Sequence record: MF360958.1 | Length of the DNA stretch: 64,000 nucleotides | Direction: 5' to 3' (one strand) | Shown: positions 1 through 64,000 of the stretch, in pieces | Layout: each line of letters starts with the position of its first letter | How positions within the stretch are numbered: position 1 is the first letter of the stretch | The notes under the pieces: generated by a model | Databases searched by the model: none | Told to the model about the DNA's origin: nothing | The model's input: only the letters and a program-made list of their open reading frames with translations | Position numbers and translations under genes: made by a program

Positions 1-1020
1 GTTATAATTAGATGGATCAATATGAACAACTTCACTAGGGGCCATATTTTTTTTCCCAATTTTATTATCCCAATACTCGCTTCGTGATTCTTCCAATTCA
101 TACTGTTTCGTTGAACTTGGCATATGACCATTTTTCATAAGTAACTCATCTCGAAATTGTTGATTATCTTTTTCTGAATTGAAAACAACAGTAAACGCAT
201 TATTAATAACCGTAGTATAGTAAGAAAAAGGATTAGAAGAAAATAGTTCATTAAATTGAAGCCCTACACTTGATAATTGCACCAATGCATGTGTAATCAT
301 TTCATCAATGTAGGAATAATCTCTCCAATTATGCTTTTTAGAAATACGTTCTGTTAACTTCATAAAAGCTAATCCTAAACCATCATTTATTTTCCCATGT
401 TTTACATCAAATTCTTTATTACTATTATAATGAGATAATGCTACACATTGCACTTGTCCATCAACTATTGCATAATGTTTGTAGGGTGGAAAATTAACTT
501 TTTCTTTATAATCTGATACCAACATATGCTTTTTATTTTTACGAGGTTCACTTGTATAAGGAATATGCTCATAGGTAAAAACTCTTAAAACTAAATCATT
601 CTCATCAATTTCAACATTTTTTGGAAGTTCATTAACACGTTTATTACCATTTTCATATAACTTTCTATTATAATGACCTAGTTTAAGATGATTTAATAAT
701 TTTTCATCAAATTTTCCATTAAATATAACAATTTTATTATCTATATATTCAAAATCCTCAGAAGTTAATAAGTCCATATCTGATTCCTTCAGAACAGAAG
801 TTCTTCGTTTATTCTTTTTTATTCGTTTATTGTTTACTATTTGTAACATTAATTGTTCACGACATTGGTAATATAAATCATCCGCACATGCTATAAAATC
901 ATAATCCAAAAATTTTGTATTACGCCATGTTCCATCAATATACCATGTAAATGATGCCTTTGATAAATGAATATTTCTTAATATTTCTTTATTCTTTAAA
1001 TAGTGTTCTTGTTTTGCCAT
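1..1020 (-). CDS. gp55: T4 gp55-like late-transcription sigma factor (3' end runs off the window; missing from the ORF track)
   Basis: Translated by hand from ATG at 1020: MAKQEHYLKNKEILRNIHLSK...LGLAFMKLTERISKKHNWRDYSYIDEMITHALVQL...SSNPFSYYTTVINNAF...SEKDNQQFRDELL; matches the gp55 pattern (YxxNKE; Y.Y.DEM; NPF.Y.T...NAF). Frame appears open to position 1. Confidence 0.85.
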   Translation of the reverse strand, partial: MAKQEHYLKNKEILRNIHLSKASFTWYIDGTWRNTKFLDYDFIACADDLYYQCREQLMLQIVNNKRIKKNKRRTSVLKESDMDLLTSEDFEYIDNKIVIFNGKFDEKLLNHLKLGHYNRKLYENGNKRVNELPKNVEIDENDLVLRVFTYEHIPYTSEPRKNKKHMLVSDYKEKVNFPPYKHYAIVDGQVQCVALSHYNSNKEFDVKHGKINDGLGLAFMKLTERISKKHNWRDYSYIDEMITHALVQLSSVGLQFNELFSSNPFSYYTTVINNAFTVVFNSEKDNQQFRDELLMKNGHMPSSTKQYELEESRSEYWDNKIGKKNMAPSEVVHIDPSNYN

Positions 1021-1100
1021 AAAAATTATCTCCAAAATTTATTTTCATAAATACTTTTAGTTACATTATCAAATTTTATAAAAATGTCAATAAATTAGGA

Positions 1101-1108
1101 TATAAATA
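1101..1108 (+). promoter_or_regulatory. T4-type late promoter TATAAATA
   Basis: Exact T4 late consensus immediately before the baseplate operon start at 1110. Confidence 0.7.
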
Positions 1109-1109
1109 T

Positions 1110-1790
1110 ATGTCTTTTGCAAATCAATCAAATAATCTTTCGACAATGCCCATTGATAAAGTCAAACTGGTCTTTGATAAAAGTTTACGCGGTAATAATA
1201 ATCAACAATTACGCCAAATTATGCTCGGTGAAAATGCAGTAAATTCTAATAGTAATGGTGAAAAACTTATGCAACCGTTACTAGAAGATGGTGGTATAGT
1301 TTTCGATTATACCCCATCTGTAACTATAACGTATGTTACTAGTTACACACCATTAGATGTGGTTCATAGTAATTATGATTTTTATGCTTTTCAAAAAGCA
1401 GGCGTAAATGACTTTCAAATTGAAGCTCCTATTACCTCAGAAACAAGAGAGAAAGCCAACAAAACTCTTGCTATTATTCACTTTTTAAGAACTTTTAGTA
1501 AAATGAATTTTGGTATTAATGATGATATGCAAGGGTTACCTCCCCGCATACTAAGATTATTTGGTTATGGTGAATATATGATAAATAATGTACCAGTAGC
1601 TATTCGAAATTTTTCTATTGTTTTAGGTCAAGATACGAATTATGTTCAAACAGATTTTCAAACACAAGTTCCATTATCTATGACATTTTCTATTAATTTG
1701 CATATGATGCCTACACCATCAAAAATTAAAAACGAATTTAATCTTCAAGATTTTACAGCGGGAAAATTAATTAAGAAAGGTTACTTATAA
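1110..1790 (+). CDS. Baseplate/tail-tube initiator-like protein (gp48/gp54-like)
   Basis: Motifs YTPSVT..Y, VHSNY, HFLRT..KM.FG, PP..L.LFGYG..M..NVPV; first gene of a baseplate operon. Confidence 0.55.
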   Translation: MSFANQSNNLSTMPIDKVKLVFDKSLRGNNNQQLRQIMLGENAVNSNSNGEKLMQPLLEDGGIVFDYTPSVTITYVTSYTPLDVVHSNYDFYAFQKAGVNDFQIEAPITSETREKANKTLAIIHFLRTFSKMNFGINDDMQGLPPRILRLFGYGEYMINNVPVAIRNFSIVLGQDTNYVQTDFQTQVPLSMTFSINLHMMPTPSKIKNEFNLQDFTAGKLIKKGYL

Positions 1791-2083
1791 TGGCGAAAAA
1801 GAATAATACAAATCCGTATTTCCTAACACCAATAACAGAAAATTATCTTGATATTTTAGTAATGCCTCAAATTGAACATTCTCCAAATGATAAGTTTTGG
1901 ATAATTGAAAAACATTACGAATATAGACCCGATAAATTAGCTAAAGAACTTTATGGTGATGAACGATATTATTATGCATTTATGCTCCGTAATATGGATA
2001 TTATTGAAAATCCGATTTATGATTTTATTTCAGGAATTGAAATAAGATTACCCTCTTTATCAGCAGTTAAAAATTTAGGTTAA
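1790..2083 (+). CDS. gp53: Baseplate wedge subunit, gp53-like (LysM-like)
   Basis: YEYRPDKLAKELYGDERYYYAFMLRN...NPIYDF..G.EI.LP pattern; 97 aa; position in the operon. Confidence 0.75.
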   Translation: MAKKNNTNPYFLTPITENYLDILVMPQIEHSPNDKFWIIEKHYEYRPDKLAKELYGDERYYYAFMLRNMDIIENPIYDFISGIEIRLPSLSAVKNLG

Positions 2084-2086
2084 ACT

Positions 2087-3910
2087 ATGACACCAGAACC
2101 CAATCCATTATTAGATTATACAACATATACATATTCTTTAAAACTTTATGGTATTACAAAAGAAGATTTTAATAATGTAGTTAATGAAGTAAATTTAGAT
2201 CGTATTCATAAACAAAAAATGAATAAAAAAGTTGTTATCGCAGAAAGCGCAGCAACATCAATGATTATCAATGAGTTAAGAATTAAATCAACTCCAGCAA
2301 GTACCGAGGGGTCTTATATTAATGAAATTTCTTTTGATATTCTTCAAATGAAAGGTTATAGTTTAGTAGAATCTATAGTTATGGCATCAAAAATATGTGG
2401 ATGGGAATCAATGATACATGATCCTGTATTTATTTTGGAAATAAATTTTAAAGGTTATAAAAATGTTATAGAACCAGAATTGGATATTTATACAATATCT
2501 CTTCCCATTAAATTTAGTAGTGTTTCTACAACTGTATCATCTAATGGAACAACGTATAATGTTACTGCGGTTTTAAATTATGAACAACAACGTCCTGATA
2601 TAAGTACAATTCCAGAAAAAATAAGTGTTACAAAAAAGCATAGATTTGGAGATTTTATAAGTGAATTTAAAACTAAATTAAATAATAAAATTAAAGAAGA
2701 TATGCAACAAGAAGACGGAGTTATAGAAGCACATGAACATGATTTTGTGATAGATGACGAACCTTTAAGCGGCGATAATATTCCATTAAGAGAATTTGAA
2801 ATATCTAAACCTAATAATAGTGAATCACCTATTTATAATGCTAGTTTAGATAATGAAGGAGAAAACGGATTCACCGAATATAGATTTCCTAATGGAACTT
2901 CGATACCCAAAGCATTAGAAAGCGTAATTGCAACTTCAACAAGAGCACAAAAACTTTTAAATCCTGATAAGAATGATGGCATTGGCATCATGTTCAGAAT
3001 ACAACCTATAGTTGAAATAAAAAAGTTTAATAAAGCAACTGGAAGTAACTCATTAAAAGTAACATGGCATATAACTCATCAAAAAGTTCCAATTCCTACA
3101 AAAAACAATTTGAATGAAAGAGAATATTTAAATCATCTTCTCTCAATAGGTGTTTTAAGAAAAGTATATAATTATTATTTTACTGGTGAAAATGTTGATG
3201 TGACAAATGTTAATATAGATATGAAACATATCTATTTCAATAAATTATCAAAATACAATAATTTATTTATTAACCAATCAAGAAATATACCGTCATTACG
3301 TGTAGTACCTACAGAACCAAGTCTTGAAAAAGCCGTACAAGAAAAGATAAATAATAATGAAAATCATGTAGCTCCTGATAAAATTGAAAATACTGGTTCT
3401 GAAATATACTATGTTGATAATATCACAAATATTACATTTGAAACTGAAAAATATTATAACAAATTTATAAAACAATTTTCATCTTCAACATCTTCAGAAG
3501 GTTCTGCTCCTGAAGAAGGTGCAAACTCCAAGCGTTTCGATTATTATCTTACATTGCATAATATAAGAAATAGTACAAAAAATTCAATGATAACTATGGA
3601 AATGGAAATTCGCGGCGATCCATATTGGCTTAAACCAGCTCATACTGTTTATAATGAAACTACTTTTGGAAAAGATTCTAGAAAAACATTTAATCTTTTA
3701 GCATTCTTCATGGGTTATCCTAATGAGATTCAAGAAAATAATGATAATAGTGTATCATACAGAACGGATTATATGTTTTCTGGATTATATACAGTAATTA
3801 GCGTTGTATCTAATTTTAATGGCGGTAAATTTTCTCAACAATTAGAATGTACAAGAATTTCAGATATTTCAGGTTATGTTGTTGAAGACGAACTTAATAA
3901 CTCAAACTAA
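2087..3910 (+). CDS. Baseplate hub protein (gp27-like)
   Basis: C-terminal I.GDPYWL and SGLYTVISVVSNFNGGKFSQQL motifs; lies between gp53-like and gp5-like genes. Confidence 0.6.
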   Translation: MTPEPNPLLDYTTYTYSLKLYGITKEDFNNVVNEVNLDRIHKQKMNKKVVIAESAATSMIINELRIKSTPASTEGSYINEISFDILQMKGYSLVESIVMASKICGWESMIHDPVFILEINFKGYKNVIEPELDIYTISLPIKFSSVSTTVSSNGTTYNVTAVLNYEQQRPDISTIPEKISVTKKHRFGDFISEFKTKLNNKIKEDMQQEDGVIEAHEHDFVIDDEPLSGDNIPLREFEISKPNNSESPIYNASLDNEGENGFTEYRFPNGTSIPKALESVIATSTRAQKLLNPDKNDGIGIMFRIQPIVEIKKFNKATGSNSLKVTWHITHQKVPIPTKNNLNEREYLNHLLSIGVLRKVYNYYFTGENVDVTNVNIDMKHIYFNKLSKYNNLFINQSRNIPSLRVVPTEPSLEKAVQEKINNNENHVAPDKIENTGSEIYYVDNITNITFETEKYYNKFIKQFSSSTSSEGSAPEEGANSKRFDYYLTLHNIRNSTKNSMITMEMEIRGDPYWLKPAHTVYNETTFGKDSRKTFNLLAFFMGYPNEIQENNDNSVSYRTDYMFSGLYTVISVVSNFNGGKFSQQLECTRISDISGYVVEDELNNSN

Positions 3911-3934
3911 CAATTACATAGGAGTATACGTATA

Positions 3935-5365
3935 ATGCAACAAAGCAGCGATAAACTTTTTGATAAACGTAGTGAACGATTAACCGGCTTATATATGGGT
4001 CTTATTAAAGAAAATAAAGACTTTCAACGTATGGGAAGATTAGAAGTATGGATTTCAGAATTATGTAGTAAAAGCGATGACACAATTCCGGTAATTTATG
4101 CATCACCATTTGCTGGTGCAACAAATCCTGATGATACAAACCCAAATGAGTTAGAAACTTTTGATGGTACTCAAAAATCATATGGGTTTTGGGCTATTCC
4201 ACCTGATATTAACAACACAGTTTTAGTAATGTTTATAGATGGACATATATCAAAAGGTGTATGGTTTTCAGTATTATATCAACAATATATTAATAATATG
4301 ATTCCGAATATACCTGTTGATGATACATTTCAAGAAGAAAGTAAAGGCGATGGAGTGAAAAGACCTTCAGCAGAATATAATATTAATGTGAAAAATGCCA
4401 CGCAAGCAGTACAAGGAACAAAACCATATCATAAACCACATTATGAAGGAATACGCAATCAAGGTTTAAAACGTGATCCTATAAGAGGGTTTTCTCAAAA
4501 CGGAGCTAGAGCAAATAGACGTTCAAAAGTTCTAGGTATGCTTTCCCCCGGTGGGCATTACTGGACATTAGAAGACACTGAAAACGATGAAAAAATACGT
4601 TTAAGAACAAAAAGTGGTACGCAATTACTTCTAGATGAAACTAGAGGCAACGTTTATATTATCAACAAGTCTGGTAAAGGTTGGATCGAGATAGACAATG
4701 ACGGGAAAATCATGGCATATGGCGAACAAGGTATCGGTATACGTTCACAAGGTGATATTAATTTACATGCTGATAATGATATTATATTTGAAGCAGGTCG
4801 TGATATGATCACTAAAACAAAAAGAAACACACATTTTGAAAATATGTCTTTTTTTAACAAATCTAAAGATAAACACGTAGTTAATGTTAAAAATATGAAA
4901 ACAGAAAAATTAGGTCAGCATCATATTTCTGTAAAAGATGATTTCCAATTATCAAGCACAGAAGTAAAAATAGGCTGTGATAGTAAAGATGTTAATACAA
5001 AAACTTGTTCTTTAACCGCATCAGATAGTATGGAGATATTATCAAATAACACATCTTTAACAGCATCAAATGCTATGAACATCTTAGGAAGTTCAAGTTT
5101 AGTTATGTCAACAGGGGGTACATTAACTCAAACCAGTACATCTATGATTCAAAATGTTTCAGGGTTAGCTTCTCCCTCATCACCTGCTGAACCTACTAAA
5201 GTGAACATTATAGAAATACCCGATTTAGATACTTATTCTAAAAATGATATAGAACAACCTCATTCAGATAATGATCCTAAAGAGATACCTATTGAAATAA
5301 TTAATACTATTTATCCAACACATGAGCCGTGCCCTGATCATTCTTCTAAGCCTGAAAAAAGATGA
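3935..5365 (+). CDS. gp5: Baseplate central spike/hub, gp5/VgrG-like, no lysozyme domain seen
   Basis: N-terminal OB-fold pattern (G..K.N.D...GRL.VWI..; SYGFW..PPD....VLV.F), beta-helix-like repeats, terminal PTHEPC..H. Confidence 0.7.
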   Translation: MQQSSDKLFDKRSERLTGLYMGLIKENKDFQRMGRLEVWISELCSKSDDTIPVIYASPFAGATNPDDTNPNELETFDGTQKSYGFWAIPPDINNTVLVMFIDGHISKGVWFSVLYQQYINNMIPNIPVDDTFQEESKGDGVKRPSAEYNINVKNATQAVQGTKPYHKPHYEGIRNQGLKRDPIRGFSQNGARANRRSKVLGMLSPGGHYWTLEDTENDEKIRLRTKSGTQLLLDETRGNVYIINKSGKGWIEIDNDGKIMAYGEQGIGIRSQGDINLHADNDIIFEAGRDMITKTKRNTHFENMSFFNKSKDKHVVNVKNMKTEKLGQHHISVKDDFQLSSTEVKIGCDSKDVNTKTCSLTASDSMEILSNNTSLTASNAMNILGSSSLVMSTGGTLTQTSTSMIQNVSGLASPSSPAEPTKVNIIEIPDLDTYSKNDIEQPHSDNDPKEIPIEIINTIYPTHEPCPDHSSKPEKR

Positions 5366-5680
5366 TCAACAATCATCCTTAGAACAGTTATTATGATTTT
5401 GTGCAATCTTATTTTCATTAAGTCTTAATGACTCAAAAGAACTTTTGCAAATTTGATTTATTGTTTGTTTATCATAATAACTGACATGATTTGGGTTAAG
5501 ATATATCATTCCTTGATTTTGCGTATCAGTTACTAATACAAAACTACCTTTAATTTTATTGATTAAATGACCATTATTATTAATAAGAACATTATTTTTG
5601 ATGTTAATATATAATCCGTCTTCATTTTCATCAATATCTACATATTCCATTAATTTTAATAGTTTTTCATAATTATCCAT
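5366..5680 (-). CDS. Hypothetical protein (start revised to ATG 5680, MDNYEKLL)
   Basis: Directly follows the stop of the 5685-6035 gene; the ORF-track start at 5740 overlaps that gene. Confidence 0.6.
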   Translation of the reverse strand: MDNYEKLLKLMEYVDIDENEDGLYINIKNNVLINNNGHLINKIKGSFVLVTDTQNQGMIYLNPNHVSYYDKQTINQICKSSFESLRLNENKIAQNHNNCSKDDC

Positions 5681-5684
5681 AGCA

Positions 5685-6035
5685 TTACTCTTTATTATTT
5701 TTAATAATATCAATATATTGTTTTTCAAATTGATTATCAATCTTAAAAACAGTTAAAATTTCAGATGATGTTTTATCAAAAGAAAATTGTTTATCATTAG
5801 ATGTTGTTTTATAGATAGGTTCTAATTCAATTTTATTTCTCAAGCGTACTTGAGCTTTACTTCCATTACTAACGCAATGAACTATATATGGATTAGATAA
5901 TGTTATTACTGTTTTAGCAAATTCAGGATTTTGAGGTACATTATAAATACCAACATATTCTGTCATATCTCTAAATTTAATACATATAACATCACCTTCC
6001 TGCAATTGGCTTGTATTTTGTTTTTGTTGTAACAT
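5685..6035 (-). CDS. Hypothetical protein, possible Sm-like beta-barrel
   Basis: GDVICIKF...EYVG....ITLSNPYIV pattern recalls phage Sm-like domains; fold is tentative. Confidence 0.5.
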   Translation of the reverse strand: MLQQKQNTSQLQEGDVICIKFRDMTEYVGIYNVPQNPEFAKTVITLSNPYIVHCVSNGSKAQVRLRNKIELEPIYKTTSNDKQFSFDKTSSEILTVFKIDNQFEKQYIDIIKNNKE

Positions 6036-6056
6036 TTTAATATTTACTCCTAATAG

Positions 6057-6359
6057 TTATTCTTCCTCAATTTCAATTTTAAAGTTTGGGTATCCATATT
6101 GAGCCATAAATTCGTGTGCTTGATCAACTTTATTTTTAACATACTTGTAACTTGATTTAAGAACAACTTCATAACCATTATTATGTACATTATATGTAAT
6201 TTCTTTTGCATCTCCTTCAGTTTTACTAAAAATTTTAATCAACATATTTATTACTAGATTAAATGGAGTATGGTTATCATTGTAAATTACAGCAATATAC
6301 ATTTTAGGTGATGTAACTAAAAGATCGATATTTTCTTTTACACTAGTTTGATCAGACAT
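6057..6359 (-). CDS. clpS: ClpS N-end-rule adaptor homolog
   Basis: YIAVIYNDNHTPFNLVINMLIKIF...AKEITYNVHNNG matches the ClpS NDDxTP...F...A..VH..G core. Confidence 0.85.
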   Translation of the reverse strand: MSDQTSVKENIDLLVTSPKMYIAVIYNDNHTPFNLVINMLIKIFSKTEGDAKEITYNVHNNGYEVVLKSSYKYVKNKVDQAHEFMAQYGYPNFKIEIEEE

Positions 6360-6453
6360 TCTTTTCGCTCCTAATATTCTTTATCGTGATTCATCCAGAC
6401 ATTATACACAATCTGGATGAATATTCAACAACTATTATTTTAATTTTTTCCAT

Positions 6454-6714
6454 TTAATTTTCATAAAAACGACGAAGATGCTCTTGTTCTTTTTGTTTTT
6501 CTTTCTTATGTCGTGCTATAGCTTTTTTCTTTTTTCGTTTTTTCAAATCTGATGGTTTTTCATAGTACATTTTTTCTGAAAATGCTTTCAAACGCCCATC
6601 TTCATCTACTTTTTTCTTAAATTTTTTCAAGGCAGAATCGACATTATCATTTTTAACTTCTACTTTACAACCTTTAATTTTAACAGGTTCATTTTTATAA
6701 TTATTTCTTCGCAT
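6454..6714 (-). CDS. rpsU: Ribosomal protein bS21 (start revised to ATG 6714, GGAGG RBS)
   Basis: VEVKNDNVDSALKKFKKKVDEDGRLKAFSEKMYYEKPSDLKKRKKKKAIAR is the S21 signature. Confidence 0.9.
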   Translation of the reverse strand: MRRNNYKNEPVKIKGCKVEVKNDNVDSALKKFKKKVDEDGRLKAFSEKMYYEKPSDLKKRKKKKAIARHKKEKQKEQEHLRRFYEN

Positions 6715-6730
6715 TTTTCCTCCAAAGATT

Positions 6731-7945
6731 TTAATTGCTTTCTTCAATTCTATTCATTTTTTTCTGATTTTTATACTTAAAACGAGGCGATAGATCTTGA
6801 TAACTTTTATTTTTAGTAAATTGAATAGAACTAACGCCTTTTTCTTTAAGATGTTCTATATTAAATTGTATATCTTCAAGAACATTCTCAAATATTTTAC
6901 GAATTCCTCTCACACCAGTATTGCCTTCAGAAGCTTTATGTGCTATAAATTCTATCGCCTTATTATCAAAAGTCAAGTTTATACCGTCCATTTTAAATAA
7001 TTTTTGATATTGTCTCAATACACTATTATCTGGTTCTGTTATAACTCGCTTCAAATCTTCATTATCTAATTTATGAGTGTGGGTTATTACAGGAAAACGC
7101 CCTATAAGTTCAGGAATTAAACCATAAACATTGAGATCTTCATCATTTACCTCTTTATAAATTTCTTGCATATTAACATTATTTTTCTGTGTTTTATATC
7201 CTATCTTCTTTGTTTTCAATCTTTCTTCAATAATATCTTTTATATCAACAAACGCTCCACCGCCTATAAATAAAATATTAGTTGTATCAATTACAACATC
7301 TTTATCAACTTTTACTTCCTTACCTTCCAACAATTTAAGCATACTAGTCTGTACGCTTTCACCGCCTACATCTTTTCCTGAACTTGGTGATTTTGATTTT
7401 TTCTTTTTATCAAGTTCATCAAAAAATATAATTCCTTTTTCAGCAATTTTTTTGTCGTTGTTAGCCTTTTTGTAAAGCTCCACAACGGCATTATCTACAC
7501 TCTCACCCATATACCCATCTGAAGTCATTACAGAAGTATCTACAATACTCAGAGGAACGTCTATATATTCTGCTATAGTTTTAAGTAAAGCAGTTTTACC
7601 TGTCCCACTTTCACCCATAATCATTATATTACTTTTCTCAACATTTTTTTGTTCTGATTTGGGCATACGGAGTCGTTTGTAATGATTTCGTACTGCTACA
7701 GAAAGTGTTTTTTTAGCATTATATTGAGAAATAATATACTTATCAAGATAATTAACAATATCCTCAGTTGTTGGGATAGAAGATAAATTACAATTTCCAG
7801 ACATAACAGATGATACTCTCATATCATGCATTCTATCAATACAATCTCCGCAAATAAATATTGATTGTTTCTCGGTATTTTCGTTATTGATTTCCATAAA
7901 AAAATCAATATCTTGTTTTGTGTTTTTACAGCTTACGCAGAACAT
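6731..7945 (-). CDS. clpX: ClpX AAA+ unfoldase
   Basis: N-terminal CxxC...CxxC zinc domain, KSNIMIMGESGTGKT Walker A, GYMG pore loop, IIFFDELDK Walker B, IGY ClpP-docking loop, PELIGRFPV. Confidence 0.93.
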   Translation of the reverse strand: MFCVSCKNTKQDIDFFMEINNENTEKQSIFICGDCIDRMHDMRVSSVMSGNCNLSSIPTTEDIVNYLDKYIISQYNAKKTLSVAVRNHYKRLRMPKSEQKNVEKSNIMIMGESGTGKTALLKTIAEYIDVPLSIVDTSVMTSDGYMGESVDNAVVELYKKANNDKKIAEKGIIFFDELDKKKKSKSPSSGKDVGGESVQTSMLKLLEGKEVKVDKDVVIDTTNILFIGGGAFVDIKDIIEERLKTKKIGYKTQKNNVNMQEIYKEVNDEDLNVYGLIPELIGRFPVITHTHKLDNEDLKRVITEPDNSVLRQYQKLFKMDGINLTFDNKAIEFIAHKASEGNTGVRGIRKIFENVLEDIQFNIEHLKEKGVSSIQFTKNKSYQDLSPRFKYKNQKKMNRIEESN

Positions 7946-8016
7946 ATACCCTCATTTTTATTTTTTTTCTACTCCGTTAAAACTTATCATATCCATTGTT
8001 CATTCATTAATTTTTA

Positions 8017-9117
8017 TTATCTATTAATCCAACGATCATTTTTTATATTACTATTTTCTTCATTACTATTTTCTTCATTACTATTTTCTTCATAAAATGA
8101 ATATGAACCTATATTTTGTTTTTTAGGTTCGTCATTATGTTTATGATTGATAGTATCATTATTTTCAGTATTGTCATCCATTTCTTGAGATTTCGAAAAT
8201 TCTTTTTCGAAATCTTTACTAAAACTATCATTATTCGTAATATTAGTTAAATTATAAGCATCTATATGACCCTCATCAAGATTGGCTTCATTAGAATTCA
8301 TATCTCTATCATTATTAGACCTTTTTTTAAATTTTGAAAGTTTTTCATTTATTGACTTTTTTGAATATTTTTTATTATTAGTATTTTTATGAACAGATGC
8401 ATGGTTAGCGCATACTAATATTGTAACTGCAAATGGATCTAAAATAATAATAAGTAATATAATCAACAATCGAACTGCTTTATCAATAGAATCTTCACTT
8501 TTTCCATATACTGCTATAGCAAAATACTTAATAGGTCCAACTTGACTCTCTACTGATTGTTGTTTTGAATGTATATTAGCTTTATCATCTCTTAGTTGTG
8601 ATAATCTTTCTTCAATTTCTCTTATACGTTGTTTTACTGCCTCTCTTTCTTTTTTTTGTTCTTTACGTTTTTTAAGGGCTTTTGATATGTAATTAACATC
8701 CAAATATTGTTCATAAGCTTGATCAAGATTATCGATAACTTTTTCATTACGTTCAAGTTTAGTTTTTTGACGTTCAATCTTACTGTCTATACGTTCCATT
8801 TGATTTTGAACAACACTTTGATCAGTACGATGTTCTAAATAAGAACTGCTTAAAAATCCAAATACCCCTATAGAGGTCACAGCCATTACCGTTACAACAA
8901 TAAACGATAGTAAAAACTTAAATGGAATTGAAATGTATTCTTTGAACTGGTAGAAATATGAAACTAGTGCTAGTTTACCAAATTCAGTCACACTTCCAGC
9001 TATAATAATTGCTAAAGGCGTAGCTGAGAATAAGGCAACTAATCCAAATATTGAAAAATAAGCTGATATACTAGCGATACCAATAGCCGCTATAAAAAGT
9101 AATATTGTTAACATCAT
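8017..9117 (-). CDS. Conserved phage membrane protein with coiled coil
   Basis: Three N-terminal hydrophobic segments, long coiled coil, GPIKYFA...LLIILLIIILDPFAV segment, acidic low-complexity tail. Confidence 0.75.
   Translation of the reverse strand: MMLTILLFIAAIGIASISAYFSIFGLVALFSATPLAIIIAGSVTEFGKLALVSYFYQFKEYISIPFKFLLSFIVVTVMAVTSIGVFGFLSSSYLEHRTDQSVVQNQMERIDSKIERQKTKLERNEKVIDNLDQAYEQYLDVNYISKALKKRKEQKKEREAVKQRIREIEERLSQLRDDKANIHSKQQSVESQVGPIKYFAIAVYGKSEDSIDKAVRLLIILLIIILDPFAVTILVCANHASVHKNTNNKKYSKKSINEKLSKFKKRSNNDRDMNSNEANLDEGHIDAYNLTNITNNDSFSKDFEKEFSKSQEMDDNTENNDTINHKHNDEPKKQNIGSYSFYEENSNEENSNEENSNIKNDRWINR
8048..8092. repeat. 15-bp tandem repeat x3 (TTACTATTTTCTTCA), in-frame EENSN repeats
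   Basis: Three exact copies read directly. Confidence 0.9.
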
Positions 9118-9140
9118 ATATTTTCCTTACTTATTCATAC

Positions 9141-9148
9141 TATTTATG
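9141..9148 (-). promoter_or_regulatory. Late promoter-like CATAAATA
   Basis: One mismatch to TATAAATA, about 24 nt upstream of the 9117 start. Confidence 0.5.
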
Positions 9149-9171
9149 AGATAACCATATGGTTATCTCAG

Positions 9172-10533
9172 TTAAAATTTCAATTTCTTTTGAAGATCAT
9201 GTAAATCTTTAAGATATAATTGGGTACTATCTGCTTTTTTCCATTCAGCCAATTCACTTTTCTTCTCGGATAAAGTATTGTTATATCGTTCTAGGCTGTC
9301 CGTTGTTAAACTATAAATCGGCATTGAAATTAACTTTTCAATCATATCTTCTTTATAATTTTTAGTACGAAGAAGTTCAACCAATTCTGATCTTTTTTTA
9401 TCACCTACTTTAATCTTGCCTTTGATAACTTCATCAATAAATCGGATTCTCTCATTAATACTATCAATATCTTCTGTTAAGCGGTCAATATTAAATTGAA
9501 TTCTCTTATCATAAAAATATAATCTGAAATCGCAAAATTGACGGATTATTCCTTTCTCGTCATCAAATGTAGCAATTTTCATAGAATCAGCAGCAGCTTC
9601 ATCTGTAATATTGTTCATGTCATCCACTACACAAAATGTTTCAGATAACGATTTTGTAAGCTTTAGATCTTTCATAAGCCTATCATTGTCAACTGAATCT
9701 ATATAATTTTTATCAAATCGTACTTTAATATCAAATAAACTATCTGAATCGTCCGTATAAGACTTAATATGTCCTTTTTCTACTAATTTATCCAAATGTT
9801 CAATATATTTTTCATGTTTTTCGCCAATAGGAACTTCCGTTATACGGTAATCGGTATTTTTAACATGCTCGATAATACCTGAACATATATACTTGTTTTT
9901 CTGTGTTTCTTTAAAATCACCATTAAAGTCAAAAACTTTCGGTTTTAACTTATGAAAATTCTTCCCTTCAAGATGATTAATACAAGCGCGTGTAATATCT
10001 TTAGGGGAACGAGGTAAAATATTCGTATAAAACCCTACTGATACACCACTTACACCATTAACCAACACCATAGGAATGATAGGAAGATAGTAAAATGGTT
10101 CTGGATGGTCATCTTCATCTAATGATTTTGGAGTAATATCATTATCCTTAAAATAAAGATGGAATTCATCATGTAATTTTGCAAAAATATAGCGAGATGC
10201 ACCAGCAATTGGAACTAATCGAGTTCCAAACGTTCCGTTGCCTTTTAATAACATAGCGTTTTGATTGAATGGCTGAGCCATTTTTACAATAGCTTCTTCA
10301 GCAGGTACGTTTCCATGATGATATGCAGCAACACTTGGAAGTAAGCCTGCTAAAGATGATACCTTCTTAAAATTGTTTTGTGCTTCCTTTAATGCACAAA
10401 ATATAATCTTTCTCTGTACTGGTTTAAAACCATCTACGATACTAGGGATTGCTCGGTTATTGTTTGTATGAATGGAATATTCACGATAATATATGTTGAT
10501 ATAATCAGAAATTTTCATAGTATTTTGAGTCAT
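9172..10533 (-). CDS. gp52: Type II DNA topoisomerase, GyrA/ParC-like subunit (gp52-like)
   Basis: RAIPSIVDGFKPVQRKI, YHHG, GTFG...ASRY (catalytic Tyr), P.FYLPIIPMVLVNG. Confidence 0.95.
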   Translation of the reverse strand: MTQNTMKISDYINIYYREYSIHTNNNRAIPSIVDGFKPVQRKIIFCALKEAQNNFKKVSSLAGLLPSVAAYHHGNVPAEEAIVKMAQPFNQNAMLLKGNGTFGTRLVPIAGASRYIFAKLHDEFHLYFKDNDITPKSLDEDDHPEPFYYLPIIPMVLVNGVSGVSVGFYTNILPRSPKDITRACINHLEGKNFHKLKPKVFDFNGDFKETQKNKYICSGIIEHVKNTDYRITEVPIGEKHEKYIEHLDKLVEKGHIKSYTDDSDSLFDIKVRFDKNYIDSVDNDRLMKDLKLTKSLSETFCVVDDMNNITDEAAADSMKIATFDDEKGIIRQFCDFRLYFYDKRIQFNIDRLTEDIDSINERIRFIDEVIKGKIKVGDKKRSELVELLRTKNYKEDMIEKLISMPIYSLTTDSLERYNNTLSEKKSELAEWKKADSTQLYLKDLHDLQKKLKF

Positions 10534-10568
10534 ATAGTTATTACCTATAGTTTGTATATTTTTAGTTA

Positions 10569-12416
10569 TTAATTAGAAAGCCAATCTTTACGTGGTTCAA
10601 TATCTTCACCGAAAGCAATATTAAGATACTTTTCGGAATTATCATCATCTTCAACAAGACTTAAACATGGATTATTAATTAAGTATTCTTTATAATCATT
10701 TTCATCCATTGAACCAAGACCTTTTATATAATTAACTTTTTCACCTTTTTTGACGGTATAATTGCGATAATCTTCTAGACGATAAAAAGATTTTACCTTC
10801 TTTCCATTTTTAGTAATTTCAATAATAGGCGTGAACAAGATATATACCATCTTCCTTTCAAAAAGCTCAGGCCAGAATTTAAGAAAGTTGATAACTTGTG
10901 CTGTAATACAATATCCATCAATATCCGCATCGGCAGTAATATAAATTTTACTATATGGCATCTTCTTAGGGGCTGATTCGCCAATTGTTAAGCCTAAAAT
11001 ACTCATTATATCTTTACATTCATTATTTTCAACAATTTCCATTTCTTTTTTACGTCTTACGTTTATCAGCTTACCTTTTAGCGGATAGATACCATGATAT
11101 TTTTTATCTCGAACTGACATAAATGGTCCTTTTGCGCTATCGCCCTCAACAAGATAAAGAATATTTCTGGCATAATCTTTACTATTAGGAGCAATATGCT
11201 TTGGAATATTACGCTTATGCGCTTTTTTCTGTTCTTGTTTTAACTTTCGTTTATTTGCTTGTTCAATTTTCATCAACTGATTTTCGATCATTGGCATGAT
11301 TAGTTCTTCAGTGTTTACAATTTTCTTTGCCAACTTTTCAAAATCAAATCCAGCAAAATAGTCTTCAACTTCTTTACGTGTGTTTTTAAGACTTTCCTTT
11401 GTTTGACTTTCAGATTTAAAATTTGAAAAGTTCTTCATAAACACAATAGGGAAAACATGATTTTTTAATTGAGTAGTAGTAATATCCACTTTATGCTTTT
11501 TCTTTACAATAGGCTTTATATAATCACCAACTTGCTTGATGATGTAATCAATATGCGTACCACCATTGGGCGTATTCAGACCATTCACTACAGAGATGAA
11601 TTGAAACTCTTCATCATTATTTTGAGCAAAAGCAACAAACACATCCTCTTGTTGATGATATACATACTTTTTATCGAATGTATCTACATACTGTTTAGTA
11701 TTTTGATATTTAATACTTTCGCCGTTGAAAGTAAATTTAATTTGTGGATATAAAGCTGCCAACTTATGTAAACGATCCTCGATAACATTGATATGATTTT
11801 CATCAAATTGAGTTATATTATCAAATCGCTGGAAATCAGGCTCAAAATATACAGTTGTATATTGCTTACTACTACGACCTACTGTTTCTGATTTTTGTTG
11901 ATTATTGTCAAGACTTATAACTTTAATTTTCTTTTTCCCGTCAGCCGTTTCACCTTCAAATCGCTTTGAGAAAATACAAGCAGCTGTAGCACCTATACCA
12001 TGCATTCCAATTGTTTTACGTTCACTTTTACTATCATCGCTAAAGTTCGTCCCAGCATTAGTAAAAGTCCATGCGAGAACCGGATTCCACACATCATTTC
12101 CATCTTTATCTTTTACTTTAACCACAGGCATTCCAGTTCCATTATCTTTGACTTTTACATATGACGAACTCATTTCTATATCAATTTTATTAGCATACTG
12201 GAAATTTGTTTTTATTGCCACATCCACTGCGTTATCAATAATTTCATTAACACATTTTAACAAACCCGGAATGTATTCAATATCTTTATTTTCATTGAAT
12301 ACATATTGGCGAAATGTTTCTTTGGATGTTGAACCAAGATACATATTAGGTCTTTGAAGAACATGCTGTTCTGGGCTGAGATGTTGAGAGATTTGTGATT
12401 GGTAGTTACTTGTCAT
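10569..12416 (-). CDS. gp39: Type II DNA topoisomerase, GyrB/ParE-like subunit (gp39+gp60 fused)
   Basis: HVLQRPNMYLGS, EIIDNAVD, DNGTGMP, GMHGIGA GHKL motifs; TOPRIM EGDSA, PLKGK, DAD.DG, KGLGS. Confidence 0.95.
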   Translation of the reverse strand: MTSNYQSQISQHLSPEQHVLQRPNMYLGSTSKETFRQYVFNENKDIEYIPGLLKCVNEIIDNAVDVAIKTNFQYANKIDIEMSSSYVKVKDNGTGMPVVKVKDKDGNDVWNPVLAWTFTNAGTNFSDDSKSERKTIGMHGIGATAACIFSKRFEGETADGKKKIKVISLDNNQQKSETVGRSSKQYTTVYFEPDFQRFDNITQFDENHINVIEDRLHKLAALYPQIKFTFNGESIKYQNTKQYVDTFDKKYVYHQQEDVFVAFAQNNDEEFQFISVVNGLNTPNGGTHIDYIIKQVGDYIKPIVKKKHKVDITTTQLKNHVFPIVFMKNFSNFKSESQTKESLKNTRKEVEDYFAGFDFEKLAKKIVNTEELIMPMIENQLMKIEQANKRKLKQEQKKAHKRNIPKHIAPNSKDYARNILYLVEGDSAKGPFMSVRDKKYHGIYPLKGKLINVRRKKEMEIVENNECKDIMSILGLTIGESAPKKMPYSKIYITADADIDGYCITAQVINFLKFWPELFERKMVYILFTPIIEITKNGKKVKSFYRLEDYRNYTVKKGEKVNYIKGLGSMDENDYKEYLINNPCLSLVEDDDNSEKYLNIAFGEDIEPRKDWLSN

Positions 12417-12449
12417 AATTATATTTTATCCATTTAATTGTTCTAATAA

Positions 12450-12914
12450 TTAAGGTTTTAATTTAATAGATTGCAGATTGAATTGAACTTTATCAGAAAT
12501 AGAACATTGGTCAAACAATGGAACTCCATACCATGATAATGAATTAAAATCATCATAATATACTTTTGCATTAGGTTTACATTCAAGTTCAATAATATTA
12601 TCTTGAAAATGAAAATAAAGAAAATCTTTCATTTTCCTTTGAGGTTTATTTTTTTCATTATTATCTAATAATACTATGCTGTTTTTTACAAGATCTATAT
12701 GTACATAATTTTTATTATCGGTTGCTAACCCTATTAAATAAGAATCTCTATCAATAACCTCTAATTTATCAATATCTATATTTTTTTCATAATTCGTTAT
12801 AATTCCTTTTTCAATTTCAAAATAATATACATCACTATGATATGATGCTACATTAATATTATGTAAATCTTGAAATGTTGTTTTTGAAAATGAACTAAAA
12901 ATTGAACTGTTCAT
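12450..12914 (-). CDS. Hypothetical protein
   Basis: 154-aa ORF packed between uvsY and the topoisomerase gene. Confidence 0.6.
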   Translation of the reverse strand: MNSSIFSSFSKTTFQDLHNINVASYHSDVYYFEIEKGIITNYEKNIDIDKLEVIDRDSYLIGLATDNKNYVHIDLVKNSIVLLDNNEKNKPQRKMKDFLYFHFQDNIIELECKPNAKVYYDDFNSLSWYGVPLFDQCSISDKVQFNLQSIKLKP

Positions 12915-12938
12915 ATTAACCTCGTAAAATATTATTTA

Positions 12939-13409
12939 TTAATTATCTTCAAGTCCTAAATCTGCATCATCTAGTCCTGCAACCTTCATTTTAACTATAT
13001 TTGTTAATTGATAATGCTTAATTTCGAGCGATTTTGTTATTGAAGCAAACTTATTTTTAAGTAATTCAATTCTATTTAACTTATACAAAAGTTCAATAAC
13101 TTCTGTCTCACCATCAATATATTTTTCAACATCACGTGATGTTAATGATCTTTGGTAGTTTTCAAGATATTTTTTATAATACTTAGAACGTACCTTTTTT
13201 AGGTTAATTGAGAAATATTCATATATAGCATCAATCTCTTGATATTGAGCAAATCGAGTGTCTGTTATTGATGGCATCATTCGAGCTTGCTTTTCCACAA
13301 ATCCTGTAATTTTAATCTCTTTACGCGCTTGCTCTAATTCATTTTCATATTCTTCAATAAAATCGTCCAATTTATCTTCATCATTTTTAATTGTCTCAAG
13401 CCAATTCAT
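12939..13409 (-). CDS. uvsY: UvsY recombination mediator (start revised to ATG 13409)
   Basis: KYYKKYLENYQRSLTSRDVEKYIDGE...K.L..K.Y.L.NIVKM..AG pattern; GGAG RBS before MNWLE. Confidence 0.8.
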   Translation of the reverse strand: MNWLETIKNDEDKLDDFIEEYENELEQARKEIKITGFVEKQARMMPSITDTRFAQYQEIDAIYEYFSINLKKVRSKYYKKYLENYQRSLTSRDVEKYIDGETEVIELLYKLNRIELLKNKFASITKSLEIKHYQLTNIVKMKVAGLDDADLGLEDN

Positions 13410-13704
13410 AATTATTTGTTCTCCAAAATTGTTCACTTAACTGTACTATGAAAGTATTTATTGTCAATGTTCAGCGGTAATTTATTAATAGAATTGTTCT
13501 AATAGTAATTACAAAAGTCTAACCTTTCTCCTTATTATCCTAATAAGAATAAGTAAGAGTTTTTAGTAAAGTTAAATAGTAATAAATTAGTACTATATAT
13601 GGATGTAAATAAAATTTACTTATATGTACTTATGAATGACAATGAATAAGTACATCATTATTAATGAATACTATAAGTAGCTAATAAATATAGCTAAATT
13701 ATAA

Positions 13705-13752
13705 TTCTGTGACTTTGCGTCACAGAAGCGGTTTTATTAACATAAAACCGCT
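13705..13752. other. Two abutting perfect hairpins in a roughly 460-bp intergenic region
   Basis: TTCTGTGAC-TTTGC-GTCACAGAA (13705-13727) and AGCGGTTTTAT-TAAC-ATAAAACCGCT (13727-13752). Confidence 0.8.
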
Positions 13753-13794
13753 ATAACTATGCTTAACGTCCTGTTTTGATTTAAAGATGGATTT

Positions 13795-13839
13795 TATAAA
13801 TACATTGGCATTGACAGGAATTATATATAGTATTAGTAT
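13795..13839 (+). promoter_or_regulatory. Tandem late (TATAAATA) and sigma70-like (TTGACA-N17-TAGTAT) promoters
   Basis: TATAAATA 13795-13802; TTGACA 13811-13816; TAGTAT 13834-13839. Confidence 0.55.
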
Positions 13840-13905
13840 ATAACTCGTTGATCACATTACGAATTTTATAATTCCATTTATTTAAGGAATAAGGCAAAAA
13901 CCCCT

Positions 13906-14298
13906 ATGAGTTTATCAAGTGAATATATTAAATTCGCCCAGCTATCTTTTAACACCGAAACCAATAAACTTATTATTCATATAACAAAAACCAATGACAC
14001 CACATTTAGTTTAGAAATACCAGAACCAAAAGATTCACTATTCAATACAATGATTAATTTAGTAAAAATGTCTATTAGTTCTATAAACAGCAACAAAGAG
14101 CAATATTCAGAAGATCAACTTTTTGAAAGTGAATTAACACAAGAGCAATATATACAAGCCCTCCAAATAAATGAATTTTCAAATATTCAATGGGAAACAA
14201 CTTCATCAATGAATGATACTCAACGTGATGTAGATAGTATTACCGTTAAATCATTAAATGATTATACAGTTAATGAATCTTCGCAGCATTTTTATTGA
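13906..14298 (+). CDS. Hypothetical protein
   Basis: 130-aa ORF downstream of promoters. Confidence 0.6.
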   Translation: MSLSSEYIKFAQLSFNTETNKLIIHITKTNDTTFSLEIPEPKDSLFNTMINLVKMSISSINSNKEQYSEDQLFESELTQEQYIQALQINEFSNIQWETTSSMNDTQRDVDSITVKSLNDYTVNESSQHFY

Positions 14299-14336
14299 AA
14301 TAAATTGCATAAATACAATTAGATATTAATTAGAGT

Positions 14337-15053
14337 TTGGATAATATAATGAAATTTGATCAATTAACAGATGGATTACTTGAAATATTAAATTCTTTTG
14401 ATTATAGTTATACGCTATTTGATGAAGACGGAAATAAAACATCTAATCCGTATAATACACGATACATTTATGTAGACCGTCCTAATATGATGTTTATATT
14501 AGATCATTCTAATAATCGTGTTGAATTTCATAAATCTAATTTTAATTTTAAAACATTCAAAAAAATATTAAATGTGGTACGTCGATATAGTCTTGAATTT
14601 TTTATTGATCTAGTTGTCTCAAATTATAATCAAACTTTCAAACCTAAAGATTTTTCAAAAGACATTATGCGTCGTCGATATAATTTAAATCGTGAAATGG
14701 ATGCTGTTTCTGAAAATTATAAGTCTAAAACGTCTAATAAAAAGCTGCTTTCTGAATCGCATGATGGTATTACTATATATCACAAACTTGATAAAGAAGG
14801 ATTCTACAAAAGTTCTTTTATAAAAATGTTTTCAGAAACTATAAATATTAATGGTGCTAATGATAATGATTTATATTTTTTTATAGAGTCCGCTAAAAGA
14901 AATGAATTAAGCAATAAACTTGTTGAGCGAGTAATCAATGCTCGTCAGGTTTATTATCGTTTAGATGAAAAATCTAAACAGGGACTTCTGGATAGTAAAG
15001 AGAGAGAATTGTACAAGAAGTCACATGCTTTAGTTAAGAAACTTGATAAATAA
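14337..15053 (+). CDS. Hypothetical protein (possible start ATG 14349)
   Basis: CATAAATA late-like box at 14308-14315; LFDEDGN motif; no function recognised. Confidence 0.65.
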   Translation: MDNIMKFDQLTDGLLEILNSFDYSYTLFDEDGNKTSNPYNTRYIYVDRPNMMFILDHSNNRVEFHKSNFNFKTFKKILNVVRRYSLEFFIDLVVSNYNQTFKPKDFSKDIMRRRYNLNREMDAVSENYKSKTSNKKLLSESHDGITIYHKLDKEGFYKSSFIKMFSETININGANDNDLYFFIESAKRNELSNKLVERVINARQVYYRLDEKSKQGLLDSKERELYKKSHALVKKLDK

Positions 15054-15161
15054 GTTTACATAAGTACTTGACAATGCTCTTAAAATCTATAAACTATAAA
15101 TAACTTGATTGTTAAACAATCATACAAATAACTATTACGAACTCAAAGAGAGCTAAAAATT

Positions 15162-15533
15162 ATGTTTCAAGAAACTACGGTGTATAAAAGCTATTCTCAT
15201 GATCTCGAATCAAAAGCTAAACAAGCAATTGATGAAGGATCATTCGATTTTTTCCTGCGAACACTCTCTCAGCAGAAATACCATCCTCGTAACATTAACC
15301 AATTTACAGAAAAACGGTTTGAAATTGCTTACATTTTAAGTGATATGGCTGTTTTATGTGATAATGACAATGTTGCTAATTATGTAGCAGCAATTGCCAA
15401 TAAAATTCGTGATGATTCAGACAATCTTACAGAAGATGAACAGGAATATATGTCACGATTTATTAGTAAAGGTAGAGACAAATATAGTAAAACCGATTAT
15501 GTAGATCTTATCTCTATGGAAGATTCTGATTGA
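15162..15533 (+). CDS. Hypothetical protein
   Basis: 123-aa ORF, TATAAATA at 15095-15102 upstream. Confidence 0.65.
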   Translation: MFQETTVYKSYSHDLESKAKQAIDEGSFDFFLRTLSQQKYHPRNINQFTEKRFEIAYILSDMAVLCDNDNVANYVAAIANKIRDDSDNLTEDEQEYMSRFISKGRDKYSKTDYVDLISMEDSD

Positions 15534-15617
15534 AAGTTAAACCAAACTATTAAAACCATTAAATTGTTACGTTATAACATAACTAACAAAGCTATTATAA
15601 AAATGAGGTAAACAACT

Positions 15618-16628
15618 ATGGATGAACTCGATAAGCTCCGTCAAAAACTACAAAACAATCCTGCGAACCAAGAAGGCCAACGCCAAAACAACAGCAATGG
15701 TCTATATCCATTCTGGAATACACCAGTTGATACAACTGTTACATTACGTTTTCTACCTGATGCAGATGAAGATAACATTATGTTCTGGCGTGAACGTCAA
15801 ATCATTTCTATCCCTTTTGCAAGTGTTGAAGGTCATCCTGAAATGGAGGATGTGATTGTTCAAGTACCATGTGTAAAGATGTATGGTAAGAATGAAAAAT
15901 GTCCTATCAATGAAGAAACGAAAGCGTGGTGGAAAACTGATAAAGAAGATTATGCGCGTCGTTATTGGCCCAAGAAAACTTATCTTTATCAAGGATTTGT
16001 GCGTTCTTCAGGATTTGATGAAGAAAATCCTCCTGAAAATCCAATTCGCCGTTTTGTAATGAATAAAAACATTCATTCCATGATCGAAGCATCCATTCTC
16101 GATCCAGAGATGGAACATATGCCTACAGATTATGATAACGGTACGGATTTTAAAATTGTAAAACGTCAAGGTCCAAAATATGCGGATTACAGTACATCGT
16201 CTTTCGCACGTAAAGAATCACCACTAACTGATGATGAGCGCAAGGCAATTGACGAGTTTGGCCTTTATGATCTTGGATCATTCCTACCTAAGCGTCCTAC
16301 AGAAGACGAACTCAATGTGATGTATCAAATGTTTGTTGAATCACTAAAAGATTCTCAGTCTGTATTCCGTCTGGAATGGGCAAACTATTATCGCCCTCGT
16401 GGTGTAGATCTTGATATGAGCAAAGTTCCAAACGCTGGTGCTAGTGAATCTCTGAAAGGCAATGAGTCTGTTGCTAACGTCACAACAGAATCCACTCAAA
16501 AGTCTGAACCAGAACCTGAGCCAGAACCTGAACCTGCTCAAAAGGCTCCTGAGCCTGAAGCTGATAATGGCGGTGGTAGTGATACAGACGATATTGTAGC
16601 ACAACTTAAAAATAGAATTAATAAGTAA
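15618..16628 (+). CDS. gp32: Single-stranded DNA-binding protein, gp32-like
   Basis: YPFWN...LRFLPD, VQVPC..MYG..CPI, YW.KK.YLYQGFV, YADYSTS.F; acidic EP-repeat C-terminal tail. Confidence 0.9.
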   Translation: MDELDKLRQKLQNNPANQEGQRQNNSNGLYPFWNTPVDTTVTLRFLPDADEDNIMFWRERQIISIPFASVEGHPEMEDVIVQVPCVKMYGKNEKCPINEETKAWWKTDKEDYARRYWPKKTYLYQGFVRSSGFDEENPPENPIRRFVMNKNIHSMIEASILDPEMEHMPTDYDNGTDFKIVKRQGPKYADYSTSSFARKESPLTDDERKAIDEFGLYDLGSFLPKRPTEDELNVMYQMFVESLKDSQSVFRLEWANYYRPRGVDLDMSKVPNAGASESLKGNESVANVTTESTQKSEPEPEPEPEPAQKAPEPEADNGGGSDTDDIVAQLKNRINK

Positions 16629-16643
16629 TTAAGAGAAAAGAAT

Positions 16644-16669
16644 AATATCCCCACGACTGTGGGGATATT
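16644..16669 (+). terminator. Hairpin/terminator between gp32 and uvsX
   Basis: AATATCCCCAC-GACT-GTGGGGATATT followed by TT and the uvsX GGAGG RBS. Confidence 0.7.
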
Positions 16670-16684
16670 TTGGAGGATTTTATT

Positions 16685-18655
16685 ATGAGAAAACCAGTCG
16701 ATATGACAAAGTTTGCATCGTCTGTGACAAAGAAAATGAATGTAAGTCACGGCTTTAATGATCCGCATGTATGGATCAGTACCGGAAATTTCATTCTCAA
16801 TTATCTTATTTCAGGCGATTTTAATAAAGGTGTACCTTTAAGCAAAGTAACAATGTTTGCCGGAGATAGTGGGTGTTTACCAGAAGATGCTATTGTAAAT
16901 GTCCGGTTTTGCAAGAAAAATTTATTTGTAAAGAACCATGCAAAACAAATGACTGTAAAAGAACTTAAAGAACTATATAATTCAGGAGAATATGATATAG
17001 AACTGGAAACACCCGATGGTTGGCAATCTGTTACTGAGTGGTTTGATAAAGGCTTACTTGATATGGTAACTATTCAAACTGAAAATTTTTCCACTAGATG
17101 CGCTGTAAATCATCTTATTCAAAATTCTAATGATGAATGGATAAAAGCTGAAAACCTTAACGTTGGTGATAAGATACAAACGGTTATAGGTGTTGAAGAA
17201 GTTTGTAGTGTAGAATTAATGAATGAAAAAGAAAATTGTTATGACTTCACAATAGACCATCCAAATCATCGTTATTTTGGCGACGGTATTGTTTCCCACA
17301 ATAGCGGTAAATCGTTCATCGCTTCCGGTAAAATTGTTAAGAACTGTCAGGATCGCGGCATTATGCCCGTTATTTTTGATTCTGAAAACGCTTTGGATGA
17401 ACAATGGCTTAAAGACCTTGGGGTAGATACCGATCCTGAAAAACTTCTTCGTTTCCAAGTGTCTATGATTAATGATGTTGGGAAGATCATGTCTGAATTC
17501 ATTGAAATGTATCGTAAAGAATACATGGACCTTCCTAAAGAAGAACAGCCATGTTTCATGTTTATTGTGGATTCTCTTGGTATGCTTCTTACTGAAACAG
17601 ATGTTGATCAATTCGACAAAGGCGACATGAAAGGTGATATGGGTCGCAAACCTAAACAACTTAACGCACTTGTACGTAATGTAGTTAACCAAGTTGCTGA
17701 TAAAAATATTGGTGTTGTATTCACAAACCATACATATGCATCTCAGGATATATTTGACCCGGACGATAAGATAAGTGGTGGTTGTCTTGTAGCAGATACC
17801 GATATTCTCACGGATAATGGTATAAAATCTATTCAAGATTTTGAAGTAGGAGATAAAGTTCTTTCTAGTGATGGTCAATATCATGATGTAATTCAAACTT
17901 GGCATTATCAGAAAGAAACTTATGAAATAGAACTCGAAGATGGAACTGTATTTGAATGTTCTCCTGAACATAAGTTTCTTGTAAAAGATGATAATAATGA
18001 ACAAGTTTGGAAAGAGATTCAGATAATGTCAGAAAATGATGTTGTTTATACCTATTCTGAAAATAAATTAGTTTTAAAAGTAAAATCTATAACAAAAACT
18101 AATAATATTAAAGATGTCTATGATATTCAAGTTGAAGATACTGGCGAGTATATACTTGCAGATAATAACGTTGTAAGTCATAACTCAGGACAAATTTTCG
18201 CCTCATCTATTGTAGTAGCTTCTAAAAAACTTAAACTTAAAACCGACGATGAAGGTAATAAGACAAGTGAGGTAAATGGTATACGTTCAATGGTTAAAAT
18301 CATGAAGTCTCGTTACGGACGTGCTTATGAAACTGCGAAGTTGAATATTCGTTTCGATAGTGGTCTTGAACCTTATTCTGGTTGTCTTGATTATTTTGAA
18401 AAATTAGGTGTTATTCAACAAGTAGGTAATAAACTACAATATATTGATAAAGATGGTAATGAACATAAACAATTCCGTAAAAAGTTTGAAGCTGATCATG
18501 ATCTTCTTCAAAAAATTATTGATGAATGGGATTATGATAAGTATCGTCTTATTTCTTCAGAACAAGTAGAAAATTCATCTGGTCTAGTTACTGATCAAGA
18601 AAAGGAAGAACTTAAACAAGATAGTGAAGAAAAACCAGAAGATGATAATAGTTAA
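16685..18655 (+). CDS. uvsX: UvsX/RecA recombinase precursor with two inteins (about 379 aa after splicing)
   Basis: WISTGN..LNYLISG, Walker A GDSG|SGKS, FDSENALD, VDSLG, GDMGRK, FTNHTY, SS.VV; start revised to ATG 16685 after GGAGG. Confidence 0.93.
   Translation: MRKPVDMTKFASSVTKKMNVSHGFNDPHVWISTGNFILNYLISGDFNKGVPLSKVTMFAGDSGCLPEDAIVNVRFCKKNLFVKNHAKQMTVKELKELYNSGEYDIELETPDGWQSVTEWFDKGLLDMVTIQTENFSTRCAVNHLIQNSNDEWIKAENLNVGDKIQTVIGVEEVCSVELMNEKENCYDFTIDHPNHRYFGDGIVSHNSGKSFIASGKIVKNCQDRGIMPVIFDSENALDEQWLKDLGVDTDPEKLLRFQVSMINDVGKIMSEFIEMYRKEYMDLPKEEQPCFMFIVDSLGMLLTETDVDQFDKGDMKGDMGRKPKQLNALVRNVVNQVADKNIGVVFTNHTYASQDIFDPDDKISGGCLVADTDILTDNGIKSIQDFEVGDKVLSSDGQYHDVIQTWHYQKETYEIELEDGTVFECSPEHKFLVKDDNNEQVWKEIQIMSENDVVYTYSENKLVLKVKSITKTNNIKDVYDIQVEDTGEYILADNNVVSHNSGQIFASSIVVASKKLKLKTDDEGNKTSEVNGIRSMVKIMKSRYGRAYETAKLNIRFDSGLEPYSGCLDYFEKLGVIQQVGNKLQYIDKDGNEHKQFRKKFEADHDLLQKIIDEWDYDKYRLISSEQVENSSGLVTDQEKEELKQDSEEKPEDDNS
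16874..17302 (+). mobile_element. Mini-intein 1 in UvsX (143 aa), inside the Walker A loop
   Basis: Starts CLPEDA, block B RCAVNH, ends GIVSHN followed by Ser; no endonuclease domain. Confidence 0.92.
17783..18184 (+). mobile_element. Mini-intein 2 in UvsX (134 aa), at the SGG|SGQ (loop L2) site
   Basis: Starts CLVADT, block B CSPEHKF, ends NVVSHN followed by Ser. Confidence 0.92.
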
Positions 18656-18682
18656 CAAATAAGCTATATTGTTAGTTATTTT

Positions 18683-18710
18683 AAGAGCAACCATTTGGTT
18701 GCTCTTTTTT
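18683..18710 (+). terminator. Rho-independent terminator after uvsX
   Basis: AAGAGCAACC-ATTT-GGTTGCTCTT plus T run. Confidence 0.8.
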
Positions 18711-18753
18711 ATTGATTATGATAAGTTTATAGAAAATAAAAAGGTATAAAGCA

Positions 18754-19290
18754 ATGGTTATGTCAACAAAAGAACTTAATGAATCCATGGATGATTTTAA
18801 AGCGTCTATACTGGTACAAGATCCTATATTAATCGCTAATTATGAAAATGAATTAGATGAACAATTATTATATAATGTTATCCAAATAGATCCTAAACTA
18901 ATCAAATTCATGAAATATCCAAATCAAGAATTACAGAGAAAAGCTTTAACTGGACAAAATATTTCAGAATTTACTATTAACTATATCAATAATCCTACTG
19001 AAGATATCATTAAAGAATGTATAGATTATGATCCTTATAATTCATTATTGTATATAAAAAACATCCCTGAGCATCTTTTAGAATACGCGATAATGAATCA
19101 TCCTGTACTATTAGAGTTGATACGTCATCCATCTGATAAATTGCAATTATTATCTTTAGAATATTTTTGGTCAAGTAAATGGTATAGCCGTATTCTTTCA
19201 AGTTATGAACGAAGTAGTGATACTAAGTTTCACAATGAAATTAAAAAATTAAAATTAACCAAAGGCCCAATGAAGTTTGGAGATATATAG
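18754..19290 (+). CDS. Helical-repeat protein, KLKL-tail family member 1
   Basis: DP..I..I.NP.E repeats (DUF4116-like); C-terminal W...Y...FHNEIKKLKLTKGP. Confidence 0.75.
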   Translation: MVMSTKELNESMDDFKASILVQDPILIANYENELDEQLLYNVIQIDPKLIKFMKYPNQELQRKALTGQNISEFTINYINNPTEDIIKECIDYDPYNSLLYIKNIPEHLLEYAIMNHPVLLELIRHPSDKLQLLSLEYFWSSKWYSRILSSYERSSDTKFHNEIKKLKLTKGPMKFGDI

Positions 19291-19291
19291 T

Positions 19292-19639
19292 ATGTATGCC
19301 GATGAGGTTATTACAATACTCGAAGATGGTAATATAGATGCGCATATTATGGATGATGAAGTTATTTATTCATTAATCACTACTGATCCTTGTACGTCTA
19401 TGCTTATGATCAAAAATCTTAATGATGATCATAAGTATTATGCGTTGGAATGTTATCCATTCTCTATAGTGTTCATGCATGAACCTTGTGATGATTTACA
19501 ACTCTATGCTTTAGGAAACAATTGGACAGAAACTTTCTATGAATTTCTAATGAAGGAATGTGAACGGTATGATGAAGATTATTTTCATAACCGAATAAAA
19601 CGTTTAAAGTTAAAACATGGCCCATTAGTAGATTCTTGA
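19292..19639 (+). CDS. KLKL-tail family member 2 (start revised to ATG 19292)
   Basis: LQLYALGNNW...FY...FHNRIKRLKLKHGP; GGAG RBS. Confidence 0.75.
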   Translation: MYADEVITILEDGNIDAHIMDDEVIYSLITTDPCTSMLMIKNLNDDHKYYALECYPFSIVFMHEPCDDLQLYALGNNWTETFYEFLMKECERYDEDYFHNRIKRLKLKHGPLVDS

Positions 19640-19665
19640 CAAAATATAAATTAATAAGTTATAAT
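19636..19665 (+). promoter_or_regulatory. Sigma70-like early promoter TTGACA-N18-TATAAT
   Basis: Consensus hexamers read directly. Confidence 0.7.
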
Positions 19666-19695
19666 TAACTGTATAGTTAATTGGGAGATAAAGAT

Positions 19696-19995
19696 ATGTC
19701 TGATATTGGTGGAAAAATTCATAACATGCAAGAAAATCATGGAAATATCAATCAACTAATTGCACAAGTTGAAGATCAAAATACTAAGGAACTTATCAGG
19801 AAAGCCTATAAAGAAGGTTTTCGTGATGCTCGTCATCAAGCACAAGAAGTACTCATTCCTTTTGATAGTGCTGTAGATGATCTTGTTGAGATCGTAAGGG
19901 CCATTGTTGATGAGCCGATAATTAATCTACATGCATTAGGAAATGTGCCTTCTGCTTCGCAAACTCTGCATAACTTTAATCAATCGGTTAGGTAA
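19696..19995 (+). CDS. Hypothetical protein (start ATG 19696)
   Basis: GGAG RBS; coherent ORF. Confidence 0.65.
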   Translation: MSDIGGKIHNMQENHGNINQLIAQVEDQNTKELIRKAYKEGFRDARHQAQEVLIPFDSAVDDLVEIVRAIVDEPIINLHALGNVPSASQTLHNFNQSVR

Positions 19996-20008
19996 TAAAG
20001 GAAAAATC

Positions 20009-20953
20009 ATGGAACTTTCAAACAGTCTAAAAAAGCGTTTTGTAAAAGATCATAAACTTCCTATTACGGTTCTTCAGGAACCGTATTTTTCGTATTATAT
20101 CGATCTTTTAGATCCTTATTATGATACGTATAGGTTGCTATCGCAGTATAAAGATTACTGTAATCGTTTTGAAACACAGGAAGGCATTTTTGAAGATTTT
20201 CAAAATGTAACACAAACTATTATTGATTGTGTTAAGTCAACGAATGCTTATGAACTGTTCACACGGTTTGATATGAGTAGCTATCAAACATCAAACCCCG
20301 TAAGTAAAACGTCATTCTATAATGGGGATAGTCCAAGTATTCGCAACTTTCTAAGCATTGATCTCAAAAAAGCCAACTTTCAGGCATTGAAATTTTTCGA
20401 TCCTGAATTGGTTCTTGGTTATGATACATATGAGGGCTTTATTGAAAAGGCTTATGGGGATAGTATTCATCCTCATGTCAAGAACAGTAAACAAATTCGT
20501 CAGGTTATCTTTGGTAATCTTAATCCGAAGCGTCAACAAACCATTCAAAAGTACCTTATGGGTAAAATGGTTGATGTCCTAATGGATATGGGCATTACTG
20601 AAGACGATCTTATGATTTCTTCTCCTGATGAAATCATTGTTGATGATATGGATGAAACTATTGATATTGATAAAATTATTCAAAACTATCCTCATGAGAT
20701 TGAATTCCATATGGATCATTTTATGCTGTATCGCATCCATGAAGATTATAACTATTTTGTTAAAATCTATACAGATCATAGTAGACTTGATGGTGATCTT
20801 GGGGTAAACGCGAATTTTTATGAACTCAAAAATGTTCCTGCACCGCATATTGCTGAAACGATCAAGTATCTGTTCAATAAGGAAGTTAATGAATACGACA
20901 AGACATTTTACATGGAAGGTAGATTAGCACAATATAAGGATAATCTTTTCTGA
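20009..20953 (+). CDS. Hypothetical protein with polymerase palm-like motifs (start revised to ATG 20009)
   Basis: FLSIDLKKANF / KQIRQVIFGNL / SPDEIIV resemble polymerase motifs A/B/C; assignment tentative. Confidence 0.6.
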   Translation: MELSNSLKKRFVKDHKLPITVLQEPYFSYYIDLLDPYYDTYRLLSQYKDYCNRFETQEGIFEDFQNVTQTIIDCVKSTNAYELFTRFDMSSYQTSNPVSKTSFYNGDSPSIRNFLSIDLKKANFQALKFFDPELVLGYDTYEGFIEKAYGDSIHPHVKNSKQIRQVIFGNLNPKRQQTIQKYLMGKMVDVLMDMGITEDDLMISSPDEIIVDDMDETIDIDKIIQNYPHEIEFHMDHFMLYRIHEDYNYFVKIYTDHSRLDGDLGVNANFYELKNVPAPHIAETIKYLFNKEVNEYDKTFYMEGRLAQYKDNLF

Positions 20954-20960
20954 AGAACTA

Positions 20961-20986
20961 AAAAAACCGGGAATTCCCGGTTTTTT
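20961..20986. terminator. Bidirectional terminator
   Basis: Palindrome AAAAAACCGGGAATTCCCGGTTTTTT between convergent genes. Confidence 0.85.
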
Positions 20987-21006
20987 TATGATTTATGAAA
21001 TGGTAA

Positions 21007-21360
21007 TTAATCGTCTTTTTTGACCTCAACCAGAACGCCTTTATCCTGATCCATTAGATACCGCTCGCCGTGATGACGAACTTCCAGAATGTCATCAAGG
21101 TTAATACGACGATGAGCACCTTTTTTACCAACCTTTTCAATTTTGTTCATATCATAACATGTAAGAACGTTATGTTGAGCATCTTGATTTGCTCGGTTCC
21201 AAGAACCATTTGTTCCTTCATCGTTTTTAACACCTTTTGAGACACGACGGCGCGCATTCATGGTGCGTTCTTCACCGTTGGTACGCTTAATAAACCGTAC
21301 TGTGAACGTATTGTTATCATCAACAGCGTTTACGAATTCTTGAACGGTTTGAGTTTTCAT
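21007..21360 (-). CDS. Small phage protein, SH3/WYL-like fold
   Basis: FTVRFIKRTNGEERTM...YD...RRINLDDI pattern; visibly GC-richer than flanks. Confidence 0.65.
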   Translation of the reverse strand: MKTQTVQEFVNAVDDNNTFTVRFIKRTNGEERTMNARRRVSKGVKNDEGTNGSWNRANQDAQHNVLTCYDMNKIEKVGKKGAHRRINLDDILEVRHHGERYLMDQDKGVLVEVKKDD

Positions 21361-21441
21361 GGTTAAGTTTTCTCTTTCGTTGACTATGTGTATATTATAT
21401 AAAACTAGAATTTAAAAGTCAATAGGAATATTGGATATTTG

Positions 21442-21449
21442 TATAAATA
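21442..21449 (+). promoter_or_regulatory. Late promoter TATAAATA
   Basis: Exact consensus upstream of 21483. Confidence 0.65.
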
Positions 21450-21482
21450 TTATTAGAATAATTAAAAATATAATAAGGAACA

Positions 21483-22064
21483 ATGATTATTATGTCTATG
21501 AGAAAACATATTGATTTAATAGAAAATGTGCAAAATTCAACTAATACAAATCAAAAAGTATCACTTACTGAAGATGATATAAGAGAAATAACTACAGACT
21601 TAAAAAATGATTTAATGAGAGCTGTAAAAAAACTTACTAATAAAGTTTCTGAAAAACTAAATTCATTATTTAAAGGTAAATTGTTTAAAAATAAATTACC
21701 CGGCATTCCTATGAGTAAAGCAATAGATTTATACAGTATGTTTGTTGGTGAAGGTTCAAATTACGAATATTACATGCATTTAAGTGATCGTGATGTAGAA
21801 AAATTTAAAAAAGAAGTAAAACAGTATGACATGGAATATACAACTGAAGATAATATGGATTTATTTTATGGCGCTATACATGTTACTTCTGATTTGGAAC
21901 ATAGGTTTTATAGAGCGTATAAAATTCCAGTCGCAAATTATATAGGAGCTTTTGCTATAACACGCGATAAAGAAACTGGATATGCTAATGCATACGTTAA
22001 ATTATTTAAAAATGTTGATACCGGGGAAGAAGTTTCTTATGATTTTAGGTTTTTCGGTGAATAA
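21483..22064 (+). CDS. Hypothetical late protein, possible head-packaged protein
   Basis: Late promoter; N-terminal MRKHIDLIE leader. Confidence 0.65.
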   Translation: MIIMSMRKHIDLIENVQNSTNTNQKVSLTEDDIREITTDLKNDLMRAVKKLTNKVSEKLNSLFKGKLFKNKLPGIPMSKAIDLYSMFVGEGSNYEYYMHLSDRDVEKFKKEVKQYDMEYTTEDNMDLFYGAIHVTSDLEHRFYRAYKIPVANYIGAFAITRDKETGYANAYVKLFKNVDTGEEVSYDFRFFGE

Positions 22065-22556
22065 TAAGCATTTTATAGAAGTGTATACTGCCTACTGTAA
22101 AGACGAAACATTCTCCAAAGAATGCTATCCATGCTCCATATACAAACCCGTTCACAATCCATATGAAGGTTGTAAGAAGCATCATAAAACGTAGCTGTAT
22201 ACACCTGAGAACCAAAATAGACCAATGGTTCCTGTGACGCCTGTGAGAGCGGATACCCAATCGACACTTGGTATAATAAATGGAAGGATAATCGATAGTA
22301 TTATAAAAAATATACCTATCATTTTAGATTGTGTTACAAGTGAGGTAAGCACTCTTAATGATGAAAATAACATCATTGCTGCACTTATATACATTCCTAA
22401 GAGGATGAAATAGACAGCACTTATAATACACGATACACATAGAAGCGTTTTAGCATTAACGTCTGTTTTGCTGAATAATGCTAACCCTAAAATGAAAAAT
22501 CCTAGTACACCTATAAGTTCAATATAATAAGAAGCAATAATATCAAGCATGAACAT
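22045..22556 (-). pseudogene. YgjV-family inner-membrane protein, frameshifted by an apparent 2-nt (GT) insertion near 22200
   Basis: Joining the two frames restores ...FWFSG-IQLRFMMLLTTFIWIVNGFVYGAWIAFFGE, in register with YgjV G..MR...W..HN..GS..E; about 169 aa when repaired. Confidence 0.6.
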
Positions 22557-22586
22557 ACTTTACTATATTTTAACAGTATGTTCAAC

Positions 22587-22766
22587 TTATTCCTTACTAA
22601 TATAATTATTGAAATAAAATTGTAGAACGTTTCTCATTCTGGCGAGTTTAATAAAAGCAAAACGTGAAGTTTTAACCATTATTTCTGCTTCACGCAGAGC
22701 ATCTAAGTGATTTTTATTTTCTTCAATTATTTCATTACTTCCTCTTAATATATCATTAATTTTCAC
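22587..22766 (-). pseudogene. 59-aa internally deleted remnant of an ART-like array gene (below the ORF-track cut-off)
   Basis: GTG start: VKINDILRGSNEIIEENKNHLDALREAEIMVKTSRFAFIKLARMRNVLQFYFNNYISKE; family N-terminus fused to the type-B EIM.K..RF C-terminus. Confidence 0.7.
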
Positions 22767-22779
22767 ACTATACCTAAAT

Positions 22780-23679
22780 TCATTCGTTTAAAATGTATAC
22801 CTTCCAGTAATAATTAATTATCTTATCTATTCTAAATTGTGGTATCAAAACAAATTGTTCGGTTTTGATCATTATTTCCTTGTCACGAGGAATATTACTT
22901 ATATCATCTGTGATTTCAATATTCTCAATATATTCATTAAACATTTTTAAATAATCGTTAATAACAAACATAAAGCTACTATAAATGATATCGATTATGT
23001 CTTCATCATTAGTAATATGCTTTTTAATAACAGTTTTTATTTTCTTTTCCTCTAGCGAATATCGATTAATATAATCTATTAATTTATAAATATCACCCCG
23101 TAGTGTAAGTAAGAATTCATTTTTGAAAAAATCTGAATTAATATTTTTATTACTTTTAAGCATTGTTTGTCTTATTTCATTAATAATATGTTCTACATCT
23201 ATAACGTCAGATATACTATATTGAGCAGCAAAATCTCTTATATAAGGATTATAATAATATGTTGTATTCCCAACGGGTATTATATAGTACGGTTCGCCAT
23301 ATTCTAGTACCCTATGTTTATTTTTATAAGAGAATAATAAACTTCTAACTGGTTCCCCTATTTCATCTTTCGCAATACTGTTAACATAATTATGAATAAA
23401 TGGTTGTGTATCTTTTGGTGAACGTCTATATTTAAATTCATTTATTACGGGATTGTTATAAACTTTTTCTCGACCATGAAATAAATTATTTTGATTTAAC
23501 TCATCTAAAAGTTTTCCTAGTTTATTATCATATTCTTTAGAACTCGTATCTGTAGTGCTTAAACCTTTTAAATATTTTTCTATTAAAGGTTTATAATTTT
23601 GTTGAAAGAATTGAGTGTTAAATATAAACTCGTATTTTTCTTTTAGGTTATCTTCTTTTAAAATATCATTAACTTTCAT
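22780..23679 (-). CDS. ADP-ribosyltransferase-like protein, type B copy 3
   Basis: MKVNDILKE leader; LFHG; R..PKDT..IHN.VN; VRSLLF...EYGEPY; KEIMIKT.QFVL. Confidence 0.6.
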   Translation of the reverse strand: MKVNDILKEDNLKEKYEFIFNTQFFQQNYKPLIEKYLKGLSTTDTSSKEYDNKLGKLLDELNQNNLFHGREKVYNNPVINEFKYRRSPKDTQPFIHNYVNSIAKDEIGEPVRSLLFSYKNKHRVLEYGEPYYIIPVGNTTYYYNPYIRDFAAQYSISDVIDVEHIINEIRQTMLKSNKNINSDFFKNEFLLTLRGDIYKLIDYINRYSLEEKKIKTVIKKHITNDEDIIDIIYSSFMFVINDYLKMFNEYIENIEITDDISNIPRDKEIMIKTEQFVLIPQFRIDKIINYYWKVYILNE

Positions 23680-24637
23680 AACCTTCCCTTCTTTTTATTT
23701 CATCCACCACATCATCAAAAGCAAATCTATTAATAAACAATGTTTCTTTTGTATCAAGCATACATTCTGAATAAAGATAAATATCATTTACATTTTGTGT
23801 AGATTTAATAGTATCAATGTAATTTTCTTTTATATTAGTATAAAAGTAACTTTTAATAAATTCTATTATATTATTTTGTTCATCATCCATAATTTCAATG
23901 ATTAAATCTTCAACATAGCTATATAAAATAGTATCGTTCTTACTATCCGATATATTAGGTTTAAATAAATGATTATACATACCTTTAGATATAGATTGCT
24001 TAATAGTATTATAAGAAGATTGTTCCCCTTTAATAGCACGTGAATAATGATTAGAATGGAATGGTATGTAAAATTTTCGAAATGAGGAATCGTTAGAAAG
24101 GTTTGAAATAATATCATTAACATTATGAGTCAAGTATTGGTTTAGTTTGTATTTTGTCTTTGATGTGGATTTCTTGATATATTTTGTGATTTTGTAATAA
24201 ATGTCTTTATATAATTCTTTAAAATCAAGAACATTATCTTTATCATTATAAAAGTCATCTATTTGATCTGAATAGTATATTGTATAATCATATAATGGAA
24301 TAATAACATATTCGAATTCGCCATATATATTAGCTCTAGCCGGTGTTGAAGAAACGAAAAGTTTACTTCTTATTTTTGAACCAAATTCTTTCTCAGACAA
24401 TTCATTAACAATATTATGGATTGTCGGTTCGGTATCACGTGGTTTTTCTCTATCAGTAATGTCGTGTAGTGCGTAAATACCCACATCTTTATCAGTACCA
24501 TGATATAAATTTTTTCCATTGATCATATTCTGTTTGTTAATATTGTAAAATTTTGTATCTTGAATGATATCCATCACTTCATTGATTTCGTCTTTACTCA
24601 ATTTATTTTTACTTTCAAATAGTTGCTTAATTTTCAT
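23669..24637 (-). CDS. ADP-ribosyltransferase-like protein, type A copy 3
   Basis: MKIKQLFE leader; LYHGT; REKPRDT; IRSKLFVSSTPARANIYG; YSECMLD. Confidence 0.62.
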   Translation of the reverse strand: MKIKQLFESKNKLSKDEINEVMDIIQDTKFYNINKQNMINGKNLYHGTDKDVGIYALHDITDREKPRDTEPTIHNIVNELSEKEFGSKIRSKLFVSSTPARANIYGEFEYVIIPLYDYTIYYSDQIDDFYNDKDNVLDFKELYKDIYYKITKYIKKSTSKTKYKLNQYLTHNVNDIISNLSNDSSFRKFYIPFHSNHYSRAIKGEQSSYNTIKQSISKGMYNHLFKPNISDSKNDTILYSYVEDLIIEIMDDEQNNIIEFIKSYFYTNIKENYIDTIKSTQNVNDIYLYSECMLDTKETLFINRFAFDDVVDEIKRREGYES

Positions 24638-25549
24638 TGTTGGTCCTTTATATAATGTTCTAGATAATACTTACCAAGCTCAAAAAATAAATCGGTAGGT
24701 TCTTCAATTCTATTTTCCATTGCTAACAATACAAATCGATTCGTTTTTGCCATAACTTCTACATCATCAGGAATATTAGCCATGTTTTTTGTTGTATCAA
24801 CATCTTCCAGATAATCATTTAATAATTCACGTTTGTTCTCAAATATTGATTTGATATGATTAAAAGCGCCTTCAATGTATTTTTTTTTCAATATCATACT
24901 TTTTCATTCTTTTATAGATGTTTTTTAATGATTCATCAGAAAAATCATCTGTGTTTTGTTCTATATAAAATCTAATATCATTAATAAAATCAATTAATAA
25001 TCTTCGTGTTTCTTTATTTTCATGTTCATTTGAATATTTAAAAATAGCTTTAATCCAATCAGGATAGTTCAATGTATTACTTGATAAATTAAGATCAACT
25101 GTTAAATCATTAATATTTTTATTATAGAAGAATTTCGCATGATCTATTGGAAAAAATATATATGGTTCTCCATATTCTGCTGCGTTATGTATGCTATTTG
25201 TTATATAGAATAAATTTCTTATAGGTTCACCTAGTAATTGTTTTGATTCCTTATTTATATGATTATGAAATAAGACCATCGAATCTTTAGGCATTTGTCG
25301 ATAACGAAAAGTTAATATTTTGTTAGTATATTCCTCCGGTTTTTGTGAACCATGATAAAAGAGATGATCTGTTAAGTTATCGTTGAAAGATAAACTTTTA
25401 AGTTTCTTAATTAAATTATCTGAACTTAATTCTTTATCATATATCGGTTTTAAATAAGTTTGAAAATAATCACCTTCGATGATAGTTTTAAATATATCAT
25501 TAATATTGTCTTCATTATTGTTTTCTATAAGTATATCGTTAATCTTCAT
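24634..25549 (-). pseudogene. ADP-ribosyltransferase-like protein, type B copy 2, split by a +1 frameshift at an A9 run (24880-24888)
   Basis: True start MKINDILIE at 25549; FYHGS, PKDS, EYGEPY in ORF 24872-25576; EVMAKTNRFVL in ORF 24634-24897; A8 would give one 304-aa protein. Confidence 0.7.
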
Positions 25550-26510
25550 TTGTATAATCTCTAATAATATCTTCAATAATATCTGCGTATAAACTTGGTT
25601 TTAAGAATAAAGCCTGTTTTGCATCTAAAATAGATTCTGAAAAATAATCTAAATTCTCAATCTTTTGTGTAGTTTCTATTGTTTCTATATATTTTTTATC
25701 GATATTAGTAACAAAATGATTTTTTATAATTTTGTATATAGTGTCATTTAAAGAATAAATAGTATCTTTTAAAAGTTGTTCAAATAGTTTTAAAGCTTCA
25801 ATAATTTCGTTTTCTTTATCATTATCATCTATATCATCTATATCATCAGCAAAAGTATTTTTAAATAAATCTGTGATTTTACTTACTACTAGATTTTTAG
25901 GTAGTGTTCCTGTTCTTAAAATTTCTATATAATTTTGAGGACTTATTATAGATAAATCTTCAAGGAAACTATCTTTATTATCATCTATAATTTTATTAAA
26001 ATCTTTGTTGATAAGTTTTGAAATATCGTTTACATATTGATGTTTTGTTAAAGCATCATATATTTTTTCAAATATTAAAGATTCTAGTTCATCATAATTT
26101 ATAATAATGCTCAAGTCAGCATAAAGATCACGAATATTGTTTGATTGATAAATGTTATAATCTCCTAGCGGAATGATTTTATAAGTATTAATTCCATAAC
26201 TAGAAGCAATAGAATTATTAGGTGTAATGAATAGTTTATTACGTATCTTTATACCAAAATGCTGTTTAGAAAGTTCATTAACAATATCGTGAATAACAAC
26301 GTCAGTATCTTTAGGTTGGGAACGTTCTGTAATATCAATGATATCCATATTAGATAATGTTACGTCAGTACCGTGATGTAATGCATTACCATCTTTAATA
26401 GATTCAAAATTATTAGTGAAATAATTGCTGTTTACAATAAGATCTTTATAATAATAAAAGTCTTCGTTACTTATAGAATCGTTCTCTTTTAACAGATCAT
26501 TAATCTTCAT
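25539..26510 (-). CDS. ADP-ribosyltransferase-like protein, type A copy 2
   Basis: MKINDLLKE; LHHGT; RSQPKDT; IRNKLFITPNNSIASSYG; FSESILD. Confidence 0.62.
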   Translation of the reverse strand: MKINDLLKENDSISNEDFYYYKDLIVNSNYFTNNFESIKDGNALHHGTDVTLSNMDIIDITERSQPKDTDVVIHDIVNELSKQHFGIKIRNKLFITPNNSIASSYGINTYKIIPLGDYNIYQSNNIRDLYADLSIIINYDELESLIFEKIYDALTKHQYVNDISKLINKDFNKIIDDNKDSFLEDLSIISPQNYIEILRTGTLPKNLVVSKITDLFKNTFADDIDDIDDNDKENEIIEALKLFEQLLKDTIYSLNDTIYKIIKNHFVTNIDKKYIETIETTQKIENLDYFSESILDAKQALFLKPSLYADIIEDIIRDYTNED

Positions 26511-27412
26511 TATTGTTCCTTTATATAGTTTTCAAAATAATATTTTCCTAAAGGTACAAAAACATCATCTTCTGAACCAATAGTTGGTAAAAGTATAAAA
26601 CGATTAGGCTTGGCCATAACTTCACCTTCTTCGGGTATACTTGCGATACTATCCGTTTTCTTTATAAATCCTATATAATTGATAACTTTATCACGAAAGT
26701 ATTCTATACGTTTTTCAACATATCGAGCTATATAATCTGCATAATTTTCATCTAAACCAAAGTCTTGATATATTGAATAGATATACTTCTTTACTTTCTC
26801 AACAGAATCTTTTGATAATGTAATATCATCATTCTCTAATATATATTCCATTATTTGTTTTCTAAACGGCATTGTTTTGTCTGATTTTTTAATAGGTTCA
26901 TCATAAAATTCATGAAATTTAAATAAATTTTGAGCATCAAATGTTATTGTAAAATCAGATATATTAGGATTATAATAGAATTCACATTCATCTATAGGAA
27001 AAAATGCGTAGAATGAACCATACTCTGTTGCTTCTGATAATTCTTTAGTTAAGAATAAAAGACTTCTTACAGCTTCGCCTAGTTTTTCTTTGCTTAGCTC
27101 ATTAACATAGTTATGAATAAATTTAAGTGTATCTTTAGGTTGTTTGCGATATTTAAATGTTAATACTTTATTACTGTATTCTTTATCAAACATTCCATGT
27201 AATATATAGTGTTTAGATAATTCCTTCATTAAATTTTCATTATGTAGTGCTGTTTCAATAGAATTACTGTCTGAAGATTTTTCATTTTTTAAATACCTAT
27301 CATATATAGGTTTCAAGTAATTTTGAAAATAGTAACCATCAATTATTGCTTGATATAAATGATCTTTAGAATCATCTTTTGAATTTTCTTTAAGTATATC
27401 ATTAACCTTCAT
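26510..27412 (-). CDS. ADP-ribosyltransferase-like protein, type B copy 1
   Basis: MKVNDILKE; ILHG; RKQPKDT; VRSLLFLTKELSEATEYG; GEVMAKPNRFIL. Confidence 0.62.
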   Translation of the reverse strand: MKVNDILKENSKDDSKDHLYQAIIDGYYFQNYLKPIYDRYLKNEKSSDSNSIETALHNENLMKELSKHYILHGMFDKEYSNKVLTFKYRKQPKDTLKFIHNYVNELSKEKLGEAVRSLLFLTKELSEATEYGSFYAFFPIDECEFYYNPNISDFTITFDAQNLFKFHEFYDEPIKKSDKTMPFRKQIMEYILENDDITLSKDSVEKVKKYIYSIYQDFGLDENYADYIARYVEKRIEYFRDKVINYIGFIKKTDSIASIPEEGEVMAKPNRFILLPTIGSEDDVFVPLGKYYFENYIKEQ

Positions 27413-28398
27413 TTTGATTTTTTCCTTAAAATTTCCGAAACTATTTGGTTTTTAGCCGTTTTGCTAAGAAACAATACAGATTCAGAATCAATTATACATT
27501 CGGAGTGGTAATCTAATTCAGTTACATATTTTGTTTTTTCAATAGTATCAATGTAATTCGTCTGTATAGCATCTTTAAAGTGTTTATTTATAAGCTCGAT
27601 AATATCTTCTTTATTTTGAATCATTATTTTTTGCACTAACGATTCAAGTATTCCGAAAACAGAATCATCACCGCTTCCATCATCATTAGATACATAATCA
27701 TCAAGATTAATGAAATCTGTGAATAACAATTCATTGAATTTTATACTTACGAAATGAGCTAAATCATAGTAGCTTTGTTCATCGCCATTGAGGATAGAGT
27801 GATAAGTACTTGATTTATGATTAAATAAATATTTATTAAAATACTGATCTTTAACATTTTCCATATAGTTTGAAAAATTAAATTTTAATATTTCACTAAT
27901 ACTTTGTATTTCTTCATAGTTGTTGTTGATAATGCTTTGATAAACGTACTTATGAATTTTACTAGCGATGTTTTTGTATTGTGATATTTTAAAATCATCA
28001 CCATAAAAATCATCTATAGTGTTTGAATAATAGAGCTGATATGAACCAATAGGGTAAACGATATATTTAAACTTGCCATAAACCACCCCTTGGAATTCAG
28101 AAAGCGTAGTAAATAATTTGTTTCGAATTTCTATACCAAATTGTTGTTTTGACAACTCATTTGCAATATCATGTATAGCTTTATTACTATCACGTGGCTT
28201 CTCGCGATTCTTAATATCAAAGTGGCTGATATTTCCGTGATCTACTGTTGTATTATGATAAAGATTGAAATTGGTATTTTTTAGAATCGTATTTTTATTA
28301 TTTTTATAGAATTCGCTATTCATAATCAAGTCAACAGCATAATCAATTTCCTCCCGAGTTATTTTTTTATTTTCATTCAATAAATTATTGATTTTCAT
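27409..28398 (-). CDS. ADP-ribosyltransferase-like protein, type A copy 1
   Basis: MKINNLLNE; LYHNT; REKPRDS; IRNKLFTT...VYG; HSECIID. Confidence 0.6.
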   Translation of the reverse strand: MKINNLLNENKKITREEIDYAVDLIMNSEFYKNNKNTILKNTNFNLYHNTTVDHGNISHFDIKNREKPRDSNKAIHDIANELSKQQFGIEIRNKLFTTLSEFQGVVYGKFKYIVYPIGSYQLYYSNTIDDFYGDDFKISQYKNIASKIHKYVYQSIINNNYEEIQSISEILKFNFSNYMENVKDQYFNKYLFNHKSSTYHSILNGDEQSYYDLAHFVSIKFNELLFTDFINLDDYVSNDDGSGDDSVFGILESLVQKIMIQNKEDIIELINKHFKDAIQTNYIDTIEKTKYVTELDYHSECIIDSESVLFLSKTAKNQIVSEILRKKSK

Positions 28399-28428
28399 AA
28401 ATTTTTCTCCTAAATTTACATTTAATGG

Positions 28429-28436
28429 TATTTATA
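28429..28436 (-). promoter_or_regulatory. Late promoter TATAAATA driving the ART-like array
   Basis: Exact consensus about 30 nt upstream of the 28398 start, GGAG RBS between. Confidence 0.7.
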
Positions 28437-28446
28437 CCAAATATGC

Positions 28447-28475
28447 TTGCATGAGTTTATAGTTTTTGCTATGAT
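28447..28475 (+). promoter_or_regulatory. Sigma70-like promoter TTGCAT-N17-TATGAT
   Basis: Hexamers read directly; divergent from the late promoter. Confidence 0.55.
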
Positions 28476-28503
28476 ATTATCAATTCGTTAACAGGAGATA
28501 ATT

Positions 28504-28752
28504 ATGAATCTTATCGAAACGGTTCTTATTGAATTTTTTTTGGAAGATGTTGATAAGGATGAATCCGAATTGAAAGAAGAAATCGAAAATATTAATTCTC
28601 AATATAGGGAGATTGATAATTGCTTGCAGTTTGAGCCGGGCAGGCAGTATATGTGTTTAGGTCAAGACGAAATGGGAGATAATATTGTACTCGTATCTAA
28701 ATCTGGCCGGGTTTTTAAACTTCCATACGATGAAGATTATATTCAACAATAA
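28504..28752 (+). CDS. Hypothetical protein, tandem duplicate 1
   Basis: Paralog of 28817-29080 (FLED.D.DESELK.EI..INSQY..ID..LQFEP...YMCLGQ). Confidence 0.8.
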   Translation: MNLIETVLIEFFLEDVDKDESELKEEIENINSQYREIDNCLQFEPGRQYMCLGQDEMGDNIVLVSKSGRVFKLPYDEDYIQQ

Positions 28753-28758
28753 TAGTTA

Positions 28759-28788
28759 TTGACAAAATAGTATAATTTTTAGTACAAT
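28759..28788 (+). promoter_or_regulatory. Early promoter TTGACA-N18-TACAAT
   Basis: Near-identical to the promoter at 29077-29106. Confidence 0.7.
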
Positions 28789-28816
28789 GTTATTAATTCG
28801 TTAACAGGAGATAACT

Positions 28817-29080
28817 ATGAATGTTATAAAAACAGTTGCTATTGATATTTTTTTAGAAGATACAGACCGAGATGAATCAGAACTGAAAAGAGAAATTAAT
28901 CGTATTAATTCTCAATACCATGACATTGATGATTCTCTACAGTTTGAACCAGACAAAACATATATGTGTTTAGGACAAGTTGGAATAGGGGATGAGATTG
29001 TGCTTGTGTCTAATACTGGTCGAGTCTTTAAACTTCCTTATGAGGAACATTATATTATTCATCATTGGACTTTTTATTGA
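28817..29080 (+). CDS. Hypothetical protein, tandem duplicate 2
   Basis: Paralog of 28504-28752 with the same AATTCGTTAACAGGAGATAA leader. Confidence 0.8.
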   Translation: MNVIKTVAIDIFLEDTDRDESELKREINRINSQYHDIDDSLQFEPDKTYMCLGQVGIGDEIVLVSNTGRVFKLPYEEHYIIHHWTFY

Positions 29081-29106
29081 CAAAATAGTATAAATTTTAG
29101 TATAAT
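29077..29106 (+). promoter_or_regulatory. Early promoter TTGACA-N18-TATAAT
   Basis: Consensus hexamers. Confidence 0.75.
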
Positions 29107-29135
29107 TAGTTAAACCATAAACAGGAGATAGTAAA

Positions 29136-29621
29136 ATGCATATTGATCAACTTATCGAAACACTGAGTAACAGTACACGTCAAAGCCCTGAGATGAAATT
29201 TGTTATTGACTATCTTGAAGGTCAAAAATCTCAAGGTATTGGTGAAATGAGTGATGGTAAAGTTCTTGAAGTTATGAACTATGTAGCCAATCTTCAAGAA
29301 CAAACTAACATCAAACGTGTGAATGAAAGTTCGCAAGAAGTTAGTCATCATATTGCAAAACTTAAAGATCTTTCTGCGGATGATGTTCTTACAGGTTTCA
29401 TTCGAACAACACGCAAAACCGCTATTAGCTGTCTTCAACAGCAAATTGATAGTGATCAAGCTGATGGAAAATCCACTGAAATGAAGGAAGTTATTAAATA
29501 TGATCTGGAACTGGAAGAAAAGATTAGCAATCTTCCTTCCAAAGCTAAGCAAGAAATGCTTTCAGATTATGGTCATAAGCTTTTCGACGGTTTTCCATAT
29601 CAAGATAATCAGGAAAAATAA
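29136..29621 (+). CDS. Hypothetical early protein
   Basis: AGGAG RBS, own promoter, 161 aa. Confidence 0.75.
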   Translation: MHIDQLIETLSNSTRQSPEMKFVIDYLEGQKSQGIGEMSDGKVLEVMNYVANLQEQTNIKRVNESSQEVSHHIAKLKDLSADDVLTGFIRTTRKTAISCLQQQIDSDQADGKSTEMKEVIKYDLELEEKISNLPSKAKQEMLSDYGHKLFDGFPYQDNQEK

Positions 29622-29685
29622 TTAAAACTATTTACAAGGATGTAAATTTTTAGTATAATATTTGAATCGTTTGGAGGAAATAATT

Positions 29686-29913
29686 ATGGCAAAAATATCA
29701 ACAGTTGATGAACTCAAAAAAGCTCTTGAACAATATGATGACGACCTTCCTGTAGGGGGTGTCGGTCATTTTAATGAACTTCTTGAGTTTGATATTCAAG
29801 GTTTACGATATGCATATACTAATGATTGGAAACAACATCTTAAAGGCAAAGACACTAAGTCTTTTAAAATTCTTGAACTTTATATTGAAGATGCAGGGCC
29901 TGATCCAGATTGA
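29686..29913 (+). CDS. Hypothetical early protein (start ATG 29686)
   Basis: GGAGG RBS; TTTACA-N17-TATAAT at 29631-29659. Confidence 0.7.
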   Translation: MAKISTVDELKKALEQYDDDLPVGGVGHFNELLEFDIQGLRYAYTNDWKQHLKGKDTKSFKILELYIEDAGPDPD

Positions 29914-29930
29914 GGGAATTATCCCTCAAT
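29909..29930. terminator. Hairpin between convergent genes
   Basis: ATTGAGGGA-ATTA-TCCCTCAAT. Confidence 0.55.
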
Positions 29931-29992
29931 ATATTTTTTCGATTAATCTAAGAAAATGGATTTTTTATATCTTCTATTAACATTATTGAACC

Positions 29993-32077
29993 TTAATAAA
30001 CTGGTAGTGGCGGAACATAATCATCATCTTCGTCATCATCCCCATTACCTGTAATCCCCAACTGATCCATAAATTCATCATCTTCTTTCATCGTTTCCAT
30101 AGCCATTCGTATACAAATTACCATAGCCATAACCAAATCATCATGTTCACCCGTAGATGCCGCATACGTATTCCCACGACGAACAAAATGTTGCATTTGC
30201 TCAAGCAAAGGACGACTGCTAACTTCTAGTTTTTCGTTCTCAACCCAACTCTTTAAACGCATACAAGCAGTATGTTTACTTTCCTTGTTGGTATTATAAC
30301 CTTTACGGAAACGATTTCTTTGCCCCTTGCGCATTGGATTGTAGGGTTCACTCATAAAGTATCCAAAGAAATTGTCTTCACCGTACTCATCAATCAATAC
30401 CAATGGCGCTTCACCAACTGTATTGTTTTCAAGCGTCCAACGAACATTGTCTTCCTCAAATCCAGCTTCTTCAAACATATCCAATATACGTCTAAGTATC
30501 TTCAACTGTTCAGGCACATCACTTTTATTGTGCATCCATTCACCAACCTGAACCATTGTGGGGAATTCAAAAATTTGTATTGCAGAATAATCACCACCTG
30601 TACCCAAACTTGGATCATAACCAATCAGGTAAATATAATCCTTACTTAGTTCTTTGTACCAACGTATTTCGCCCTTACTTTTAGCAATTGGACTTTTCGT
30701 TTCAAGATTAGCCAGCTTTACCGCATTAATGAGTGTTTCTTCTTCTGATATGAATTCTAATTCATGCTCACGTAAGAAATATTCTTCACCGAACTGTCTA
30801 ATCTGATCGTATTTGTATTCTTCATCACGTTCAGGATGTTCATCCCATTTTACCTTCAATGCTTTAAAACCATTCACTCCAACTTCCATATCATTGCCAT
30901 AATCATCAATGGTCTTGTTCGCCAACTTCCACATGTTTGCAAATAGTGTATCATCGGTAGTAGGTGTGGTGGTGATAATACATTTACCACCTGTATTACT
31001 ACCTAAAATACCATTTTGTAAGAATGTATGGGTATGAGGAACCGTGAAATCATATGTAAAGTCTTGATAAGATTTTTCAATACGAGTTATTGTTAACCAT
31101 TGTGTTTCATACTTTTGATTACACTTAAATATTTGAATAGCTTGTTTATTCACACGATATTCATAGTTGAAATTGTTCAACATTTGAACAAATATACTTA
31201 ATGCATGTTCGTTCCATTTTGGAATAATATAACCGCGTGTTTCGATAAATCGATCCAAAGTACGTCTGGTTATGTTCATATAATACTCTGGATTGTTTTC
31301 AAAGTTACGATCTATATCATGAGGACTGACTTCAAGATCCCCTTCAATATTCATACCACGATCAATACGTAAGAACATTCCTGTGTTTAACTGTTCAGCA
31401 GGAATCATTCGTGCATTATCATTAATGTTTCTTCGACTGTATAAAGGATGATCAGGCGTAACTTCAACAATTTGACCATTTTCTAATCGTATTCGATATG
31501 TTTCAGAGGCAGGTGAAACATAACCATGAGAAACATCTTCGATACCACGTTTACCCCAAACCTTGAGATTATCAATCTCGAAATATTCACCAATAGAACG
31601 ATTTTCAAAATAATTGTCTATCTTTTCAAAACCATTGTCGGTCAGAATAATCGTGCCCGGAGCCAAGCATGAAATAGTAGGATAAATGGATGCCCAAAAC
31701 TTTGTCGCAATATTCTTACGGACGAAAGCAAATTCGTCACACTGAGATACATTCCCGCCATTGGCGTATATAGTATTTGAATCGGATTCGTATATATCAT
31801 ACGTATCTTCTAAGAAATCGTATTTTATAGAAGATATCTTTTCATAACCATTGATTGTTTCTATATATTGACCAACGGAAAGATTATAAGCAGGAATTTT
31901 TTCATTATTAATAATGAATTCGTGATCGGTAGTACAATGTATTTCACGATTGGTTTCAGTAGTAATGCGATAGGTATGTTTGTTACTGGATGGATTTTTA
32001 ATAACACCTTTAAAATTCTCCCAACCGTGTTGAGTCTCGATTTCGTATTTGTCATTTTCAATAAAAAACTGATTCAT
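29993..32077 (-). CDS. gp17: Large terminase, C-terminal half (Walker B to nuclease), preceded by a split-intein C-fragment and containing a second intein
   Basis: CDEFAFV Walker B, IITTTP, FLREHELEF, YLIGYDPSLGTGGDYSA, ENN..G, HDDLVMA; no Walker A half in the window; own CATAAATA promoter and GAGGG RBS. Confidence 0.9.
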   Translation of the reverse strand: MNQFFIENDKYEIETQHGWENFKGVIKNPSSNKHTYRITTETNREIHCTTDHEFIINNEKIPAYNLSVGQYIETINGYEKISSIKYDFLEDTYDIYESDSNTIYANGGNVSQCDEFAFVRKNIATKFWASIYPTISCLAPGTIILTDNGFEKIDNYFENRSIGEYFEIDNLKVWGKRGIEDVSHGYVSPASETYRIRLENGQIVEVTPDHPLYSRRNINDNARMIPAEQLNTGMFLRIDRGMNIEGDLEVSPHDIDRNFENNPEYYMNITRRTLDRFIETRGYIIPKWNEHALSIFVQMLNNFNYEYRVNKQAIQIFKCNQKYETQWLTITRIEKSYQDFTYDFTVPHTHTFLQNGILGSNTGGKCIITTTPTTDDTLFANMWKLANKTIDDYGNDMEVGVNGFKALKVKWDEHPERDEEYKYDQIRQFGEEYFLREHELEFISEEETLINAVKLANLETKSPIAKSKGEIRWYKELSKDYIYLIGYDPSLGTGGDYSAIQIFEFPTMVQVGEWMHNKSDVPEQLKILRRILDMFEEAGFEEDNVRWTLENNTVGEAPLVLIDEYGEDNFFGYFMSEPYNPMRKGQRNRFRKGYNTNKESKHTACMRLKSWVENEKLEVSSRPLLEQMQHFVRRGNTYAASTGEHDDLVMAMVICIRMAMETMKEDDEFMDQLGITGNGDDDEDDDYVPPLPVY
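30995..31669 (-). mobile_element. Contiguous intein in TerL (225 aa) with a shrunken endonuclease remnant
   Basis: Starts CLAPGT after YPTIS, block B VTPDHPL, ends YDFTVPHTHTFLQNGILGSN followed by Thr. Confidence 0.9.
31742..32077 (-). mobile_element. Intein C-fragment (112 aa) of an atypically split intein, ending in Gln
   Basis: No block A; has EIETQHGWENFKG, block B CTTDHEF, block F/G YDIYE...YANGGNVSQ followed by Cys. Confidence 0.8.
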
Positions 32078-32130
32078 AATTCCCTCATATATTTTCTTAT
32101 ATGAATATTTATGAATTATGAATCAGTTTT
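32065..32130 (-). promoter_or_regulatory. Perfect 18-bp inverted repeat covering the terL start codon, with a late promoter (32106-32113) between the arms
   Basis: AAAACTGATTCATAATTC (32065-32082) and GAATTATGAATCAGTTTT (32113-32130). Confidence 0.85.
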
Positions 32131-32160
32131 AATTATAAACTATAAGGTTTATTCTATATT

Positions 32161-33186
32161 TTAATCATTTACATATTTTTTACCTTTCTCTCTAAATTTA
32201 TAAAAAGGTTTCATTTTCTCAAGTAACCCGGCTCTTTCAAGAACTTTCATACTGGAATGACCAATATTGTTTTTATGGTCCTCATTAATAATATCGAAAA
32301 TGATATTAAATTCAGTCGAAGATTCTTGCTCTGTATAACCGGTCATAGTTAGCAATTCATTTTTAGTAATACTGCTTGAGTTGTTCTTTTTATTATTTTC
32401 TGATTTTGTTAGTAGTTGAAGATTGTTAACATCTCCTACACATATTGGGGATATGCTCTCATTCCATCCATTAACAATACTGAACATATGGTCAATTTGA
32501 TAACCATCGTCTTCATCTGTCATCTTGGAAAGTTTTTCACCTTTTGCTACGTAATCTTTTACATATTTAAGTAAGAATTCTATGATACGTTCATAACGTT
32601 GAAACGGTAGGGTCCACGATTGATGCCCATACTTTTCAGCTTTAGTCTGATTGCCTTTGACGATACTTTCCGAAGCAATTTGTTGATAACCGTTACGACC
32701 ATATTCATCTTTTTTGGAAAGATGGGTATTGCGTGTTTTCTCTCCCAACATATCATAGCGACGTTTACCGGTTTCGGGATCGACTTCATTCAACGTTTCC
32801 ATCTTTTTCTTATGAGAGACATCGTACTTGGACATATGGTTACCATTCTCATCTAAGACAGGATTGCCTTGATCGTCATACGCCATTTCTTTTAAACCAC
32901 CTGAAATCTTTTTACTGAGACATTCAGCTACTTTCCCTTTCATTTCGGGACACAGTTCATAGTATTCTTCCTGAGTGATTCCAAGTGTCTTTTCAATATG
33001 TGGTTTACGGATCTTAGTGAATCGTACTTGAGCGATAGGACAGATGATATAGTCGATATCTTCTTGAGAGTCAGGATGATAAAGACCATCCGCTTCGCGT
33101 TTACGCTGGCGTCTATCCAGTTCTTTTAATTTTTGAGATTGTGCTTGACGGATTTGGGTGATTCGTTGTATAGTATTCTCGTTCAT
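32161..33186 (-). CDS. Free-standing HNH-type homing endonuclease
   Basis: N-terminal DYIICPI...H..G.T.EEY..P zinc-finger-like part; C-terminal YQIDHMFSIVNG...NNLQLLTKSENNKK. Confidence 0.7.
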   Translation of the reverse strand: MNENTIQRITQIRQAQSQKLKELDRRQRKREADGLYHPDSQEDIDYIICPIAQVRFTKIRKPHIEKTLGITQEEYYELCPEMKGKVAECLSKKISGGLKEMAYDDQGNPVLDENGNHMSKYDVSHKKKMETLNEVDPETGKRRYDMLGEKTRNTHLSKKDEYGRNGYQQIASESIVKGNQTKAEKYGHQSWTLPFQRYERIIEFLLKYVKDYVAKGEKLSKMTDEDDGYQIDHMFSIVNGWNESISPICVGDVNNLQLLTKSENNKKNNSSSITKNELLTMTGYTEQESSTEFNIIFDIINEDHKNNIGHSSMKVLERAGLLEKMKPFYKFREKGKKYVND

Positions 33187-33340
33187 AAGGAATTTTCTCC
33201 TTCTTTTTCTTTGTGGACGTTGGTGAGACTTTCTTTATCGGGAAAGAAGCTCACCGCAATAATTGGTTGTCGCAAGTGATCCAAGCGACATATCCATTGT
33301 AGCAAAATCCCCTGTATAGTCAATGACTTGCAGGGGGTTT
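33187..33340 (-). promoter_or_regulatory. Promoter TTGACT-N16-TACAAT, structured leader of about 100 nt and SD-sequestering hairpin for the HNH gene
   Basis: -35 at 33318-33323, -10 at 33296-33301; stems 33268-33290 and 33222-33255; AAGGAG-AAAA-TTCCTT directly before ATG. Confidence 0.65.
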
Positions 33341-33416
33341 TTGTATGTATAAACATTGTATTGAAAAATAGGTATACGTTGTGGTATGATGAAAAAAACA
33401 TACTAAGGGTTATGAT

Positions 33417-34475
33417 ATGAGTACCAGCTTAGACGAATACTTTCAAAATAGTGATGAATCTACTCGCGAACAAATTCTTGAGAACATTATCTTTGAAAAT
33501 CATGGATATAGTAACCATGATTTAACAAAAATTAGTCTCAATAATTATTACATTAAAAAGATTATTGATGGTGATATTAATAATAATACGAGAGCGAGTA
33601 TTTTTGGCATTATTTCCTTAATGTTTGCATTAGGTGAAAGCCTATGTGATGAAACATGGAAAATGGTATTTGAGAAAAAGCCTCGTTGTTTAATGGTGTA
33701 TCCTCAAGCGCGTTCAAAACCGTTGAAAGATGATATTATTGAGTATGGTTTAAGAAAATATTATGAACATGGCGAAAAAGTCTTAAACTCTTTTCCAGAT
33801 AGTCATTGTATTAAAGAGATTTTTGAAATTCAGAAATCCGTTAATGATGAATTCTATAAAATCATTATTGATAATGAGCCGGATCTTATTCCATTTTTGG
33901 AAGATTTACCACAATCGATTATCGATTATTTTGTTAATCTGATGAATGACAATGGCTATGGTTATGATTTTTCAAACATTAACGACTATAGTGAAGATGT
34001 ACTTTGTGAAATCATAGAAGCATTTCCTTTTGCGTATATTCTTATTTCTAATCCTAGTGATGAAATTAATAAGATAATGATTGATCATAATATATTTTAC
34101 ATAAAAATTTTAAGAAATCAAACAGATAATTTCTATTCATACGTACTAGATAAAGAAATACGACGTGTGGATATTTTTAAAAGTTTTGTTAATCCTTCAA
34201 AAGAGGTTCAATATAAAGCTATTGGTATGAATCCCTCTTCAATATCGCATGTTAGCGATCCTGATGAACATTCTCAGCAATTAGCTATTGAATACAATCC
34301 TGAAAATATTGTGTATATAGATGCTCCTTATGAGCATATACTGTTAAAAGCGTTAAAAACTGAATGGAATGTGTCTGTATATGAGATTGTTTGTAATAAT
34401 ATCCAAAATTATAGTGATGAATTCAGGCATTACTTTAACAAGTTAAAACTGGAACGAGGCATTCCGGTAGGCTAA
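33417..34475 (+). CDS. Helical-repeat protein, KLKL-tail family member 3
   Basis: NPS.E.Q..A repeats; W...Y...FRHYFNKLKLERG; TTGAAA-N18-TATGAT promoter upstream. Confidence 0.8.
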   Translation: MSTSLDEYFQNSDESTREQILENIIFENHGYSNHDLTKISLNNYYIKKIIDGDINNNTRASIFGIISLMFALGESLCDETWKMVFEKKPRCLMVYPQARSKPLKDDIIEYGLRKYYEHGEKVLNSFPDSHCIKEIFEIQKSVNDEFYKIIIDNEPDLIPFLEDLPQSIIDYFVNLMNDNGYGYDFSNINDYSEDVLCEIIEAFPFAYILISNPSDEINKIMIDHNIFYIKILRNQTDNFYSYVLDKEIRRVDIFKSFVNPSKEVQYKAIGMNPSSISHVSDPDEHSQQLAIEYNPENIVYIDAPYEHILLKALKTEWNVSVYEIVCNNIQNYSDEFRHYFNKLKLERGIPVG

Positions 34476-34499
34476 TATTGCGACTATAAGAGAAATTAT

Positions 34500-35597
34500 A
34501 TGGAACATGATACGACACTTAACGATTATTTTTATTCTTGTGATGAAAAACAACGTGTGAGAATTCTTCATGATATTATTTTTGAAGATAACGGGTACTA
34601 CTGTGATGACCTTAGAAAGATTGATCTAAATGAACATTATATTAACAAAATTATCGAGTTTAACAGTACCGTATCCACGATAAACTTAATAACTACTGTT
34701 CCTGTAAGCAAACTGACTGACAATAATTTAAAGAATATATTCAAACATAACCATCGTTTCATAAAAGTATATTCTTATATATTTGAGAAACCGCTTTCCG
34801 AAGATGTTTTTCAATATGCATTACAATGTTCTTTCGATAATGGTGAAGTTATAGCAGATCATCCAGATCCAGATTATTTAGATAATGATATAAGGCGATT
34901 TATATCACTTCATGAACCTATTAGTGATGATTCAAAAAAGATTATTATTAAAAACAATATAGTATACTTACCATTTTTAGAAGGTTTGTCTGAATCTGTG
35001 AAAGAGTTTACATGTGGGTTTGTTAAAAATAACATAGATTCAAAATACGATTATAGAAATATCAATAAATTTTCTCAGGATGTTCAATGCGATATTGTAC
35101 GTCAATATCCCTATCTGTATGAACTAATTGATAATCCTAGCGAAGCTGTTAATCGAGAGTTGATTGAAGCAGATCCTTATTGGATTAGTGTTGTCAATAA
35201 TCAAACGGGTGATTTACAATTAAGGGCGCTGTATATACTTTATGGAAGTAATGGTATTATTGGTACGCCCATATTTTCTTTTTTCAAGAATCCTTGTAAA
35301 AATGTTCAATATGAAGCAGTACGGTTGGATCCAATTCAAATATCGTTGATTAAAGATCCAAATTATGATATGCAGAAATTAGCAGTTGAGCATAATCCAG
35401 ACTGTATTAAACATATCAAACATCCTTATGAAGATATTGCGCGTGTTGTATTAGATAGTGGTTATTGGAATGCTAGAATATATGATGTTATTAAAGATAA
35501 CATTCATCAATATAGCAATGAATTTAATCATTATTTTAATAAATTAAAGTTGAAATATGGTGATCCTAATAATTTCACAGAAAGATCTACTAAATGA
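34500..35597 (+). CDS. Helical-repeat protein, KLKL-tail family member 4
   Basis: Paralog of 33417; FNHYFNKLKLKYG. Confidence 0.8.
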   Translation: MEHDTTLNDYFYSCDEKQRVRILHDIIFEDNGYYCDDLRKIDLNEHYINKIIEFNSTVSTINLITTVPVSKLTDNNLKNIFKHNHRFIKVYSYIFEKPLSEDVFQYALQCSFDNGEVIADHPDPDYLDNDIRRFISLHEPISDDSKKIIIKNNIVYLPFLEGLSESVKEFTCGFVKNNIDSKYDYRNINKFSQDVQCDIVRQYPYLYELIDNPSEAVNRELIEADPYWISVVNNQTGDLQLRALYILYGSNGIIGTPIFSFFKNPCKNVQYEAVRLDPIQISLIKDPNYDMQKLAVEHNPDCIKHIKHPYEDIARVVLDSGYWNARIYDVIKDNIHQYSNEFNHYFNKLKLKYGDPNNFTERSTK

Positions 35598-35661
35598 TAT
35601 AGGTTGAATAAAGAAGATGAACAATGGTTCAAACATCAGGTTAACAAACAGAAATTAGAGA

Positions 35662-36783
35662 ATGAATTTTATGACTAATATAAGATTGCATAGAGAATTA
35701 ACCGAATTAAATAATTTTTTCAATAATAGCGATGTAATATTTCAACATTATTTTTTGGATAAAATTATTCACCAAATTGATAGTTATAAAGACGACCTAC
35801 TTTCATATGTTGATTTGAGTGATTATTATCAAAAACAAATAATTGATTGTAAGTTGTATAGATCAGATATATTCGCATCATTTAGTAATCTTAACGGTAT
35901 CTATATTGCGCATCATTTTAAAAATTTAACACAAGATAATATATGTTATATGATTGATAAGAATCCATTGCCTTCTTTTATCATACATCATGTTTCAATA
36001 AAAGATGAGAACGTGTTAAAATATTGTTTACAACGTTTTCTGAAATCTTCAAAAAATAGAAGTATTGAATACTGCTCTGATGGTATGTTTGAAAAAATTC
36101 TGCAACAACATTACCCTGTATCTGAAGATATACAACTATTAATTATACACTACTATCCTCGATTTATTATTCATTTTGATGTTGATGATCTCTACCCAAG
36201 TGTATTGAATAAGTTTTATGAAATCATGGGTAAAAAATCGAGTATTGATTTTCGAAATATTAATGATTATCAAGAAAATGCTTTATCTGGTATTGTCTTT
36301 CAATATCCTTTTATATATAAATTTATAAAAAATAAAACATATTTAATCAATAATTCGTTTATTCAAAATGATCCTGATAATATTCGATTCATTGATAATT
36401 CTAGTGAAGACTTACAATTAATGAGTGTTAGAATCAGTGGATGTATTACGTTAGATTATCATTGTAATTCGTTACGTCATATTAATAATCCGTCTGAAAA
36501 TGTTATATGGAAAGCTATTAAATCGAATACTAGATGTATAGAATATGCTATTAATCCTAGTTATGAAATGCAAAAATATTGTATCAAAAGAAATCCTTAT
36601 AGTATAGTTTATATCAAGAATACAATACCAGAAGATTTACAGTTAATTGCTCTGGAAAATTTATGGAATATAGAAAATTATAATCATATATTAAATAATT
36701 TAGGTCCGCACAGTGATTATTTCAATCATGAACTAAAAAAATTAAAGTTAAAAAATGGATATATTGAGGATGGTACTGAATAA
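35662..36783 (+). CDS. Helical-repeat protein, KLKL-tail family member 5
   Basis: LQLIALENLW...Y...FNHELKKLKLKNG. Confidence 0.8.
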   Translation: MNFMTNIRLHRELTELNNFFNNSDVIFQHYFLDKIIHQIDSYKDDLLSYVDLSDYYQKQIIDCKLYRSDIFASFSNLNGIYIAHHFKNLTQDNICYMIDKNPLPSFIIHHVSIKDENVLKYCLQRFLKSSKNRSIEYCSDGMFEKILQQHYPVSEDIQLLIIHYYPRFIIHFDVDDLYPSVLNKFYEIMGKKSSIDFRNINDYQENALSGIVFQYPFIYKFIKNKTYLINNSFIQNDPDNIRFIDNSSEDLQLMSVRISGCITLDYHCNSLRHINNPSENVIWKAIKSNTRCIEYAINPSYEMQKYCIKRNPYSIVYIKNTIPEDLQLIALENLWNIENYNHILNNLGPHSDYFNHELKKLKLKNGYIEDGTE

Positions 36784-37286
36784 TGAGTTACTTAGATGAT
36801 GTTATTTCTAAAACTTGCGAACTTGATGATATAAGTAAAATGGATGACGTTCCTTACGATCTTCAAATGAAGGTTGTAAAACAAAATCCTATGAATATTA
36901 AATACATTAAACATCCATGTGAAGACGCACAGTTTGAAGCTTTTAACCAAGACGTGGTTTCTTGCAGATATATTATAAATCCTACTGAAAACTTCCAAGA
37001 ACATGTTATCAGATGTGGTATGGTACGTTTGGCAAAACGTAATATGTTTTCGTTTTCTAGAAAATCATTAGAGCTTGCTTTTGAATTAGATCCACATTGC
37101 ATTCTGTTTTTTCAAAAGGGAACTTTTATGTCGGATGATTTACAGTTATATGCTATTAAAAATGGTTGGGAATTACGCCTTTATAACGCTATTATGGAAC
37201 AGTTTACTAGGAAAGATGAAGAAGCATTTCATAACGAAATTAAAAAATTGAAGATTGAATTTGGTCCTATGAAAAAATACACTTGA
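36783..37286 (+). CDS. Helical-repeat protein, KLKL-tail family member 6
   Basis: LQLYAIKNGW...Y...FHNEIKKLKIEFGP. Confidence 0.8.
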   Translation: MSYLDDVISKTCELDDISKMDDVPYDLQMKVVKQNPMNIKYIKHPCEDAQFEAFNQDVVSCRYIINPTENFQEHVIRCGMVRLAKRNMFSFSRKSLELAFELDPHCILFFQKGTFMSDDLQLYAIKNGWELRLYNAIMEQFTRKDEEAFHNEIKKLKIEFGPMKKYT

Positions 37287-37422
37287 CAAATAATTGTAAC
37301 AACAGTAATATATAAACTGTTCCATTTAGATATGGAACATTATAAAGTGATTTTAAAAGTTACGTCATACGTAATAGCCTCCGAAAAATCCCTAGATTCC
37401 TCCATAGTCTAGGGATTTTTTT
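37283..37422 (+). ncRNA. Candidate small RNA (promoter, two hairpins, terminator with CCUCC loop)
   Basis: TTGACA-N17-TAATAT (37283-37311); stems 37318-37339 and 37360-37374; terminator 37384-37420; no RBS-led ORF. Confidence 0.45.
37384..37422 (+). terminator. Rho-independent (bidirectional) terminator
   Basis: AAAAATCCCTAGA-TTCCTCCATAG-TCTAGGGATTTTT. Confidence 0.85.
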
Positions 37423-37530
37423 ATGTATAAACGTCTAGTTCAATATTTCTGATTTTATTAATAAATAATTATGCATATTAAGGATAATAATGCTCAAAAC
37501 ATTATTTTATTGATAAAGGAGAATAAACTT

Positions 37531-39387
37531 ATGTCAGATACAAAAAATTATGGCATTAGTGGCATTGGCAGTAATGTTGAATTGGGCAAACGTGGCAATC
37601 GATTCAAAAACGAAACTGATAAAATTTCAGTTCGTGATTTTGATGATGCTAACTTTGTTCCTATTTCAGCGGGTGATCCTGTTGGAGATAATGATCTTGT
37701 AACAAAATCATATTTAGAGCAACAGGCTTTTGATCCTACACTTAAATCACCTGATGATGGTGATTTAACAGATGGAGCAGTAACAGATTGGACGGTAGGT
37801 TCTACCACCTATTCCACAGCTATTGATGATCTTAATGGCATTCTAGGCCGTCTGGTTCCAACAGCACCCCCTGAACTTTCTACATTTACTATAAATGCTA
37901 CTAGTGGAAGCAATCAACTATTAGCTCAAAACGCTATTGATAACACAACTAATGCACCAAGTGCGGGTAGCAGTGTTTATACGGTGTTTGATAGCAGTTT
38001 CCAATCAACACAAGCAAATGGTGGAAATGGCGCATTTGGTGGTGATGTAGAAGGTGCAGATGGTAACCTATTTCTTTCAGGTGAAACAGGAACATTATTC
38101 AGTTATGTAAACGGTACTCAAGATGGCTCTATAGTTCTAGATGGAACTGATAATACTGGTACGTATGGTTCATTGGAAGTTCTTTCAGATACAGCTTATC
38201 CAGCAGATACCCCCGGATTCTATACAGCACTAAAAGCTCGTATTAACAAATCTGCGGTAAGCATTGGTTATAATGAGGCATATCTAGAACATTCGGAAAC
38301 TGGATCAACTAATACTGTTTCATGGGTTTATGATGATGTAGCAAATGCTCCTAGTATTTCTAATCAGAGTTATTCATTAGATTCCGCTGTTAGCAAACAA
38401 AGTTCTGGTATCAATCATATGACAGATGGTGATACCTTGAATGTTAGTGCTACAGTAGATAATCTTGTAGGACAAACTTACATTACTGGTACAGTATTAC
38501 GTTTTACTACCGGAGTAGGTGTTGGAACGCTTAACATGGATGCTACCCAACTTGGTACAGGTCTTACATTTCCCCTTGATGCAAATCTAGGCCCTCAAAC
38601 AACGTCAGGTAAAACGCTTTCAATAGCATCAACCGCAACGTTTGATGAAACCGATATTCAAGTACGTGCGTGGAATGCTAATGGTGCTACCGGTTCAAGT
38701 GTAGTTTCCGGCGATCCAGTACTTGTATATACTAGTGCTCTTGAAGGTGGTAACAAGCCTCACGAATCACAAATTAATGGTTCAAGTGCTGATGCATACC
38801 GTTATTATCTAGGTTCCGGTTTTACGGGTGATACGCCTAGTGGAACGTTAGATGCACCTACTACAACCAATTGGGATTCGACACAGCTTCTTAATGCTTC
38901 TGGTTATGAACATGAAGCCGTTACAGTAGCTGGTGTAGTCAAGCATGACACAACCAATTATACTACTGGTTATATCCCTGTCACAACCGGTGCTGATTAT
39001 TCCACAAAAGGAACAGATCAGTATGTAACCTATGTGTTTAACCAATCTACTCTTTCTAGTATAAGTCTTGATATTAGTGGTTCTTACAGTGGTTTATGGG
39101 TAGCACTTCCCGGAATCTCGGATGATGCGGGAATATCACCTAATGCTCTTGGTGGAAATTGGTGGGATGCTTTTGAACTATATAACGGTTCTGGTGCCCC
39201 CGGACGTACAGGCGATAGTTCTGCTGGTTGTGCTGTAGGTTCTGCGGCAAGTGGTTCCAGTGGTACGGTTAACCTAACGTTTGGCACACAATCCACAACA
39301 AACTCTACCAATAATGCGGTGATAGTACGAATTAAGCTAAATGCTGGTGACAGTATTTCAGCACTAAGTATTGGAAACACACCATAA
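37531..39387 (+). CDS. Virion structural protein (fibre/decoration-like; start revised to ATG 37531)
   Basis: AATAAATA late box at 37460; AAGGAG RBS; N-terminal KNYGISGIGSNVELGK; T/G/S/D-rich beta composition. Confidence 0.75.
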   Translation: MSDTKNYGISGIGSNVELGKRGNRFKNETDKISVRDFDDANFVPISAGDPVGDNDLVTKSYLEQQAFDPTLKSPDDGDLTDGAVTDWTVGSTTYSTAIDDLNGILGRLVPTAPPELSTFTINATSGSNQLLAQNAIDNTTNAPSAGSSVYTVFDSSFQSTQANGGNGAFGGDVEGADGNLFLSGETGTLFSYVNGTQDGSIVLDGTDNTGTYGSLEVLSDTAYPADTPGFYTALKARINKSAVSIGYNEAYLEHSETGSTNTVSWVYDDVANAPSISNQSYSLDSAVSKQSSGINHMTDGDTLNVSATVDNLVGQTYITGTVLRFTTGVGVGTLNMDATQLGTGLTFPLDANLGPQTTSGKTLSIASTATFDETDIQVRAWNANGATGSSVVSGDPVLVYTSALEGGNKPHESQINGSSADAYRYYLGSGFTGDTPSGTLDAPTTTNWDSTQLLNASGYEHEAVTVAGVVKHDTTNYTTGYIPVTTGADYSTKGTDQYVTYVFNQSTLSSISLDISGSYSGLWVALPGISDDAGISPNALGGNWWDAFELYNGSGAPGRTGDSSAGCAVGSAASGSSGTVNLTFGTQSTTNSTNNAVIVRIKLNAGDSISALSIGNTP

Positions 39388-39400
39388 GGAGGGATGAATA

Positions 39401-40465
39401 ATGGCGATTAATGATTCAAGTAAACTTGATTTTCTATGGAAAAAAATTCAGTACGGTGTGACCAATACAAGTGTTCTTGGTAAGAATGGTTATGAGGAAA
39501 TATACGGTTCGGAAGTTCCTACATATGCGAACAATATCTGGACGCAATCATCACAAATTCAAAAACCAGCTCCTAATGCGACAACTGGTGTTCATGAATT
39601 TTATGATGCTGCGAATGCTATTGAATGTACTCCCGATCCAACAGTTCCTAATAATCAAACTTGGTTGGTTACAACAACATATGGTGATACAAATACATTA
39701 ACAGGTGATTGGATTCCACCCACATTTGACGCAAGCTATCTTATACAGGTATATGCTGGCGATCCTAATAATGGTGGTGTTGCATTAAACCAAGGCACTA
39801 CTGGAGAGGAATGGGTTTTTGACTATGTGGCTGGTACAGTAACATTCGTCAATAACGTTCCTTCTAGCGTAGGTGATGCTGATAGTAGTGAACGTATCTT
39901 TGTTGTAGGTCATCGTTATGTTGGTTCTAAAGGACTAACCGGTGCAGGTGGTGCGGCAGCTTCTGAAGAAGTAGCTGACATTTCAGAACGTGATGCTCTT
40001 AATCCATCTGTTGGAACTATTGCATTTGTAGTAGATGCATCAGGCGATACTACAAATTCCGCTCATATCGGTGCAAATGAATCTGCTACCTATCTTTATA
40101 CGAGTTCTGGTTGGAGATTACTTTCAACTGAAGATTCAGCAAGAGCGGATGTAGGAACTGTAACCTATATGATAGATACGGCAACAACTAATTCTGTTGT
40201 ATATACGATTCCTGCAAATACAAGGTTAGAAGAAGCAGTAGTTGAAGTACAAACAGCTTTTGATACTACCCCTGTTATTAATGTGGGAGATAGTACAGTT
40301 AATGATCGTATTGTTGCTGATAATCTAGTGGATCTGGAAGAAATTCAGGATTATAAAGTTGAAGTAAACTATCGATACGGTTCTCAAACTGATATACAGA
40401 TAGAGTTTAATCCAAATAGTGCAACACAAGGTTTAGCATATCTTATATTAAAATGGTCATCTTAA
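39401..40465 (+). CDS. Virion structural protein
   Basis: MAINDSSKLDFLWKKIQYG N-terminus typical of T4-like jumbo structural genes; EWVFDYVAGTVTF; C-terminal beta-sandwich. Confidence 0.7.
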   Translation: MAINDSSKLDFLWKKIQYGVTNTSVLGKNGYEEIYGSEVPTYANNIWTQSSQIQKPAPNATTGVHEFYDAANAIECTPDPTVPNNQTWLVTTTYGDTNTLTGDWIPPTFDASYLIQVYAGDPNNGGVALNQGTTGEEWVFDYVAGTVTFVNNVPSSVGDADSSERIFVVGHRYVGSKGLTGAGGAAASEEVADISERDALNPSVGTIAFVVDASGDTTNSAHIGANESATYLYTSSGWRLLSTEDSARADVGTVTYMIDTATTNSVVYTIPANTRLEEAVVEVQTAFDTTPVINVGDSTVNDRIVADNLVDLEEIQDYKVEVNYRYGSQTDIQIEFNPNSATQGLAYLILKWSS

Positions 40466-40480
40466 TTTAATTTGTATTAT

Positions 40481-40510
40481 AATAAAAGGGGCTATAGAGC
40501 CCCTTTTATT
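40481..40510. terminator. Bidirectional terminator
   Basis: AATAAAAGGGGCT-ATAG-AGCCCCTTTTATT. Confidence 0.85.
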
Positions 40511-41309
40511 TTGTATAGAAAAAACAATTCCTTCCAACTTTATAGTAATTTATAAGATTTACATCCATTAACTTTATATAATTAGATAATTTATGAAAAT
40601 TATTAATTTGGTGAATACAAATATTACTGTTTTCAGATGAATTTGAAAAATCTTTAATTAAATTAGTATATTTAATTTTATTTGATGATTCCTTATCAAC
40701 TATAATAAATTCCCCCGGACCATAATTTAATACATTAGGTAATGTTTTTTCTATACATGATATAGAATAATGTGGATGAGATTGATGATTGTTTGTTAAA
40801 TGCAATTTTTCCATTTTAGGAATATAACATATAGGATATAGATTTGTTGATTCAGGCAAGTGATAATAAAGATTATCAAACAGTTCTACTATATCATCTA
40901 CCACAGCGTATGCTCTTATAAAACATCCTTGTAAATCATACATAAACAATTTAATCGGTATACAATTAATTTTAATATGATATATTCTCACATCATTGTT
41001 TATGTTTTCAATATCCTCAATAGAAAATATATCTAGTATAATATTCTCTATTTTTTTAGATCTAGTTATATTTCTATTATGATGATCACAAAAACGTATA
41101 TCTAAATAAATTAATGTTTTAGAATAATCATCATAATTTAAAACAGGTTTAGTCTGTAAATAATACATGATAATCTGTTTAAGATAATATGAATCCACAT
41201 TAAATATATGGTTAAAGAAACTATCATAATTGTAAATATTCATTTGTGATACGATCATGTATATATTTATATCATTCTTATTGACAAATACTAGAAATTT
41301 ATAATACAC
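40506..41309 (-). CDS. Hypothetical protein (true start probably downstream, about 41243-41258)
   Basis: Long AT-rich ORF; annotated start overlaps the divergent promoter. Confidence 0.5.
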   Translation of the reverse strand: MYYKFLVFVNKNDINIYMIVSQMNIYNYDSFFNHIFNVDSYYLKQIIMYYLQTKPVLNYDDYSKTLIYLDIRFCDHHNRNITRSKKIENIILDIFSIEDIENINNDVRIYHIKINCIPIKLFMYDLQGCFIRAYAVVDDIVELFDNLYYHLPESTNLYPICYIPKMEKLHLTNNHQSHPHYSISCIEKTLPNVLNYGPGEFIIVDKESSNKIKYTNLIKDFSNSSENSNICIHQINNFHKLSNYIKLMDVNLINYYKVGRNCFFYTK

Positions 41310-41310
41310 T
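41281..41310 (+). promoter_or_regulatory. Early promoter TTGACA-N18-TACACT
   Basis: Hexamers read directly. Confidence 0.55.
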
Positions 41311-41338
41311 ACAATAGATGCTTGTAAAGGAATTTATA

Positions 41339-41710
41339 ATGATTAAGAATGTATTATGGGTAGATGATATCCGCGATCCTGATGATTATGCATCTTTTAA
41401 AGGATGTGATGTTACATGGGTTAAAAATTATAATAGGGCTATAGAGGAAATTAACACAGGAATGTTTGATACGATTTGCTTAGATAATGATCTTGGTGAA
41501 GAAAAAGAAGGTGTGGATATTTTCAATTATATTGAGGAACATCTTTTTAACTATAGCTCTTTTATCCAAAATTTAAATTGTGTATATATTCACACATCAA
41601 ACACAAGCGCTCGTAAAACAATGCTATCTGCGTGTGAAAATCTTGATCGCCGTTTTGGTGTATTTATTGGGCTATTACCAAGTAAATTCAGAAATAAAAA
41701 GTTCATATGA
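41339..41710 (+). CDS. Cyclic-phosphate-processing receiver-like domain protein (start ATG 41339)
   Basis: LWVDDIRDP...WVKNY...ICLDNDLGE..G.D...IHTSN..ARK.M pattern. Confidence 0.75.
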   Translation: MIKNVLWVDDIRDPDDYASFKGCDVTWVKNYNRAIEEINTGMFDTICLDNDLGEEKEGVDIFNYIEEHLFNYSSFIQNLNCVYIHTSNTSARKTMLSACENLDRRFGVFIGLLPSKFRNKKFI

Positions 41711-42132
41711 AATATAATGGGGCTCTTGAAAATGTCAAGGAAGATCTAGATTGTGTCGATAAGGGAATATTTCTTGGAGTTTTTTATGGATATCCAGAAT
41801 GTTGTATAAAAACATTTGTACGCATGAATATAGATTTACCAAGAGATAACAATCCGTTTAGAGGAACAGGTTTTTTATGCTGTTCTCAATGTATATCAAA
41901 ACCTATCAATAATATAGTTAAGGTTATTAACAATCAACGTTATTGTAGTGTAAAATTCAGTTCTAATAAAGATGAATTGAATGATAATATGTTTCATTTA
42001 ATAGTTGATGAGAACCACCCCGAAAATTCTAAACAACTTTTTAATAAAATTAAATCAAATCCTTATGAAATTAACATTGATTGGGATAAAGTTGTACGAA
42101 TTCATAACGAAATTTATTATCTTAATTTTTAA
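41707..42132 (+). CDS. Hypothetical Cys-containing protein
   Basis: G..YGYPECCI..F...GTGFLCC..C motif. Confidence 0.7.
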   Translation: MKYNGALENVKEDLDCVDKGIFLGVFYGYPECCIKTFVRMNIDLPRDNNPFRGTGFLCCSQCISKPINNIVKVINNQRYCSVKFSSNKDELNDNMFHLIVDENHPENSKQLFNKIKSNPYEINIDWDKVVRIHNEIYYLNF

Positions 42133-42580
42133 GTGTAATATTGGGAAACTGTTCTTTAATAGCACTCATATCAACTGTCCAATTATGTTTTGAACGCTGA
42201 TTATGTTGTTGAAAACATTTCATCACATACGAATCGATTTCTTGATCAGTCATTCTATTAAGCTTTTTAATATGCCGAACTGTCTGATCAAAACGGCCTA
42301 GTTTTAACTGTAAACCAAGATGTTTTGCCTGATGGCATAATGGGCATAGAGCGATAGGACGAATAAACGTCTGAATATGATTAATGTCATCATATTCCCA
42401 TACCTCATGACATTCTACCGGGTGTTTATTACCTTTCCCATTACAAATTTCACACCGATAACTAGCATTTTTAAATGTTTCTTTTTTAACAATTTCCCAA
42501 TCCTTATTACTTAATGCTTTTCTTAAATTTTGATACCAAGAAGTTTTTGGCACAAGCTCTATTTCAAGAAATAGTTTCAT
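42122..42580 (-). CDS. HNH-family endonuclease (start revised to ATG 42580)
   Basis: ELVPKTSWY.NLR...W...RCEIC...ECHEVWEY...LCPLCHQAKH. Confidence 0.8.
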   Translation of the reverse strand: MKLFLEIELVPKTSWYQNLRKALSNKDWEIVKKETFKNASYRCEICNGKGNKHPVECHEVWEYDDINHIQTFIRPIALCPLCHQAKHLGLQLKLGRFDQTVRHIKKLNRMTDQEIDSYVMKCFQQHNQRSKHNWTVDMSAIKEQFPNITLKN

Positions 42581-42651
42581 ATAATACTCCAAAATTATAT
42601 CAAAAGTTTAACATAGCGTTATTATATTGACAATATAAATTTTCAAGTTAT

Positions 42652-42659
42652 TATAAATA
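42652..42659 (+). promoter_or_regulatory. Late promoter TATAAATA for the baseplate/tail operon
   Basis: Exact consensus upstream of 42686. Confidence 0.7.
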
Positions 42660-42685
42660 AATATTAATAATGGAGAAAATAAATT

Positions 42686-43675
42686 ATGCCCGCGCAAACT
42701 GAATGGCCTTTAATATGGACGGTATCCCCTAAAAAATATAATTTTGAAGGTACATTAGGAAAAGATAAATTAGAATTTGAAGTGCAAGCTATTCCCGATC
42801 CAAATTTTCCAGAGGAATGGAATAAGCAACATAGCAAAGGTGATTCAAGTAATTCAAATTCTAAAGGAGGACAGAATAGTACACCTATACCACCTTTACC
42901 TCCAAAACCTATTTTGGAAAAATATATTATTCATGGTGATGAACAAGATAAACAAGTATTATCTTCAGAATATTATGATTTAACTACTGAAAATGGCTTG
43001 GTAATAAGTGATGTGAGTATATCTATTTTTTTCCCTTTTCAATATATTAAATATAATAAAAATGGCCAACTTAAATCTGCTCAAATTCCCCAAGATGTTA
43101 TAGATGATAATTTTAGTTTTATTGTTGAATTTGTTCCTGATGATACAGAATCTATAGAAAAAAAAATAACTATTGAAGCTGTATCGAATTCAAGTACAGA
43201 ATTAAAGGGCACATTCTGGTTTCTTTTAAATAACGATTGGACAGAAGCTTCTAAGGTATTAAAAGATCTTGCAAAAATTAGTAAAGAAAATATAGAAAAT
43301 AAAGATTCCCCGGAAGGAGGTGATATAGAATCTACAAAAGACAATCAATCTGAAAATATTCCTTTTGATCCGGGAAGTGTTAAAGAAGAACAATATGTTA
43401 GTTTTGAAGAAAAAACTGGAATGACTTATGATGAATTGTTTCGCAAGAATAATCCTAATAAGATAAATACTGTAATAGAAGAAATAGGAAAAGAACAATT
43501 CTTAGAAAATATTAAAAAAGAATCAAAAAATAATCTAAATAATGAATTAGAAAACCCGTTACGGAATGAAGGTAGTACGGTAGATGAAATACTAAAAAAT
43601 AATACAGTACAAACTTTAGTTAAAAAATATAATTTAACACCTAATGAAGTATTAAATTATTTACGTAATATATAA
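42686..43675 (+). CDS. Hypothetical late (virion-associated?) protein
   Basis: First gene after a late promoter, GGAG RBS. Confidence 0.7.
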   Translation: MPAQTEWPLIWTVSPKKYNFEGTLGKDKLEFEVQAIPDPNFPEEWNKQHSKGDSSNSNSKGGQNSTPIPPLPPKPILEKYIIHGDEQDKQVLSSEYYDLTTENGLVISDVSISIFFPFQYIKYNKNGQLKSAQIPQDVIDDNFSFIVEFVPDDTESIEKKITIEAVSNSSTELKGTFWFLLNNDWTEASKVLKDLAKISKENIENKDSPEGGDIESTKDNQSENIPFDPGSVKEEQYVSFEEKTGMTYDELFRKNNPNKINTVIEEIGKEQFLENIKKESKNNLNNELENPLRNEGSTVDEILKNNTVQTLVKKYNLTPNEVLNYLRNI

Positions 43676-43693
43676 TCTGGAGTAATACGCATA

Positions 43694-44827
43694 ATGCGAA
43701 TGTTTGAAATTAATAAAAATGAAAATACTGTTTATTATATGATGGCTTATTCAAATCCACCAACAAAAGGTTATGAAAATATATTTGAAAAATTAAAGAA
43801 AATTGCAAAGGATTCCAATCATGTTGTTTTCTTGAGCCCTTATCAAGATGATTTTTTAAACCCTTTAAAACATCATCGAGCATTAGAATATAATATGCGT
43901 GTTTTCCCTAACGTGAAATTTTATCGTAAAGCTGATGTTAAAAATTCATTAGATGCACTGTATTATCTTTCCCAACATTATAATAATATTTATTTGGTGA
44001 CTAATGAAGAAAATATTCAACGCTTTGATCGTTTTTATGAATATGCTTCAGATTGGGGCGTATTTGAATTTGAAGTTATTGGCTTAGATACTAAGAAATT
44101 TGATGTTGAACACATGAATAAATTAGCTCGTGAACATGTTATTAATAATGATTATAAATCTTTTAAGAAAATTATTCCTAGTAATGATGAAAAGCTTTTA
44201 TCTAAATTATATTTAGAATTGCGTAAGGTGATGTTAGGTAATGATTCAGAACAAAATGAGAATGATTCAGAACAAAATGAGAATGATTCAAAACAAAATG
44301 AGAATATTGATACATCATCAGTTAATAAGATTGTGGAATTTTGTAGGAATAAAAATACAGTTTTGCCTGTTTTAAAAGAATATATGTATAAAGATAAACT
44401 TGGGAATGAATATTTAAAACTTAATGAAATAGACTCATCAATAGGTAATATTAACATTCTATTAGATAAAAATGTAGAAAATTTTTCTATTGGAAAAGAT
44501 AAAAAAACAGGAGATGTTGTTATTTTCATGAATGAAAATATTAACAAGTTAGATCGTTTATTAGAATCTAAAAAAGAATTGTTTGAAAAAACACTTAATA
44601 AAGCGGTACAACTAAAAGAAACAACAACAGCAGGTAGTATAGCAAATGTTGCTTCTGGTTTTGGTCATATTATAAAACGTCGAGATGAAGATGTATCTTT
44701 TGTAAAAAATATTAAACAGAATAATAGTTATAATTCTTTACAACAAGCTATGAAAGAATTTATTGATAAATATGGTTATATTGATTCGCAAGCTATTAAG
44801 CGAATAAAACGCGAATTAAATAATTAA
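43694..44827 (+). CDS. Degenerate cytidyltransferase-like (HIGH-family) protein
   Basis: NPPTKGY (cf. NPPT.GH), LNPL...FPNV; C-terminal LKETTTAGSIA motif. Confidence 0.55.
   Translation: MRMFEINKNENTVYYMMAYSNPPTKGYENIFEKLKKIAKDSNHVVFLSPYQDDFLNPLKHHRALEYNMRVFPNVKFYRKADVKNSLDALYYLSQHYNNIYLVTNEENIQRFDRFYEYASDWGVFEFEVIGLDTKKFDVEHMNKLAREHVINNDYKSFKKIIPSNDEKLLSKLYLELRKVMLGNDSEQNENDSEQNENDSKQNENIDTSSVNKIVEFCRNKNTVLPVLKEYMYKDKLGNEYLKLNEIDSSIGNINILLDKNVENFSIGKDKKTGDVVIFMNENINKLDRLLESKKELFEKTLNKAVQLKETTTAGSIANVASGFGHIIKRRDEDVSFVKNIKQNNSYNSLQQAMKEFIDKYGYIDSQAIKRIKRELNN
44240..44302. repeat. 21-bp tandem repeat x3 (NDSEQNE)
   Basis: AATGATTCAGAACAAAATGAG twice plus one single-mismatch copy. Confidence 0.9.
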
Positions 44828-44838
44828 CAAGGATAATT

Positions 44839-45213
44839 ATGAATGATGATATAAGAATTTATAAATCATTTAGTACAACGTCACCTAATTCTACTGAAAA
44901 TGGTCAACTTTATGATATAGATGTTATAAAGGAAGATATTAGAATATTATTATTAACAAGAAAAGGCGAATATCCTATGATGAATAACATAGGAAATATT
45001 GCTTATGATTTTATTTTTGATCCTGATTTAAATGATGCTGATAAACAAGATATAATAAGTGATATTGAAGATCAATTAGAATCTGATCCACGATTAGACA
45101 AAGTAAATGTATATATTGAAAAACAATCTACACAGCGATATATAGTTATAGTTAATGCTATAATGTTACCAATGGATCAACAAATTAATTTAGAAATTAA
45201 TTTATATGAATAA
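44839..45213 (+). CDS. gp25: Baseplate wedge subunit gp25-like
   Basis: DIDVIKEDI..LLLTRKGE.PM...G...FDP...DPRL. Confidence 0.85.
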   Translation: MNDDIRIYKSFSTTSPNSTENGQLYDIDVIKEDIRILLLTRKGEYPMMNNIGNIAYDFIFDPDLNDADKQDIISDIEDQLESDPRLDKVNVYIEKQSTQRYIVIVNAIMLPMDQQINLEINLYE

Positions 45214-45229
45214 TTAAACGGGGATATAA

Positions 45230-48200
45230 ATGAGTGAAAGTATAAGGCAAAATAACTTATTTGCGGCAGAAGATTGGAAAGTTATTTATAATGCATTTCG
45301 TAATGTTAATCTTCAAGCTTATGATTATGAGAGCATATATAATGCATTAATAGAGTATTTAAAGACAAACAATCCTGATGAGTTTAACGATTATGTGCAA
45401 CATTCTGAAATGATAGCACATATTAACATGCTTGCTTATTTAGGACAGTCTTATGCTTTCCGTATTGATTTAAATGCTAGGGAGAATTTCTTTGATACAG
45501 CACAACGTCGGGAAAGTGTTATAAAATTAGCACAGGGTTTAAGTTATAAACCAAAACGTAACCGTGCTGCACAAGGTTTATGCAAAATAACTTCTATTAG
45601 TACTACAGAGCCTGTTTCTGATAGTAACGGAAATAGTTTAGCGGGGAAAGAAATTGTATGGAATCAAATTAATAATGCAAATTGGTTTGAAAATTTTATT
45701 AGAGTTTTAAATCGTTCATTTATTTCTATAAACCGATATGGCGAGCCAATCAAAAATGATACAATTAGTGGGATATCTACTGAAATCTATGCTATTAATG
45801 AATTTAATAATAGCCCTATAGTGTATTCTTTTGATGCTAGTGTTAATGGACAAAATTATAATTTTGAAGTAACCGGAGCTGATATTAAAAATTCAGTTAT
45901 TACGGAACAAGAACCTAATCCTGAATCTTACTTTAATTTAATTTATAAAAATGATGGTCATGGTAATAATTCTGAAAATAATGGTTTCTTTTTATATTTT
46001 AAACAAGGCTCATTAAGATATAATGATTATCAATACACCGAACCTAAGCCAGATAGAGAACTAACAATAAATGAGAATAATATTAATGAAAATGATGTTT
46101 GGCTTCAAGAAATTAATAATGACGGCACCATTAAAAAATCATGGAAACAAATTCCTTCTATAGTAGGACAAAATATTGTATATAATAACATTGTTCTAGA
46201 TGAAAGAAATGTTTATGCTGTGAATACATTAAAAAATAATCAAATTAATCTTAAATTTAGCGATGGTAATTTTGGTAATGTGCCTCTAGGATTATATCGT
46301 GTTTGGTACCGCATATCAGAAAATGAAAGTTACATAATAAGACCTAATCATATTACTGATAAAACAATAACTATACCTTATATAGGTATAGATAATGAGC
46401 GTTATAATTTAACACTTAAATTTTCATTAGAATATACAATTGATAATGCTGAATCAGAAGAATCTATTGATGAAATAAAAAGAAATGCTCCGTTAAGTTA
46501 TTATACACAAGATCGTATGATAAATGGGGAAGATTATAATATCTACCCTATCACCCAATCTAATGTAATTAGAAAGATTAAATCTGTAAATCGTACACAT
46601 GCTGGGTATAGCCGTTATATAGATATAACAGATCCTACCGGTTCTCATTCCAATATTACAGTTATTGGTGAAGATGGTTATATATTTAAAGATAATTTTT
46701 TCAAAACATTATCCCAACGCATAGAATCTAACACGAATTATGATGCTATTATAAAATCTAAAATCGAACCATTGCTTAAAGATTACGGTTTTGAAAATTT
46801 TTATTATCATGATGTTAGGCAAACTATATTGAGTGATGAGTTAGATAATCTAGGAGGTTATGGTTCCGATTATTTCCAGTATGAACAAGAAAGATATGTT
46901 TGGAAATCATTACCAAAAAATGATTATAATAACACTGGCTATATTGTTGATACCTTTAGTGGTGAAAATATTCCTATAGGGGAATCATCAGGTGATGATA
47001 AACAAAAATTAATTCGTGAAAATACTAAAATATTGTTTATGAATAATTACGGGGAAGAAAAATGGACAACTATATTAAATGTAACCGATAATGGATTAGT
47101 TAATCTTAGATTTATGACAGTTGGTAATATAGAATTATCTGATAATATTCAAGATGATTGGTATATAAAAGAAGTAATACCCGGTATACGAAAAGTTTTT
47201 AATAATAGTGAAAGATTAAAAATTGAACAACAGATGAAAAATAATCGTTCATTCGGCCTTCGATTTGATTTTGTAAATAATGATTGGGTTATAATAGAAC
47301 AGGATAATATTGGTGAAAAACAGAATCGTGAAGATTATAATTTGTTAGCACCAAATTCTCCTAATGATGTAGATAATAGATGGTTAATGAGGGCTTTTTA
47401 TAATAATGATCAAGGAACAAAAAAATACTATTTTGAATTTCGATCATTACGATATATTTTTGGTAGTGATAAAGAAGTTCGATTTTTCTTTAAAAATAGT
47501 GGAAATATTATTGATTATGAAACAGGAAAATTAGTAAAAGATTATATTAGTATATTAAGTTCTAATACAGATAGGAAGAATGTGAACAATTCAACCAAAA
47601 AAGGACGTGCAGTTTTAGCACATATGTATACTTCTCCAACGCATAATAGTAATACGGAATATGATATTACAAATATAGTTCCATATAATACAAATTATGG
47701 TAATGTTCGTTTGTATACTGTAGGTAGAAAACTAATAAAAAATTGGTTTATTAGATTTGAAAATAATAGAACCTATTTAAGTATTAATGATAACCTAATA
47801 CCTGATAATACTACAACACCTTTCAAAATAACAGATATTGTTGATGTTTTTGATTTTGAACAAGAAGATACTAAATTAAAAAGAAGTTATGATTTTGAAT
47901 TGAATGATTATTTTATTAAACAGGATGGTATAGTTGATTATTCTAAAATACATGTGAAACCTTACGTAAATGAGTATGATAATATACCAGAATATCCATT
48001 AGCGTTTGAAGATATAGTAGATCTTAATAGTTATATTTTCTTTAAATCATATAAGGATTTTGATAATATCATTTATGATAGAATAGATAATAATATTAAA
48101 GTTCTTAATGATAATACTACACGTATAGAACCAAATGTTGTTTATTATTGTAATAATGATATTGAAATTAATAATATTAATGGGGATAAAATTTATTATG

Positions 48201-48955
48201 AAGAAGGTAAGTTCTATAAAGGGGATGAAAATACAAATGATGGATTACGTAAAAATAGTGCAACTGAATTGGTGAATAATAAAGATAATGACGGTAATAC
48301 ATATTCTGCCTATATAGGAAGATCATTTACTGAAAATGACCCAATGATATTCAAGTGGAGACACTATGCTAGTAGTGATCAGCGTATTGATATCAGCATA
48401 GGCAATATTATTGATATGTATGTATTAACTAGGTCGTATGATACTGCTGTAAGACTATGGCTTAAAAATCGTGAAGATATAGCGTATTTTCCTGAAGTTC
48501 CCACTTCAAATGAAATTAAAAATAATTTAGGATTTATTGAAAAAAATAAGTCTACGAGTGATCAAATTATATATGTTCCAGCACAATATAAGTTATTATT
48601 TGGTGAAGAAGCAGAACCAGAATATCAAGCGACGTTCAAGGTTATAAGATTGCCCGGAAGTAATTTAACAGATAATGAAATAAAATCTCGAATTATTGAT
48701 GCTATTAATGAGTATTTTAATATTGATAATTGGGATTTTGGTTCAGGATTTTATTATACAGAATTATCAAGTTTTATACATACACAATTAGTTGGTGAAA
48801 TAAAGTCTGTTGTAATAGTACCACGTATGGATGAATCTCGGTTTGGTGAATTATTTGAAATAAGATCCGAACCAAATGAATTATTTCTATCAACAGCTAA
48901 AGTTGACAATGTTGAAATTGTTAAGACTTATACAGATCACAATATTAGAAAATAA
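45230..48955 (+). CDS. gp6: Baseplate wedge subunit gp6-like
   Basis: YDYESI...L..Y, DLNARENFFDTAQRRESVIKLA..LSY.PKR, ESIDEIKRNAP..Y.TQDRMINGEDY. Confidence 0.88.
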   Translation: MSESIRQNNLFAAEDWKVIYNAFRNVNLQAYDYESIYNALIEYLKTNNPDEFNDYVQHSEMIAHINMLAYLGQSYAFRIDLNARENFFDTAQRRESVIKLAQGLSYKPKRNRAAQGLCKITSISTTEPVSDSNGNSLAGKEIVWNQINNANWFENFIRVLNRSFISINRYGEPIKNDTISGISTEIYAINEFNNSPIVYSFDASVNGQNYNFEVTGADIKNSVITEQEPNPESYFNLIYKNDGHGNNSENNGFFLYFKQGSLRYNDYQYTEPKPDRELTINENNINENDVWLQEINNDGTIKKSWKQIPSIVGQNIVYNNIVLDERNVYAVNTLKNNQINLKFSDGNFGNVPLGLYRVWYRISENESYIIRPNHITDKTITIPYIGIDNERYNLTLKFSLEYTIDNAESEESIDEIKRNAPLSYYTQDRMINGEDYNIYPITQSNVIRKIKSVNRTHAGYSRYIDITDPTGSHSNITVIGEDGYIFKDNFFKTLSQRIESNTNYDAIIKSKIEPLLKDYGFENFYYHDVRQTILSDELDNLGGYGSDYFQYEQERYVWKSLPKNDYNNTGYIVDTFSGENIPIGESSGDDKQKLIRENTKILFMNNYGEEKWTTILNVTDNGLVNLRFMTVGNIELSDNIQDDWYIKEVIPGIRKVFNNSERLKIEQQMKNNRSFGLRFDFVNNDWVIIEQDNIGEKQNREDYNLLAPNSPNDVDNRWLMRAFYNNDQGTKKYYFEFRSLRYIFGSDKEVRFFFKNSGNIIDYETGKLVKDYISILSSNTDRKNVNNSTKKGRAVLAHMYTSPTHNSNTEYDITNIVPYNTNYGNVRLYTVGRKLIKNWFIRFENNRTYLSINDNLIPDNTTTPFKITDIVDVFDFEQEDTKLKRSYDFELNDYFIKQDGIVDYSKIHVKPYVNEYDNIPEYPLAFEDIVDLNSYIFFKSYKDFDNIIYDRIDNNIKVLNDNTTRIEPNVVYYCNNDIEINNINGDKIYYEEGKFYKGDENTNDGLRKNSATELVNNKDNDGNTYSAYIGRSFTENDPMIFKWRHYASSDQRIDISIGNIIDMYVLTRSYDTAVRLWLKNREDIAYFPEVPTSNEIKNNLGFIEKNKSTSDQIIYVPAQYKLLFGEEAEPEYQATFKVIRLPGSNLTDNEIKSRIIDAINEYFNIDNWDFGSGFYYTELSSFIHTQLVGEIKSVVIVPRMDESRFGELFEIRSEPNELFLSTAKVDNVEIVKTYTDHNIRK

Positions 48956-48967
48956 ACAGGTAAGAGT

Positions 48968-50329
48968 ATGACAATAGCAAAAAGTCAATATTTTTATGAT
49001 AAACAGATTCGTCGTTATTTGCTTCAAGCAATTAGAATGTTCTCGGGATTTTCTGTTTATGATGGTAAAAATAACAACAATGAAGATACATTTAAAATGA
49101 TCCCTTGTACATATGCGGATATGACACGTCTTGGTGCAACCTATTTAAGTAATAATAGTCAGAATATGCTTAATAGCGCACCAAGTATGGCTATTCATGT
49201 TACTGATTTTCAACCATTGCCCGAGTATCGTCATGCACCACATTATGAAGGTAATAGTTATTTCACTCAAAAACAGAAAGACAGTAATGGTAATTATATA
49301 AATAAACCCGGTAAAAAATATCATGTTCAGCAGTTAATGCCTGTTCCTTTCTCGATGACATTGAATTTGGATATATGGACAACCAGTACTGATCAAAAGT
49401 TAGAAATTTTAGAACAATTACTGGTATGGTTTAATCCGGGTTATGAATTTCTAGTAAATTCATCACCTTTTGATATGGGGCGTGTATGTAATATTGAGCT
49501 TGAAAACATTCAATGGACTTCACGAAGTGTTCCAGAATCTACTTCTGTAGAAATTGATATCGCTACATTAACGTTTAAGCTTTATCCAATATTCATCACA
49601 AGTCCGGGAAAAATTATGCGTCAAACACTTATACATAATATTCAAATTAATAATCATCTTACTGAAGATATTTTATCCAACACATTAGATGATATTTTTG
49701 AAAATAATAATATAGAAACAAGTAATATTGTTGTATCGCCTAGTGGGTATAAACTTGAAGTTTATAAAGATAGTGGTGAATATTTTGCACGGTTAGTTAG
49801 CCCTCAGGGTTATGGAAATTGGTCAGAATTATTTGATACTTATGGAGAGGTTGTTGAGAATGAAACTTTCATAAAAATAAGACAATCAGCAGATGCGGAA
49901 GATGACCGTCATGATATATATGCTACTTATGAAAATACCGGTGATGATCAAGTAATAAAACTTAATTTTGATATTGATACATTCCGCCCTACAACAATAG
50001 ATCCAGTTAATAAGATAATAAATCCCAATAATGGTATTCCAAGTGATGCTGAAATTGGTTCTCGATACTTAATAGCTGATGAGATAACAATTGCTGATTG
50101 GGGCATCAACGCTAATATGTGGGATATTATTGAATTGAATAGCAATGGGGATTGGTTTATCGATTTTGACAGCCAGAATGAATCTGAGGTACAATATGTC
50201 AAGAATCTGAAGAGAATGGACCTTTATGTGTTTCTTCCTGAAGACAAAGAATGGATTGCAGCTGTTCTTGGTGTTTACGAGGAAGGATATTGGTTATTCG
50301 ATGTGCAAAAGGTTCAGCCTTGTCAATAA
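48968..50329 (+). CDS. gp15: Tail sheath stabiliser/terminator gp15-like
   Basis: QYFYDKQIRRY..Q.IR.FSGF; MPVPFSM...L.IWT...DQKLEILEQ....FNP. Confidence 0.7.
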   Translation: MTIAKSQYFYDKQIRRYLLQAIRMFSGFSVYDGKNNNNEDTFKMIPCTYADMTRLGATYLSNNSQNMLNSAPSMAIHVTDFQPLPEYRHAPHYEGNSYFTQKQKDSNGNYINKPGKKYHVQQLMPVPFSMTLNLDIWTTSTDQKLEILEQLLVWFNPGYEFLVNSSPFDMGRVCNIELENIQWTSRSVPESTSVEIDIATLTFKLYPIFITSPGKIMRQTLIHNIQINNHLTEDILSNTLDDIFENNNIETSNIVVSPSGYKLEVYKDSGEYFARLVSPQGYGNWSELFDTYGEVVENETFIKIRQSADAEDDRHDIYATYENTGDDQVIKLNFDIDTFRPTTIDPVNKIINPNNGIPSDAEIGSRYLIADEITIADWGINANMWDIIELNSNGDWFIDFDSQNESEVQYVKNLKRMDLYVFLPEDKEWIAAVLGVYEEGYWLFDVQKVQPCQ

Positions 50330-50348
50330 AATAAATTGAGGAAGAAAT

Positions 50349-50768
50349 ATGTCTAAAATGAAAAAGCGATCCGGTTTATTACTTTTTTACATCGCCCCGA
50401 AGTCGGGCGATGTATACTTTCGTTGTATGATCCCTTCTGATGCTAAATACGGTGGTCTTTCCCCTCAGATCCCTAAAGGGCGCATAGAGGAAAACTATAA
50501 TAAGCGCGAAACTGCTATAAAAGAGACACAGGAAGAAGCTGGTTTATTGATTCATAATTTAAAATGGGTATATCATTTTAGAGATTATGAAGACATGAAA
50601 CTCTCTATATTTTATGGTACAGTAGAAAATCCTTCTGACTTTGGTGATTGGGATTGGGAAACAGAATGGTCTGGTTGGGTTAATTTTGATAAACAATCAG
50701 AATACATTCGCGAAACACAGTATCATATATTCAAAGAAGTATATGATCATATTAAAAAGGAACACTAA
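50349..50768 (+). CDS. Nudix hydrolase 1
   Basis: PKGRIEENYNKRETAIKETQEEAGL Nudix box (K in place of the usual R). Confidence 0.8.
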   Translation: MSKMKKRSGLLLFYIAPKSGDVYFRCMIPSDAKYGGLSPQIPKGRIEENYNKRETAIKETQEEAGLLIHNLKWVYHFRDYEDMKLSIFYGTVENPSDFGDWDWETEWSGWVNFDKQSEYIRETQYHIFKEVYDHIKKEH

Positions 50769-51295
50769 TGCGATTAGATAATGTAGATAATGTAGATAAT
50801 GTAGATAGAATTTTATTTGAGAGTGATCCTGACGAAGTTCACCGTCAAGAATTGGAAAAGACCGGTTTTTGGGGGAAGAAAGGAGCGGGATGTTTGTTGT
50901 ATAGTGTACAAACAGATACCTTTTTATTTCTTCAACGTTCTGCTGTCGTAGAACAACCTCATACATGGAATCTTGCAGGTGGTGCTATAGATCCTGAAGA
51001 AAATTCCAAAAAAGCTGCAATTCGAGAGTTATATGAAGAAACACAAATTAATGTTTCGGAACAAAATACCCACCTTATTCATACCTATAAAGATGATAAT
51101 TCATCATTTGTTTTCTTCAATTTTTTAAGTGTTATTGACAATGAGCAACAACCTGTATTAAATTGGGAAAATAAGGATTACGTATGGGAAAGCATTGATA
51201 ATCATCCAGAGCCTTTACACTTTGGTTTAAAAGAATTTTTGTTTGACCAGAAAGTTCTTGAGAAAATCAAAAATATTATTGACAAGTACCAGTAA
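50768..51295 (+). CDS. Nudix hydrolase 2
   Basis: TWNLAGGAIDPEENSKKAAIRELYEETQI Nudix box; leader MRLDNVDNVDNVDRILFE. Confidence 0.88.
   Translation: MRLDNVDNVDNVDRILFESDPDEVHRQELEKTGFWGKKGAGCLLYSVQTDTFLFLQRSAVVEQPHTWNLAGGAIDPEENSKKAAIRELYEETQINVSEQNTHLIHTYKDDNSSFVFFNFLSVIDNEQQPVLNWENKDYVWESIDNHPEPLHFGLKEFLFDQKVLEKIKNIIDKYQ
50775..50801. repeat. 9-bp tandem repeat x3 (TAGATAATG)
   Basis: Encodes DNV repeats in the Nudix 2 leader. Confidence 0.85.
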
Positions 51296-51350
51296 AATCC
51301 TTACACTATAATAAGTAAACTTAACAAACCAATCAAAGAGGTAGTTAGTT

Positions 51351-51596
51351 ATGGATATCACAGCATATACTCGTGGTTACAATCATGGCATCGATACTGT
51401 TGACCGGTATATTTCTGTTCATATTGATCAGAATGAATCTTATGATGAAATCATGGCGAAATATGATGATGAAGCCGAAAAAATGCAAGAACAGGGATTT
51501 CCTGAAGACTATGTGGATGGATATGCGGATGGTTACGAGCAGCGCCTGAAAGAGTACGAAGATGGCGTTGAAGTTGGAAACGCAGTAGCTGGTTAA
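51351..51596 (+). CDS. Small acidic early protein with Y..GY..G repeats
   Basis: TTGACA-N17-TACACT (51279-51307), GAGG RBS. Confidence 0.7.
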   Translation: MDITAYTRGYNHGIDTVDRYISVHIDQNESYDEIMAKYDDEAEKMQEQGFPEDYVDGYADGYEQRLKEYEDGVEVGNAVAG

Positions 51597-51613
51597 CGCA
51601 TACCACTAGATTA

Positions 51614-51642
51614 AATACCACCTTCAAGACGAAGGTGGTATT
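51614..51642 (+). terminator. Hairpin terminator/attenuator
   Basis: AATACCACCTTC-AAGAC-GAAGGTGGTATT. Confidence 0.7.
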
Positions 51643-51678
51643 GTCGTTTCTAATAAATAAAAACTTGGAGAATATAAT

Positions 51679-54213
51679 ATGTCAGTAAAAGCAGAAAAAG
51701 CCGTTAAAAATATGAATGAACATACCATTATGATTAACAACACTCTCTATATTCCTAATAGTGAGATTGTTGATCGAAACCATAAAAAAGCAGCTACTCC
51801 AAGGGCTGTTATGCAACTCGTAGCCGAACTGGCAAACTATGGATTTCTAGTAGATGAACATCTAAAAAATACATTATTCTGTACTAAACATTCTTATCTC
51901 GTTCAAAACCGTGATATTATTCTTAACACTGCGAAATCGGCAAAAGGTGATAATGTTTCTCTCATTCCTCTTTTTGATAAATTCCCTTCTAGTACACCTA
52001 AAAATGATGAATATTATCTTCTTCGTATTATTAGCAAATTTGAAGAACTGTTTGGTATTCAAACCACAGATCGCGTCAAATTATCTTGTGGATGTTCCGT
52101 TAACAAAAATTATTTTGAGATTAATACATTTAACAAATGCCCCGTGTGTCAATGTCATGCAGAAGAGCTTTATACCGAATCAAGCAATTCTCAGGCAATT
52201 GAATCATTAGATAAAAATGATATGCCTGAACCGTTTAGGCTTACTCATTGTGATGAAGACGATCTATATGGGATGATTGAAAGTATTGTAACAAGTACTA
52301 CATCTGTTACTAAATCTTCAAAGCTGTTCTTTATAGATTACATCGCTGATTGCAATAGTTCTGCTTTAAAAGAACTATGTTCAAAATCTATTTATTTTAA
52401 GGATACACTATCTATCATTGCTTATTTTGTTGTTAATAGTCGCGATTTTGATAATAAAGAAAAAGTATCTCTATTAGATAATAATGTTACCAGTGCAAAT
52501 GATATTTTTAGAATTGCGCATACTGTTAATAATCACGAGAGCTATACTTCACAATTCAAATCTGAAAAGAAAAATATCGATATTGATAATAATAGTTTTT
52601 ATATGGTCACTGAAAATAATGACCATATTAATAAAAAATATCCTTTTAAATTTACAAATACATCACGAAAGGTTCTAATGGGTCTTCTGGATACGATCAA
52701 AAATCCTTATGAGGATATGAAATCGAATCGTGAACAATGGCTTCGAATGGCAGAACAAATTCATCCGACATCTGCGGATATGAAAAAGCGTTATTCAAAA
52801 GCAGCGTATGCATTCAAGGTACTTCGTAATGATGAGAAAACTATAAAGTCATTCAACGCAATGATTGATGGTTATTTTGAACAGCTAAAAACCGAAACAG
52901 ATGACATTAGTAACGTTATCTCCATTGCTGAAAAAGCGTTTTGTGAAACATTTACTAAGCGTCCCGGTGTAATGGTTCGTAATATGGACCGTATTCTGCG
53001 CGAGACAGATGCCGCTATGAAGCGCGTACCTAATAATGACAACAGTACTGATCTTATTGGACTCATCCTTGATAGCCTTAAAGGTCATTATCAAGATCTA
53101 GATTTCCGGGGTGTTATTAGCGCACGTGACCATTTTGCAAAGCGTATGGAAGGTGGTGAAGATTACCGAATTTTCTCACCTGCAAAAAGCTCACGTAAGT
53201 TTGTCAAAGAAAGCGAACTAGAAATACTTGATCATGATATTTGTAAACGCGCTATTGAATGTTTTGAGGATATCATTTATCTGAAACTTCGTGATAATAA
53301 AGAACACGATCCTATTGAACAATATTTTGATGGTGACTCTCATACGGGCATTTATATTGATCCAGCGCTTTATAAGGAAAAAATGCCTATCTATCTCAGA
53401 ACTGAGAAAGAAAGCCTTTATGTGATGGAGACATATTCATCAATTGATATCGATTCTAATTATGATGTTGTTCGAGCATTCACGTATTGGGATGAAAATA
53501 AAGATGCTCAAGGTGAAGATAAAGAAAAAAGTAATAACACATTCTTTGATAGTAACCGTGTTGATATTGATCTTTCCATGAAATTGTTTAGTTCAAATTC
53601 AACAAGAGTAGGTGATGTCTGTTCTTATATGGATTTAATAGGTAAAATTGTTGATATGATCCATTCTGGTGACATCCAACAAGGCCCCGGTGCAGAGTTC
53701 ATTGATATTAATATTAATTCAGCTATTAGAAATGATTGCCAATACGGCATTGGATTTATCAATTCTTATACGGGTCAGGCTTTTGATAACTATTATTGCT
53801 TTGCGGGTTTAATGTTCAGAAAATATACAGACACGAACAATAGTTCTAAACGAGAAGCTAAAGGAAAACGTTTTGATATCAATACAGTACATCATAAATT
53901 TGATATCACTGGTGGTTATAACTCAACCATTCCGTATATTCTTGATTTTAAAAATCGAAAAATGATTATTGTGAATTTTAATCAATCATTAAAAATGTTT
54001 TCTAATGTTGAAACCAATGAAAGTAACGAAAGGTTATTCCTGAATCATGCCCTTATTAATGAACGTAATAACATGAGTATTGGTAAATATATGGAATTGT
54101 TTTTAAAAGCTAAAGGGTATGAAGTTTCTAATGAAGAAGCAGACAATACATTAACTATTGATAAAACTCTTGTAGGACATGTTAATCAATTTTCTCAAAC
54201 ATGGATGAGTTAA
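51679..54213 (+). CDS. TerD-domain stress-cluster protein with an N-terminal Cys-rich motif
   Basis: CGC...CPVC; REQWLRMAEQIHP; RPG..R..D..LR; C-terminal VDIDLS...HSGDI..GP.AEFIDI...INSYTGQ.F TerD-like fold. Confidence 0.7.
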   Translation: MSVKAEKAVKNMNEHTIMINNTLYIPNSEIVDRNHKKAATPRAVMQLVAELANYGFLVDEHLKNTLFCTKHSYLVQNRDIILNTAKSAKGDNVSLIPLFDKFPSSTPKNDEYYLLRIISKFEELFGIQTTDRVKLSCGCSVNKNYFEINTFNKCPVCQCHAEELYTESSNSQAIESLDKNDMPEPFRLTHCDEDDLYGMIESIVTSTTSVTKSSKLFFIDYIADCNSSALKELCSKSIYFKDTLSIIAYFVVNSRDFDNKEKVSLLDNNVTSANDIFRIAHTVNNHESYTSQFKSEKKNIDIDNNSFYMVTENNDHINKKYPFKFTNTSRKVLMGLLDTIKNPYEDMKSNREQWLRMAEQIHPTSADMKKRYSKAAYAFKVLRNDEKTIKSFNAMIDGYFEQLKTETDDISNVISIAEKAFCETFTKRPGVMVRNMDRILRETDAAMKRVPNNDNSTDLIGLILDSLKGHYQDLDFRGVISARDHFAKRMEGGEDYRIFSPAKSSRKFVKESELEILDHDICKRAIECFEDIIYLKLRDNKEHDPIEQYFDGDSHTGIYIDPALYKEKMPIYLRTEKESLYVMETYSSIDIDSNYDVVRAFTYWDENKDAQGEDKEKSNNTFFDSNRVDIDLSMKLFSSNSTRVGDVCSYMDLIGKIVDMIHSGDIQQGPGAEFIDININSAIRNDCQYGIGFINSYTGQAFDNYYCFAGLMFRKYTDTNNSSKREAKGKRFDINTVHHKFDITGGYNSTIPYILDFKNRKMIIVNFNQSLKMFSNVETNESNERLFLNHALINERNNMSIGKYMELFLKAKGYEVSNEEADNTLTIDKTLVGHVNQFSQTWMS

Positions 54214-54286
54214 CTTTTAATAGAATGTGATTGACATTTATATAATACTTTAGTTATAATTATATTAGTTAAGTTGGAGAAGAAAC

Positions 54287-54619
54287 ATGAGCTTTTATCT
54301 TATTAAAGATTGTGATAATTCGCAATTTATAGTCGAATCTTCCAATAGTGATGAAAATCAGTTTACTGTCAAAGCTAAAGATATTACGTCTTTGAAAGAA
54401 TTAAATGATACTATTACGAATTCTGAATTTCACAATAGTGATTTTTATCGAGCCACGATTATATCTGAATTTGATATTGAACGACAAAATAAAAGTTATG
54501 AAATTGATGTTTATAATGTAAATATTATAGGATATCAAGTTGTATCTAATGGAATTATTCGCCATTCAAATTTAAGTTCTGATGAAGCCATTTCAGCAGT
54601 TGCATTTTATGCACAGTAA
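54287..54619 (+). CDS. Hypothetical early protein
   Basis: TTGACA box and GGAG RBS upstream. Confidence 0.65.
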   Translation: MSFYLIKDCDNSQFIVESSNSDENQFTVKAKDITSLKELNDTITNSEFHNSDFYRATIISEFDIERQNKSYEIDVYNVNIIGYQVVSNGIIRHSNLSSDEAISAVAFYAQ

Positions 54620-54647
54620 TTTTTTCTAAAAAAATAGTAGAAAGGTG

Positions 54648-54676
54648 TTGACGAGGGTAATATTTATAGATATAAT
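54648..54676 (+). promoter_or_regulatory. Strong early promoter TTGACG-N17-TATAAT with A/T-tract UP element
   Basis: Consensus hexamers, upstream TTTTTCTAAAAAAA tract. Confidence 0.75.
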
Positions 54677-54742
54677 ATTTACAGAATTTGAGGAAAAGCC
54701 CTCAAAAACACCTAAACCAAAATTGTACAGGAGATTGACACT

Positions 54743-55024
54743 ATGACTAACGAAACTACTACTCAAACTGTTACCGCTACTCGCCGTGGTCGTCCGCTTA
54801 GCACTAAGGGCCGTAAAGCACGAAACGCAGTACTTCGCATCCTGAACAGCGAGCAAGGCACACAGGGCGTCACTGCCAAGGACATTGCACGGCAAGGTAA
54901 AATGAGTGCTACAGCAGTGCGTAACCGCCTCAATGCGCTGGAACGTGCTGGTAAAGTGGTAAAGGTCGGTGTACGCAAAAGTGATGGTAAAGGCCGTCCT
55001 CAAGCTGTCTACGTTAAAGCATAA
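54743..55024 (+). CDS. Winged helix-turn-helix DNA-binding protein with GRP (AT-hook-like) ends
   Basis: VLRIL...VTAKDIA....MSATAVRNRLNALERAGKV...GKGRPQAVY; RRGRP; AGGAG RBS; markedly GC-richer than flanks. Confidence 0.85.
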   Translation: MTNETTTQTVTATRRGRPLSTKGRKARNAVLRILNSEQGTQGVTAKDIARQGKMSATAVRNRLNALERAGKVVKVGVRKSDGKGRPQAVYVKA

Positions 55025-55075
55025 AAGGGTTTACTCCTTCTTGCCCGGTTGGTATGCGATGATGTAGACAGTATA

Positions 55076-55104
55076 AAAAGCCCCTCACTTGAGGGGCTTT
55101 TTTA
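55076..55104. terminator. Bidirectional terminator
   Basis: AAAAGCCCCTC-ACTT-GAGGGGCTTTT. Confidence 0.88.
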
Positions 55105-56052
55105 TTATTTCCAAAATCCTGCACCTACTGTGCCGGGATCAACTGCTAGACCCCATAGAATGTCATTATTACTATCATATTTCCATAATTCATTTCCTAA
55201 GCTATTTAATTTTCGTAGTGTTTTACCAGAAGAACTGCTATAAATATTACCGTTTTGATCTACTACTACACTATGTATGCTATTAGTATGATTGGTAAAT
55301 TGCCACAATTCGTTACCTGAACTATCTATTTTACGTACTGTCTGATCAGCAGAACCACTATAAACATTGCCATTATTATCTACTGCTACTGATCGAACAT
55401 CACTAGTATGATTGGTAAATTGCCACAATTCGTTACCTGAACTATCTATTTTACGTACTGTCTGATCAGCAGAACCACTATAAACATTGCCATTATTATC
55501 TACTGTTATTGAATAAACACTACTAGTATGATTGGTAAACTGCCATAATTCATTACCTGAACTATCTATTTTACGTACTGTTTGATCAGATGAAGCACTA
55601 TAAACATTGCCATTATTATCTACTGCTACTGATCGAACACCACTGGTATGATTAGTAAATTGCCATAACTCGTTACCTGAACTATCTATTTTACGTACTG
55701 TATTATCAAAAGAACCACTATAAACATTGCCATCGCTATCTACAGCTACTGATCGAATACTATCAGTGTGATTGTTAAAATTCCATATTTCATTACCTGA
55801 ACTATCTATTTTACGTACTGTTCTATCAACAGAACCACTATAAACATTGCCATCGCTATCTACAGCTACTGATCGAATACTATCAGTGTGATTGTTAAAA
55901 TTCCATATTTCATTACCTGAACTATCTATTTTATAAACTAAATTATTATTAATATCACCAACATACACATTAGGATTTTTAATAATATCACTTAGTGATT
56001 TTTTTACTTTAACTTCTCCGTTAAATGATATATTATTTGCTTTTAGACTCAT
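55105..56052 (-). CDS. Seven-bladed WD40/PQQ-like beta-propeller, late gene
   Basis: 40-aa repeat KIDSSGNE.W.F.NHT..VRSVAVD..GNVYSGS.D.TVR; AATAAATA late box at 56079-56086; GGAGG RBS. Confidence 0.85.
   Translation of the reverse strand: MSLKANNISFNGEVKVKKSLSDIIKNPNVYVGDINNNLVYKIDSSGNEIWNFNNHTDSIRSVAVDSDGNVYSGSVDRTVRKIDSSGNEIWNFNNHTDSIRSVAVDSDGNVYSGSFDNTVRKIDSSGNELWQFTNHTSGVRSVAVDNNGNVYSASSDQTVRKIDSSGNELWQFTNHTSSVYSITVDNNGNVYSGSADQTVRKIDSSGNELWQFTNHTSDVRSVAVDNNGNVYSGSADQTVRKIDSSGNELWQFTNHTNSIHSVVVDQNGNIYSSSSGKTLRKLNSLGNELWKYDSNNDILWGLAVDPGTVGAGFWK
55200..55935. repeat. 120-bp coding tandem repeat, about 6 highly similar copies
   Basis: TTACCTGAACTATCTATTTTA recurs every 120 nt; 55321-55380 equals 55441-55500 and 55741-55800 equals 55861-55920. 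Confidence 0.95.
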
Positions 56053-56297
56053 TTTATTTTTCCTCCTTGATTTTTATGTATTTATTAAAATTTAGTAAAA
56101 ATTAGTAATATAGTTATGAGATTGTTATAAATTTTGATATAAAAGTATACGGTAATGATGATCAAATTTATGATTCAATTAATAGTTATAGCAAAGATAA
56201 TGTTTTATTTATTATAAAGCAGAAATTTTACTACAACCCCCTTTACATTGCTTTTAATTTTAGATATACTAATTTTAGTTAATCGGGAGATATAGTC

Positions 56298-56504
56298 ATG
56301 GCAAAACAGTATAATTTTCGTAAAACTTCCCATAATACTTTTAAAACCAAAATCGATGTATTTGGTAAGACTTACGATGTATCTGTTCACAAAAATGGAA
56401 CCCGGTGGAATGCTAAAGCGGAGGGTTTTTGTTCATCTTCTGGCGATACCAAACGTTTTGCAGTTGTCCATCTTGAAAAAGCCATGAAGTTTCAAGCTAA
56501 ATAG
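56298..56504 (+). CDS. Small basic early protein
   Basis: GGAG RBS, 68 aa. Confidence 0.65.
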   Translation: MAKQYNFRKTSHNTFKTKIDVFGKTYDVSVHKNGTRWNAKAEGFCSSSGDTKRFAVVHLEKAMKFQAK

Positions 56505-56525
56505 TCCTATTGAGAGGATTCTAAT

Positions 56526-57332
56526 ATGTCTAATAAAATTTTCATCTACTTTTCTGATCTTCATCTTGATGTAGGAAATCCTAATCGTCATGATCACATC
56601 TTTGAAGCTATCGAAAAAATTTCAAAGAAAAATATCAACTGTGAAATTAATATTCTTCTTGCAGGCGATCTCTGTGAAGCTAGAAACATTGATACAATGA
56701 TTTCCTTTTTTGAAACACTATCGCCCATGGTTGATCGTATCTTCTATAGTTTTGGTAATCATGAATATCATCATAATACAGTCGATACGGTTATTGATGA
56801 AACCAAGTCAATTATCTCTAAGCATTTTGATAATGTTTGCATTCTTGAGAATGAAATATTTGAAGATGAAGAATTTGTTATTATTGGGTCAGTATTTTGG
56901 ACTAATTATGATAATAACAATGTCAGATGTATGAAAATAGCAGAAGACTGTTTAAATGATTTTAATACTATTAATTGTAATACTTCAAACATTCGCCGTA
57001 TCAAACCTATTGATATCATTGGTTTACACAATCAAAGCTATTATTATATTGAAAATAGTATTAATAAGTATTCAGATACTGACAAGACAATTATCGTAAT
57101 GACTCATCACAGTCCTATCAATTGTCATAATCGTAATTTGGAAGGATTGGATTATGCATTTTGTAATGAATATGAAAATAAAATTGCCTATGGTGGTTTG
57201 GAACCCTCCTATTGGATTTTTGGTCATACGCATGTTCAATACGATCAAAATATTGGTAATTGTCGCATTTTGTCAAATGGGTTGGGATATGATCACGAAC
57301 TACATAAGAATGTTAAGTGGTTTACAATTTAA
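56526..57332 (+). CDS. Calcineurin-like metallophosphoesterase
   Basis: SDLHLD, AGD, GNHE, THH, GHTH motifs. Confidence 0.92.
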   Translation: MSNKIFIYFSDLHLDVGNPNRHDHIFEAIEKISKKNINCEINILLAGDLCEARNIDTMISFFETLSPMVDRIFYSFGNHEYHHNTVDTVIDETKSIISKHFDNVCILENEIFEDEEFVIIGSVFWTNYDNNNVRCMKIAEDCLNDFNTINCNTSNIRRIKPIDIIGLHNQSYYYIENSINKYSDTDKTIIVMTHHSPINCHNRNLEGLDYAFCNEYENKIAYGGLEPSYWIFGHTHVQYDQNIGNCRILSNGLGYDHELHKNVKWFTI

Positions 57333-57352
57333 GGCGGCGTAATACCGCCTTA
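57330..57352. terminator. Hairpin between convergent genes
   Basis: TAAGGCGG-CGTAATA-CCGCCTTA. Confidence 0.7.
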
Positions 57353-58204
57353 ATTATTTTCATCATTTAAAAATTCTTCATCTTTTTTAATCTCATTGAT
57401 GATAATTTTAACTGCTTTTTTCCATAAATCTTTATTCATTTCTTTCATTTTATAAAACACATTAGATTCAAAGTCTTCAATAATGTCAGAAAAACGTTGA
57501 ATACGTGCAGATGAATCACCAATAAAATAACGTAAAAGTTGAATTTTATCATTACGATTAAGTTTAGCATTACGTTGTAATGCTCTAATTCTATTTTTAA
57601 AAGTATTATATTCGCTTTTAATCGTAGGAAGAAATTCAGCAGCACTTGTAACATTTTTAATAGCAGTTTCCATACTACCATCAAAATTTGGCCCTGTTTG
57701 TAATTGTTTAGGATCTTTTTTACCAAAACTATTTACTTGTATATAATGCTGTAGTTCATGTTCAATTGTATTCATATATTCTTCTATTAAATATTTTAGA
57801 AATTCTTTCTTCATATCTTTATTGGCCATGAGTATTTTTAAATGTTCTATATTAATTAAGAGAGTATTTGTCTTAGTATCAAATCCTCCATAGTTGTATT
57901 TTCCGTCGGATATAAAACGAATATGAAGTTTATTAGTTTCCATATTATATTTGAAATCGTAACGAGATGTATCTATTTCTGTTTCAAAAACAACATTTTT
58001 TGGATGATCAAAATTGAAAGATTTATATAATTTAGTATATTGGGGGTTATGGTCTATATAATCCATTATACCTAAAGCTTCATTTTCATCATATCCTATT
58101 TCTGTTAAAAATGATATTATATAGGCATATAGAAATTCATTAACTGTTTCGATAAGTTTATGAGGTACATCAATCATAGATTCATATAATTTAGCCAAAC
58201 GCAT
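57350..58204 (-). CDS. HExxH zincin-like metallopeptidase with MRLAKLYE leader
   Basis: YGGFDT...LLINI...TIEHELQHYIQ. Confidence 0.65.
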   Translation of the reverse strand: MRLAKLYESMIDVPHKLIETVNEFLYAYIISFLTEIGYDENEALGIMDYIDHNPQYTKLYKSFNFDHPKNVVFETEIDTSRYDFKYNMETNKLHIRFISDGKYNYGGFDTKTNTLLINIEHLKILMANKDMKKEFLKYLIEEYMNTIEHELQHYIQVNSFGKKDPKQLQTGPNFDGSMETAIKNVTSAAEFLPTIKSEYNTFKNRIRALQRNAKLNRNDKIQLLRYFIGDSSARIQRFSDIIEDFESNVFYKMKEMNKDLWKKAVKIIINEIKKDEEFLNDENN

Positions 58205-58289
58205 TTTATTATCCTTTAAGTCCTTTACGAATTTATTTTATTAAGGTATAATTATTTATACTAATTAACAAATTTGGTGGTAAAATTTC

Positions 58290-59345
58290 ATGGGCGGTTC
58301 CTTCTCAGATACAACAGAAAGATTTGATCAGAAGACACATGATAAACTGTTTGAGATCGTTCAAAATGCTTTCTCTCAAATAGGTATGGATTGTCGGGTG
58401 ATTCCCTATCTTGAATCTAAAGAAACGTTTGGAGATGTGGATACGGTTGTAAGAATCGATAATGATGAATGCGATATCGATTCTTATACACATCAAGTTT
58501 ATGATGTCCTTAAACAACAAAATCATAATATTCGAATCGAAAATGATAATGTCGTAACAAGCGCTCCCCATTTTCGCGTATTAGTTATTGATGGTCATCA
58601 GATTGATATTAATTATATCAATAAAAATAAATCAGAAATTTATCGTATGTTTTTTGCATATAATGGTCTTAATATTATACTCAATAAAATCTTGAGTAAT
58701 AACCATATGCGTTTTTCATTGAATGGTGGGCTGAAGATTAATCTAAACACATTGTATGAAATCAATGATCCTAGTAATGATTTCTATCATTACATTCCTA
58801 TTGAAAAAGTTGAAATTGAAGATCTTATTCGTCTGGCTCAACTCGACTATAAGAAATACGAAAGAGGGTTTAAGGATTTCGAGGATATTTTTGATTGGTT
58901 TGAACAATCGCCTTTGTATACAGCAAAGATTATTACTAAATACAATCTCAATGCTAAAAAGCGTCGGGAGATCAGGAATAACCGTATTATTCGTGTAGGG
59001 TATGAACGTTATAACGATGAAGACTTTGAGAAAGAACCTGAAACGATAAGTTTTGATCGTTTTGTTAAGTTTATTGATGATAACTTCCCGAATGAAAAGG
59101 GATCACATCTTCAGATTATGGATGAAATAGTTAAAAAATTTACACTAGAGCGTGATGTGAAACGTATCCATCGTGATACAAAAGATTTCATTATTGATCG
59201 GCTCAGGAAACAGTTTCGTCCTAATATGACGAATAAAGAATTTAATTATAAGTATCTCAGCGAACTATATAAATATAATTATCTGAATGCTGATGATAGT
59301 ATTCAGACAATTATTGAAACTGTTGCTAAGCAATTTCATGATTAG
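58290..59345 (+). CDS. Pol-beta-superfamily nucleotidyltransferase
   Basis: KETFGDVDTVV (GDxD) and later QIDINYI third acidic strand. Confidence 0.7.
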   Translation: MGGSFSDTTERFDQKTHDKLFEIVQNAFSQIGMDCRVIPYLESKETFGDVDTVVRIDNDECDIDSYTHQVYDVLKQQNHNIRIENDNVVTSAPHFRVLVIDGHQIDINYINKNKSEIYRMFFAYNGLNIILNKILSNNHMRFSLNGGLKINLNTLYEINDPSNDFYHYIPIEKVEIEDLIRLAQLDYKKYERGFKDFEDIFDWFEQSPLYTAKIITKYNLNAKKRREIRNNRIIRVGYERYNDEDFEKEPETISFDRFVKFIDDNFPNEKGSHLQIMDEIVKKFTLERDVKRIHRDTKDFIIDRLRKQFRPNMTNKEFNYKYLSELYKYNYLNADDSIQTIIETVAKQFHD

Positions 59346-59355
59346 GGTATGAAAA

Positions 59356-60255
59356 ATGAGGATCGAGTCAGACTTTCAGGATTATTATGATCATTGTTAT
59401 GATCTTGGAATTATTAATGATGAGAATATAACTTTAAAACGTTATAAACAACCAATCGATACGATAGATGTTCTTAATCATGATATGATTAAGTCTTATG
59501 CTATAACTTATAGTTATTTTTTTCCTAAGAAACAAAGATTACTAGCCCAATATAAAATGCGTCATACTAATTATCATAACGCTAATTATGATATTATGAC
59601 TCATTATGGGTGGGATGGTTATTTTTTAATGTATCTTTCTGGACTCAATTGTTATATTGATACATTTCATAAAAATCCCCATCTTCGTTCTATGCTTTAT
59701 ATAGTAGGATTATGCGATTACCTCTATACTTGTGTGAGATTGCCCGAAATTTATTATGATCGTAAAATAAATACATACTATATTGTATACGATACATGTT
59801 ATTATATTAATAATAAGCGTTTTTCGGTTGAAAATCCTAAAGAAACTATTTATAAATTAAAGAAATCAGTTAATAGTGTTGAAAAACTCTTTGACGAGCA
59901 GTTTTATTATTTTGAAACAAAACAATTTGTAAATCATTTTAATACACTTATTAAAGAAGTTGATAGCAAATGGTGGCATAATCTTCCTTTTGTTAAAAAC
60001 AAACGTAAACGCTATGACGAGTTATATATCTTCAGATTTATATCCAAGTCCCCTCGTTATCACAGTAAAGCATTTGAAGATTTGAATACATCCTCATATT
60101 ACTTAAAATTGGATTATAAAAATAACCATTGGCAAGATAATAGTTCTGAATATGATTTTGGTAGTGTTTTCCCTAAACTATTAAATATGAATTTTAACAA
60201 TGTTATGGAAGATAGTACCGTTTATAAAAACATTTACGAATATGTTACAAAATAA
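59356..60255 (+). CDS. Hypothetical protein
   Basis: MRIESDFQDYYD N-terminus; 299 aa. Confidence 0.7.
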   Translation: MRIESDFQDYYDHCYDLGIINDENITLKRYKQPIDTIDVLNHDMIKSYAITYSYFFPKKQRLLAQYKMRHTNYHNANYDIMTHYGWDGYFLMYLSGLNCYIDTFHKNPHLRSMLYIVGLCDYLYTCVRLPEIYYDRKINTYYIVYDTCYYINNKRFSVENPKETIYKLKKSVNSVEKLFDEQFYYFETKQFVNHFNTLIKEVDSKWWHNLPFVKNKRKRYDELYIFRFISKSPRYHSKAFEDLNTSSYYLKLDYKNNHWQDNSSEYDFGSVFPKLLNMNFNNVMEDSTVYKNIYEYVTK

Positions 60256-60313
60256 ACTATTGACAGTTGATATGCTTGGTTTATAATTGTCTTAATAGAA
60301 AAAGAGGTAAAAA

Positions 60314-60697
60314 ATGTCAGATACAGTTATTAAACCACAACATGATTTTTTTGATTTATTAAAATATAATCTTCATCATGCTAAAGAAAATTTAGAAACT
60401 GTGATTGAATCAATTATACCTTATAATGAGCGCGTTGAAATTGATATCACGATTGAAAAAAGTAATAAAAAATGTCATAATATTATTATAGAATCAGAAG
60501 ATTTTAGTGATATATTACCTGAAAAAATGGTTCATGAAATGAAAATTATTAATTTTAGAAGTTATTGTAATTATTCTACAAATGCAGTAAAGATCCCTCT
60601 TAGTTATCAATATATAACTAATTCAGGAGAAGTGGTTTTTAAAAAACTTATTGATATTGAAATGACAAGTTCAGGATCAATTACGTTCATAAGATGA
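60314..60697 (+). CDS. Hypothetical early protein
   Basis: TTGACA...TATAAT and GAGG upstream. Confidence 0.65.
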   Translation: MSDTVIKPQHDFFDLLKYNLHHAKENLETVIESIIPYNERVEIDITIEKSNKKCHNIIIESEDFSDILPEKMVHEMKIINFRSYCNYSTNAVKIPLSYQYITNSGEVVFKKLIDIEMTSSGSITFIR

Positions 60698-61036
60698 TGT
60701 TCTTGATTCTAATGTTTTAAAAGAATCAGAAGGGGCTTTGCCTGATAACAATCCATCTTTACTCTCAAAATAAGCAAAGCCATCTTCTACTGATTTAATA
60801 CGTACTACATCACCTTTGGACATATTTTTAATATTTCCATTAAAGTCTTGGACTATTATATCACAGTTTAACTCATATAATGGATGAACCTTTATTTTGT
60901 TTTCAATTTGACTTAATTTTGTTTCAAGATGGTTGTATATTTTAAATAGTTTTCTAATTATATAATAAAGAAAACTTCCTATTGTAATAGCTGTCCCTAT
61001 CAAACTTAGTATTGTATATAATCCCATAAGATTCAC
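60677..61036 (-). CDS. Single-pass membrane protein with a possible SH3-like C-terminus
   Basis: N-terminal hydrophobic helix; KGDVVRIKSVEDGFAYF pattern. Confidence 0.6.
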   Translation of the reverse strand: MNLMGLYTILSLIGTAITIGSFLYYIIRKLFKIYNHLETKLSQIENKIKVHPLYELNCDIIVQDFNGNIKNMSKGDVVRIKSVEDGFAYFESKDGLLSGKAPSDSFKTLESRTSSYERN

Positions 61037-61137
61037 CTTTTATCAGTTTCTATCAATATTTACCATGATAACTAAAACTATTGACACAATATACAATTTT
61101 AAGTATAGTAGCGTGTAATAAATATAAGGATAGAAAT

Positions 61138-61500
61138 ATGTTTTTATTTCATAAATTAAAATCAAGCACTATCGCATCGTATTGTGTAATATTATTTGTT
61201 TGTATTGTTTTTCTTTCCTTAGTATTTCCTACCTATGCTTTCCCACAAGATGATGATTCTAGCGTCGCATTTTCTTGGGAAAGCTTTGATGAACTAACAG
61301 TTAGAAATATTTGCGAGCATGTTTCAAGTCATAATGATAAAATATATAACCGTGAGATTCTAAGAAAATCTCTTTATAAGGATAAGCGTGAAACCTTGAT
61401 CTTGTGTATTACAGAAGATCGTCAAAATTGGATGGTTTTTCGTTTCCTTGAGAGCCCGTATAATGATGACAAAACAATTGAATTTAAATCCTCAAGATAA
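61138..61500 (+). CDS. Signal/anchor-bearing hypothetical protein (start probably ATG 61138)
   Basis: Hydrophobic stretch ending PTYAF; AAGGA RBS. Confidence 0.55.
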   Translation: MFLFHKLKSSTIASYCVILFVCIVFLSLVFPTYAFPQDDDSSVAFSWESFDELTVRNICEHVSSHNDKIYNREILRKSLYKDKRETLILCITEDRQNWMVFRFLESPYNDDKTIEFKSSR

Positions 61501-61515
61501 GCTAAGGTTTAATAT

Positions 61516-62409
61516 ATGACAGATGAAAATAATAGTATTAATATTATAGATATAACCGATAAACTGGAAAATAAGCGTCAACAAGAAAAGAATGATAAGA
61601 TTATTGAACAATTTGAAAAACAACTTGATATTAGTCCCGGAGAACTTAATAGTTTGGTTAATGATACATTAGGTATTGATATTGATAATGATTCTTTAAG
61701 CGAATCTGTTCAAGAAGCAATGGATCGTGCTGAAATGTATAAGAGTTGGATGAGGAAAAAAGAAAAGGAAGACCAAGAAAAAGGGTATGATCCCCAACAA
61801 TGTTATTGTGAAGTATGCCCTGAACAAGTTCGGTCAGAATCTATTGAATATATTTATAATGACGATGGAAGTTTTTATGAAAAAAGCACAGGTCGTCAAA
61901 ATTATTGTGGTGCAGAAATTGCACAAGATTGTTTGTATAGAATGAAAGAGCCTCCTATTAATACAGTTTCTTATGGTGAGGATATACCTTCCTATAAAGA
62001 AGCATTAAATATACTGGCCCGAAATAATCTTATTGAGCCTGATGATTTTGGCGAATACAATGGAACTGATTTTTTTCGATACAAGAATGTAAAAACTTTA
62101 TGGTTTAGTTTTTGTAAATTACTAGGAAATATGGCTGGATATGATTTTGATAATGAACCTTATGAAAAATCACAATCAATTCACGCAGCTAAAGCATTTA
62201 TGGAAACTGAAATCTATGACTTTAATGATCAACAATGGCAAAAATTAAAGAAAGAATTTAAGAATCAACTTGATTATATTATGAAAAAGAATGGAATAGA
62301 TACTCAATCTAAAGAAGCTCAGGAGGATATACAATACTGTACTGATCAAATTCTCGAACAGTTTCAAGGTATTATAATGTCTATGGCAGCTAAAGATAAA
62401 ACATTTTAA
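61516..62409 (+). CDS. Hypothetical acidic protein with Cys motifs
   Basis: CYCEVC and C...C motifs. Confidence 0.7.
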   Translation: MTDENNSINIIDITDKLENKRQQEKNDKIIEQFEKQLDISPGELNSLVNDTLGIDIDNDSLSESVQEAMDRAEMYKSWMRKKEKEDQEKGYDPQQCYCEVCPEQVRSESIEYIYNDDGSFYEKSTGRQNYCGAEIAQDCLYRMKEPPINTVSYGEDIPSYKEALNILARNNLIEPDDFGEYNGTDFFRYKNVKTLWFSFCKLLGNMAGYDFDNEPYEKSQSIHAAKAFMETEIYDFNDQQWQKLKKEFKNQLDYIMKKNGIDTQSKEAQEDIQYCTDQILEQFQGIIMSMAAKDKTF

Positions 62410-62807
62410 TTATTATTTAAAAAGTCATAGGTATGACGTTGATTGGTTTTTGAAACTATATTGACATATTCTTTAAGCGCGGCTCTTAAATCTTCTTTAA
62501 CAGATTTTTTGTCGCGCTCATTTCCTTCATCGTTTAATGCAACCACATCTACTCTAACTTTATCACCATAATATTCACTTACGTTATACGTATCAATCAT
62601 TGCTTTACGATCATAATAAACGGTTATTTCGAGTGCATCAAATAAAAAATCGTAGTGAAATTTCTTTTTTAAGTCTTCTCCGTATACTTTAATATACGGT
62701 CCTTGCTTTCCACCATATAAATTTTCTTCATGGGGTTGTCGTTTTAAAACGTATTCTGCTATATTATTGATCTTCTGATCGTTGGGTTTTATATCTTCAA
62801 AAATCAT
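62406..62807 (-). CDS. Hypothetical protein, MIFE leader
   Basis: AGGAG RBS; CTAAATA late-like box upstream. Confidence 0.65.
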   Translation of the reverse strand: MIFEDIKPNDQKINNIAEYVLKRQPHEENLYGGKQGPYIKVYGEDLKKKFHYDFLFDALEITVYYDRKAMIDTYNVSEYYGDKVRVDVVALNDEGNERDKKSVKEDLRAALKEYVNIVSKTNQRHTYDFLNNN

Positions 62808-62937
62808 AATTAACTCCTACCAATATTTAGGGAATATGGATAAAAACATAAACAAACTGATATACTAGATAGTATCTATTGTAATTTTAAACAAAATTAG
62901 GTAAAATATATTTATATTAAAGCAATGGAGAATTCAT

Positions 62938-63252
62938 ATGGTTTTCAGCCTTATCAAGTCTGCACTTATAGTAATGTTGGGGATCGAAAAAAAGACTATC
63001 CGTGTCTTCCATTTAAAGAATAAAATCTGGAAAGAAATTGGTCAGTTCAGCGTTTTTGTAAACATTAATAAATATTATGAAAATAGATTTTATGAACTTT
63101 CAGAAGATCATTCTGAGGTTCTTCATGAAATGAAAGTTAAAGATCATCTTCATAAAGTAAGAGCGGTAACCGAAGACGGTAAAGTTATTACTTATAATGA
63201 GAAAAAGCTAACTGATTTTCTTCAGTCTAAAACGAATATTATCAATAATTAA
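62938..63252 (+). CDS. Hypothetical protein
   Basis: GGAG RBS; 104 aa. Confidence 0.65.
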   Translation: MVFSLIKSALIVMLGIEKKTIRVFHLKNKIWKEIGQFSVFVNINKYYENRFYELSEDHSEVLHEMKVKDHLHKVRAVTEDGKVITYNEKKLTDFLQSKTNIINN

Positions 63253-63277
63253 AAAGAATACAAAAAGTAATAAAGGA

Positions 63278-63653
63278 ATGAAAAATGGTTCCAAAATGGG
63301 TAAAACCAATAACCAAAATTTTGTAGGTGTTCCTTTTTATAAATTGAGAAAAATGTTGGAATACAAGTGCAAGTTAGGTGGAATCTGATATTATGAAACT
63401 GAGGAAAGTTATACCAGTAAGTGTTCATTTTTAGACATGGAACTAATGCGTAAAAGAGATATGTATGAAGGTAGCAGAGTAACTAGGGGCTTGTTTAAGT
63501 CCTCTAATAGTAATACGATTGATTATTAATGCCGATTTAAATGGCAGTTTAAATATAATAAGAAAAGTAGCCGGGAACGATGTATTTAAGTACAATGATA
63601 TGTCTGACTTGCTAGAGGGCTATGCCGTTAGTCCAATAAAAGTATGCATTTAA
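63278..63653 (+). pseudogene. tnpB: Truncated IS200/IS605-family TnpB (OrfB) C-terminal remnant
   Basis: Hand translation MGKTNNQNFVGVPFYKLRKMLEYKCKLGGI*YYETEESYTSKCSFLD...RVTRGLFKSS / INADLNGSLNIIRK; internal TGA at 63386 and a frameshift near 63520; absent from the ORF track. Confidence 0.85.
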
Positions 63654-63677
63654 AAACTATATAAAGAAAGGTATAAT

Positions 63678-63950
63678 ATGTTAGATTATTTTTCCAACGG
63701 TGATGAGAATGTTTTAATTAAAATGTTTGATATTGAACAGGTAAAACCAAGATTTACAAAATCTTCATTAATTTCAGATGTGAATAAAAATGCTTGCTTT
63801 TGTAAAATTGAAGATTGTGAAACCAATCAATATCATTATCAAGTATTGCAATTAAACGAAGATGGTTTGTTTAATGGTTTCCATTCGAATTTCTACACAC
63901 ACGATGAACGTTACCGAATTGTTTCATGGGGTAGACTACCGCAGGGATGA
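63678..63950 (+). CDS. Hypothetical protein
   Basis: AAGG RBS, 90 aa. Confidence 0.6.
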   Translation: MLDYFSNGDENVLIKMFDIEQVKPRFTKSSLISDVNKNACFCKIEDCETNQYHYQVLQLNEDGLFNGFHSNFYTHDERYRIVSWGRLPQG

Positions 63951-64000
63951 GATTATTCATCCCTGTTGGCATTATCTAAAAGCCATTGGGTAAACTCTAT

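Follow-up and report, generated by a model that had tools for sequence, protein, structure and literature searches.

A virus-only ClpX lineage without the RKH loop tip, encoded beside bS21 and ClpS in the giant Salicola phage SCTP-2

The substrate specificity of ClpX has been worked out almost wholly in E. coli, where the RKH loop counts as a defining feature of these enzymes. The loop is unique to ClpX-family enzymes, and its replacement by AAA in E. coli ClpX abolishes the degradation of ssrA substrates (PMC7112951). Together with Thr199 of the pore-2 loop and Val154 of the pore-1 loop, it provides the contacts for the Ala-Ala-COO– end of the ssrA tag (PMC7652416). Human ClpX, which has leucine at the 199 and 230 positions, degrades ssrA substrates only after the E. 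coli loops have been grafted in (PMC7652416). The R228A variant of E. coli ClpX gains specificity for a substrate with an N-terminal degron (quoted in PMC7652416).

The locus described here belongs to Salicola phage SCTP-2 (MF360958.1), a salt-lake giant phage with a genome of 440 kb; by the window we mean the whole stretch of 64,000 nt that was analysed, in which no tRNA was found. The genes for ClpX, bS21 and ClpS (Table 1) all lie on one strand, separated by 17 nt (clpX–bS21) and 94 nt (bS21–clpS), and a promoter and terminator scan found nothing resembling a terminator in either gap on the minus strand. A promoter-like site falls inside the bS21–clpS gap (6428–6401); in DNA as AT-rich as this, sites of that kind are no commoner than chance predicts. 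Judged from this layout, co-transcription of the three genes is plausible. The existing annotation names ClpX and ClpS and enters gene 193 as hypothetical; the latter scores above the cut-offs of the curated S21 models PF01165 (51.5 bits; cut-off 27) and TIGR00030 (50.3 bits; cut-off 28.95). An initial annotation of the window had started bS21 at an upstream TTG at 6747; the ORF used here is that of Table 1. Gene 195, immediately upstream of clpX, has no Pfam or PHROG match, and its lead comes from viral ‘DUF4407’ clusters (Atlas feature score 0.96). At the other end of the block, gene 191 points weakly to viral Sm-like/DUF6561 clusters (score 0.85–0.88, TM 0.62–0.67). Genes for the topoisomerase II subunits lie next to gene 194, and a DNA polymerase gene is nearby.

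Table 1. Positions of the genes and ClpX sites discussed, in window coordinates.
Feature	Position	Strand	Basis
ClpX homologue, gene 194, 404 aa, RKH-loop-deleted	6731..7945	(-)	NF003745 6.8e-113
N-terminal C4 zinc-ribbon region, C3, C6, C32, C35	7841..7939	(-)	Cys invariant in clade
Pore-1 loop GYMG	7505..7516	(-)	Tyr invariant in clade
Pore-2 loop region, residues 186-196	7358..7390	(-)	alignment with RKH-bearing ClpX
Short beta-hairpin in place of RKH loop, residues 209-220	7286..7321	(-)	alignment gap and AF2 model
IGY tripeptide at IGF (ClpP-docking) loop position	7196..7204	(-)	alignment
bS21 homologue, gene 193	6454..6714	(-)	PF01165 8e-14, TIGR00030 1.6e-13, phrog_21469 1.7e-15
ClpS adaptor homologue, gene 192, 100 aa	6057..6359	(-)	PF02617 2.5e-19
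Gene 195, viral membrane and coiled-coil protein, DUF4407-like lead	8017..9114	(-)	tblastn synteny and feature score
Genes 191 and 190, two small ORFs closing the same-strand block	5366..6035	(-)	kept in close relatives only

By family, gene 194 is a ClpX of phage lineage. It scores 377.7 bits against the curated ClpX equivalog model NF003745 (cut-off 359) and 331.5 bits against TIGR00382, which is under the cut-off of 370.75, so that one of the two curated ClpX models is passed. Its best PDB sequence matches are all ClpX, with 35–40% identity to the bacterial proteins, and the best Foldseek matches of its AF2 model are likewise all ClpX (E about 1e-23). The Walker A (GESGTGKT) and Walker B (FFDELD) motifs are intact, and the motifs GRFP and GVRGIR align with the Arg finger and sensor II motifs of E. 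coli. By alignment, the ClpP-docking loop is retained; across the relatives that share the deletion described below the tripeptide reads IGF, IGY or FGF, with the glycine invariant. The initial annotation, which had held the Walker motifs, the GYMG loop and the IGY loop to be intact, is thus borne out by the alignments, in which all of them are present. It had also held the zinc domain to be intact, and of this the four cysteines stand: they are invariant, yet Pfam zf-C4_ClpX gives no score and the region is otherwise divergent, being modelled by AF2 as a small beta/alpha domain with a pLDDT of about 70. Unlike SCTP-2 ClpX, the proteins of an RKH-bearing phage clade retain the canonical zinc pattern (CSFC...LIAG...IC.EC).

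The principal change lies in the loop itself. When gene 194 is aligned by phmmer with ClpX of Pseudomonas (9ndj) and E. coli (8e91), the tip of the RKH loop is removed by one clean gap of 10 residues, which confirms the earlier reading that the RKH segment had been lost; at the deletion site the SCTP-2 sequence runs ...EGKEVKV-DKDVVIDT.... The AF2 model places strands at residues 210–214 and 217–220, joined by a two-residue turn, and the mean pLDDT is 72 for residues 201–210 and 89 for residues 211–220. The same gap is found in 11 independent assemblies, and an annotation or assembly artefact is thereby ruled out. Both of the other positions that contact the ssrA end are also altered. The pore-2 loop, which reads SITRDVSGEGV in RKH-bearing ClpX, is one residue shorter and has glycine at the Thr199 equivalent, and the Val154 position of pore-1 is occupied by Met in SCTP-2 and by M, T, C or V across the clade. 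With its RKH tip gone and the Thr199 and Val154 positions changed, SCTP-2 ClpX probably makes a redirected choice of substrate, as had been proposed at the outset. It should be noted that loss of the RKH tip might instead weaken the general grip on substrates and leave specificity where it was.

The distribution of the deletion bears on whether it is of any consequence. In the ClpX tree the 12 sequences that carry it fall into one clade, confined to viruses (support 100), and all of them, at 41–64% identity, have the identical 10-residue gap between conserved flanks. Each of the 110 other best database hits keeps RKH and lacks the gap, and on both counts we do not regard the deletion as a chance event. 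When 185,579 species genomes were scanned, no member of the clade turned up in a cellular genome (best identity 41%), and all 50 true cellular ClpX proteins from that scan keep RKH. Judged by these 50 proteins and by the structures from Pseudomonas and E. coli, loss of RKH is not common in the host lineage. The deletion has a single origin and is restricted to viruses. By their sequences, at least three further lineages of jumbo phages have each changed RKH on their own: the loop is substituted in PA5oct, L033 and L037 have a 6-residue deletion, and Atu_ph07 and Phosso have RKN.

It might be argued that such a change is simply tolerated degeneration in a fast-evolving, AT-rich lineage, of little functional effect, and that the protein is still a general helper in proteostasis of the host-like kind. 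The clade does have a long stem branch (0.94 + 0.64), and the N-domain of the ClpA homologue and the surface of ClpS, described below, are likewise unusually divergent in the lineage. Against this, the deletion is precise and in-frame and has been kept, between conserved flanks, in 12 sequences whose identity falls as low as 41%; the two further ssrA-contact positions are changed alongside it; RKH has been altered separately in the other phage lineages named above; and RKH mutants of the E. coli enzyme are strongly defective (PMC7112951). We consider degeneration of this kind unlikely.

The question of which peptidase this ClpX would serve is helped by genes elsewhere in the genome. The initial annotation had envisaged docking on host ClpP; SCTP-2, on the contrary, brings its own. 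Gene 122, outside the window, scores 258 bits against the ClpP model NF001368 (cut-off 249) and 110.6 bits against the head-maturation model NF045542, which is below its cut-off of 120; on these scores it is a bona fide ClpP. Among related partial genomes, ClpP is found in three of five and ClpA in four of five. These findings bear on the proposal that the phage ClpX acts for the most part independently of ClpP, as an unfolding or remodelling chaperone for replication complexes or virion assembly, with its loops fitted to phage clients. Translocase or virion-assembly roles have been put forward for the ClpX and ClpA proteins of jumbo phages (Iyer et al. 2021, PMC7824862). The gene adjoins those for topoisomerase II, with DNA polymerase nearby, and an adjacency of clpX, topoisomerase and IF3 has been noted in phage AP-J-162 (PMC11242549). 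It is difficult, however, to reconcile a chaperone without ClpP with an IGF-type docking tripeptide kept throughout the clade, or with the retention of a bona fide ClpP in SCTP-2 and its relatives, and the proposal seems to us improbable.

A candidate for a second unfoldase is also encoded. Gene 70 (738 aa, likewise outside the window) matches TIGR02639 over model positions 4–732 with an E-value of 5.4e-219; its 729 bits lie under the cut-off of 993, and an IGY loop is present. It is taken to be a ClpA homologue, a putative two-ring protein of the ClpA type. Pfam Clp_N goes undetected in it, scores weakly in L043, a relative within the clade, and is clear in RKH-bearing relatives.

The ClpS homologue scores well above the cut-off of PF02617 (69.3 bits; cut-off 23) and aligns with the ClpS structures of E. 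coli and Caulobacter; about 16 residues extend it at the N-terminus. Its residues N27, D28, T31 and H59, which correspond to the contacts of E. coli ClpS with the substrate N-terminus (N34, D35, T38 and H66), do not vary among 14 phage ClpS proteins. The acidic ClpA-docking residues of E. coli ClpS, E79 and E82, are K72 and K75 in SCTP-2 and variable within its subclade; the RKH-bearing phage clade retains E at both. The docking surface is patchily conserved even among genuine ClpS orthologues (bioRxiv 10.1101/2024.06.12.598358).

It had been suggested from the window that ClpS has been retargeted to the RKH-less ClpX, for instance by way of the zinc domain, to give a ClpXP–ClpS machine for N-degron substrates on host ClpP. 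The tight linkage of clpX, bS21 and clpS on one strand in the SCTP-2 subclade would fit such a pairing, as would the coincidence, in that subclade, of unconserved ClpA-docking residues in ClpS with a remodelled ClpX zinc domain, and the gain of N-terminal degron specificity by R228A (PMC7652416) might be cited in its favour. The case is undermined by the other phage genes. Since SCTP-2 encodes its own ClpA homologue, the neighbouring clpS needs no new partner, and ClpP is phage-encoded as well. Across six complete jumbo phages that bear ClpX, ClpS accompanies ClpA rather than ClpX: it is present in all four that have ClpA (SCTP-2, PA5oct, Atu_ph07 and Phosso) and in neither of the two that do not (phage G and Lak-B4). 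The same block, moreover, is found in relatives that combine an RKH-bearing ClpX with canonical ClpS docking residues, and contact between ClpS and ClpX is not known from any system. The suggested pairing is accordingly one that we have set aside as very unlikely, and the further idea that it would destroy host defence proteins is speculation.

The conservation of gene order can be followed further. bS21 directly follows ClpX in all related loci, among them every one of 22 related viral contigs (IMG/VR) and that of PA5oct, where ClpS lies 1.6 kb downstream; a homologue of gene 195 is found upstream of ClpX by tblastn in the same 22 contigs and in relatives from Logan/ENA. In 18 related viral contigs the block of membrane protein, ClpX, bS21 and ClpS contains a ClpX that bears RKH. 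In the relatives with RKH and canonical ClpS docking residues, ClpS is 0.9–1.6 kb away with other genes between, and in the SCTP-2 subclade it comes immediately after bS21. Because most ClpX proteins in the related contigs still carry RKH, the linkage of ClpX with bS21 is independent of the loss of the loop. The order ClpX–bS21(–ClpS) is, as far as gene order can tell, an old block that was inherited across several jumbo-phage lineages and did not come about with the loss. Adjacency of ClpX to a translation gene takes more than one form: SCTP-2-like, PA5oct-like and IMG/VR lineages have bS21 as the neighbour, and the Atu_ph07-like lineage has IF3, the order in Atu_ph07 and Phosso being topoisomerase II–ClpX–IF3. 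It could be supposed that the position beside bS21 or IF3 reflects function, in that ClpX acts on the 30S platform or on host bS21 or IF3, or else that the ClpS of the subclade has switched to this ClpX. If the former were true, ClpX, especially in its RKH-less form, would let the phage’s own factor take over translation initiation. We regard any such functional reading of the adjacency as highly doubtful.

The account that we favour, and consider on balance probable, is that SCTP-2 possesses a retuned version of an inherited protease set, in which a phage ClpXP that has ceased to select ssrA-type tags would work beside a phage ClpAPS. We infer the loss of ssrA recognition and the partnerships of ClpX with ClpP and of ClpS with ClpA as follows. 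The recognition surfaces of ClpX would have been rebuilt, with the RKH loop replaced by a tight hairpin, Thr199 of pore-2 lost, the valine of pore-1 relaxed and the zinc domain divergent. The protein would most likely assemble with the ClpP of gene 122, and perhaps with host ClpP too. The resulting ClpXP would be blind to C-terminal Ala-Ala tags of the ssrA type, and its capacity would pass from the host’s tagged translation debris to other substrates of the phage’s choosing. ClpS would most likely be an ordinary adaptor that docks on the N-domain of the gene 70 ClpA and delivers N-degron substrates to phage ClpAP. A search for tmRNA in SCTP-2 returned two sub-threshold, tRNA-sized matches and no tmRNA. 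Several observations weigh against this account of a retuned set: the N-domain of gene 70 has diverged beyond what Pfam Clp_N recognises, the ClpS docking positions are K/K or unconserved in the SCTP-2 subclade, and the lineage evolves fast, as its stem branch indicates.

The SCTP-2 clade represents a natural, virus-only lineage of ClpX that has lost the RKH tip and kept the motor and a probable cognate ClpP. With the other changes to RKH in jumbo phages, the deletion offers a comparative series on the need for the loop, and on what may be gained from blindness to ssrA tags. The recurrent adjacency of ClpX to bS21 or IF3 provides a lead on the joint takeover of translation and proteolysis by giant phages.

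Compared with the bacterial enzymes (8e91, 9ndj), SCTP-2 ClpX shares the domain order, fold, Walker A and B motifs, pore-1 tyrosine, Arg finger and sensor-II motifs, IGF-type loop and the four cysteines of the C4 ribbon; it differs from them in the missing RKH tip, the shorter pore-2 loop without a Thr199 equivalent, and the Met in place of the pore-1 valine. Human mitochondrial ClpX, which also differs at the Thr199 position, is the best functional analogue of altered entry loops that go with an altered choice of degron. In the human protein the His230 position differs as well, and the loop has substitutions but its usual length, whereas in SCTP-2 the tip has been removed; there is no specific kinship between the two, and the alignment with part of the human protein covered query residues 101–255. 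The PA5oct/MIJ3 group, Atu_ph07 and Phosso/AP-J-162 encode their own ClpX, ClpA and ClpS, as does SCTP-2. Unlike these other jumbo phages, the SCTP-2 subclade has a separate, well-supported ClpX lineage with the 10-residue deletion and a remodelled zinc domain. The adaptor arm resembles ClpS–ClpA of E. coli in the ClpS core fold family, in the equivalents of the N-degron contacts and in the presence in the same genome of a putative ClpA-type partner with an IGL-type loop. It departs from that system in ClpS, where the gate residue Met40 is replaced by Phe, Asp36 by Asn and E79/E82 by Lys; in gene 70, whose N-domain Pfam does not recognise; and in the SCTP-2 genome, in which neither L/F-transferase nor SspB was found.

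Alignment of the ClpX encoded by gene 194 of Salicola phage SCTP-2 with the Pseudomonas (9ndj) and E. coli (8e91) enzymes reveals a single clean gap of 10 residues at the tip of the RKH loop, which bears out, in sharper form, the claim of the initial annotation that this loop had been lost. In the family scan, the protein scores 377.7 bits against NF003745 (cut-off 359) and 331.5 bits against TIGR00382, under the cut-off of 370.75. Walker A and B, the pore-1 tyrosine (GYMG) and the contexts of the arginine finger and sensor II are retained, and an IGY tripeptide occupies the IGF position. The motifs had been described as intact; this holds for Walker A/B, GYMG and IGY and only partly for the zinc domain, where the four cysteines are kept, yet the N-terminus gives no score with the Pfam ClpX zinc-finger model. 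Pore-2 is shorter by one residue, with glycine at the position of E. coli Thr199, and methionine replaces Val154 in pore-1. AlphaFold2, given the clade alignment, produced a model (mean pLDDT 72) whose best structural matches are all ClpX. There, residues 210-214 and 217-220 pair as a short hairpin joined by a turn of two residues; pLDDT averages 72 over residues 201-210 and 89 over 211-220. The ribbon stem of the RKH loop is thus predicted to be capped, with the tip absent.

The deletion is a lineage trait. Of the best 120 database matches, 110 carry GGRKHP; the other ten, with the identical gap, are the query itself and the nine sequences closest to it, which all come from metagenome assemblies and are 41-64% identical to it. 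Two further members were found in IMG/VR (the 239 kb contig L017 and locus L018), and the 12 ClpX with the deletion form one group on a long stem in a maximum-likelihood tree, with support of 100. No member of this clade was found in one genome each of 185,579 prokaryote species, the top match being 41% identical. Nor is loss of RKH common in cellular ClpX, a finding that would have undermined the original proposal: all 50 true ClpX recovered from those genomes retain it, and the only cellular sequences there that lack RKH are 30 ClpX-like paralogues from Bacillota, distant and longer (mostly 470-740 aa). This AAA+ family (loci L104-L134; Bacilli, Erysipelotrichaceae and Acidaminococcaceae, from MAGs and isolates) also has a divergent pore-2 and is 30-37% identical to the phage ClpX across the ATPase core; its members do not belong to the SCTP-2 clade. 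Deletion of the RKH tip is of single origin and restricted to viruses, and pore-2, pore-1 and the zinc-binding domain have changed to match. That the loss represents near-neutral degeneration seems unlikely.

[quoted passage not shown] In the recognition complex, the Ala-Ala-COO- end of the tag contacts Arg228 and His230, Thr199 and Val202 of pore-2, and Tyr153 and Val154 of pore-1; the R228A variant is less specific for ssrA and more so for a substrate with an N-terminal degron, and human ClpX, which has leucine at 199 and 230, ignores ssrA tags unless given the E. coli loops by grafting (PMC7652416). From these findings we infer that the SCTP-2 enzyme does not pick out ssrA-type tags. For those who study ClpX, this variant is a helpful natural experiment.

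It had also been proposed that this ClpX docks on host ClpP and may form a new pair with ClpS. Outside the window, however, SCTP-2 has a genuine ClpP of its own (gene 122; 258 bits against NF001368, cut-off 249), which scores clearly better with the ClpP model than with prohead-protease models, and a 738-aa ClpA homologue (gene 70; TIGR02639, 5e-219, model positions 4-732) that has an IGY loop for ClpP and two AAA+ modules and lacks a ClpB middle domain. Neither host ClpP nor a ClpS-ClpX pairing is therefore required. In the partial genomes of relatives, ClpA is present in four of five and ClpP in three of five. Across six complete ClpX-bearing jumbo phages, the presence of ClpS matches that of ClpA exactly: SCTP-2, PA5oct, Atu_ph07 and Phosso have both, phage G and Lak-B4 neither. 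A second ClpS, tmRNA, SspB and L/F-transferase were sought in the SCTP-2 genome and not found.

The residues equivalent to E. coli ClpS N34, D35, T38 and H66, which hold the substrate N-terminus, are invariant in 14 phage ClpS; in SCTP-2, the Met40 gate is phenylalanine and Asp36 is asparagine. The acidic E79/E82, which stabilise docking to ClpA, are Lys/Lys in SCTP-2 and variable in its subclade, and their equivalents are retained in the RKH-bearing phage clade. Clp_N, in the ClpA N-domain, gives no score in SCTP-2, a weak one in one subclade relative and a clear one in RKH-bearing relatives. This pattern fits co-divergence of the phage ClpA-ClpS pair. It leaves a small opening for a switch of ClpS to ClpX, which we hold to be very improbable because the docking surface is patchily conserved even among true ClpS orthologues (bioRxiv 10.1101/2024.06.12.598358).

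Probably, retuning has led the phage ClpXP away from tags of the ssrA type, and it works alongside a conventional phage ClpA-ClpS-ClpP pathway. An otherwise intact ClpX would pair with the cognate phage ClpP, and ClpS would serve its usual partner, the phage ClpA; the ClpX-bS21-ClpS order is inherited. A role for ClpX as a ClpP-independent remodeller is improbable beside the IGY tripeptide and gene 122.

The SCTP-2 genome (440,001 bp; host Salicola sp. PV4; source, a solar saltern) contains the ClpX ORF at 100% identity and carries these genes in a same-strand series: topoisomerase II large subunit (197), gp52-like subunit (196), 195, clpX, bS21, clpS, 191 and 190, past which a baseplate-hub-like gene lies on the opposite strand. 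GenBank labels genes 194 and 192 ClpX and ClpS homologue, and gene 193 hypothetical; the last scores clearly as ribosomal protein bS21 (PF01165, 8e-14; TIGR00030, 1.6e-13; also PHROG), and gene 192 is ClpS by PF02617 (2.5e-19). Co-transcription of clpX-bS21-clpS is plausible. Gene 195 matched no Pfam or PHROG family and leads to viral 'DUF4407-like' clusters in Atlas (score 0.96); its product may be functionally tied to ClpX. Atlas links gene 191 weakly to viral Sm-like/DUF6561 clusters (TM 0.62-0.67, feature score 0.85-0.88), a lead which, if true, would place an RNA-binding fold in the neighbourhood of bS21. No tRNA genes were found in the window, and G+C rises locally to 0.34-0.41 (16001-18000, 30001-32000, 38001-40000 and 50001-56000) from a background of 0.27-0.30.

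Features of the SCTP-2 locus (window coordinates; add 186,000 for MF360958.1) and of other phage loci (own coordinates)
Feature	Coordinates	Strand	Description
gene 195	8017-9114	-	365-aa viral membrane and coiled-coil protein, directly upstream of clpX
clpX (gene 194)	6731-7945	-	404 aa
bS21 (gene 193)	6454-6747	-	annotated ATG 6714 leaves 17-nt gap after clpX; alternative TTG 6747 overlaps clpX
clpS (gene 192)	6057-6359	-	100 aa
gene 191	5685-6035	-	small conserved ORF past clpS
PA5oct (L050)	169742-171161		ClpX-bS21 (14-nt overlap); Hsp20 and ClpS come after this segment
Atu_ph07 (L051)	244-2066		ClpX-IF3 of the topoisomerase II-ClpX-IF3 order
Phosso (L052)	380983-382829		ClpX-IF3 of the topoisomerase II-ClpX-IF3 order
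SCTP-2 relative (L002)	1-1312		faint hint of an intein or homing-endonuclease insert
SCTP-2 relative (L006)	14925-16506		faint hint of an intein or homing-endonuclease insert

A gene 195 homologue directly precedes ClpX, and bS21 directly follows it, in all 22 related contigs from IMG/VR as well as in those from Logan and ENA; ClpS lies within 0-1.6 kb downstream in most. Eighteen of these contigs belong to a clade whose ClpX has GGRKHP, a canonical pore-2 and a canonical zinc-binding domain; the ClpX-bS21-ClpS block is old and inherited, and does not depend on loss of the loop. A ClpX on a contig of an 'uncultured Chitinophagales' MAG (CAZXGO010000081.1, 10.9 kb) also shows the loop signature of the RKH-bearing phage clade (…ECRVPVGGGRKHPGHE…); this contig is probably of phage origin and ended up in a bacterial bin. 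Faint precomputed Pfam hints point to inteins or homing-endonuclease inserts in a RecA/UvsX-like gene and in the family-B DNA polymerase of relatives (L002 and L006).

RKH has been altered independently in several jumbo-phage lineages: it is substituted in PA5oct, where pore-2 is changed too, reads RKN in Atu_ph07 and Phosso, and is six residues shorter at two further loci (L033 and L037). Phage G and Lak phages keep RKH. A translation-initiation gene, bS21 in PA5oct and IF3 in Atu_ph07 and Phosso, stands directly 3' of ClpX in these divergent phages, an adjacency that, to our knowledge, does not derive from bacterial operons. This recurrent coupling in giant phages is a lead. ClpP, ClpS, ClpA and ClpX encoded by jumbo phages have already been discussed by Iyer et al. 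2021 (PMC7824862), and the topoisomerase II-ClpX-IF3 adjacency has been noted for phage AP-J-162 (PMC11242549).

Follow-up and report, generated by a model that had tools for sequence, protein, structure and literature searches.

A short N-terminal leader resembling the T4 capsid-targeting sequence on ART-like and other proteins of Salicola phage SCTP-2

Six ADP-ribosyltransferase-like (ART-like) proteins encoded in tandem and one HExxH protein of Salicola phage SCTP-2 begin with a leader of eight or nine residues that is probably this phage's version of the capsid targeting sequence (CTS), the head-packaging propeptide of phage T4. Because of the close resemblance between the two tags, packaging of the leader-bearing proteins in the head is probable, and their delivery to the host is a possibility. 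The finding is best read as a known mechanism with new cargo, in which a large uncatalogued family with an ART-like fold is the main cargo encoded in the window. The window is the whole stretch of DNA that was analysed, 64,000 nucleotides corresponding to bases 186001–250000 of the 440-kb genome of this salt-pond phage (MF360958.1). Positions refer to the window unless marked as genome positions.

The ART-like array and its leader

The array extends over positions 22780–28398 of the minus strand and is organized as follows.

27409–28398, minus: gp219, first gene of the array, ART-like, 329 aa, leader MKINNLLNE (codons 28372–28398); ORF, family alignment and AF2 model
26510–27412, minus: gp218, ART-like paralogue, 300 aa, leader MKVNDILKE; ORF and family alignment
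25539–26510, minus: gp217, ART-like paralogue, 323 aa, leader MKINDLLKE; ORF and family alignment
24872–25549, minus: gp216, N-terminal piece of a split ART-like paralogue, 225 aa, leader MKINDILIE, lacking the strand with the conserved Glu; family alignment
24634–24897, minus: gp215, other half of the split copy, 87 aa, matching the C-terminal region of the family (HMM positions 236–298), including DVEVMAK; HMM match
23669–24637, minus: gp214, ART-like paralogue, 322 aa, eight-residue leader MKIKQLFE; ORF and family alignment
22780–23679, minus: gp213, last gene of the array, ART-like paralogue, 299 aa, leader MKVNDILKE; ORF and family alignment

The leader was defined in a tight form, M-[KR]-x3-[LI]-x-E or M-[KR]-x3-[LIV]-[LIF]-x-E, in which position 2 is Lys or Arg, P3 is aliphatic, and the Glu is residue 8 or 9. 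All seven window members have the Glu at residue 8 or 9 and Leu or Ile at P3. The six paralogues are 60% identical over residues 1–9 and 28% identical over the remainder. The AF2 model of gp219 has a pLDDT of 83 overall and 43, below 50, for residues 1–10; that of the short homologue P0053 has a pLDDT of 94 overall and 61 for the leader. In both models, the leader is predicted to lie outside the fold.

The ART-like family includes 3119 metagenomic cluster representatives. Among the best 150 of these, 143 proteins are not from SCTP-2; 112 of the 143 contain M..[LIMFV]xE, 114 have Lys or Arg at position 2, and 85 have Glu at position 8 or 9. Pfam searches of the six paralogues or 92 homologues gave no family above the cut-off, PHROG searches matched families of unknown function only, and a sequence search of the PDB found nothing; by these searches, the family matches no curated ART sequence family.

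The designation ART-like is partly supported, at the level of the predicted fold and with low Z-scores. The gp219 model aligns with Arr (Z 5.8, 87 aligned residues), cholix (4.1), a PE-like toxin (4.1), and tankyrase (3.7), and the P0053 model with Arr (5.5), diphtheria toxin (4.3), and exotoxin A (3.5), all of which are below the safe level of the comparison tool. About 25 of the 50 matches listed for P0053 are ART-fold proteins, and Foldseek searches against the PDB found nothing. The family has a conserved [YF]-[HR]-G motif, in which His48 is invariant across the six paralogues and distant members have His, Arg, or Ser. Across 92 sequences, Glu300 does not vary, and Tyr107 and Tyr282 hardly do. 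We infer from the models that His48, Tyr107/Tyr282, and Glu300 may correspond to the catalytic positions of ARTs, namely His or Arg of the first strand, an aromatic residue, and Glu of the fifth strand. The proteins may have NAD-dependent activity.

Other candidate leaders in the window

The first-pass annotation placed the leader on a set of unrelated enzymes, and every N-terminal string that it quoted is present in the window, with a reservation about start choice for the ORF at 21483. The tight form is carried by the six ART-like proteins and by the HExxH protein; two further candidates are doubtful and two were rejected.

57350–58204, minus: HExxH protein, 284 aa, HExxH at residue 149, eight-residue tight leader MRLAKLYE, late-type box about 55 nt upstream; ORF and pattern
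50768–51295, plus: Nudix 2, doubtful member, MRL-(DNV)3-DRILFE; Pfam NUDIX 9e-14
21483–22064, plus: ORF 21483, doubtful member, late-type box GTATAAATAT at 21441–21450; ORF N-terminus
43694–44827, plus: cytidyltransferase-like protein, MRMFE, rejected; phrog_3041 cytidyltransferase
62406–62807, minus: 133-aa ORF, MIFE, rejected; ORF N-terminus
29136–29621, plus: 161-aa ORF, leader-like MHIDQLIET with His instead of Lys or Arg at position 2; ORF N-terminus

The HExxH protein matched no family in Pfam and has no homologue in the related phage Atu_ph07. In Nudix 2, a 9-nt tandem repeat (GATAATGTA, three copies) interrupts a would-be MRLDRILFE, and a search for a virion homologue found none. ORF 21483 starts with MIIMSMRKHIDLIE, so MRKHIDLIE is obtained only from the third ATG at 21498. 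The L-I-E then ends at residue 9, and from the GenBank gene start at 21492 it ends at residue 11. The MRMFE and MIFE starts are attributed to chance: their Glu residues are at positions 5 and 4, respectively, neither fits the tight pattern, the former protein has no virion homologue, and the latter has no family or homologue. The 161-aa ORF, which adjoins the array, was not among the candidates of the first-pass annotation.

Late-type promoters and prohead protease

The array is preceded by a box of the T4 late-promoter type.

28429–28436, minus: TATAAATA, 37 nt before the gp219 start codon; consensus match

Since the six array genes overlap or abut, this box probably serves as the promoter for all of them. 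The same box precedes the genes for the portal, the terminase, and further late proteins by 33–36 nt, and ATAAATA precedes by 33–38 nt the portal and terminase genes as well as those leader genes that open an operon, the array among them. The boxes were read from sequence alone as consensus matches. The earlier proposal that leader genes follow late-type boxes agrees with their distribution in the genome, where a crude promoter assignment puts 19 of them in late-box units and 4 in early-like ones (p=0.002). The latter four count against the reading of the leader as a T4-type CTS.

SCTP-2 encodes a Peptidase_S77 protease of the T4 gp21 type (PF03420, 85.2 bits against a cut-off of 27, genome 81228–81677). 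Its gene (genome 81165–81803) is positioned between the portal, scaffold-like, and gp23-type capsid genes, with the portal upstream and the gp23 capsid match (PF07068) at genome 83349–84338.

Comparison with T4 and other packaged proteins

The CTS of T4 IPI, IPII, and IPIII, which is cut by gp21, and the SCTP-2 leader are both stretches of about ten residues with which proteins otherwise unrelated to each other begin; in both, P1 is Glu and P3 is aliphatic. The two systems also share late promoter boxes, a gp21-family protease gene that neighbours those of the portal, scaffold, and gp23-type capsid, and cargo that includes host-modifying enzymes, which in SCTP-2 are predicted. In the T4 genome, MKTYQEFIAE occurs twice, on ipII and ipIII; targeting depends on positions 4 and 7 of the T4 leader, and processing on positions 8 and 10 (PMC9026906). 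In an alignment anchored on the Glu, these four places are occupied by I/V, I/L, L, and E in the nine-residue SCTP-2 leaders and by F, F/Y, I/L, and E in metagenomic contig L027. The likeness at the hydrophobic positions 4 and 7 is limited in SCTP-2 to the nine-residue leaders: the eight-residue leaders MKIKQLFE and MRLAKLYE, and MRWEQLTE of Atu_ph07, are not hydrophobic where T4 has Phe7; the two SCTP-2 leaders have Lys or Gln there. The systems differ in that the SCTP-2 leader has 8–9 residues (MK[IV]N[DN][IL]LxE), whereas that of T4 has 10 (MKTYQEFIAE). Furthermore, about 25–30 SCTP-2 proteins carry the leader, against three or four in T4, and they are mostly enzyme-like and of 25–40 kDa, whereas the T4 cargo consists of small basic proteins.

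A functional parallel to the array is T4 Alt, a head-packaged ADP-ribosyltransferase that is trimmed by gp21 and injected to act on host RNA polymerase (PMC9026906). Both have an ART fold, late expression, and a short N-terminal propeptide ending in L-x-E, all of which are predictions for the array. However, the T4 genome contains no match to the family profile A3 at E<=1, and hence the array has no sequence relation to Alt. Alt is assigned to the Alt/VIP2 group (PMC9503650), whereas the neighbours of the array proteins are ARTs of the Arr, diphtheria-toxin, exotoxin A, PARP, and DarT types with [YF]-[HR]-G; T4 has one gene and SCTP-2 six tandem copies.

Iyer, Burroughs, Anantharaman and Aravind 2022 predicted that myovirus ART, Nudix, Macro, and NADAR proteins are packaged in heads (PMC9503650); polyvalent proteins are a related group. 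The present reading shares with that prediction the general claim that phages package and inject ARTs and Nudix enzymes whose genes lie among those for late functions or morphogenesis. In contrast to the short N-terminal address described here, that prediction is based on MuF/portal domain fusions and gene neighbourhood. Salicola and Atu_ph07 are absent from that study, and the SCTP-2 ART-like family differs from those that it covers in having no Pfam model.

The leader in the virion proteome of Atu_ph07

Published mass spectrometry of the virions of the relative Atu_ph07 (PMC6102473, Table S5) provides a protein-level comparison. Of the 135 virion ORFs, 21 carry the leader, compared with 1 of the 663 others (p=3e-16); counted by BLAST cluster, 7 of 8 have it. 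The gp53–63 genes form a tandem array of homologous 250–490-aa proteins, each of which starts with M[RK]W.QL.E and was detected in virions. The virion proteome includes gp408 and all of the tandem homologues matched by the family profile (gp54, 57, 59–63), and gp219 without its first 15 residues matches only the virion proteins gp60, gp61, gp62, and gp408.

It is unlikely, in our judgement, that the leader is a virion tag other than a cleaved head-core propeptide, for example a tag that acts in assembly without being cut off, or one that directs proteins to another virion part such as the hair-like fibres found in this phage clade. In favour of such a tag, Attai et al. 2018 (PMC6102473) listed the products of the cluster CDS 31–76, which resembles the SCTP-2 array in its tandem homologous genes with an N-terminal leader, as hypothetical virion proteins and interpreted them as novel structural proteins of the 'hairy' virion. 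The parts of that paper covered here contain no description of the leader, the ART-like fold, or a link to the prohead protease. The mass spectrometry, as described there, reports presence in a partially purified virion preparation and not head location or trimming, and the preparation also held RecA-like, SSB-like, and terminase proteins. The loss of 8–9 residues is too small to be seen on the published gel, and the departure of the eight-residue leaders from T4 at the Phe7 place also fits a tag of another kind. However, the invariant Glu at a fixed distance and the aliphatic P3 residue constitute the exact site type of gp21, and the protease is encoded. ART-like, P-loop kinase, and Nudix folds are unlikely fibre subunits, and the T4 leader of the same kind is a head-core tag.

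The leader across unrelated protein families

Six of the seven tight matches in the window are paralogues and represent one family, so independent occurrences have to come from the rest of the genome. Among 517 SCTP-2 ORFs, 98 of which start with M[KR], 21 carry the tight leader, compared with 1.07 +/- 1.02 expected from 2000 shuffles of residues 2–15. The tight leader follows 21 of the 98 N-terminal M[KR] sites and 4 of 367 internal ones (Fisher p=6e-12). Because many leader genes are paralogues of one another, clusters give a fairer measure of independence than genes, whose number exaggerates it: with residues 1–15 removed, the tight-leader ORFs fall into at least 14 BLAST clusters, among which are the ART-like family, DUF4116-repeat proteins, a weak Nudix, and the HExxH protein. 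Besides the seven proteins in the window, SCTP-2 has about 20 others with the leader, from a dozen other families. The consensus of the SCTP-2 leader is M-[KR]-[IVL]-x-x-[LI]-([LF])-x-E. In contig L027, three families share the leader MITFK(Q/E)(F/Y)(I/L)xE: a 242-aa P-loop protein of the Zeta_toxin/AAA_33 type, ART-like genes, and one further family.

The clusters bear on the idea that the leader was inherited with a protein family by paralogy and has no addressing role, matches beyond the family being chance. The tandem paralogy in the window is in its favour, as is the distant kinship between some of the other leader families, seen for SCTP-2 289961 and 332759 and for Atu_ph07 gp53–59. Nevertheless, we regard it as improbable, since clusters without detectable similarity share the leader where about one ORF is expected, the P-loop kinase of L027 has no room for a further domain, conservation of the leader is twice that of the remainder of the protein, and the leader lies outside the fold and predicts virion detection in Atu_ph07. 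Least credible is an origin of the pattern in the AT-richness of the genome and in first-codon selection for translation (AAA/AAT-rich starts giving M-K-I-N...), which would suit the G+C content of about 28%, the frequency of M[KR] starts, and the chance level of the loose motif, but not the shuffling result, the fixed position of the Glu, or Atu_ph07, where at 37% G+C the same leader architecture with different residues (MRWEQLTE) tracks virion proteins.

The genome-wide packaging address of T4 CTS type that the first-pass annotation had proposed is thus retained for the tight leader, on the evidence of the protease, the at least 14 clusters, the position outside the fold, the late boxes, and the Atu_ph07 virions. 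It does not extend to the loose motif M(K/R)...(L/I/F)xE, which occurs at chance: [LIF]xE is found in the first 16 residues of 125 of 517 ORFs and in residues 41–56 of 109 of 517.

Proposed route and implications

In a T4-type pathway, the leader genes would be transcribed late from TATAAATA-type promoters, alongside the head genes. The short, unstructured, amphipathic leader would dock the protein on the scaffolding core of the assembling prohead, and the gp21-family protease would cut after the Glu of [LI]-x-E. The mature enzyme would be kept in the DNA-filled head, ready to be ejected with the DNA into the host, as are T4 Alt and IPI–III. We infer the location in the head rather than in the tail or fibres, the cleavage at Glu, and the ejection of the leader proteins.

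More tentatively, with the odds somewhat against it, the leader may be a readable cargo code of gp21-protease phages far beyond T4, and the ART-like family a new ART clade of widespread injected effectors. If so, all the injected effectors of any such phage could be read from its genome alone, and the ART-like family would rank among the most widespread effector classes that phages package in the head and inject.

Tight N-terminal leader in SCTP-2 proteins

The window is 100% identical to bases 186001-250000 of Salicola phage SCTP-2 (MF360958.1). This 440-kb myovirus comes from a solar saltern and has a G+C content of about 28%. Nearly all of the window genes are annotated as hypothetical in GenBank. 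Published trees group SCTP-2 into one clade together with the Rak2-like phages, Agrobacterium phage Atu_ph07, and Xanthomonas phage XacN1 (PMC5852040; PMC6102473).

The first-pass annotation had proposed that an M(K/R)...(L/I/F)xE leader, quoted from 11 window proteins, is a genome-wide packaging address. The quoted N-termini are all present in the sequence, with the exception of that of the ORF at 21483, which reads MIIMSMRKHIDLIE; its GenBank start is at 21492, and the quoted form requires the third ATG. For the genome-wide comparison, 517 ORFs of at least 60 amino acids were called on the public SCTP-2 record, fetched in 20-kb pieces. In its loose form, [LIF]xE, the motif occurs at chance level, in 125/517 ORFs within residues 1-16 versus 109/517 within residues 41-56. 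We use a tight definition that requires K/R as the second residue, an aliphatic P3 residue (two residues before the glutamate), and the glutamate (P1) at position 8 or 9. The tight leader is present on 21 SCTP-2 ORFs, which corresponds to 21/98 N-terminal M[KR] sites versus 4/367 internal ones (p=6e-12), and shuffling of residues 2-15 gives an expectation of 1.07 +/- 1.02. The leader is thus real, in a narrower form than first described. In the window, it is carried by the following genes:

22780-28398(-), six tandem ADP-ribosyltransferase-like (ART-like) genes, gp213, gp214, and gp216-219
57350-58204(-), HExxH protein

The N-termini MRMFE (43694) and MIFE (62807), also put forward as leaders, were rejected; their glutamates are too near Met1, neither fits the tight pattern, and no virion homologue was found for either protein. 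Two leader-like N-termini had not been listed before: MHIDQLIET (29136-29621(+)) has a histidine at position 2, and MKFDQLTDGLLE (14349-15053(+)) has an aspartate in the expected place of the glutamate. In T4, an aspartate replacing the leader glutamate permits packaging and blocks cleavage.

The Nudix enzyme originally assigned to the packaged set, Nudix 2, is doubtful as a leader protein. A 9-nt tandem repeat, GATAATGTA x3 (50777-50803(+)), encodes DNV-DNV-DNV between MRL and DRILFE, and the protein as it stands misses the tight pattern; without the repeat, it would read MRLDRILFE. The repeat is a microsatellite-like insertion within a possible leader. In contrast, Nudix 1 (50349-50768(+)) has a paralogue at genome positions 291482-292012(+) that bears the tight leader MRIKQITE, and both proteins match the virion-detected gp257 of Atu_ph07 (43% coverage). 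It is therefore plausible that the SCTP-2 clade packages a Nudix-like protein, albeit a different one from that first named.

Tandem array of ART-like proteins

The tandem ART-like genes are paralogues with 23-35% identity to the first gene, gp219 (329 residues), and abut or overlap one another. We read them as a single operon. A T4-type late box without mismatch, TATAAATA, is located at 28429-28436(-), 37 nt upstream of the first start codon of the array. One paralogue is divided into two ORFs that overlap by 26 nt (24634-25549(-)), and may be either a copy decaying after a frameshift or a protein made in two pieces:

gp216(-), 225 amino acids, leader and N-terminal half of the split paralogue
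gp215(-), 87 amino acids, C-terminal part with the conserved-glutamate strand DVEVMAK

Residues 1-9 of the paralogues are 60% identical versus 28% for the remainder, and in the AlphaFold model of gp219 residues 1-10 lie outside the fold (pLDDT 43). Further ART-like copies are encoded at genome positions 326749 and 366252, and more distant relatives at 282007 and 251808. Divergent from the array, at window positions 28504-29080(+), are two genes for small acidic paralogues of 82 (MNLIETVLIEFFLEDVDKDESELKE) and 87 (MNVIKTVAIDIFLEDTDRDESELKR) amino acids.

A Pfam search with the window paralogues and their homologues found no model for the ART-like family, and its PHROG matches are function-unknown families only. 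When the six paralogues were used as queries, a word-based protein search returned only the phage's own proteins, and tblastn against the phage collection matched SCTP-2 alone; an exhaustive profile search was required to find the family. It yielded 3119 cluster representatives at E<=0.001, of which 634 also pass E<=1e-10, and all ten representatives looked up are unnamed metagenomic proteins.

The family has no sequence match and no Foldseek match in the PDB, and the comparison with ART-fold neighbours comes solely from VIA-align, with low Z scores. Structurally, gp219 comes closest to the rifampin ADP-ribosyltransferase Arr (Z 5.8 over 87 aligned residues), with tankyrase, cholix toxin, and a PE-like toxin also among its best matches. 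The gp219 model contains a helical insert at residues 133-285. For an insert-free 210-residue homologue (model pLDDT 94), ART-fold proteins account for about 25 of the 50 structural matches listed, at Z of only 2.5-5.5; among them are Arr, diphtheria toxin, exotoxin A, PARPs, DarT, Tpt1-like proteins, CteC, OspC3, and CopC. Consistent with an ART active site, the family shares a [YF]-[HR]-G motif, a glutamate that is invariant (E300 of gp219), and near-invariant tyrosines. We regard the family as probably a divergent clade of the ART superfamily, composed of putative enzymes.

Leader shared by unrelated proteins

Four observations indicate that the leader is more than inheritance within one family: it is shared by unrelated SCTP-2 proteins, it recurs in an unrelated phage contig, its flavour is phage-specific, and it is widely retained. 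After removal of residues 1-15, the SCTP-2 leader proteins form at least 14 BLAST clusters, which include DUF4116-repeat proteins, the weak Nudix protein at 291482, the HExxH protein, and several orphans. The DUF4116-repeat family is a 28-member BLAST cluster encoded in the genome region 29.5-42.5 kb and in the window. At least six copies at genome 29-42 kb begin with the leader MKVKHITQYLFES, and the window copies (18754-19639 and 33417-37286(+)) are without it.

The unrelated metagenomic contig, L027 (JGI 3300048796, Ga0495372_0000182; G+C 30%), has the leader MITFK(Q/E)(F/Y)(I/L)xE in common to three kinds of protein:

Zeta_toxin/AAA_33 P-loop protein, 242 amino acids, Walker A from about residue 25
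ART-like proteins, three genes
Third family, four genes

Beside these genes, at L027 positions 1055-17631, about 12 small proteins that all start with MNLY(K/N)(F/Y)H..PE(D/E)LHKH make up another expanded family.

The flavour of the leader tracks the phage and not the protein family, being MK[IV]N[DN][IL]LxE in SCTP-2, M[RK]W.QL.E in Atu_ph07, and MITFKQFIxE in L027. Among the best 150 of the 3119 family representatives, 143 are not from SCTP-2; M..[LIMFV]xE is retained in 112 of these, 114 have K/R as their second residue, and glutamate is at position 8 or 9 in 85.

Virion-associated leader proteins of Atu_ph07

The tandem array gp53-63 of Atu_ph07 consists of proteins that start with M[RK]W.QL.E, and all of them are listed, with 12-46% sequence coverage, in the virion proteome published from ESI-MS/MS (PMC6102473, Supplementary Table S5). 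We assembled the Atu_ph07 sequence likewise from 20-kb pieces of the public record and matched 138/140 table entries, all except gp176 and gp177, to ORFs on the basis of molecular weight together with gene order. The tight leader is present in 19/135 virion ORFs versus 1/663 others (p=1e-14), or 21/135 versus 1/663 (p=3e-16) when one start-codon rule is applied to both sets. Seven of the eight Atu_ph07 leader BLAST clusters are virion-detected. Without their first 15 residues, the window ART-like proteins match only virion proteins of Atu_ph07. The preparation was only partially purified and also contained RecA-like, SSB-like, and terminase proteins (PMC6102473); we therefore call the leader proteins virion-associated.

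Similarity to the T4 capsid targeting sequence

The T4 genome contains the capsid targeting sequence (CTS) MKTYQEFIAE twice, at the starts of ipII and ipIII, with identical DNA. The first ten residues of IPIII are enough for packaging, targeting depends on positions 4 and 7, and cleavage by the prohead protease gp21 on positions 8 and 10; the T-even internal proteins are otherwise diverse, and the CTS is regarded as their sole conserved part (PMC9026906; PMC3012670). The L027 leaders match the CTS at 4/4 key positions, and the nine-residue SCTP-2 leaders match them once aligned at the glutamate, whereas the eight-residue leaders match at P3 and P1 only. The T4-type head module of SCTP-2, with the portal, scaffold-like proteins, and a gp23-type capsid protein, includes a gene for a Peptidase_S77 (gp21) homologue. 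Elsewhere in the window (6057-7945(-)), ClpX and ClpS homologues, which have counterparts in Atu_ph07, adjoin T4-type topoisomerase II genes and suggest that SCTP-2 itself supplies an unfoldase and an adaptor.

The most enriched upstream 8-mers of SCTP-2 include ATAAATA-type boxes, which are located 33-38 nt upstream of portal, terminase, and operon-first leader genes. When operons are crudely assigned to promoter types, 19 leader genes fall in late-box units and 4 in early-like units (p=0.002). This distribution weakly favours the proposed packaging role over a motif equally common in early proteins, the support being weak because the boxes are consensus matches.

We consider it likely that the leader serves ART-like and other proteins as a packaging address of the T4-CTS type. 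This core of the original proposal stands, and for 4 of the 11 proteins listed the assignment is wrong or unproven.

Implications

The type of mechanism is already known from the T4 CTS, and the cargo is the new part. The idea that T4-like phages use the CTS for varied cargo is present in the literature (PMC9026906), and head-packaged ARTs and Nudix enzymes of myoviruses were predicted earlier from MuF/portal fusions and gene neighbourhood (PMC9503650). We found no description of the leader or of the ART-like family in SCTP-2 or Atu_ph07 in the literature searched. Phage proteins carried in the head act ahead of any phage gene expression, and are therefore among the first to consider for roles in host take-over and anti-defence; to our knowledge, few are known beyond T4, P1, N4, and the phiKZ group. 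Should the leader prove to be a reliable address, the approximately 25-30 SCTP-2 leader proteins would be a ready list of candidate injected effectors, to which thousands of metagenomic ART-like relatives could be added, and the leader would provide a simple tool to package foreign proteins in jumbo phage heads.

Follow-up and report, generated by a model that had tools for sequence, protein, structure and literature searches.

Gene 224 of phage SCTP-2 probably encodes the third of three separate pieces of a T4 gp17-type terminase joined by splicing

The large terminase subunit (TerL) of Salicola phage SCTP-2, an enzyme of the T4 gp17 type, is probably made in three pieces, each from a gene of its own, which would be joined by splicing; gene 224 encodes the last of them. 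We found this gene in a window of 64,000 nucleotides of sequence record MF360958.1, where its reading frame occupies positions 29993..32077 of the minus strand (694 aa, N-terminus MNQFFIENDKYEIETQHGWENFKG); all the features of this gene given below lie on that strand. Pfam, alignment and HMMER results support the reading of its first 112 codons (31742..32077) as an intein C-fragment, which we call IntC2; the intein interrupts Walker B and is naturally split, at an atypical early site. It is followed by an extein segment of 24 aa (segment 3, CDEFAFVRKNIATKFWASIYPTIS; 31670..31741), which provides Cys+1 and the Walker B Asp-Glu, by a contiguous intein of 225 aa (CLAPGT...FLQNGILGSN/T, the slash between residues marking here and below a splice junction; 30995..31669) and by an extein segment of 333 aa plus the stop codon (segment 4; 29993..30994), which holds the rest of the ATPase and an RNase H-like nuclease domain. 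Segment 4 has a Terminase_6C match in Pfam and 47% identity to the PA5oct terminase, and the terminase exteins of SCTP-2 match PHROG terminase families. The contiguous intein, recognised by Pfam Intein_splicing over residues 143-358 of gene 224 (E 4e-17), sits immediately 5' of the TTT ATPase-coupling motif and contains a decayed endonuclease-like insert. Its key residues are intact (Cys1, Thr-Pro-Asp-His, Ser-Asn/Thr), and it is also present in orthologues of gene 224, some of which retain the LAGLIDADG-like FLRGLY motifs.

IntC2 comprises residues 1-112 of gene 224 and ends in ...NGGNVSQ, after which the sequence CDEFAF begins. The Pfam model Intein_splicing matches its residues 23-102 with model positions 39-118 of 155 (E 6.8e-7), a score which is under the gathering threshold because the sequence is a fragment. 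The match begins at model position 39, which means that the N-terminal block A is absent while the core is present. When aligned with contiguous relatives, IntC2 begins right after blocks A/N2 and has blocks B (CTTDH), N4, F and G; CTTDH aligns to block B of these relatives and is kept in the orthologues. The first-pass annotation, made from the window alone, had described a missing block A with B (TTDH) and F/G in place, and Pfam and the alignment confirm it. Its reading of the S-Q/C end as leading into Walker B stands as well: CDEFAF aligns to LDEMAF in the uninterrupted PA5oct terminase, and ...MIYI(D/E)(E/D) of T4 gp17 aligns to ...SLLYC(D)(E) of SCTP-2. For a stretch of 136 aa here, 519 HMMER matches were obtained at E<=1e-3 among 1.84 billion representatives, which speaks against a chance resemblance; a scan of IMG/VR with IntC2 found no relative.

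The window had been said to lack an N-terminal half of the terminase, and indeed tblastn of the PA5oct terminase matches gene 224 alone there. We searched the whole SCTP-2 genome (440 kb, MF360958.1) for the missing parts. The IntN-bearing N-part expected elsewhere in the genome was found, split over two genes. Gene 534 (record positions 429356-429748, minus strand), at about 211 kb from gene 224, encodes piece 1, made of TerL residues 1-87 (...ARQLGK) and of a 43-aa IntN1 (CVDYET...). Gene 267 (record positions 256428-257321, plus strand) lies 6.4 kb past the end of the window, on the other strand from gene 224 and about 38 kb away from it; piece 2, which it encodes, consists in order of IntC1 (115 aa, ...SHN), TerL residues 88-174 (TAVAAL...SISLLY), IntN2 (31 aa, CLDGETTV...) and a 64-aa tail. 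The earlier proposal of a terminase made from two distant genes was right about the dispersal but not about the number, which is three, since Walker A is split too: IntN1 interrupts TerL at the P-loop, GK-T. The junction residues of both split inteins are intact, namely Cys1, block B Ala-Asp-Asp-His and His-Asn/Thr for intein 1, and Cys1, block B Thr-Thr-Asp-His and Gln/Cys for intein 2, the nucleophile of IntN2 being Cys203 of gene 267, after ...SISLLY. IntC1 matches the solved C-fragment of the Cat intein (6dsl_B, E 8e-4) and the middle extein matches the T4 gp17 ATPase (E 6e-9); with the model of gene 267, Foldseek returns the VidaL, Cat and gp41-1 inteins as well as the T4 gp17 ATPase.

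The three genes tile the terminase. On the whole SCTP-2 genome, tblastn of the PA5oct terminase matches its residues 16-94 to gene 534, residues 94-180 to gene 267, and residues 181-216 and 204-505 to gene 224, with neither gap nor overlap; like the gene structure, the homologies and the conservation reported here, this is directly observed. The extein lengths add up to 87+87+24+333 = 531 aa, which is the length of the uninterrupted PA5oct terminase. Walker A, Walker B, the coupling motif and the RNase H-like nuclease are all present and colinear, as in a T4 gp17-type (Terminase_6) enzyme.

One can notice that the frame of gene 224 opens abruptly within a domain, and that the record annotates the three fragments as 'terminase large subunit' without comment. 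Both facts would fit a misassembly near window position 32080, or a pseudogene whose function is taken over by another gene. We regard this as highly unlikely. SCTP-2 is a cultured isolate, and tblastn with the PA5oct terminase detects no second terminase homologue in its genome. Moreover, the middle and C-terminal pieces have identical gene starts and ends in independent metagenome assemblies, across which the neighbourhood of the middle piece is conserved. An identical three-part layout, with Cys1 (that of IntN2 included) and His-Asn-Thr invariant, recurs in 20 metagenomic homologues of gene 267, which are 296-310 aa long. Gene 224 has at least 20 orthologues that begin with IntC2 (692-713 aa, 42-62% identity), some of them on scaffolds of 440-460 kb. 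For gene 534, the sole result of the metagenome scan was a P-loop protein which is unrelated but has a similar short IntN at its end.

Each piece also has its own ribosome binding site and a late-promoter-like motif, which again argues against decay. The first-pass annotation had endowed gene 224 with a promoter and a ribosome binding site. The latter is there, as a Shine-Dalgarno-like GAGGGA 3 nt 5' of the ATG (32081..32086). For the promoter, a sigma-70 scan gave 17 sites against 18.1 expected, no better than shuffles, and none within the 83-nt gap upstream of gene 224; what lies there instead, 28 nt 5' of the ATG, is the T4-late-promoter-like CATAAATA (32106..32113). The motif YATAAATA occurs some 30-50 nt upstream of all three terminase genes (534, 267 and 224). 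As the 440-kb genome has only 210 such sites, counting both strands, its presence before all three by chance has a probability of about 3e-6; the motif would serve them as a late promoter.

The arrangement of SCTP-2 is not unique. Inteins of the Walker-B family abound in metagenomes and are mostly split at this site, 53 of the 66 representative clusters beginning with an IntC. The N-pieces P0021, P0022 and P0023 of other phages end after an IntN of 31-35 aa which closely matches residues 1-31 of IntN2, and contiguous mini-inteins of 133-146 aa at the Walker-B site (P0040, P0055, P0101 and P0118) align over their full length with IntN2(1-31) plus IntC2. The terminal residue is Asn in 44 of the 66 clusters and Gln in the 22 others, always with Cys next, so that the C-terminal Gln does not deserve the word rare that it had been given. 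In SCTP-2 the terminal residue and nucleophile are Gln112/Cys113, and IntC2 has neither of the two His that assist cyclisation without being obligatory for it: Ser111 is at G:6 and Asn at F:13, in the context SDSNTIYAN, as against SxSHTILAN (with His) in relatives. Gln without a penultimate His is repeated in SCTP-2-like orthologues (VLQ, VVQ, NLQ, VSQ). Among characterised inteins, Gln takes the place of Asn for cyclisation in Pab PolII, Mma PolII and CIV RNR, about 5% of functional inteins have no penultimate (G:6) His, and each of these traits is compatible with splicing (PMC4031507). The Gln inteins just named are contiguous and interrupt other hosts, whereas here Gln recurs across a split family. 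The final step of intein 2, cyclising via Gln, may be slow.

The loss of the F:13 and G:6 His and the Gln end would also suit fragments that bind via their intein halves and do not splice, the terminase being then a non-covalent complex of three chains, to which the tail of gene 267 could supply extra binding surface. This seems improbable to us. SCTP-2 and all relatives retain Cys1, the block-B Thr/His, the terminal Gln/Asn and Cys+1, which would be unexpected were the chemistry dispensable. In addition, the insertions lie within the P-loop and the Walker B strand, where a HINT domain that stayed in place, with its more than 140 aa, is expected to block assembly of the ATPase; this argument has been made for terminase inteins (PMC5050341).

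The partner of IntC2 had been predicted to end with a Cys plus 15-35 residues and a stop. The part of gene 267 which is homologous to other IntN fragments does have 31 aa, but the frame runs on for 64 conserved residues, which form a degenerate copy of the HINT core. As this core is also present in IntC2, the intein fragments of genes 267 and 224 overlap. IntN2 plus the tail is not recognised by Pfam, and the homology was established by profile-profile comparison with shuffled controls: hhalign aligns tail residues 9-64 with IntC2 residues 32-87 (94%, E 1.4e-7), with a score of 39.6 as against at most 14.9 for the shuffled controls. For the fold predicted for IntN2 with its tail, the best 40 structure matches are all of the intein/Hedgehog (HINT) type, and the end of the tail coincides with that of canonical IntN fragments. 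These results would be in keeping with a canonical split as well, in which the whole 95-aa C-terminus of gene 267 (A, N2, B-like and N4) pairs with the last 37 or so residues of IntC2 (F and G), the first 75 or so residues of gene 224 being vestigial. Such a pairing is unlikely, for in block B the tail keeps neither Thr nor His (SCTP-2 does have a His there, in VPEHQ, but it is not conserved) and it lacks the YEILTPxGW hairpin, while Thr-x-x-His is retained in the IntC2 copy family-wide; related phages, moreover, possess just the 31-35-aa IntN, hence their splicing must use the full IntC. The tail is a second, catalytically dead copy of the core, and this extension of IntN2 is a new feature of the SCTP-2 system.

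Trans-splicing at the early split sites, which we infer from the sequences of the pieces, could proceed as follows. Genes 534, 267 and 224 would all be transcribed late, from one YATAAATA motif each, and the short IntN peptides would dock into their long, almost complete IntC partners. Class-1 splicing would then restore both the P-loop, at GK-T, and Walker B, at LLY-CDE. In the case of intein 2, a thioester would form at Cys1 and be transferred onto Cys+1, the terminal Gln would cyclise, and an S-to-N acyl shift would complete the reaction. The contiguous intein would excise itself (junction YPTIS / TGGKC), and the end product would be a terminase of 531 aa, as long as the uninterrupted PA5oct enzyme.

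IntN1 and IntN2 have 50% identity over 24 residues, and IntC1 and IntC2 27% identity (E 1e-5). Pairs this similar could conceivably mis-pair, and the middle piece could be cyclised in this way. The tail might be a cage or pseudo-partner built into the protein, which would block the reaction of IntN2 with IntC1 of its own polypeptide, the caged IntN2 being freed solely for its true partner IntC2. Gramespacher, Muir and co-workers reportedly engineered 'caged' split inteins in 2017, by fusing a fragment to a dead version of the partner. Similarly, the polypeptide of IntN2 runs on into a non-catalytic copy of what this fragment would normally bind; but those cages are man-made, whereas the SCTP-2 tail is natural and the masking of IntN2 hypothetical. 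That SCTP-2 and its relatives of about 450 kb would represent the first natural tandem trans-splicing, with two related but mutually orthogonal atypical split inteins and a tail caging IntN2, is a proposal that we make tentatively and consider rather doubtful as a whole. In the openly searchable literature we came across no account of any natural protein built via two split inteins, nor of the SCTP-2 terminase.

Directly upstream of IntC2 lies gene 225 (32161..33186, minus strand), which encodes a free-standing putative homing endonuclease of the HNH type (341 aa) whose sole Pfam match is a weak one to GmrSD_C (His-Me finger). Its residues 118-293 have 33% identity (E 9e-19) to a domain in a 555-kb phage contig, which sits there between an N-piece ending in an IntN and an IntC. 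In the closest metagenomic relative, the orthologue of gene 224 is again immediately preceded by one of gene 225 (51% identity), and relatives have the full order N-piece, endonuclease, C-piece, or else endonuclease-IntC fusions. In line with the 'fractured gene' model, the Walker-B intein was probably split by the insertion of gene 225, and the N-terminal pieces would have been relocated later to other genome positions. As in the fractured genes (Dassa et al. 2009, PMC2677866), a free-standing endonuclease gene is found just upstream of an IntC-extein, on the same strand. Unlike in these, the N-side pieces of SCTP-2 are dispersed and not adjacent, with only the half made of gene 225 then gene 224 present, and the endonuclease is HNH-like, not GIY-YIG or Vsr-like.

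Atypically split terminase inteins are already known in AceL-TerL, GOS-TerL and Cat (Dassa 2009, PMC2677866; review PMC11766414; PDB 6dsl). Those of SCTP-2, which are best described as a variant of them, share the gp17-type terminase host, a related sequence and fold, and the early split, with a long IntC (104-122 aa) that has every block but the first. The short IntN of the known ones has 25-37 aa; in IntN2 of SCTP-2 the first 31 residues would correspond to it, before the frame runs on. They differ in that one protein has two such inteins, in that IntC2 ends in Ser-Gln instead of His-Asn, and in the 64-aa extension of the IntN2 gene. The position differs too: AceL-TerL, GOS-TerL and Cat are inserted at REFE/CEF, at the start of the nuclease domain, and the split inteins of SCTP-2 at the P-loop and Walker B. 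The former site was inferred from PDB chain 6dsl_B, which continues SHA/CES, and from homologous contiguous inteins. A Cat-like intein is present at REFE/CEF in P0035, P0036, PSTRCR_127 and Va1, that of P0036 (REFE/C...SHN/CEF) matching the solved Cat C-fragment with E 7e-10. In SCTP-2 this site is empty, as had been noted from the window, and reads as an uninterrupted REHELEF. Mycobacteriophage terminases (Kelley et al. 2016, PMC5050341) have inteins at the P-loop, Walker B and C-motif, and the identical three ATPase hot spots are occupied in SCTP-2; the mycobacteriophage inteins, though, are contiguous, include class 3 and belong to other terminase families (mostly Terminase_1), while SCTP-2 has class-1-like inteins, two of which are split.

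Few atypically split inteins of natural origin have been characterised; with their very short IntN, such inteins are valued tools in semisynthesis and the labelling of proteins. SCTP-2 offers two related pairs from a cultivable halophile phage, necessarily orthogonal in vivo already; one is Gln-terminated without either helper His, and one has a natural dead-core extension of its IntN. The terminase of this phage would be a testable example of an essential viral enzyme which needs three gene products made together, and it bears on the fracturing of genes by homing endonucleases and genome rearrangement, as well as on whether the onset of DNA packaging can be gated by splicing.

Salicola phage SCTP-2, with which the 5 kb surrounding gene 224 agree at 100% identity, is a cultured jumbo phage of 440,001 bp whose source is an Italian saltern; window positions are those of record MF360958.1 minus 186,000. 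Gene 224, annotated in the record as "terminase large subunit", is an ORF of 694 aa on the minus strand (window 29993..32077) starting with MNQFFIENDKYEIETQHGWENFKG. Its residues 1-112 are exactly an intein C-fragment, IntC2 (window 31742-32077, minus strand), which ends in NGGNVSQ, and residue 113 opens CDEFAF. As the first-pass annotation had read it, the gene starts inside an intein deprived of block A: positions 39-118 of the 155 of the Pfam intein splicing model match residues 23-102, the core being kept and the first block absent. The S-Q end followed by Cys, giving CDEFAF at Walker B, also agrees with the alignments to the PA5oct terminase (531 aa, the closest uninterrupted relative, which reads ...SISLVYLDEMAF... 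across the site) and to T4 gp17 (SLLY-C-D-E vs MIYI-D/E-E/D). These alignments place the break inside Walker B, one residue ahead of Asp-Glu. The expected ribosome binding site is there as well (GAGGGA, 3 nt ahead of the ATG).

Besides gene 224, two more CDS of the record, genes 534 and 267, are annotated "terminase large subunit". Gene 534 (record 429,356, minus strand, 130 aa; ...NMLARQLGK/CVDYETNITV...NEPD and stop, slashes marking intein junctions) is made of terminase residues 1-87, the last being the P-loop lysine, followed by a 43-aa intein N-fragment, IntN1. Gene 267 (record 256,428, plus strand, 297 aa; MTTKF...YYTNGILSHN/TAVAALYLL...GRGLSISLLY/CLDGETTVKLRDKESGEV...DIDYI and stop) is made of a 115-aa intein C-fragment (IntC1), 87 terminase residues and a second N-fragment (IntN2); gene 224 (record 215,993, minus strand) is the third piece. 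When the PA5oct terminase was compared by tblastn with the whole SCTP-2 genome, residues 16-94 fell in gene 534, 94-180 in gene 267, 181-216 and 204-505 in gene 224, and no further terminase copy was found. Together the four extein segments make up 531 aa, the length of the PA5oct terminase. We infer protein splicing from the intact catalytic residues, this exact tiling, conservation and the viability of the phage. A terminase assembled from two distant genes had been proposed, with an IntN-bearing N-half elsewhere in the genome: such pieces exist (genes 534 and 267) and the genes are distant, but they are three. The predicted partner, ending in Cys plus 15-35 intein residues and a stop, does not fit gene 267, where ~64 more residues follow IntN2. 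The first-pass observation is confirmed and its interpretation largely right, except that it counts too few pieces, expects the wrong kind of partner and takes Gln to be rarer than it is.

When a full HMMER scan was run with IntC2 and 24 residues of extein as query, 519 representatives reached E<=1e-3 and 125 reached E<=1e-10; junctions were counted over the 66 clusters having a clean junction of Gln or Asn with CDE. The IntC stands at the protein start, which means the same split place, in 53/66 clusters, and the intein is internal in 13/66. The Gln end is not rare here, occurring in 22/66 clusters (21 His-Gln, 1 Phe-Gln); the other 44/66 have Asn (Lys-Asn in 23, His-Asn in 10, Ser-Asn in 7, and further pairs). 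The true orthologues of gene 224 (692-713 aa, 42-62% identity), part of which sit on 440-460-kb scaffolds, all have IntC2 at their start and possess the same cis-intein described below. Their IntC2 ends include VLQ, VVQ, NLQ, VSQ, SHQ, SSN, SKN and TAN; since the first four are among them, Gln without a penultimate His is recurrent in the SCTP-2 clade. The block-F position is Asn in SCTP-2 and His in its relatives. Splicing is known to tolerate a C-terminal Gln, and likewise the loss of the penultimate His, each singly (PMC4031507). Among 50,697 phage records, the Walker-B split intein was found in SCTP-2 only.

Contiguous mini-inteins at the Walker-B site (proteins P0040, P0055, P0101 and P0118, 133-146 aa) can be aligned over their full length with IntN2(1-31) joined to IntC2, and N-pieces in other phages stop after an IntN of 31-35 aa, e.g. 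CLDGETTVKLRNKITGEIKEVSLLELYNELD and stop, closely resembling the first 31 residues of IntN2. The unusual split point is explained by the place of the endonuclease in this family, after the first ~31-40 intein residues. In P0058, which follows an IntN-ending N-piece on a 555-kb contig, the N-terminal domain is fused to an IntC, and a Vsr-like nuclease is fused at the same point in other relatives. The putative endonuclease gene 225, on the same strand as gene 224 and 83 nt upstream, matches this N-terminal domain (33% identity, E 9e-19), and its orthologue (51% identity) lies directly upstream of the gene 224 orthologue in the closest metagenomic relative. We therefore concluded that a fractured gene survives in SCTP-2 as its downstream two thirds.

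The second, complete cis-intein of gene 224 (225 aa, window 30995-31669, minus strand) lies between YPTIS and TGGKCIITTTP. Its central insert of ~85 aa is without recognisable endonuclease motif, whereas LAGLIDADG-like FLRGLY/LANMGI motifs are kept in the orthologues P0184 and P0188; judging from these motifs, the SCTP-2 insert looks like a decayed homing endonuclease.

The layout and length of gene 267 are common to 20 metagenomic homologues, all of which run on for ~64 conserved residues beyond the 31-aa IntN2, among which Phe, Glu and Lys-Thr-Thr-x-Glu do not vary and Gly-Asp-x-Ile-Leu is conserved. In a profile-profile comparison, residues 9-64 of this tail align with residues 32-87 of IntC2 (from block B through N4, at 94% probability and E 1.4e-7), with a score of 39.6 vs at most 14.9 for the controls (30 column shuffles and the reversed alignment). 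In an AlphaFold model of IntN2 plus tail the tail is confident (pLDDT about 90), and each of the top 40 PDB matches, with modest E-values (5e-3 and weaker), is the HINT domain of an intein or a Hedgehog protein. The tail has neither the block-B His, nor the block-B Thr, nor the preceding hairpin. Taken with the homology, this means that it is a dead duplicate of the core supplied by IntC2: the split is an overlapping one, the tail and IntC2 both carrying the same core region. The tail is absent from contiguous relatives and from the N-pieces of other lineages, and no published description of such an overlapping dead-core tail was found in the searchable literature. IntN2 is 50% identical to IntN1, and IntC1 stands at the other end of gene 267. 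As this middle piece has the IntC-first, IntN-last layout used for cyclising proteins, masking of IntN2 or enforcement of partner choice would be an attractive putative role for the tail.

IntC1 is a homologue of IntC2 (27% identity, E 1e-5) and matches, over its whole length, the solved C-fragment of the Cat intein (6dsl_B; E 8e-4). The intein of the relative P0036, at REFE/C...SHN/CEF, matches CatC (E 7e-10), whose PDB chain goes on SHA/CES; this places the AceL/GOS/Cat family at a third site (REFE/CEF), occupied there but empty in SCTP-2, as had been noted for AceL-TerL-type inteins. In the cultured T4-like phages PSTRCR_127 and Va1, the third-site intein is laid out in the classic fractured-gene manner, the endonucleases being GIY-YIG or Vsr-like. 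In Agrobacterium phage Atu_ph07 (cultured, 490-kb), a P-loop intein is split across two adjacent terminase genes 11 nt apart (gp110/gp109, L017:2501-4692, plus strand); the IntN starts with Ser (GK/SVHKSTD...), and no endonuclease gene lies in between. The first atypical terminase split intein was noted in 2009 (PMC2677866), and contiguous mycobacteriophage terminase inteins are known at the P-loop, Walker B and C-motif (PMC5050341). Another P-loop protein, on a 321-kb metagenome contig (L022:2548-3234, plus strand; ...YIGQSNIGK/CVCGDSLITVRNRKTGDIMTIPIGEFFEKIKQ and stop), ends in a 32-aa IntN strongly resembling IntN1, which means that atypically split P-loop inteins extend beyond terminases. 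Another three-piece layout is found on a 6.2-kb metagenome contig (L014:40-5849): it opens with a gene for a Vsr-like endonuclease, next to which comes a middle piece built of IntC1, extein, a 31-aa IntN2 and a 20-aa tail of unrelated sequence; after ~2.5 kb of small ORFs on the opposite strand stands the IntC2-terminase piece (P0025).

Each of the three terminase pieces has, 30-50 nt upstream, the motif YATAAATA, which is the T4 late-promoter consensus made degenerate at one base. Over both strands of the whole 440-kb genome (30% G+C) the motif has only 210 occurrences, and the chance that three 60-nt windows would all contain one is ~3e-6, for a motif picked after looking. It is a candidate late-promoter element, as a lead only; a sigma-70 promoter scan was uninformative. 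Genes 226-228 (window 33417-36783, plus strand) are three tandem paralogues of 352, 365 and 373 aa with N- and C-terminal motifs in common (...FNHYFNKLKLK...); gene 226 has no Pfam match, and a gene with a faint DUF4116 match adjoins the terminase orthologue in the closest metagenomic relative. Two related jumbo-phage contigs have TnpB/OrfB_IS605 (Cas12f-like) genes no more than about 10 kb away from terminase pieces (L013:17907-19187 and L016:11700-12923). A RecA/UvsX-like gene of 669 aa in the closest metagenomic relative (L021:11288-13297, minus strand) has intein and homing-endonuclease HINT matches, which points to a heavy intein load in the SCTP-2 clade; the SCTP-2 PolB has been reported with a mini-intein (PMC6892783).

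The interest of this terminase lies in its proposed natural assembly from three pieces by a related pair of atypical split inteins, within a phage which can be cultivated, and further in a Gln terminus without helper histidines and an overlapping dead-core tail.

Follow-up and report, generated by a model that had tools for sequence, protein, structure and literature searches.

Background

In phage T4, a late promoter is nested in an inhibitory TIR hairpin at each of the genes e, soc, 49 and I-TevI (McPheeters et al. 1986; Gott et al. 1988; reviewed in PMC3014915). The SD, the AUG or both are sequestered on the long early and middle transcripts, a late promoter of the TATAAATA type lies in or beside the 5' strand of the stem, and the late RNA, which lacks that strand, is translated. 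Further precedents are the hairpins of I-TevII, I-TevIII, segB and Aeh1 mobE (PMC3014915, PMC2988022; Gibb & Edgell 2007, 2009). Hairpins with TATAAATA have also been found in the 5' UTR at fractured-gene loci, where they stand ahead of an endonuclease ORF that usually overlaps the start of IntC; the terminase locus described there has an atypically long IntC of 122 aa (Dassa et al. 2009, PMC2677866). At the protein level, the closest described systems are AceL-TerL and GOS-TerL, atypical split inteins with a short IntN and an IntC of ~104 aa that includes block B (Thiel et al. 2014; Bachmann & Mootz 2015; PMC11766414).

Here we analyze a hairpin at the start of gp224, a large-terminase (TerL) gene of the jumbo Salicola phage SCTP-2 (genome 440,001 bp). 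The window, by which we mean the whole stretch analyzed, is 64,000 nt of record MF360958.1, and the features placed on it below all lie on its minus strand. The original prediction for this locus had appealed to early-silent, late-active hairpins at T4 e, soc, 49 and I-TevI, and such control is indeed documented (PMC3014915, PMC2988022). SCTP-2 is predicted to follow the same plan, with SD and AUG sequestered on a long transcript and a late promoter beside the 5' strand giving an RNA that would be translated without it, and both phages have a gp55-type sigma factor. Unlike T4, to which it is only distantly similar, SCTP-2 is a halophilic jumbo phage with a 440-kb genome, its motif is NATAAATA (C, G or A being as good as T), and the gene behind the predicted lock is a large-terminase fragment beginning with the C-part of a split intein.

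As with Aeh1 mobE and T4 segB, I-TevII and I-TevIII, the theme is an essential gene interrupted by a homing endonuclease, together with a late-promoter RNA hairpin that restricts translation to late infection. In those cases, however, the endonuclease itself is locked, whereas at gp224 it would be a fragment of the host gene downstream of the endonuclease; the direct SCTP-2 counterpart of those locks is the HNH gene gp493. With the fractured genes (PMC2677866) the locus shares a split intein and a free-standing endonuclease, and its IntC is long too, at 111 aa. It differs from them in the place of the lock, which here, as in the relatives L095, L097 and L108, separates the endonuclease gene from IntC; in the type of endonuclease, apparently HNH-like and neither Vsr-like nor GIY-YIG; and in the N-extein gene, which has been relocated elsewhere in the genome. 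The parallel with AceL-TerL and GOS-TerL (TerL as host protein, short IntN, long IntC with block B, Cys at +1) is one of proteins and not of the RNA lock; unlike those systems, the SCTP-2 TerL has two such split inteins plus a contiguous one, and IntC-2, in gp224, ends in Gln rather than Asn.

Results

Geometry and rarity of the gp224 hairpin

The ATG of gp224 (32077-32075) is preceded by GAGGGA, read from the sequence as its Shine-Dalgarno (32081..32086). An inverted-repeat search of the minus strand gave a 5' arm, AAAACTGATTCATAATTC (32130-32113), and a 3' arm, GAATTATGAATCAGTTTT (32082-32065), that are exact reverse complements over 18/18 positions (100%) with 30 nt between them, confirming the original claim that the upstream arm is exactly complementary to the region of the ATG and first codons. 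There are zero G-U pairs and zero mismatches in the stem. The 3' arm runs from the final two SD bases through the spacer and the start codon to gp224 codons 2-4 (Met-Asn-Gln-Phe), and an inner 8-bp stem with a 6-nt loop (32084..32105; 32105-32098 against 32091-32084) pairs the GAG of the SD. A run of six U (32063..32068) overlaps and follows the 3' arm and is mirrored by four A at 32127-32130, a terminator-like layout. The Met-Asn-Gln codons of the gp224 start are kept in most family members, so that the 5' arm is the side obliged to adapt.

The 18-bp inverted repeat far exceeds chance. It is the longest perfect inverted repeat of the whole 440,001-bp genome in a census that allowed loops of up to 80 nt, and five Markov-simulated genomes yielded 0-2 repeats of at least 13 bp each, with a maximum of 14 bp. 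The RNA from 32160 to 32040 folds at -27 kcal/mol (z = -5.4), a stability equalled by 0/200 shuffled sequences, and z ranged from -5.4 to -6.4 across fold computations. In IMG/VR there was no exact DNA match to the 5' arm plus promoter, and an Rfam search of the lock returned sub-threshold generic miRNA-hairpin matches only.

The late-promoter motif and its expected sigma factor

The T4-type late-promoter element CATAAATA (32106..32113) abuts the 5' arm, and its C is the final base of that arm, just where the motif had been said to sit. Under the T4 late-promoter rule, the late +1 would fall at ~32100 and leave a 5' UTR of ~23 nt.

From its distribution, NATAAATA is predicted to be the SCTP-2 motif of the late-promoter type. 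The heptamer ATAAATA has 361 genomic copies; for 119 of these a same-strand start follows within 100 nt, and its genome-wide position peak lies 20-50 nt upstream of starts; for CATAAATA, 27/54 genomic copies fall within 80 nt upstream of a start, an 11-fold enrichment. The late motif stands upstream of the genes for portal and sheath, of gp92 (head operon), gp89, gp140 and gp17, and of all three TerL pieces, and it does not precede DNA polymerase, gp41, gp44, ligase or RNR. Its expected reader is gp185 (1..1020, cut at the window start), a homolog of the T4 late sigma factor gp55 (tblastn E 3e-6, phmmer E 2e-7). Neither a gp33 homolog nor a DsbA homolog was detected in SCTP-2.

A terminase in three pieces and its resident endonuclease

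Piece c of TerL is gp224 (29993..32077), which consists of an IntC, a contiguous intein and then the nuclease domain. The IntC of an atypical split intein occupies residues 1-111 (31745-32077) and ends in ...VSQ, followed by CDEFAF (Walker B); the contiguous intein, the third of TerL, occupies residues 137-361 (30995-31669). The original prediction had pictured a two-part terminase split by the HNH gene. That picture had to be replaced: there is no N-half upstream of gp225, a tblastn search with PA5oct TerL found no N-half anywhere in the 64-kb window, and in the whole genome TerL proved to be three pieces (gp534, gp267 and gp224) scattered over 214 kb at distances of tens to hundreds of kb, with two atypical split inteins to join them. 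These tile residues 13-93, 94-180 and 181-505 of PA5oct TerL, respectively. gp534 ends in ...RQLGK followed by a Cys-initiated IntN, and gp267 runs from an IntC ending in ...SHN, with T next, through its extein to ...SISLLY and a second Cys-initiated IntN. The 95-aa tail of gp267 was considered as a duplicate of IntC-2 and ruled out, there being no similarity.

A host gene in pieces with complementary intein halves is what marks a fractured gene, and SCTP-2 appears to represent a dispersed derivative of that arrangement. The IntN-bearing gp267 lies 38 kb from gp225 on the opposite strand, so gp225 is not between two intein halves in SCTP-2; in relatives, its homologs lie directly upstream of IntC-TerL-c in ~38/54 distinct contexts of the fractured-gene family, and there too the homolog only abuts IntC. 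By these contexts, gp225 (32161..33186), a putative free-standing HNH-like endonuclease, seems to be the resident endonuclease of a widespread "fractured" TerL family and not a recent insertion, which speaks against the proposed history in which the lock evolved after the endonuclease gene had inserted upstream. The family norm is for the endonuclease ORF to overlap the start of IntC, and the SCTP-2 junction has been remodelled. When the flanks of L011 and SCTP-2 were compared for a clean insertion of gp225, they shared no synteny and the comparison was uninformative.

The assignment of gp225 draws on its invariant residues, D232-H233, N255 and N264 (a DH...N...N motif), and on an AF2 model (pLDDT 88.6) for which the top Foldseek matches are all HNH domains, at weak E values of 0.08-2. 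Among Pfam families only GmrSD_C was hit, at E 0.004 and below the cut-off, and a profile search of the PDB with gp225 gave no match. Upstream of the gene is a candidate sigma70-like promoter (33296..33323; TTGACT, 16 nt, TACAAT with an upstream TG), a consensus match only, of a kind no commoner here than in shuffled sequence; its -35 box lies in the loop of a CCCCCTG/CAGGGG hairpin.

Sister hairpins in SCTP-2 and counterparts in relatives

When 526 SCTP-2 genes were ranked by the duplex between upstream sequence and TIR, three of the five strongest had a nested ATAAATA: gp224, gp125, which follows a nucleotidase gene of early type, and gp493, which encodes an HNH endonuclease (phrog_10822, E 1e-37). 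The stems of gp125 and gp493 include G-U pairs, which points to a function at the RNA level, and neither has the A-tract/U-tract layout. The other two TerL pieces, whose upstream genes are divergent, have no notable lock (z = -1.8 and -0.25).

In L095 and L097, whose TerL-c is 62% and 54% identical to that of SCTP-2, the gene order is the same (gp225 homolog, spacer, IntC-TerL-c). Their stems, of 19 bp (z = -5.6) and ~16-20 bp (z = -4.7), both sequester the SD and hold AATAAATA or CTATAAATA at the arm edge or in the loop, and the arm sequences are unrelated to those of SCTP-2. L108 has an 11-bp version, and across the clade the late element ends 23-30 nt before the ATG in 11/12 loci. Across these loci the lock keeps its architecture while its arms have turned over completely in sequence. 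A U-run follows the stem in L095 (GAGGG, then six U) and in L108, and is absent after the stem of L097. In L105 the lock is weak, and just upstream of it stands a canonical terminator distinct from the lock.

Locks of 6-10 bp occur where the upstream gene is divergent (L011, L098, L100, L101 and L107). Read-through from the endonuclease gene therefore cannot be the sole reason for the lock, since shorter versions are present at loci that have no co-oriented upstream gene. The stronger lock does tend to stand next to a co-oriented endonuclease gene, a trend at p = 0.07 (one-sided Mann-Whitney, n = 4 vs 8).

Discussion

A predicted temporal lock and its alternatives

We think it probable that the gp224 hairpin is a temporal translational lock of the T4 type. 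In the proposed mechanism, gp225 would be transcribed from its own sigma70-like promoter, and the transcripts would run on into the gp224 start because a canonical terminator is absent between the two genes, none having been called there by a consensus scan. On this long RNA, the 18-bp stem and the inner 8-bp stem would bury SD and AUG so that the ribosome could not load. Late in infection, the gp55-like sigma factor would initiate at CATAAATA, and the RNA, starting ~6 nt downstream of the element (near 32100), would lack the 5' arm and most of the 5' half of the inner stem, leaving SD and AUG open. IntC-TerL-c would then be made late only, alongside its trans-splicing partners, the other two TerL fragments driven by late promoters. 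We infer when the gp225 promoter is active, that its transcripts read through, where the late RNA begins, how translation is affected and why early TerL-c should be harmful.

The computed ensembles agree with this scheme: the TIR (-14..+5) is paired with a probability of 0.92 in the long RNA, against 0.30-0.34 in the late RNA as predicted, which has the TIR mostly open and an MFE of -2.3 kcal/mol, compared with -30 kcal/mol for the long RNA. The silent-on-read-through, open-when-late mechanism of the original prediction, itself still a prediction, thus gains from the motif statistics, the two sister locks, the architecture in relatives and the T4 precedents, and the gene picture and history that came with it need correction. 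The structure, its rarity, the behavior of the motif across the genome, the recurrence within SCTP-2 and the conservation despite sequence turnover are computed from sequence.

The same stem could serve mainly as a factor-independent terminator of gp225 transcripts with the late promoter in its loop; the late RNA, lacking the 5' arm, would not be terminated. The A4 and U6 tracts flanking the stem speak for this, as do the U-runs after the 3' arm in L095 and L108, the separate canonical terminator of the weakly locked L105 and the lack of any other terminator in the gp225-gp224 interval. Nevertheless, we judge it unlikely as the main role. The stem is merely 22% G+C with a structured 30-nt loop and was not called by the consensus scan, whereas the terminators typical of SCTP-2 have short, G+C-rich stems and loops of 4-5 nt; L097, gp493 and gp125 do without such a layout, and the stop point would fall inside codons 4-7 of gp224. 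Termination and translational locking can coexist, with an identical regulatory outcome, and the hairpin may serve as a terminator besides being a lock. A helix of 18-26 bp has the length that a double-strand-specific RNase of the RNase III type requires, and the stem sits exactly at the gene boundary, so a cut separating the gp225 and gp224 messages, or a protective 3' stem for the gp225 mRNA, also has to be weighed. Such processing has no specific support, however, the 6-11-bp locks of relatives are too short for it, and a cut in the stem would destroy the gp224 start and so be another route to silencing of read-through RNA; we hold it to be very improbable.

Improbable, too, if slightly less so, is an element acting as DNA, either an operator bound by a dimeric regulator (autoregulation by the adjacent endonuclease would be one example) or a promoter-modulating cruciform. 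Perfect arms free of G-U pairs would suit it, and I-TevI is known to repress itself through an operator that overlaps its own late promoter (PMC2988022). But the arms of L095 and L097 are unrelated to those of SCTP-2 although the endonucleases are 52-53% identical, the 3' arm falls on the SD or AUG every time, and the G-U pairs of the sister SCTP-2 locks would be mismatches in DNA. That the repeat has no function, being a chance product or the remnant of an inverted duplication that arose recently at the endonuclease/IntC junction, is scarcely credible. The perfect match could mean a recent origin, and the junction is indeed remodelled relative to the family norm, yet simulated genomes fall short of 18 bp, and the design recurs with different sequences in L095, L097 and L108 and twice more in SCTP-2; this reading thus appears already disfavoured by the comparative data.

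Implications of the proposed temporal lock

The temporal lock would carry the hairpin control already known from T4 over to a halophilic jumbo phage of 440 kb that is very distant from T4, and to the uncultured relatives of that phage. It also supplies SCTP-2 with a late-promoter consensus (NATAAATA) that can be tested and with three candidate locks. To make the terminase itself, two atypical split inteins and one cis-splicing intein would act on three dispersed fragments, and when each fragment is made may matter for packaging and for restraint of the free nuclease domain. A wider reading, which we advance tentatively and doubt more than we believe, is that the lock belongs to a control system for a terminase built from three separately encoded, trans-spliced fragments, of which piece c is doubly insulated. 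If so, all three pieces would fire from NATAAATA late promoters, and the only piece behind an early-type gene, the one bearing the nuclease, would be insulated by a hairpin that holds the piece's own promoter in its loop and is terminator and ribosome block at once. Such an insulator and the resident endonuclease would evolve together, the hairpin being long when the endonuclease gene is co-oriented and short otherwise.

Among sequencing runs, the sequence was found in DNA runs only, and two variants of the locus or its genome were seen in the reads. In one, a strain ~95% identical, 918 unalignable nt stand in place of 31739-32622; the other is a minor SCTP-2-like contig with 5 differences from SCTP-2.

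The hairpin over the gp224 start

Salicola phage SCTP-2 (MF360958.1) is a myovirus-type jumbo phage of 440,001 bp that originated from a solar saltern, and its large terminase subunit (TerL) is nearest to those of the PA5oct, Atu_ph07 and Rak2-like jumbo phages. The window corresponds to record positions 186001-250000. In the literature, we found no detailed account of its genome, the mentions being lists and one citation of a PolB mini-intein.

At the start of gp224, the original prediction of perfectly complementary 18-nt arms was borne out: on the minus strand, the arms at 32130-32113 and 32082-32065 are exact reverse complements over 18 nt (18/18, 100%), with 30 nt between them. The 3' arm spans the last two bases of the Shine-Dalgarno (SD) sequence GAGGGA (32086-32081), the ATG (32077-32075) and codons 2-4, and the remainder of the SD is paired in an inner stem of 8 bp. 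The predicted RNA fold reaches -27 kcal/mol (z = -5.4). When loops of up to 80 nt are allowed, this is the longest perfect inverted repeat in the whole SCTP-2 genome, and it is not a product of chance, the longest in Markov-simulated genomes being 14 bp. The motif CATAAATA (32113-32106, minus strand) is nested in the structure, its C being the final base of the 5' arm.

ATAAATA occurs in 361 copies on both strands, 119 of them no more than 100 nt ahead of a start on the same strand, with a peak at 20-50 nt; of the genomic copies preceded by C or G, about half stand in such positions, which makes CATAAATA 11-fold enriched there. The motif precedes the portal and sheath genes, the head-operon gene gp92, gp89, the giant gp140 and gp17, as well as all three TerL pieces (24-37 nt from the ATG); the genes for DNA polymerase, gp41, gp44, ligase and RNR lack it. 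Other SCTP-2 genes are marked by a separate TTGACA-type motif. A T4 gp55 homolog is among the SCTP-2 gene products as well (window 1-1020; phmmer E 2e-7). Enrichment, position, gene classes and the gp55 homolog together make it very likely that in SCTP-2 NATAAATA serves as a late promoter of the T4 type, and they support the earlier assignment of CATAAATA as a late promoter element.

A terminase in three pieces

The deposited record annotates three genes as "terminase large subunit", which tile an intact PA5oct TerL exactly. The product of gp534 (record 429356-429748; L010:29356-29748 in our piece of the record) covers TerL to Walker A (...RQLGK) and continues into a 43-aa Cys-initiated intein N-fragment (IntN), while gp267 (record 256428-257321; L007:6428-7321) encodes a 115-aa C-fragment (IntC; ...SHN|T), the mid-ATPase region to ...SISLLY and a 95-aa Cys-initiated IntN-like tail. 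The remainder is carried by gp224 (29993-32077, minus strand), in which residues 1-111 form a Hint-type IntC ending ...VSQ, followed by the TerL Walker B motif CDEFAF, a second, contiguous intein (residues 137-361; TIS|C...N|TGGK) and an RNaseH-like nuclease domain. To call gp224 a "terminase half" was thus too simple, given its IntC start, its extra intein and the scattering of the other TerL pieces, which lie outside the window rather than upstream of gp225 and up to 214 kb apart. The enzyme would therefore need two protein trans-splicings and one cis-splicing. One split-intein junction falls at Walker A (RQLGK|T), the other at Walker B (SISLLY|CDEFAF); all the TerL splice points lie at ATPase motifs. 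Both split inteins are atypical, with the long IntC and short IntN also seen in the GOS-TerL and AceL-TerL inteins. For SCTP-2, we found no published description of this three-piece, intein-joined TerL, which is more unusual than the lock itself.

The gp224 split intein ends (residue 111, 31745-31747) with Gln, where Asn is usual, in SCTP-2 and in two relatives' loci (L097 and L100), and with Asn in four others (L095, L011, L098 and L101); Cys-Asp-Glu follows in all. The 95-aa tail of gp267 (L007:7034-7318), compared with roughly 35 aa for relatives' IntN tails, has its own block-B-like motif, PEHQ; its partner IntC (111 aa) already has a block B, and the tail showed no similarity to that IntC. 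Intein-like segments are also present inside a UvsX-like recombinase gene (phrog_97; 16670-18655), where ~17000-17302 resembles the gp267 IntC and ~17783-18007 the contiguous intein of gp224, and an intein-like match was found in RNR alpha (record ~341541-341798).

The upstream endonuclease gene and related loci

Directly upstream of gp224 lies gp225 (32161-33186, minus strand). Its DH...N...N motif is invariant, its Pfam match to the His-Me finger is sub-threshold, and its AF2 model is confident (pLDDT 88.6), the best PDB matches all being HNH domains, at weak scores (E 0.08-2). On this evidence, gp225 is best described as a putative HNH-like endonuclease.

The IntC|CDE(F/L)AF arrangement was found in 111 IMG/VR contigs, 80 of which were retrieved. 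In about 38 of 54 distinct contexts, the IntC-TerL-c gene, the counterpart of gp224, is directly preceded by a homolog of gp225 (E as low as 1e-63), the 3' end of which overlaps the IntC ATG by 20-34 nt; in five, that place is taken by the gene for the middle TerL piece and its IntN. Because the homologs adjoin IntC so often, gp225 is the resident endonuclease of the fractured TerL family rather than a recent insertion.

At the sequence level, the closest TerL-c relatives, L095 (62% identity) and L097 (54%), are decisive for comparison of the locks. Both have a full-length, same-strand gp225 homolog (52-53% identity), then a spacer (90 and 59 nt, respectively), then IntC-TerL-c. The L095 spacer holds a perfect 19-bp stem (z = -5.6) with AATAAATA in its 16-nt loop and the SD GAGGG in its 3' arm, followed by a U-run; in L097, a stem of roughly 16-20 bp (z = -4.7) takes in the SD TAGGAGT with its 3' arm, and CTATAAATA stands where arm and loop meet. 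The arm sequences of all three phages are mutually unrelated. Met-Asn-Gln at the IntC start is conserved, and therefore it is the 5' arm that had to adapt to the coding arm.

An 11-bp version follows the gp225 homolog and 42-nt spacer of L108. Weaker stems characterize seven loci in which the endonuclease gene is divergent, broken or absent: in six (L011, L098, L100, L101, L104 and L107) the topology is the same and the stems measure 6-10 bp, the 3' arm containing the SD and the 5' arm or loop containing ATAAATA or CTAAATA, and L105 has a 7-bp outer stem plus inner pairs, with a separate canonical terminator ahead of them. No lock stem was found in L106. In 11 of 12 loci, 23-30 nt separate the end of the putative promoter element from the ATG, and the computed probability that the region with the SD and AUG is paired falls from 0.60-0.95 on the long RNA to 0.34-0.51 on the predicted late RNA. 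The strongest locks adjoin an intact, co-oriented endonuclease gene, a trend only (n = 4 vs 8, p = 0.07). The gp225 homolog is inverted beside IntC-TerL-c in L106 (667-1518) and L107 (231-1085), is broken into two frames in L105, and is detectable only as a 38-aa remnant in L104.

Other candidate locks in SCTP-2

Scoring of the strongest pairing of -110..-19 with -18..+18 across 526 genes gave a mean of -10.7 kcal/mol (sd 3.6). Three of the five strongest contain a nested ATAAATA: gp224 (-25.8 kcal/mol), gp125 and gp493. The gp125 lock (record 117726-117771; L005:17726-17771; -25.1 kcal/mol) is a 20-bp stem with the motif within its 5' arm, at the start of a gene for a 606-aa protein 46 nt downstream of an NT5C-type nucleotidase gene. 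The gp493 lock (record 404677-404760; L010:4677-4760; -25.0 kcal/mol) is a stem of 18 bp that covers the SD GAGGG and has TCATAAATA within its 41-nt loop, and its gene encodes a free-standing HNH endonuclease (phrog_10822, E 1e-37). RNAs of all three genes begun 6 nt past the motif fold at only -1 to -5 kcal/mol.

Regulatory interpretation

The best-supported reading of these sequences is the one originally proposed, that upstream RNA is locked and late RNA open. About 100 nt before the gp225 ATG is a consensus-matching TTGACT-16-TACAAT with an upstream TG; ATAAATA is absent upstream of gp225, and no canonical terminator was found after it. From this putative promoter, RNA could run into the gp224 start, where transcripts entering from upstream would fold the stem and leave gp224 untranslatable; late transcripts from CATAAATA would start near 32100 with the SD and AUG exposed. 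Timing, read-through, 5' ends and translation are, we infer, as this scheme implies. The same logic is documented for T4 e, soc, 49 and I-TevI, and also for I-TevII/III, segB and Aeh1 mobE. A plausible reason for silencing is that gp224, with its nuclease domain, would be useless, or possibly harmful, before its two partners and proheads are present.

The main rival, or complement, is that the hairpin also terminates gp225 transcription, with the same regulatory outcome. The SCTP-2 hairpin is flanked by A4/U6 and U-runs occur in L095 and L108, and therefore the lock may also act as a terminator. A DNA-level operator is less likely, the G-U pairs in the gp125 and gp493 stems being compatible with pairing in RNA and not in DNA. 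RNase processing of the stem and a non-functional relic are also less likely than a lock that opens on late RNA, whose architecture is conserved across relatives while its sequence is not. That conservation is new, and so are the phage clade, the three-lock repertoire of SCTP-2 and the kind of gene targeted, here an IntC-terminase fragment that follows an endonuclease gene; the locking principle itself is textbook T4 biology, and hairpins at fractured-gene loci had been reported by Dassa et al. (2009).

Variation around gp225

The putative promoter of gp225 has its -35 box, TTGACT, inside the loop of a CCCCCTG/CAGGGG hairpin (33296-33345) with A- and T-runs on its flanks, in a divergent intergenic region. 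At the other end of the gene (32161-32230), the last ~23 residues run past the usual end of the family, and tATAAATTT occurs where relatives' overlapping IntC start has tATGAATCA; it may be an old IntC start that decayed after remodelling of the junction.

In a ~95%-identical strain (public run X1, depth about 128), 31739-32622, comprising the gp224 IntC, the lock, the spacer and the 3' half of gp225, is exchanged for 918 unalignable nt, and a low-depth contig of the same run matches the SCTP-2 form apart from 5 differences, which suggests that the endonuclease/intein module is exchanged as a cassette.

Among relatives, 21 of 36 contexts have a NATAAATA in the 110 nt before the gp225-like ATG (e.g. 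L023, L057 and L047, all at 3095-3126). In about 18 of these it belongs to a conserved TGTGAC(G/A)AGTTTGCATTTGTATAAATA, absent from SCTP-2, that ends 4-6 nt before the endonuclease ATG. This places TATAAATA too near the ATG, such that late RNA would give the endonuclease no leader. Translated in one frame, the element gives CDEFAFV-stop and so repeats the first seven codons of the C-extein; it may be left over from a homing site, have a regulatory role, or both.
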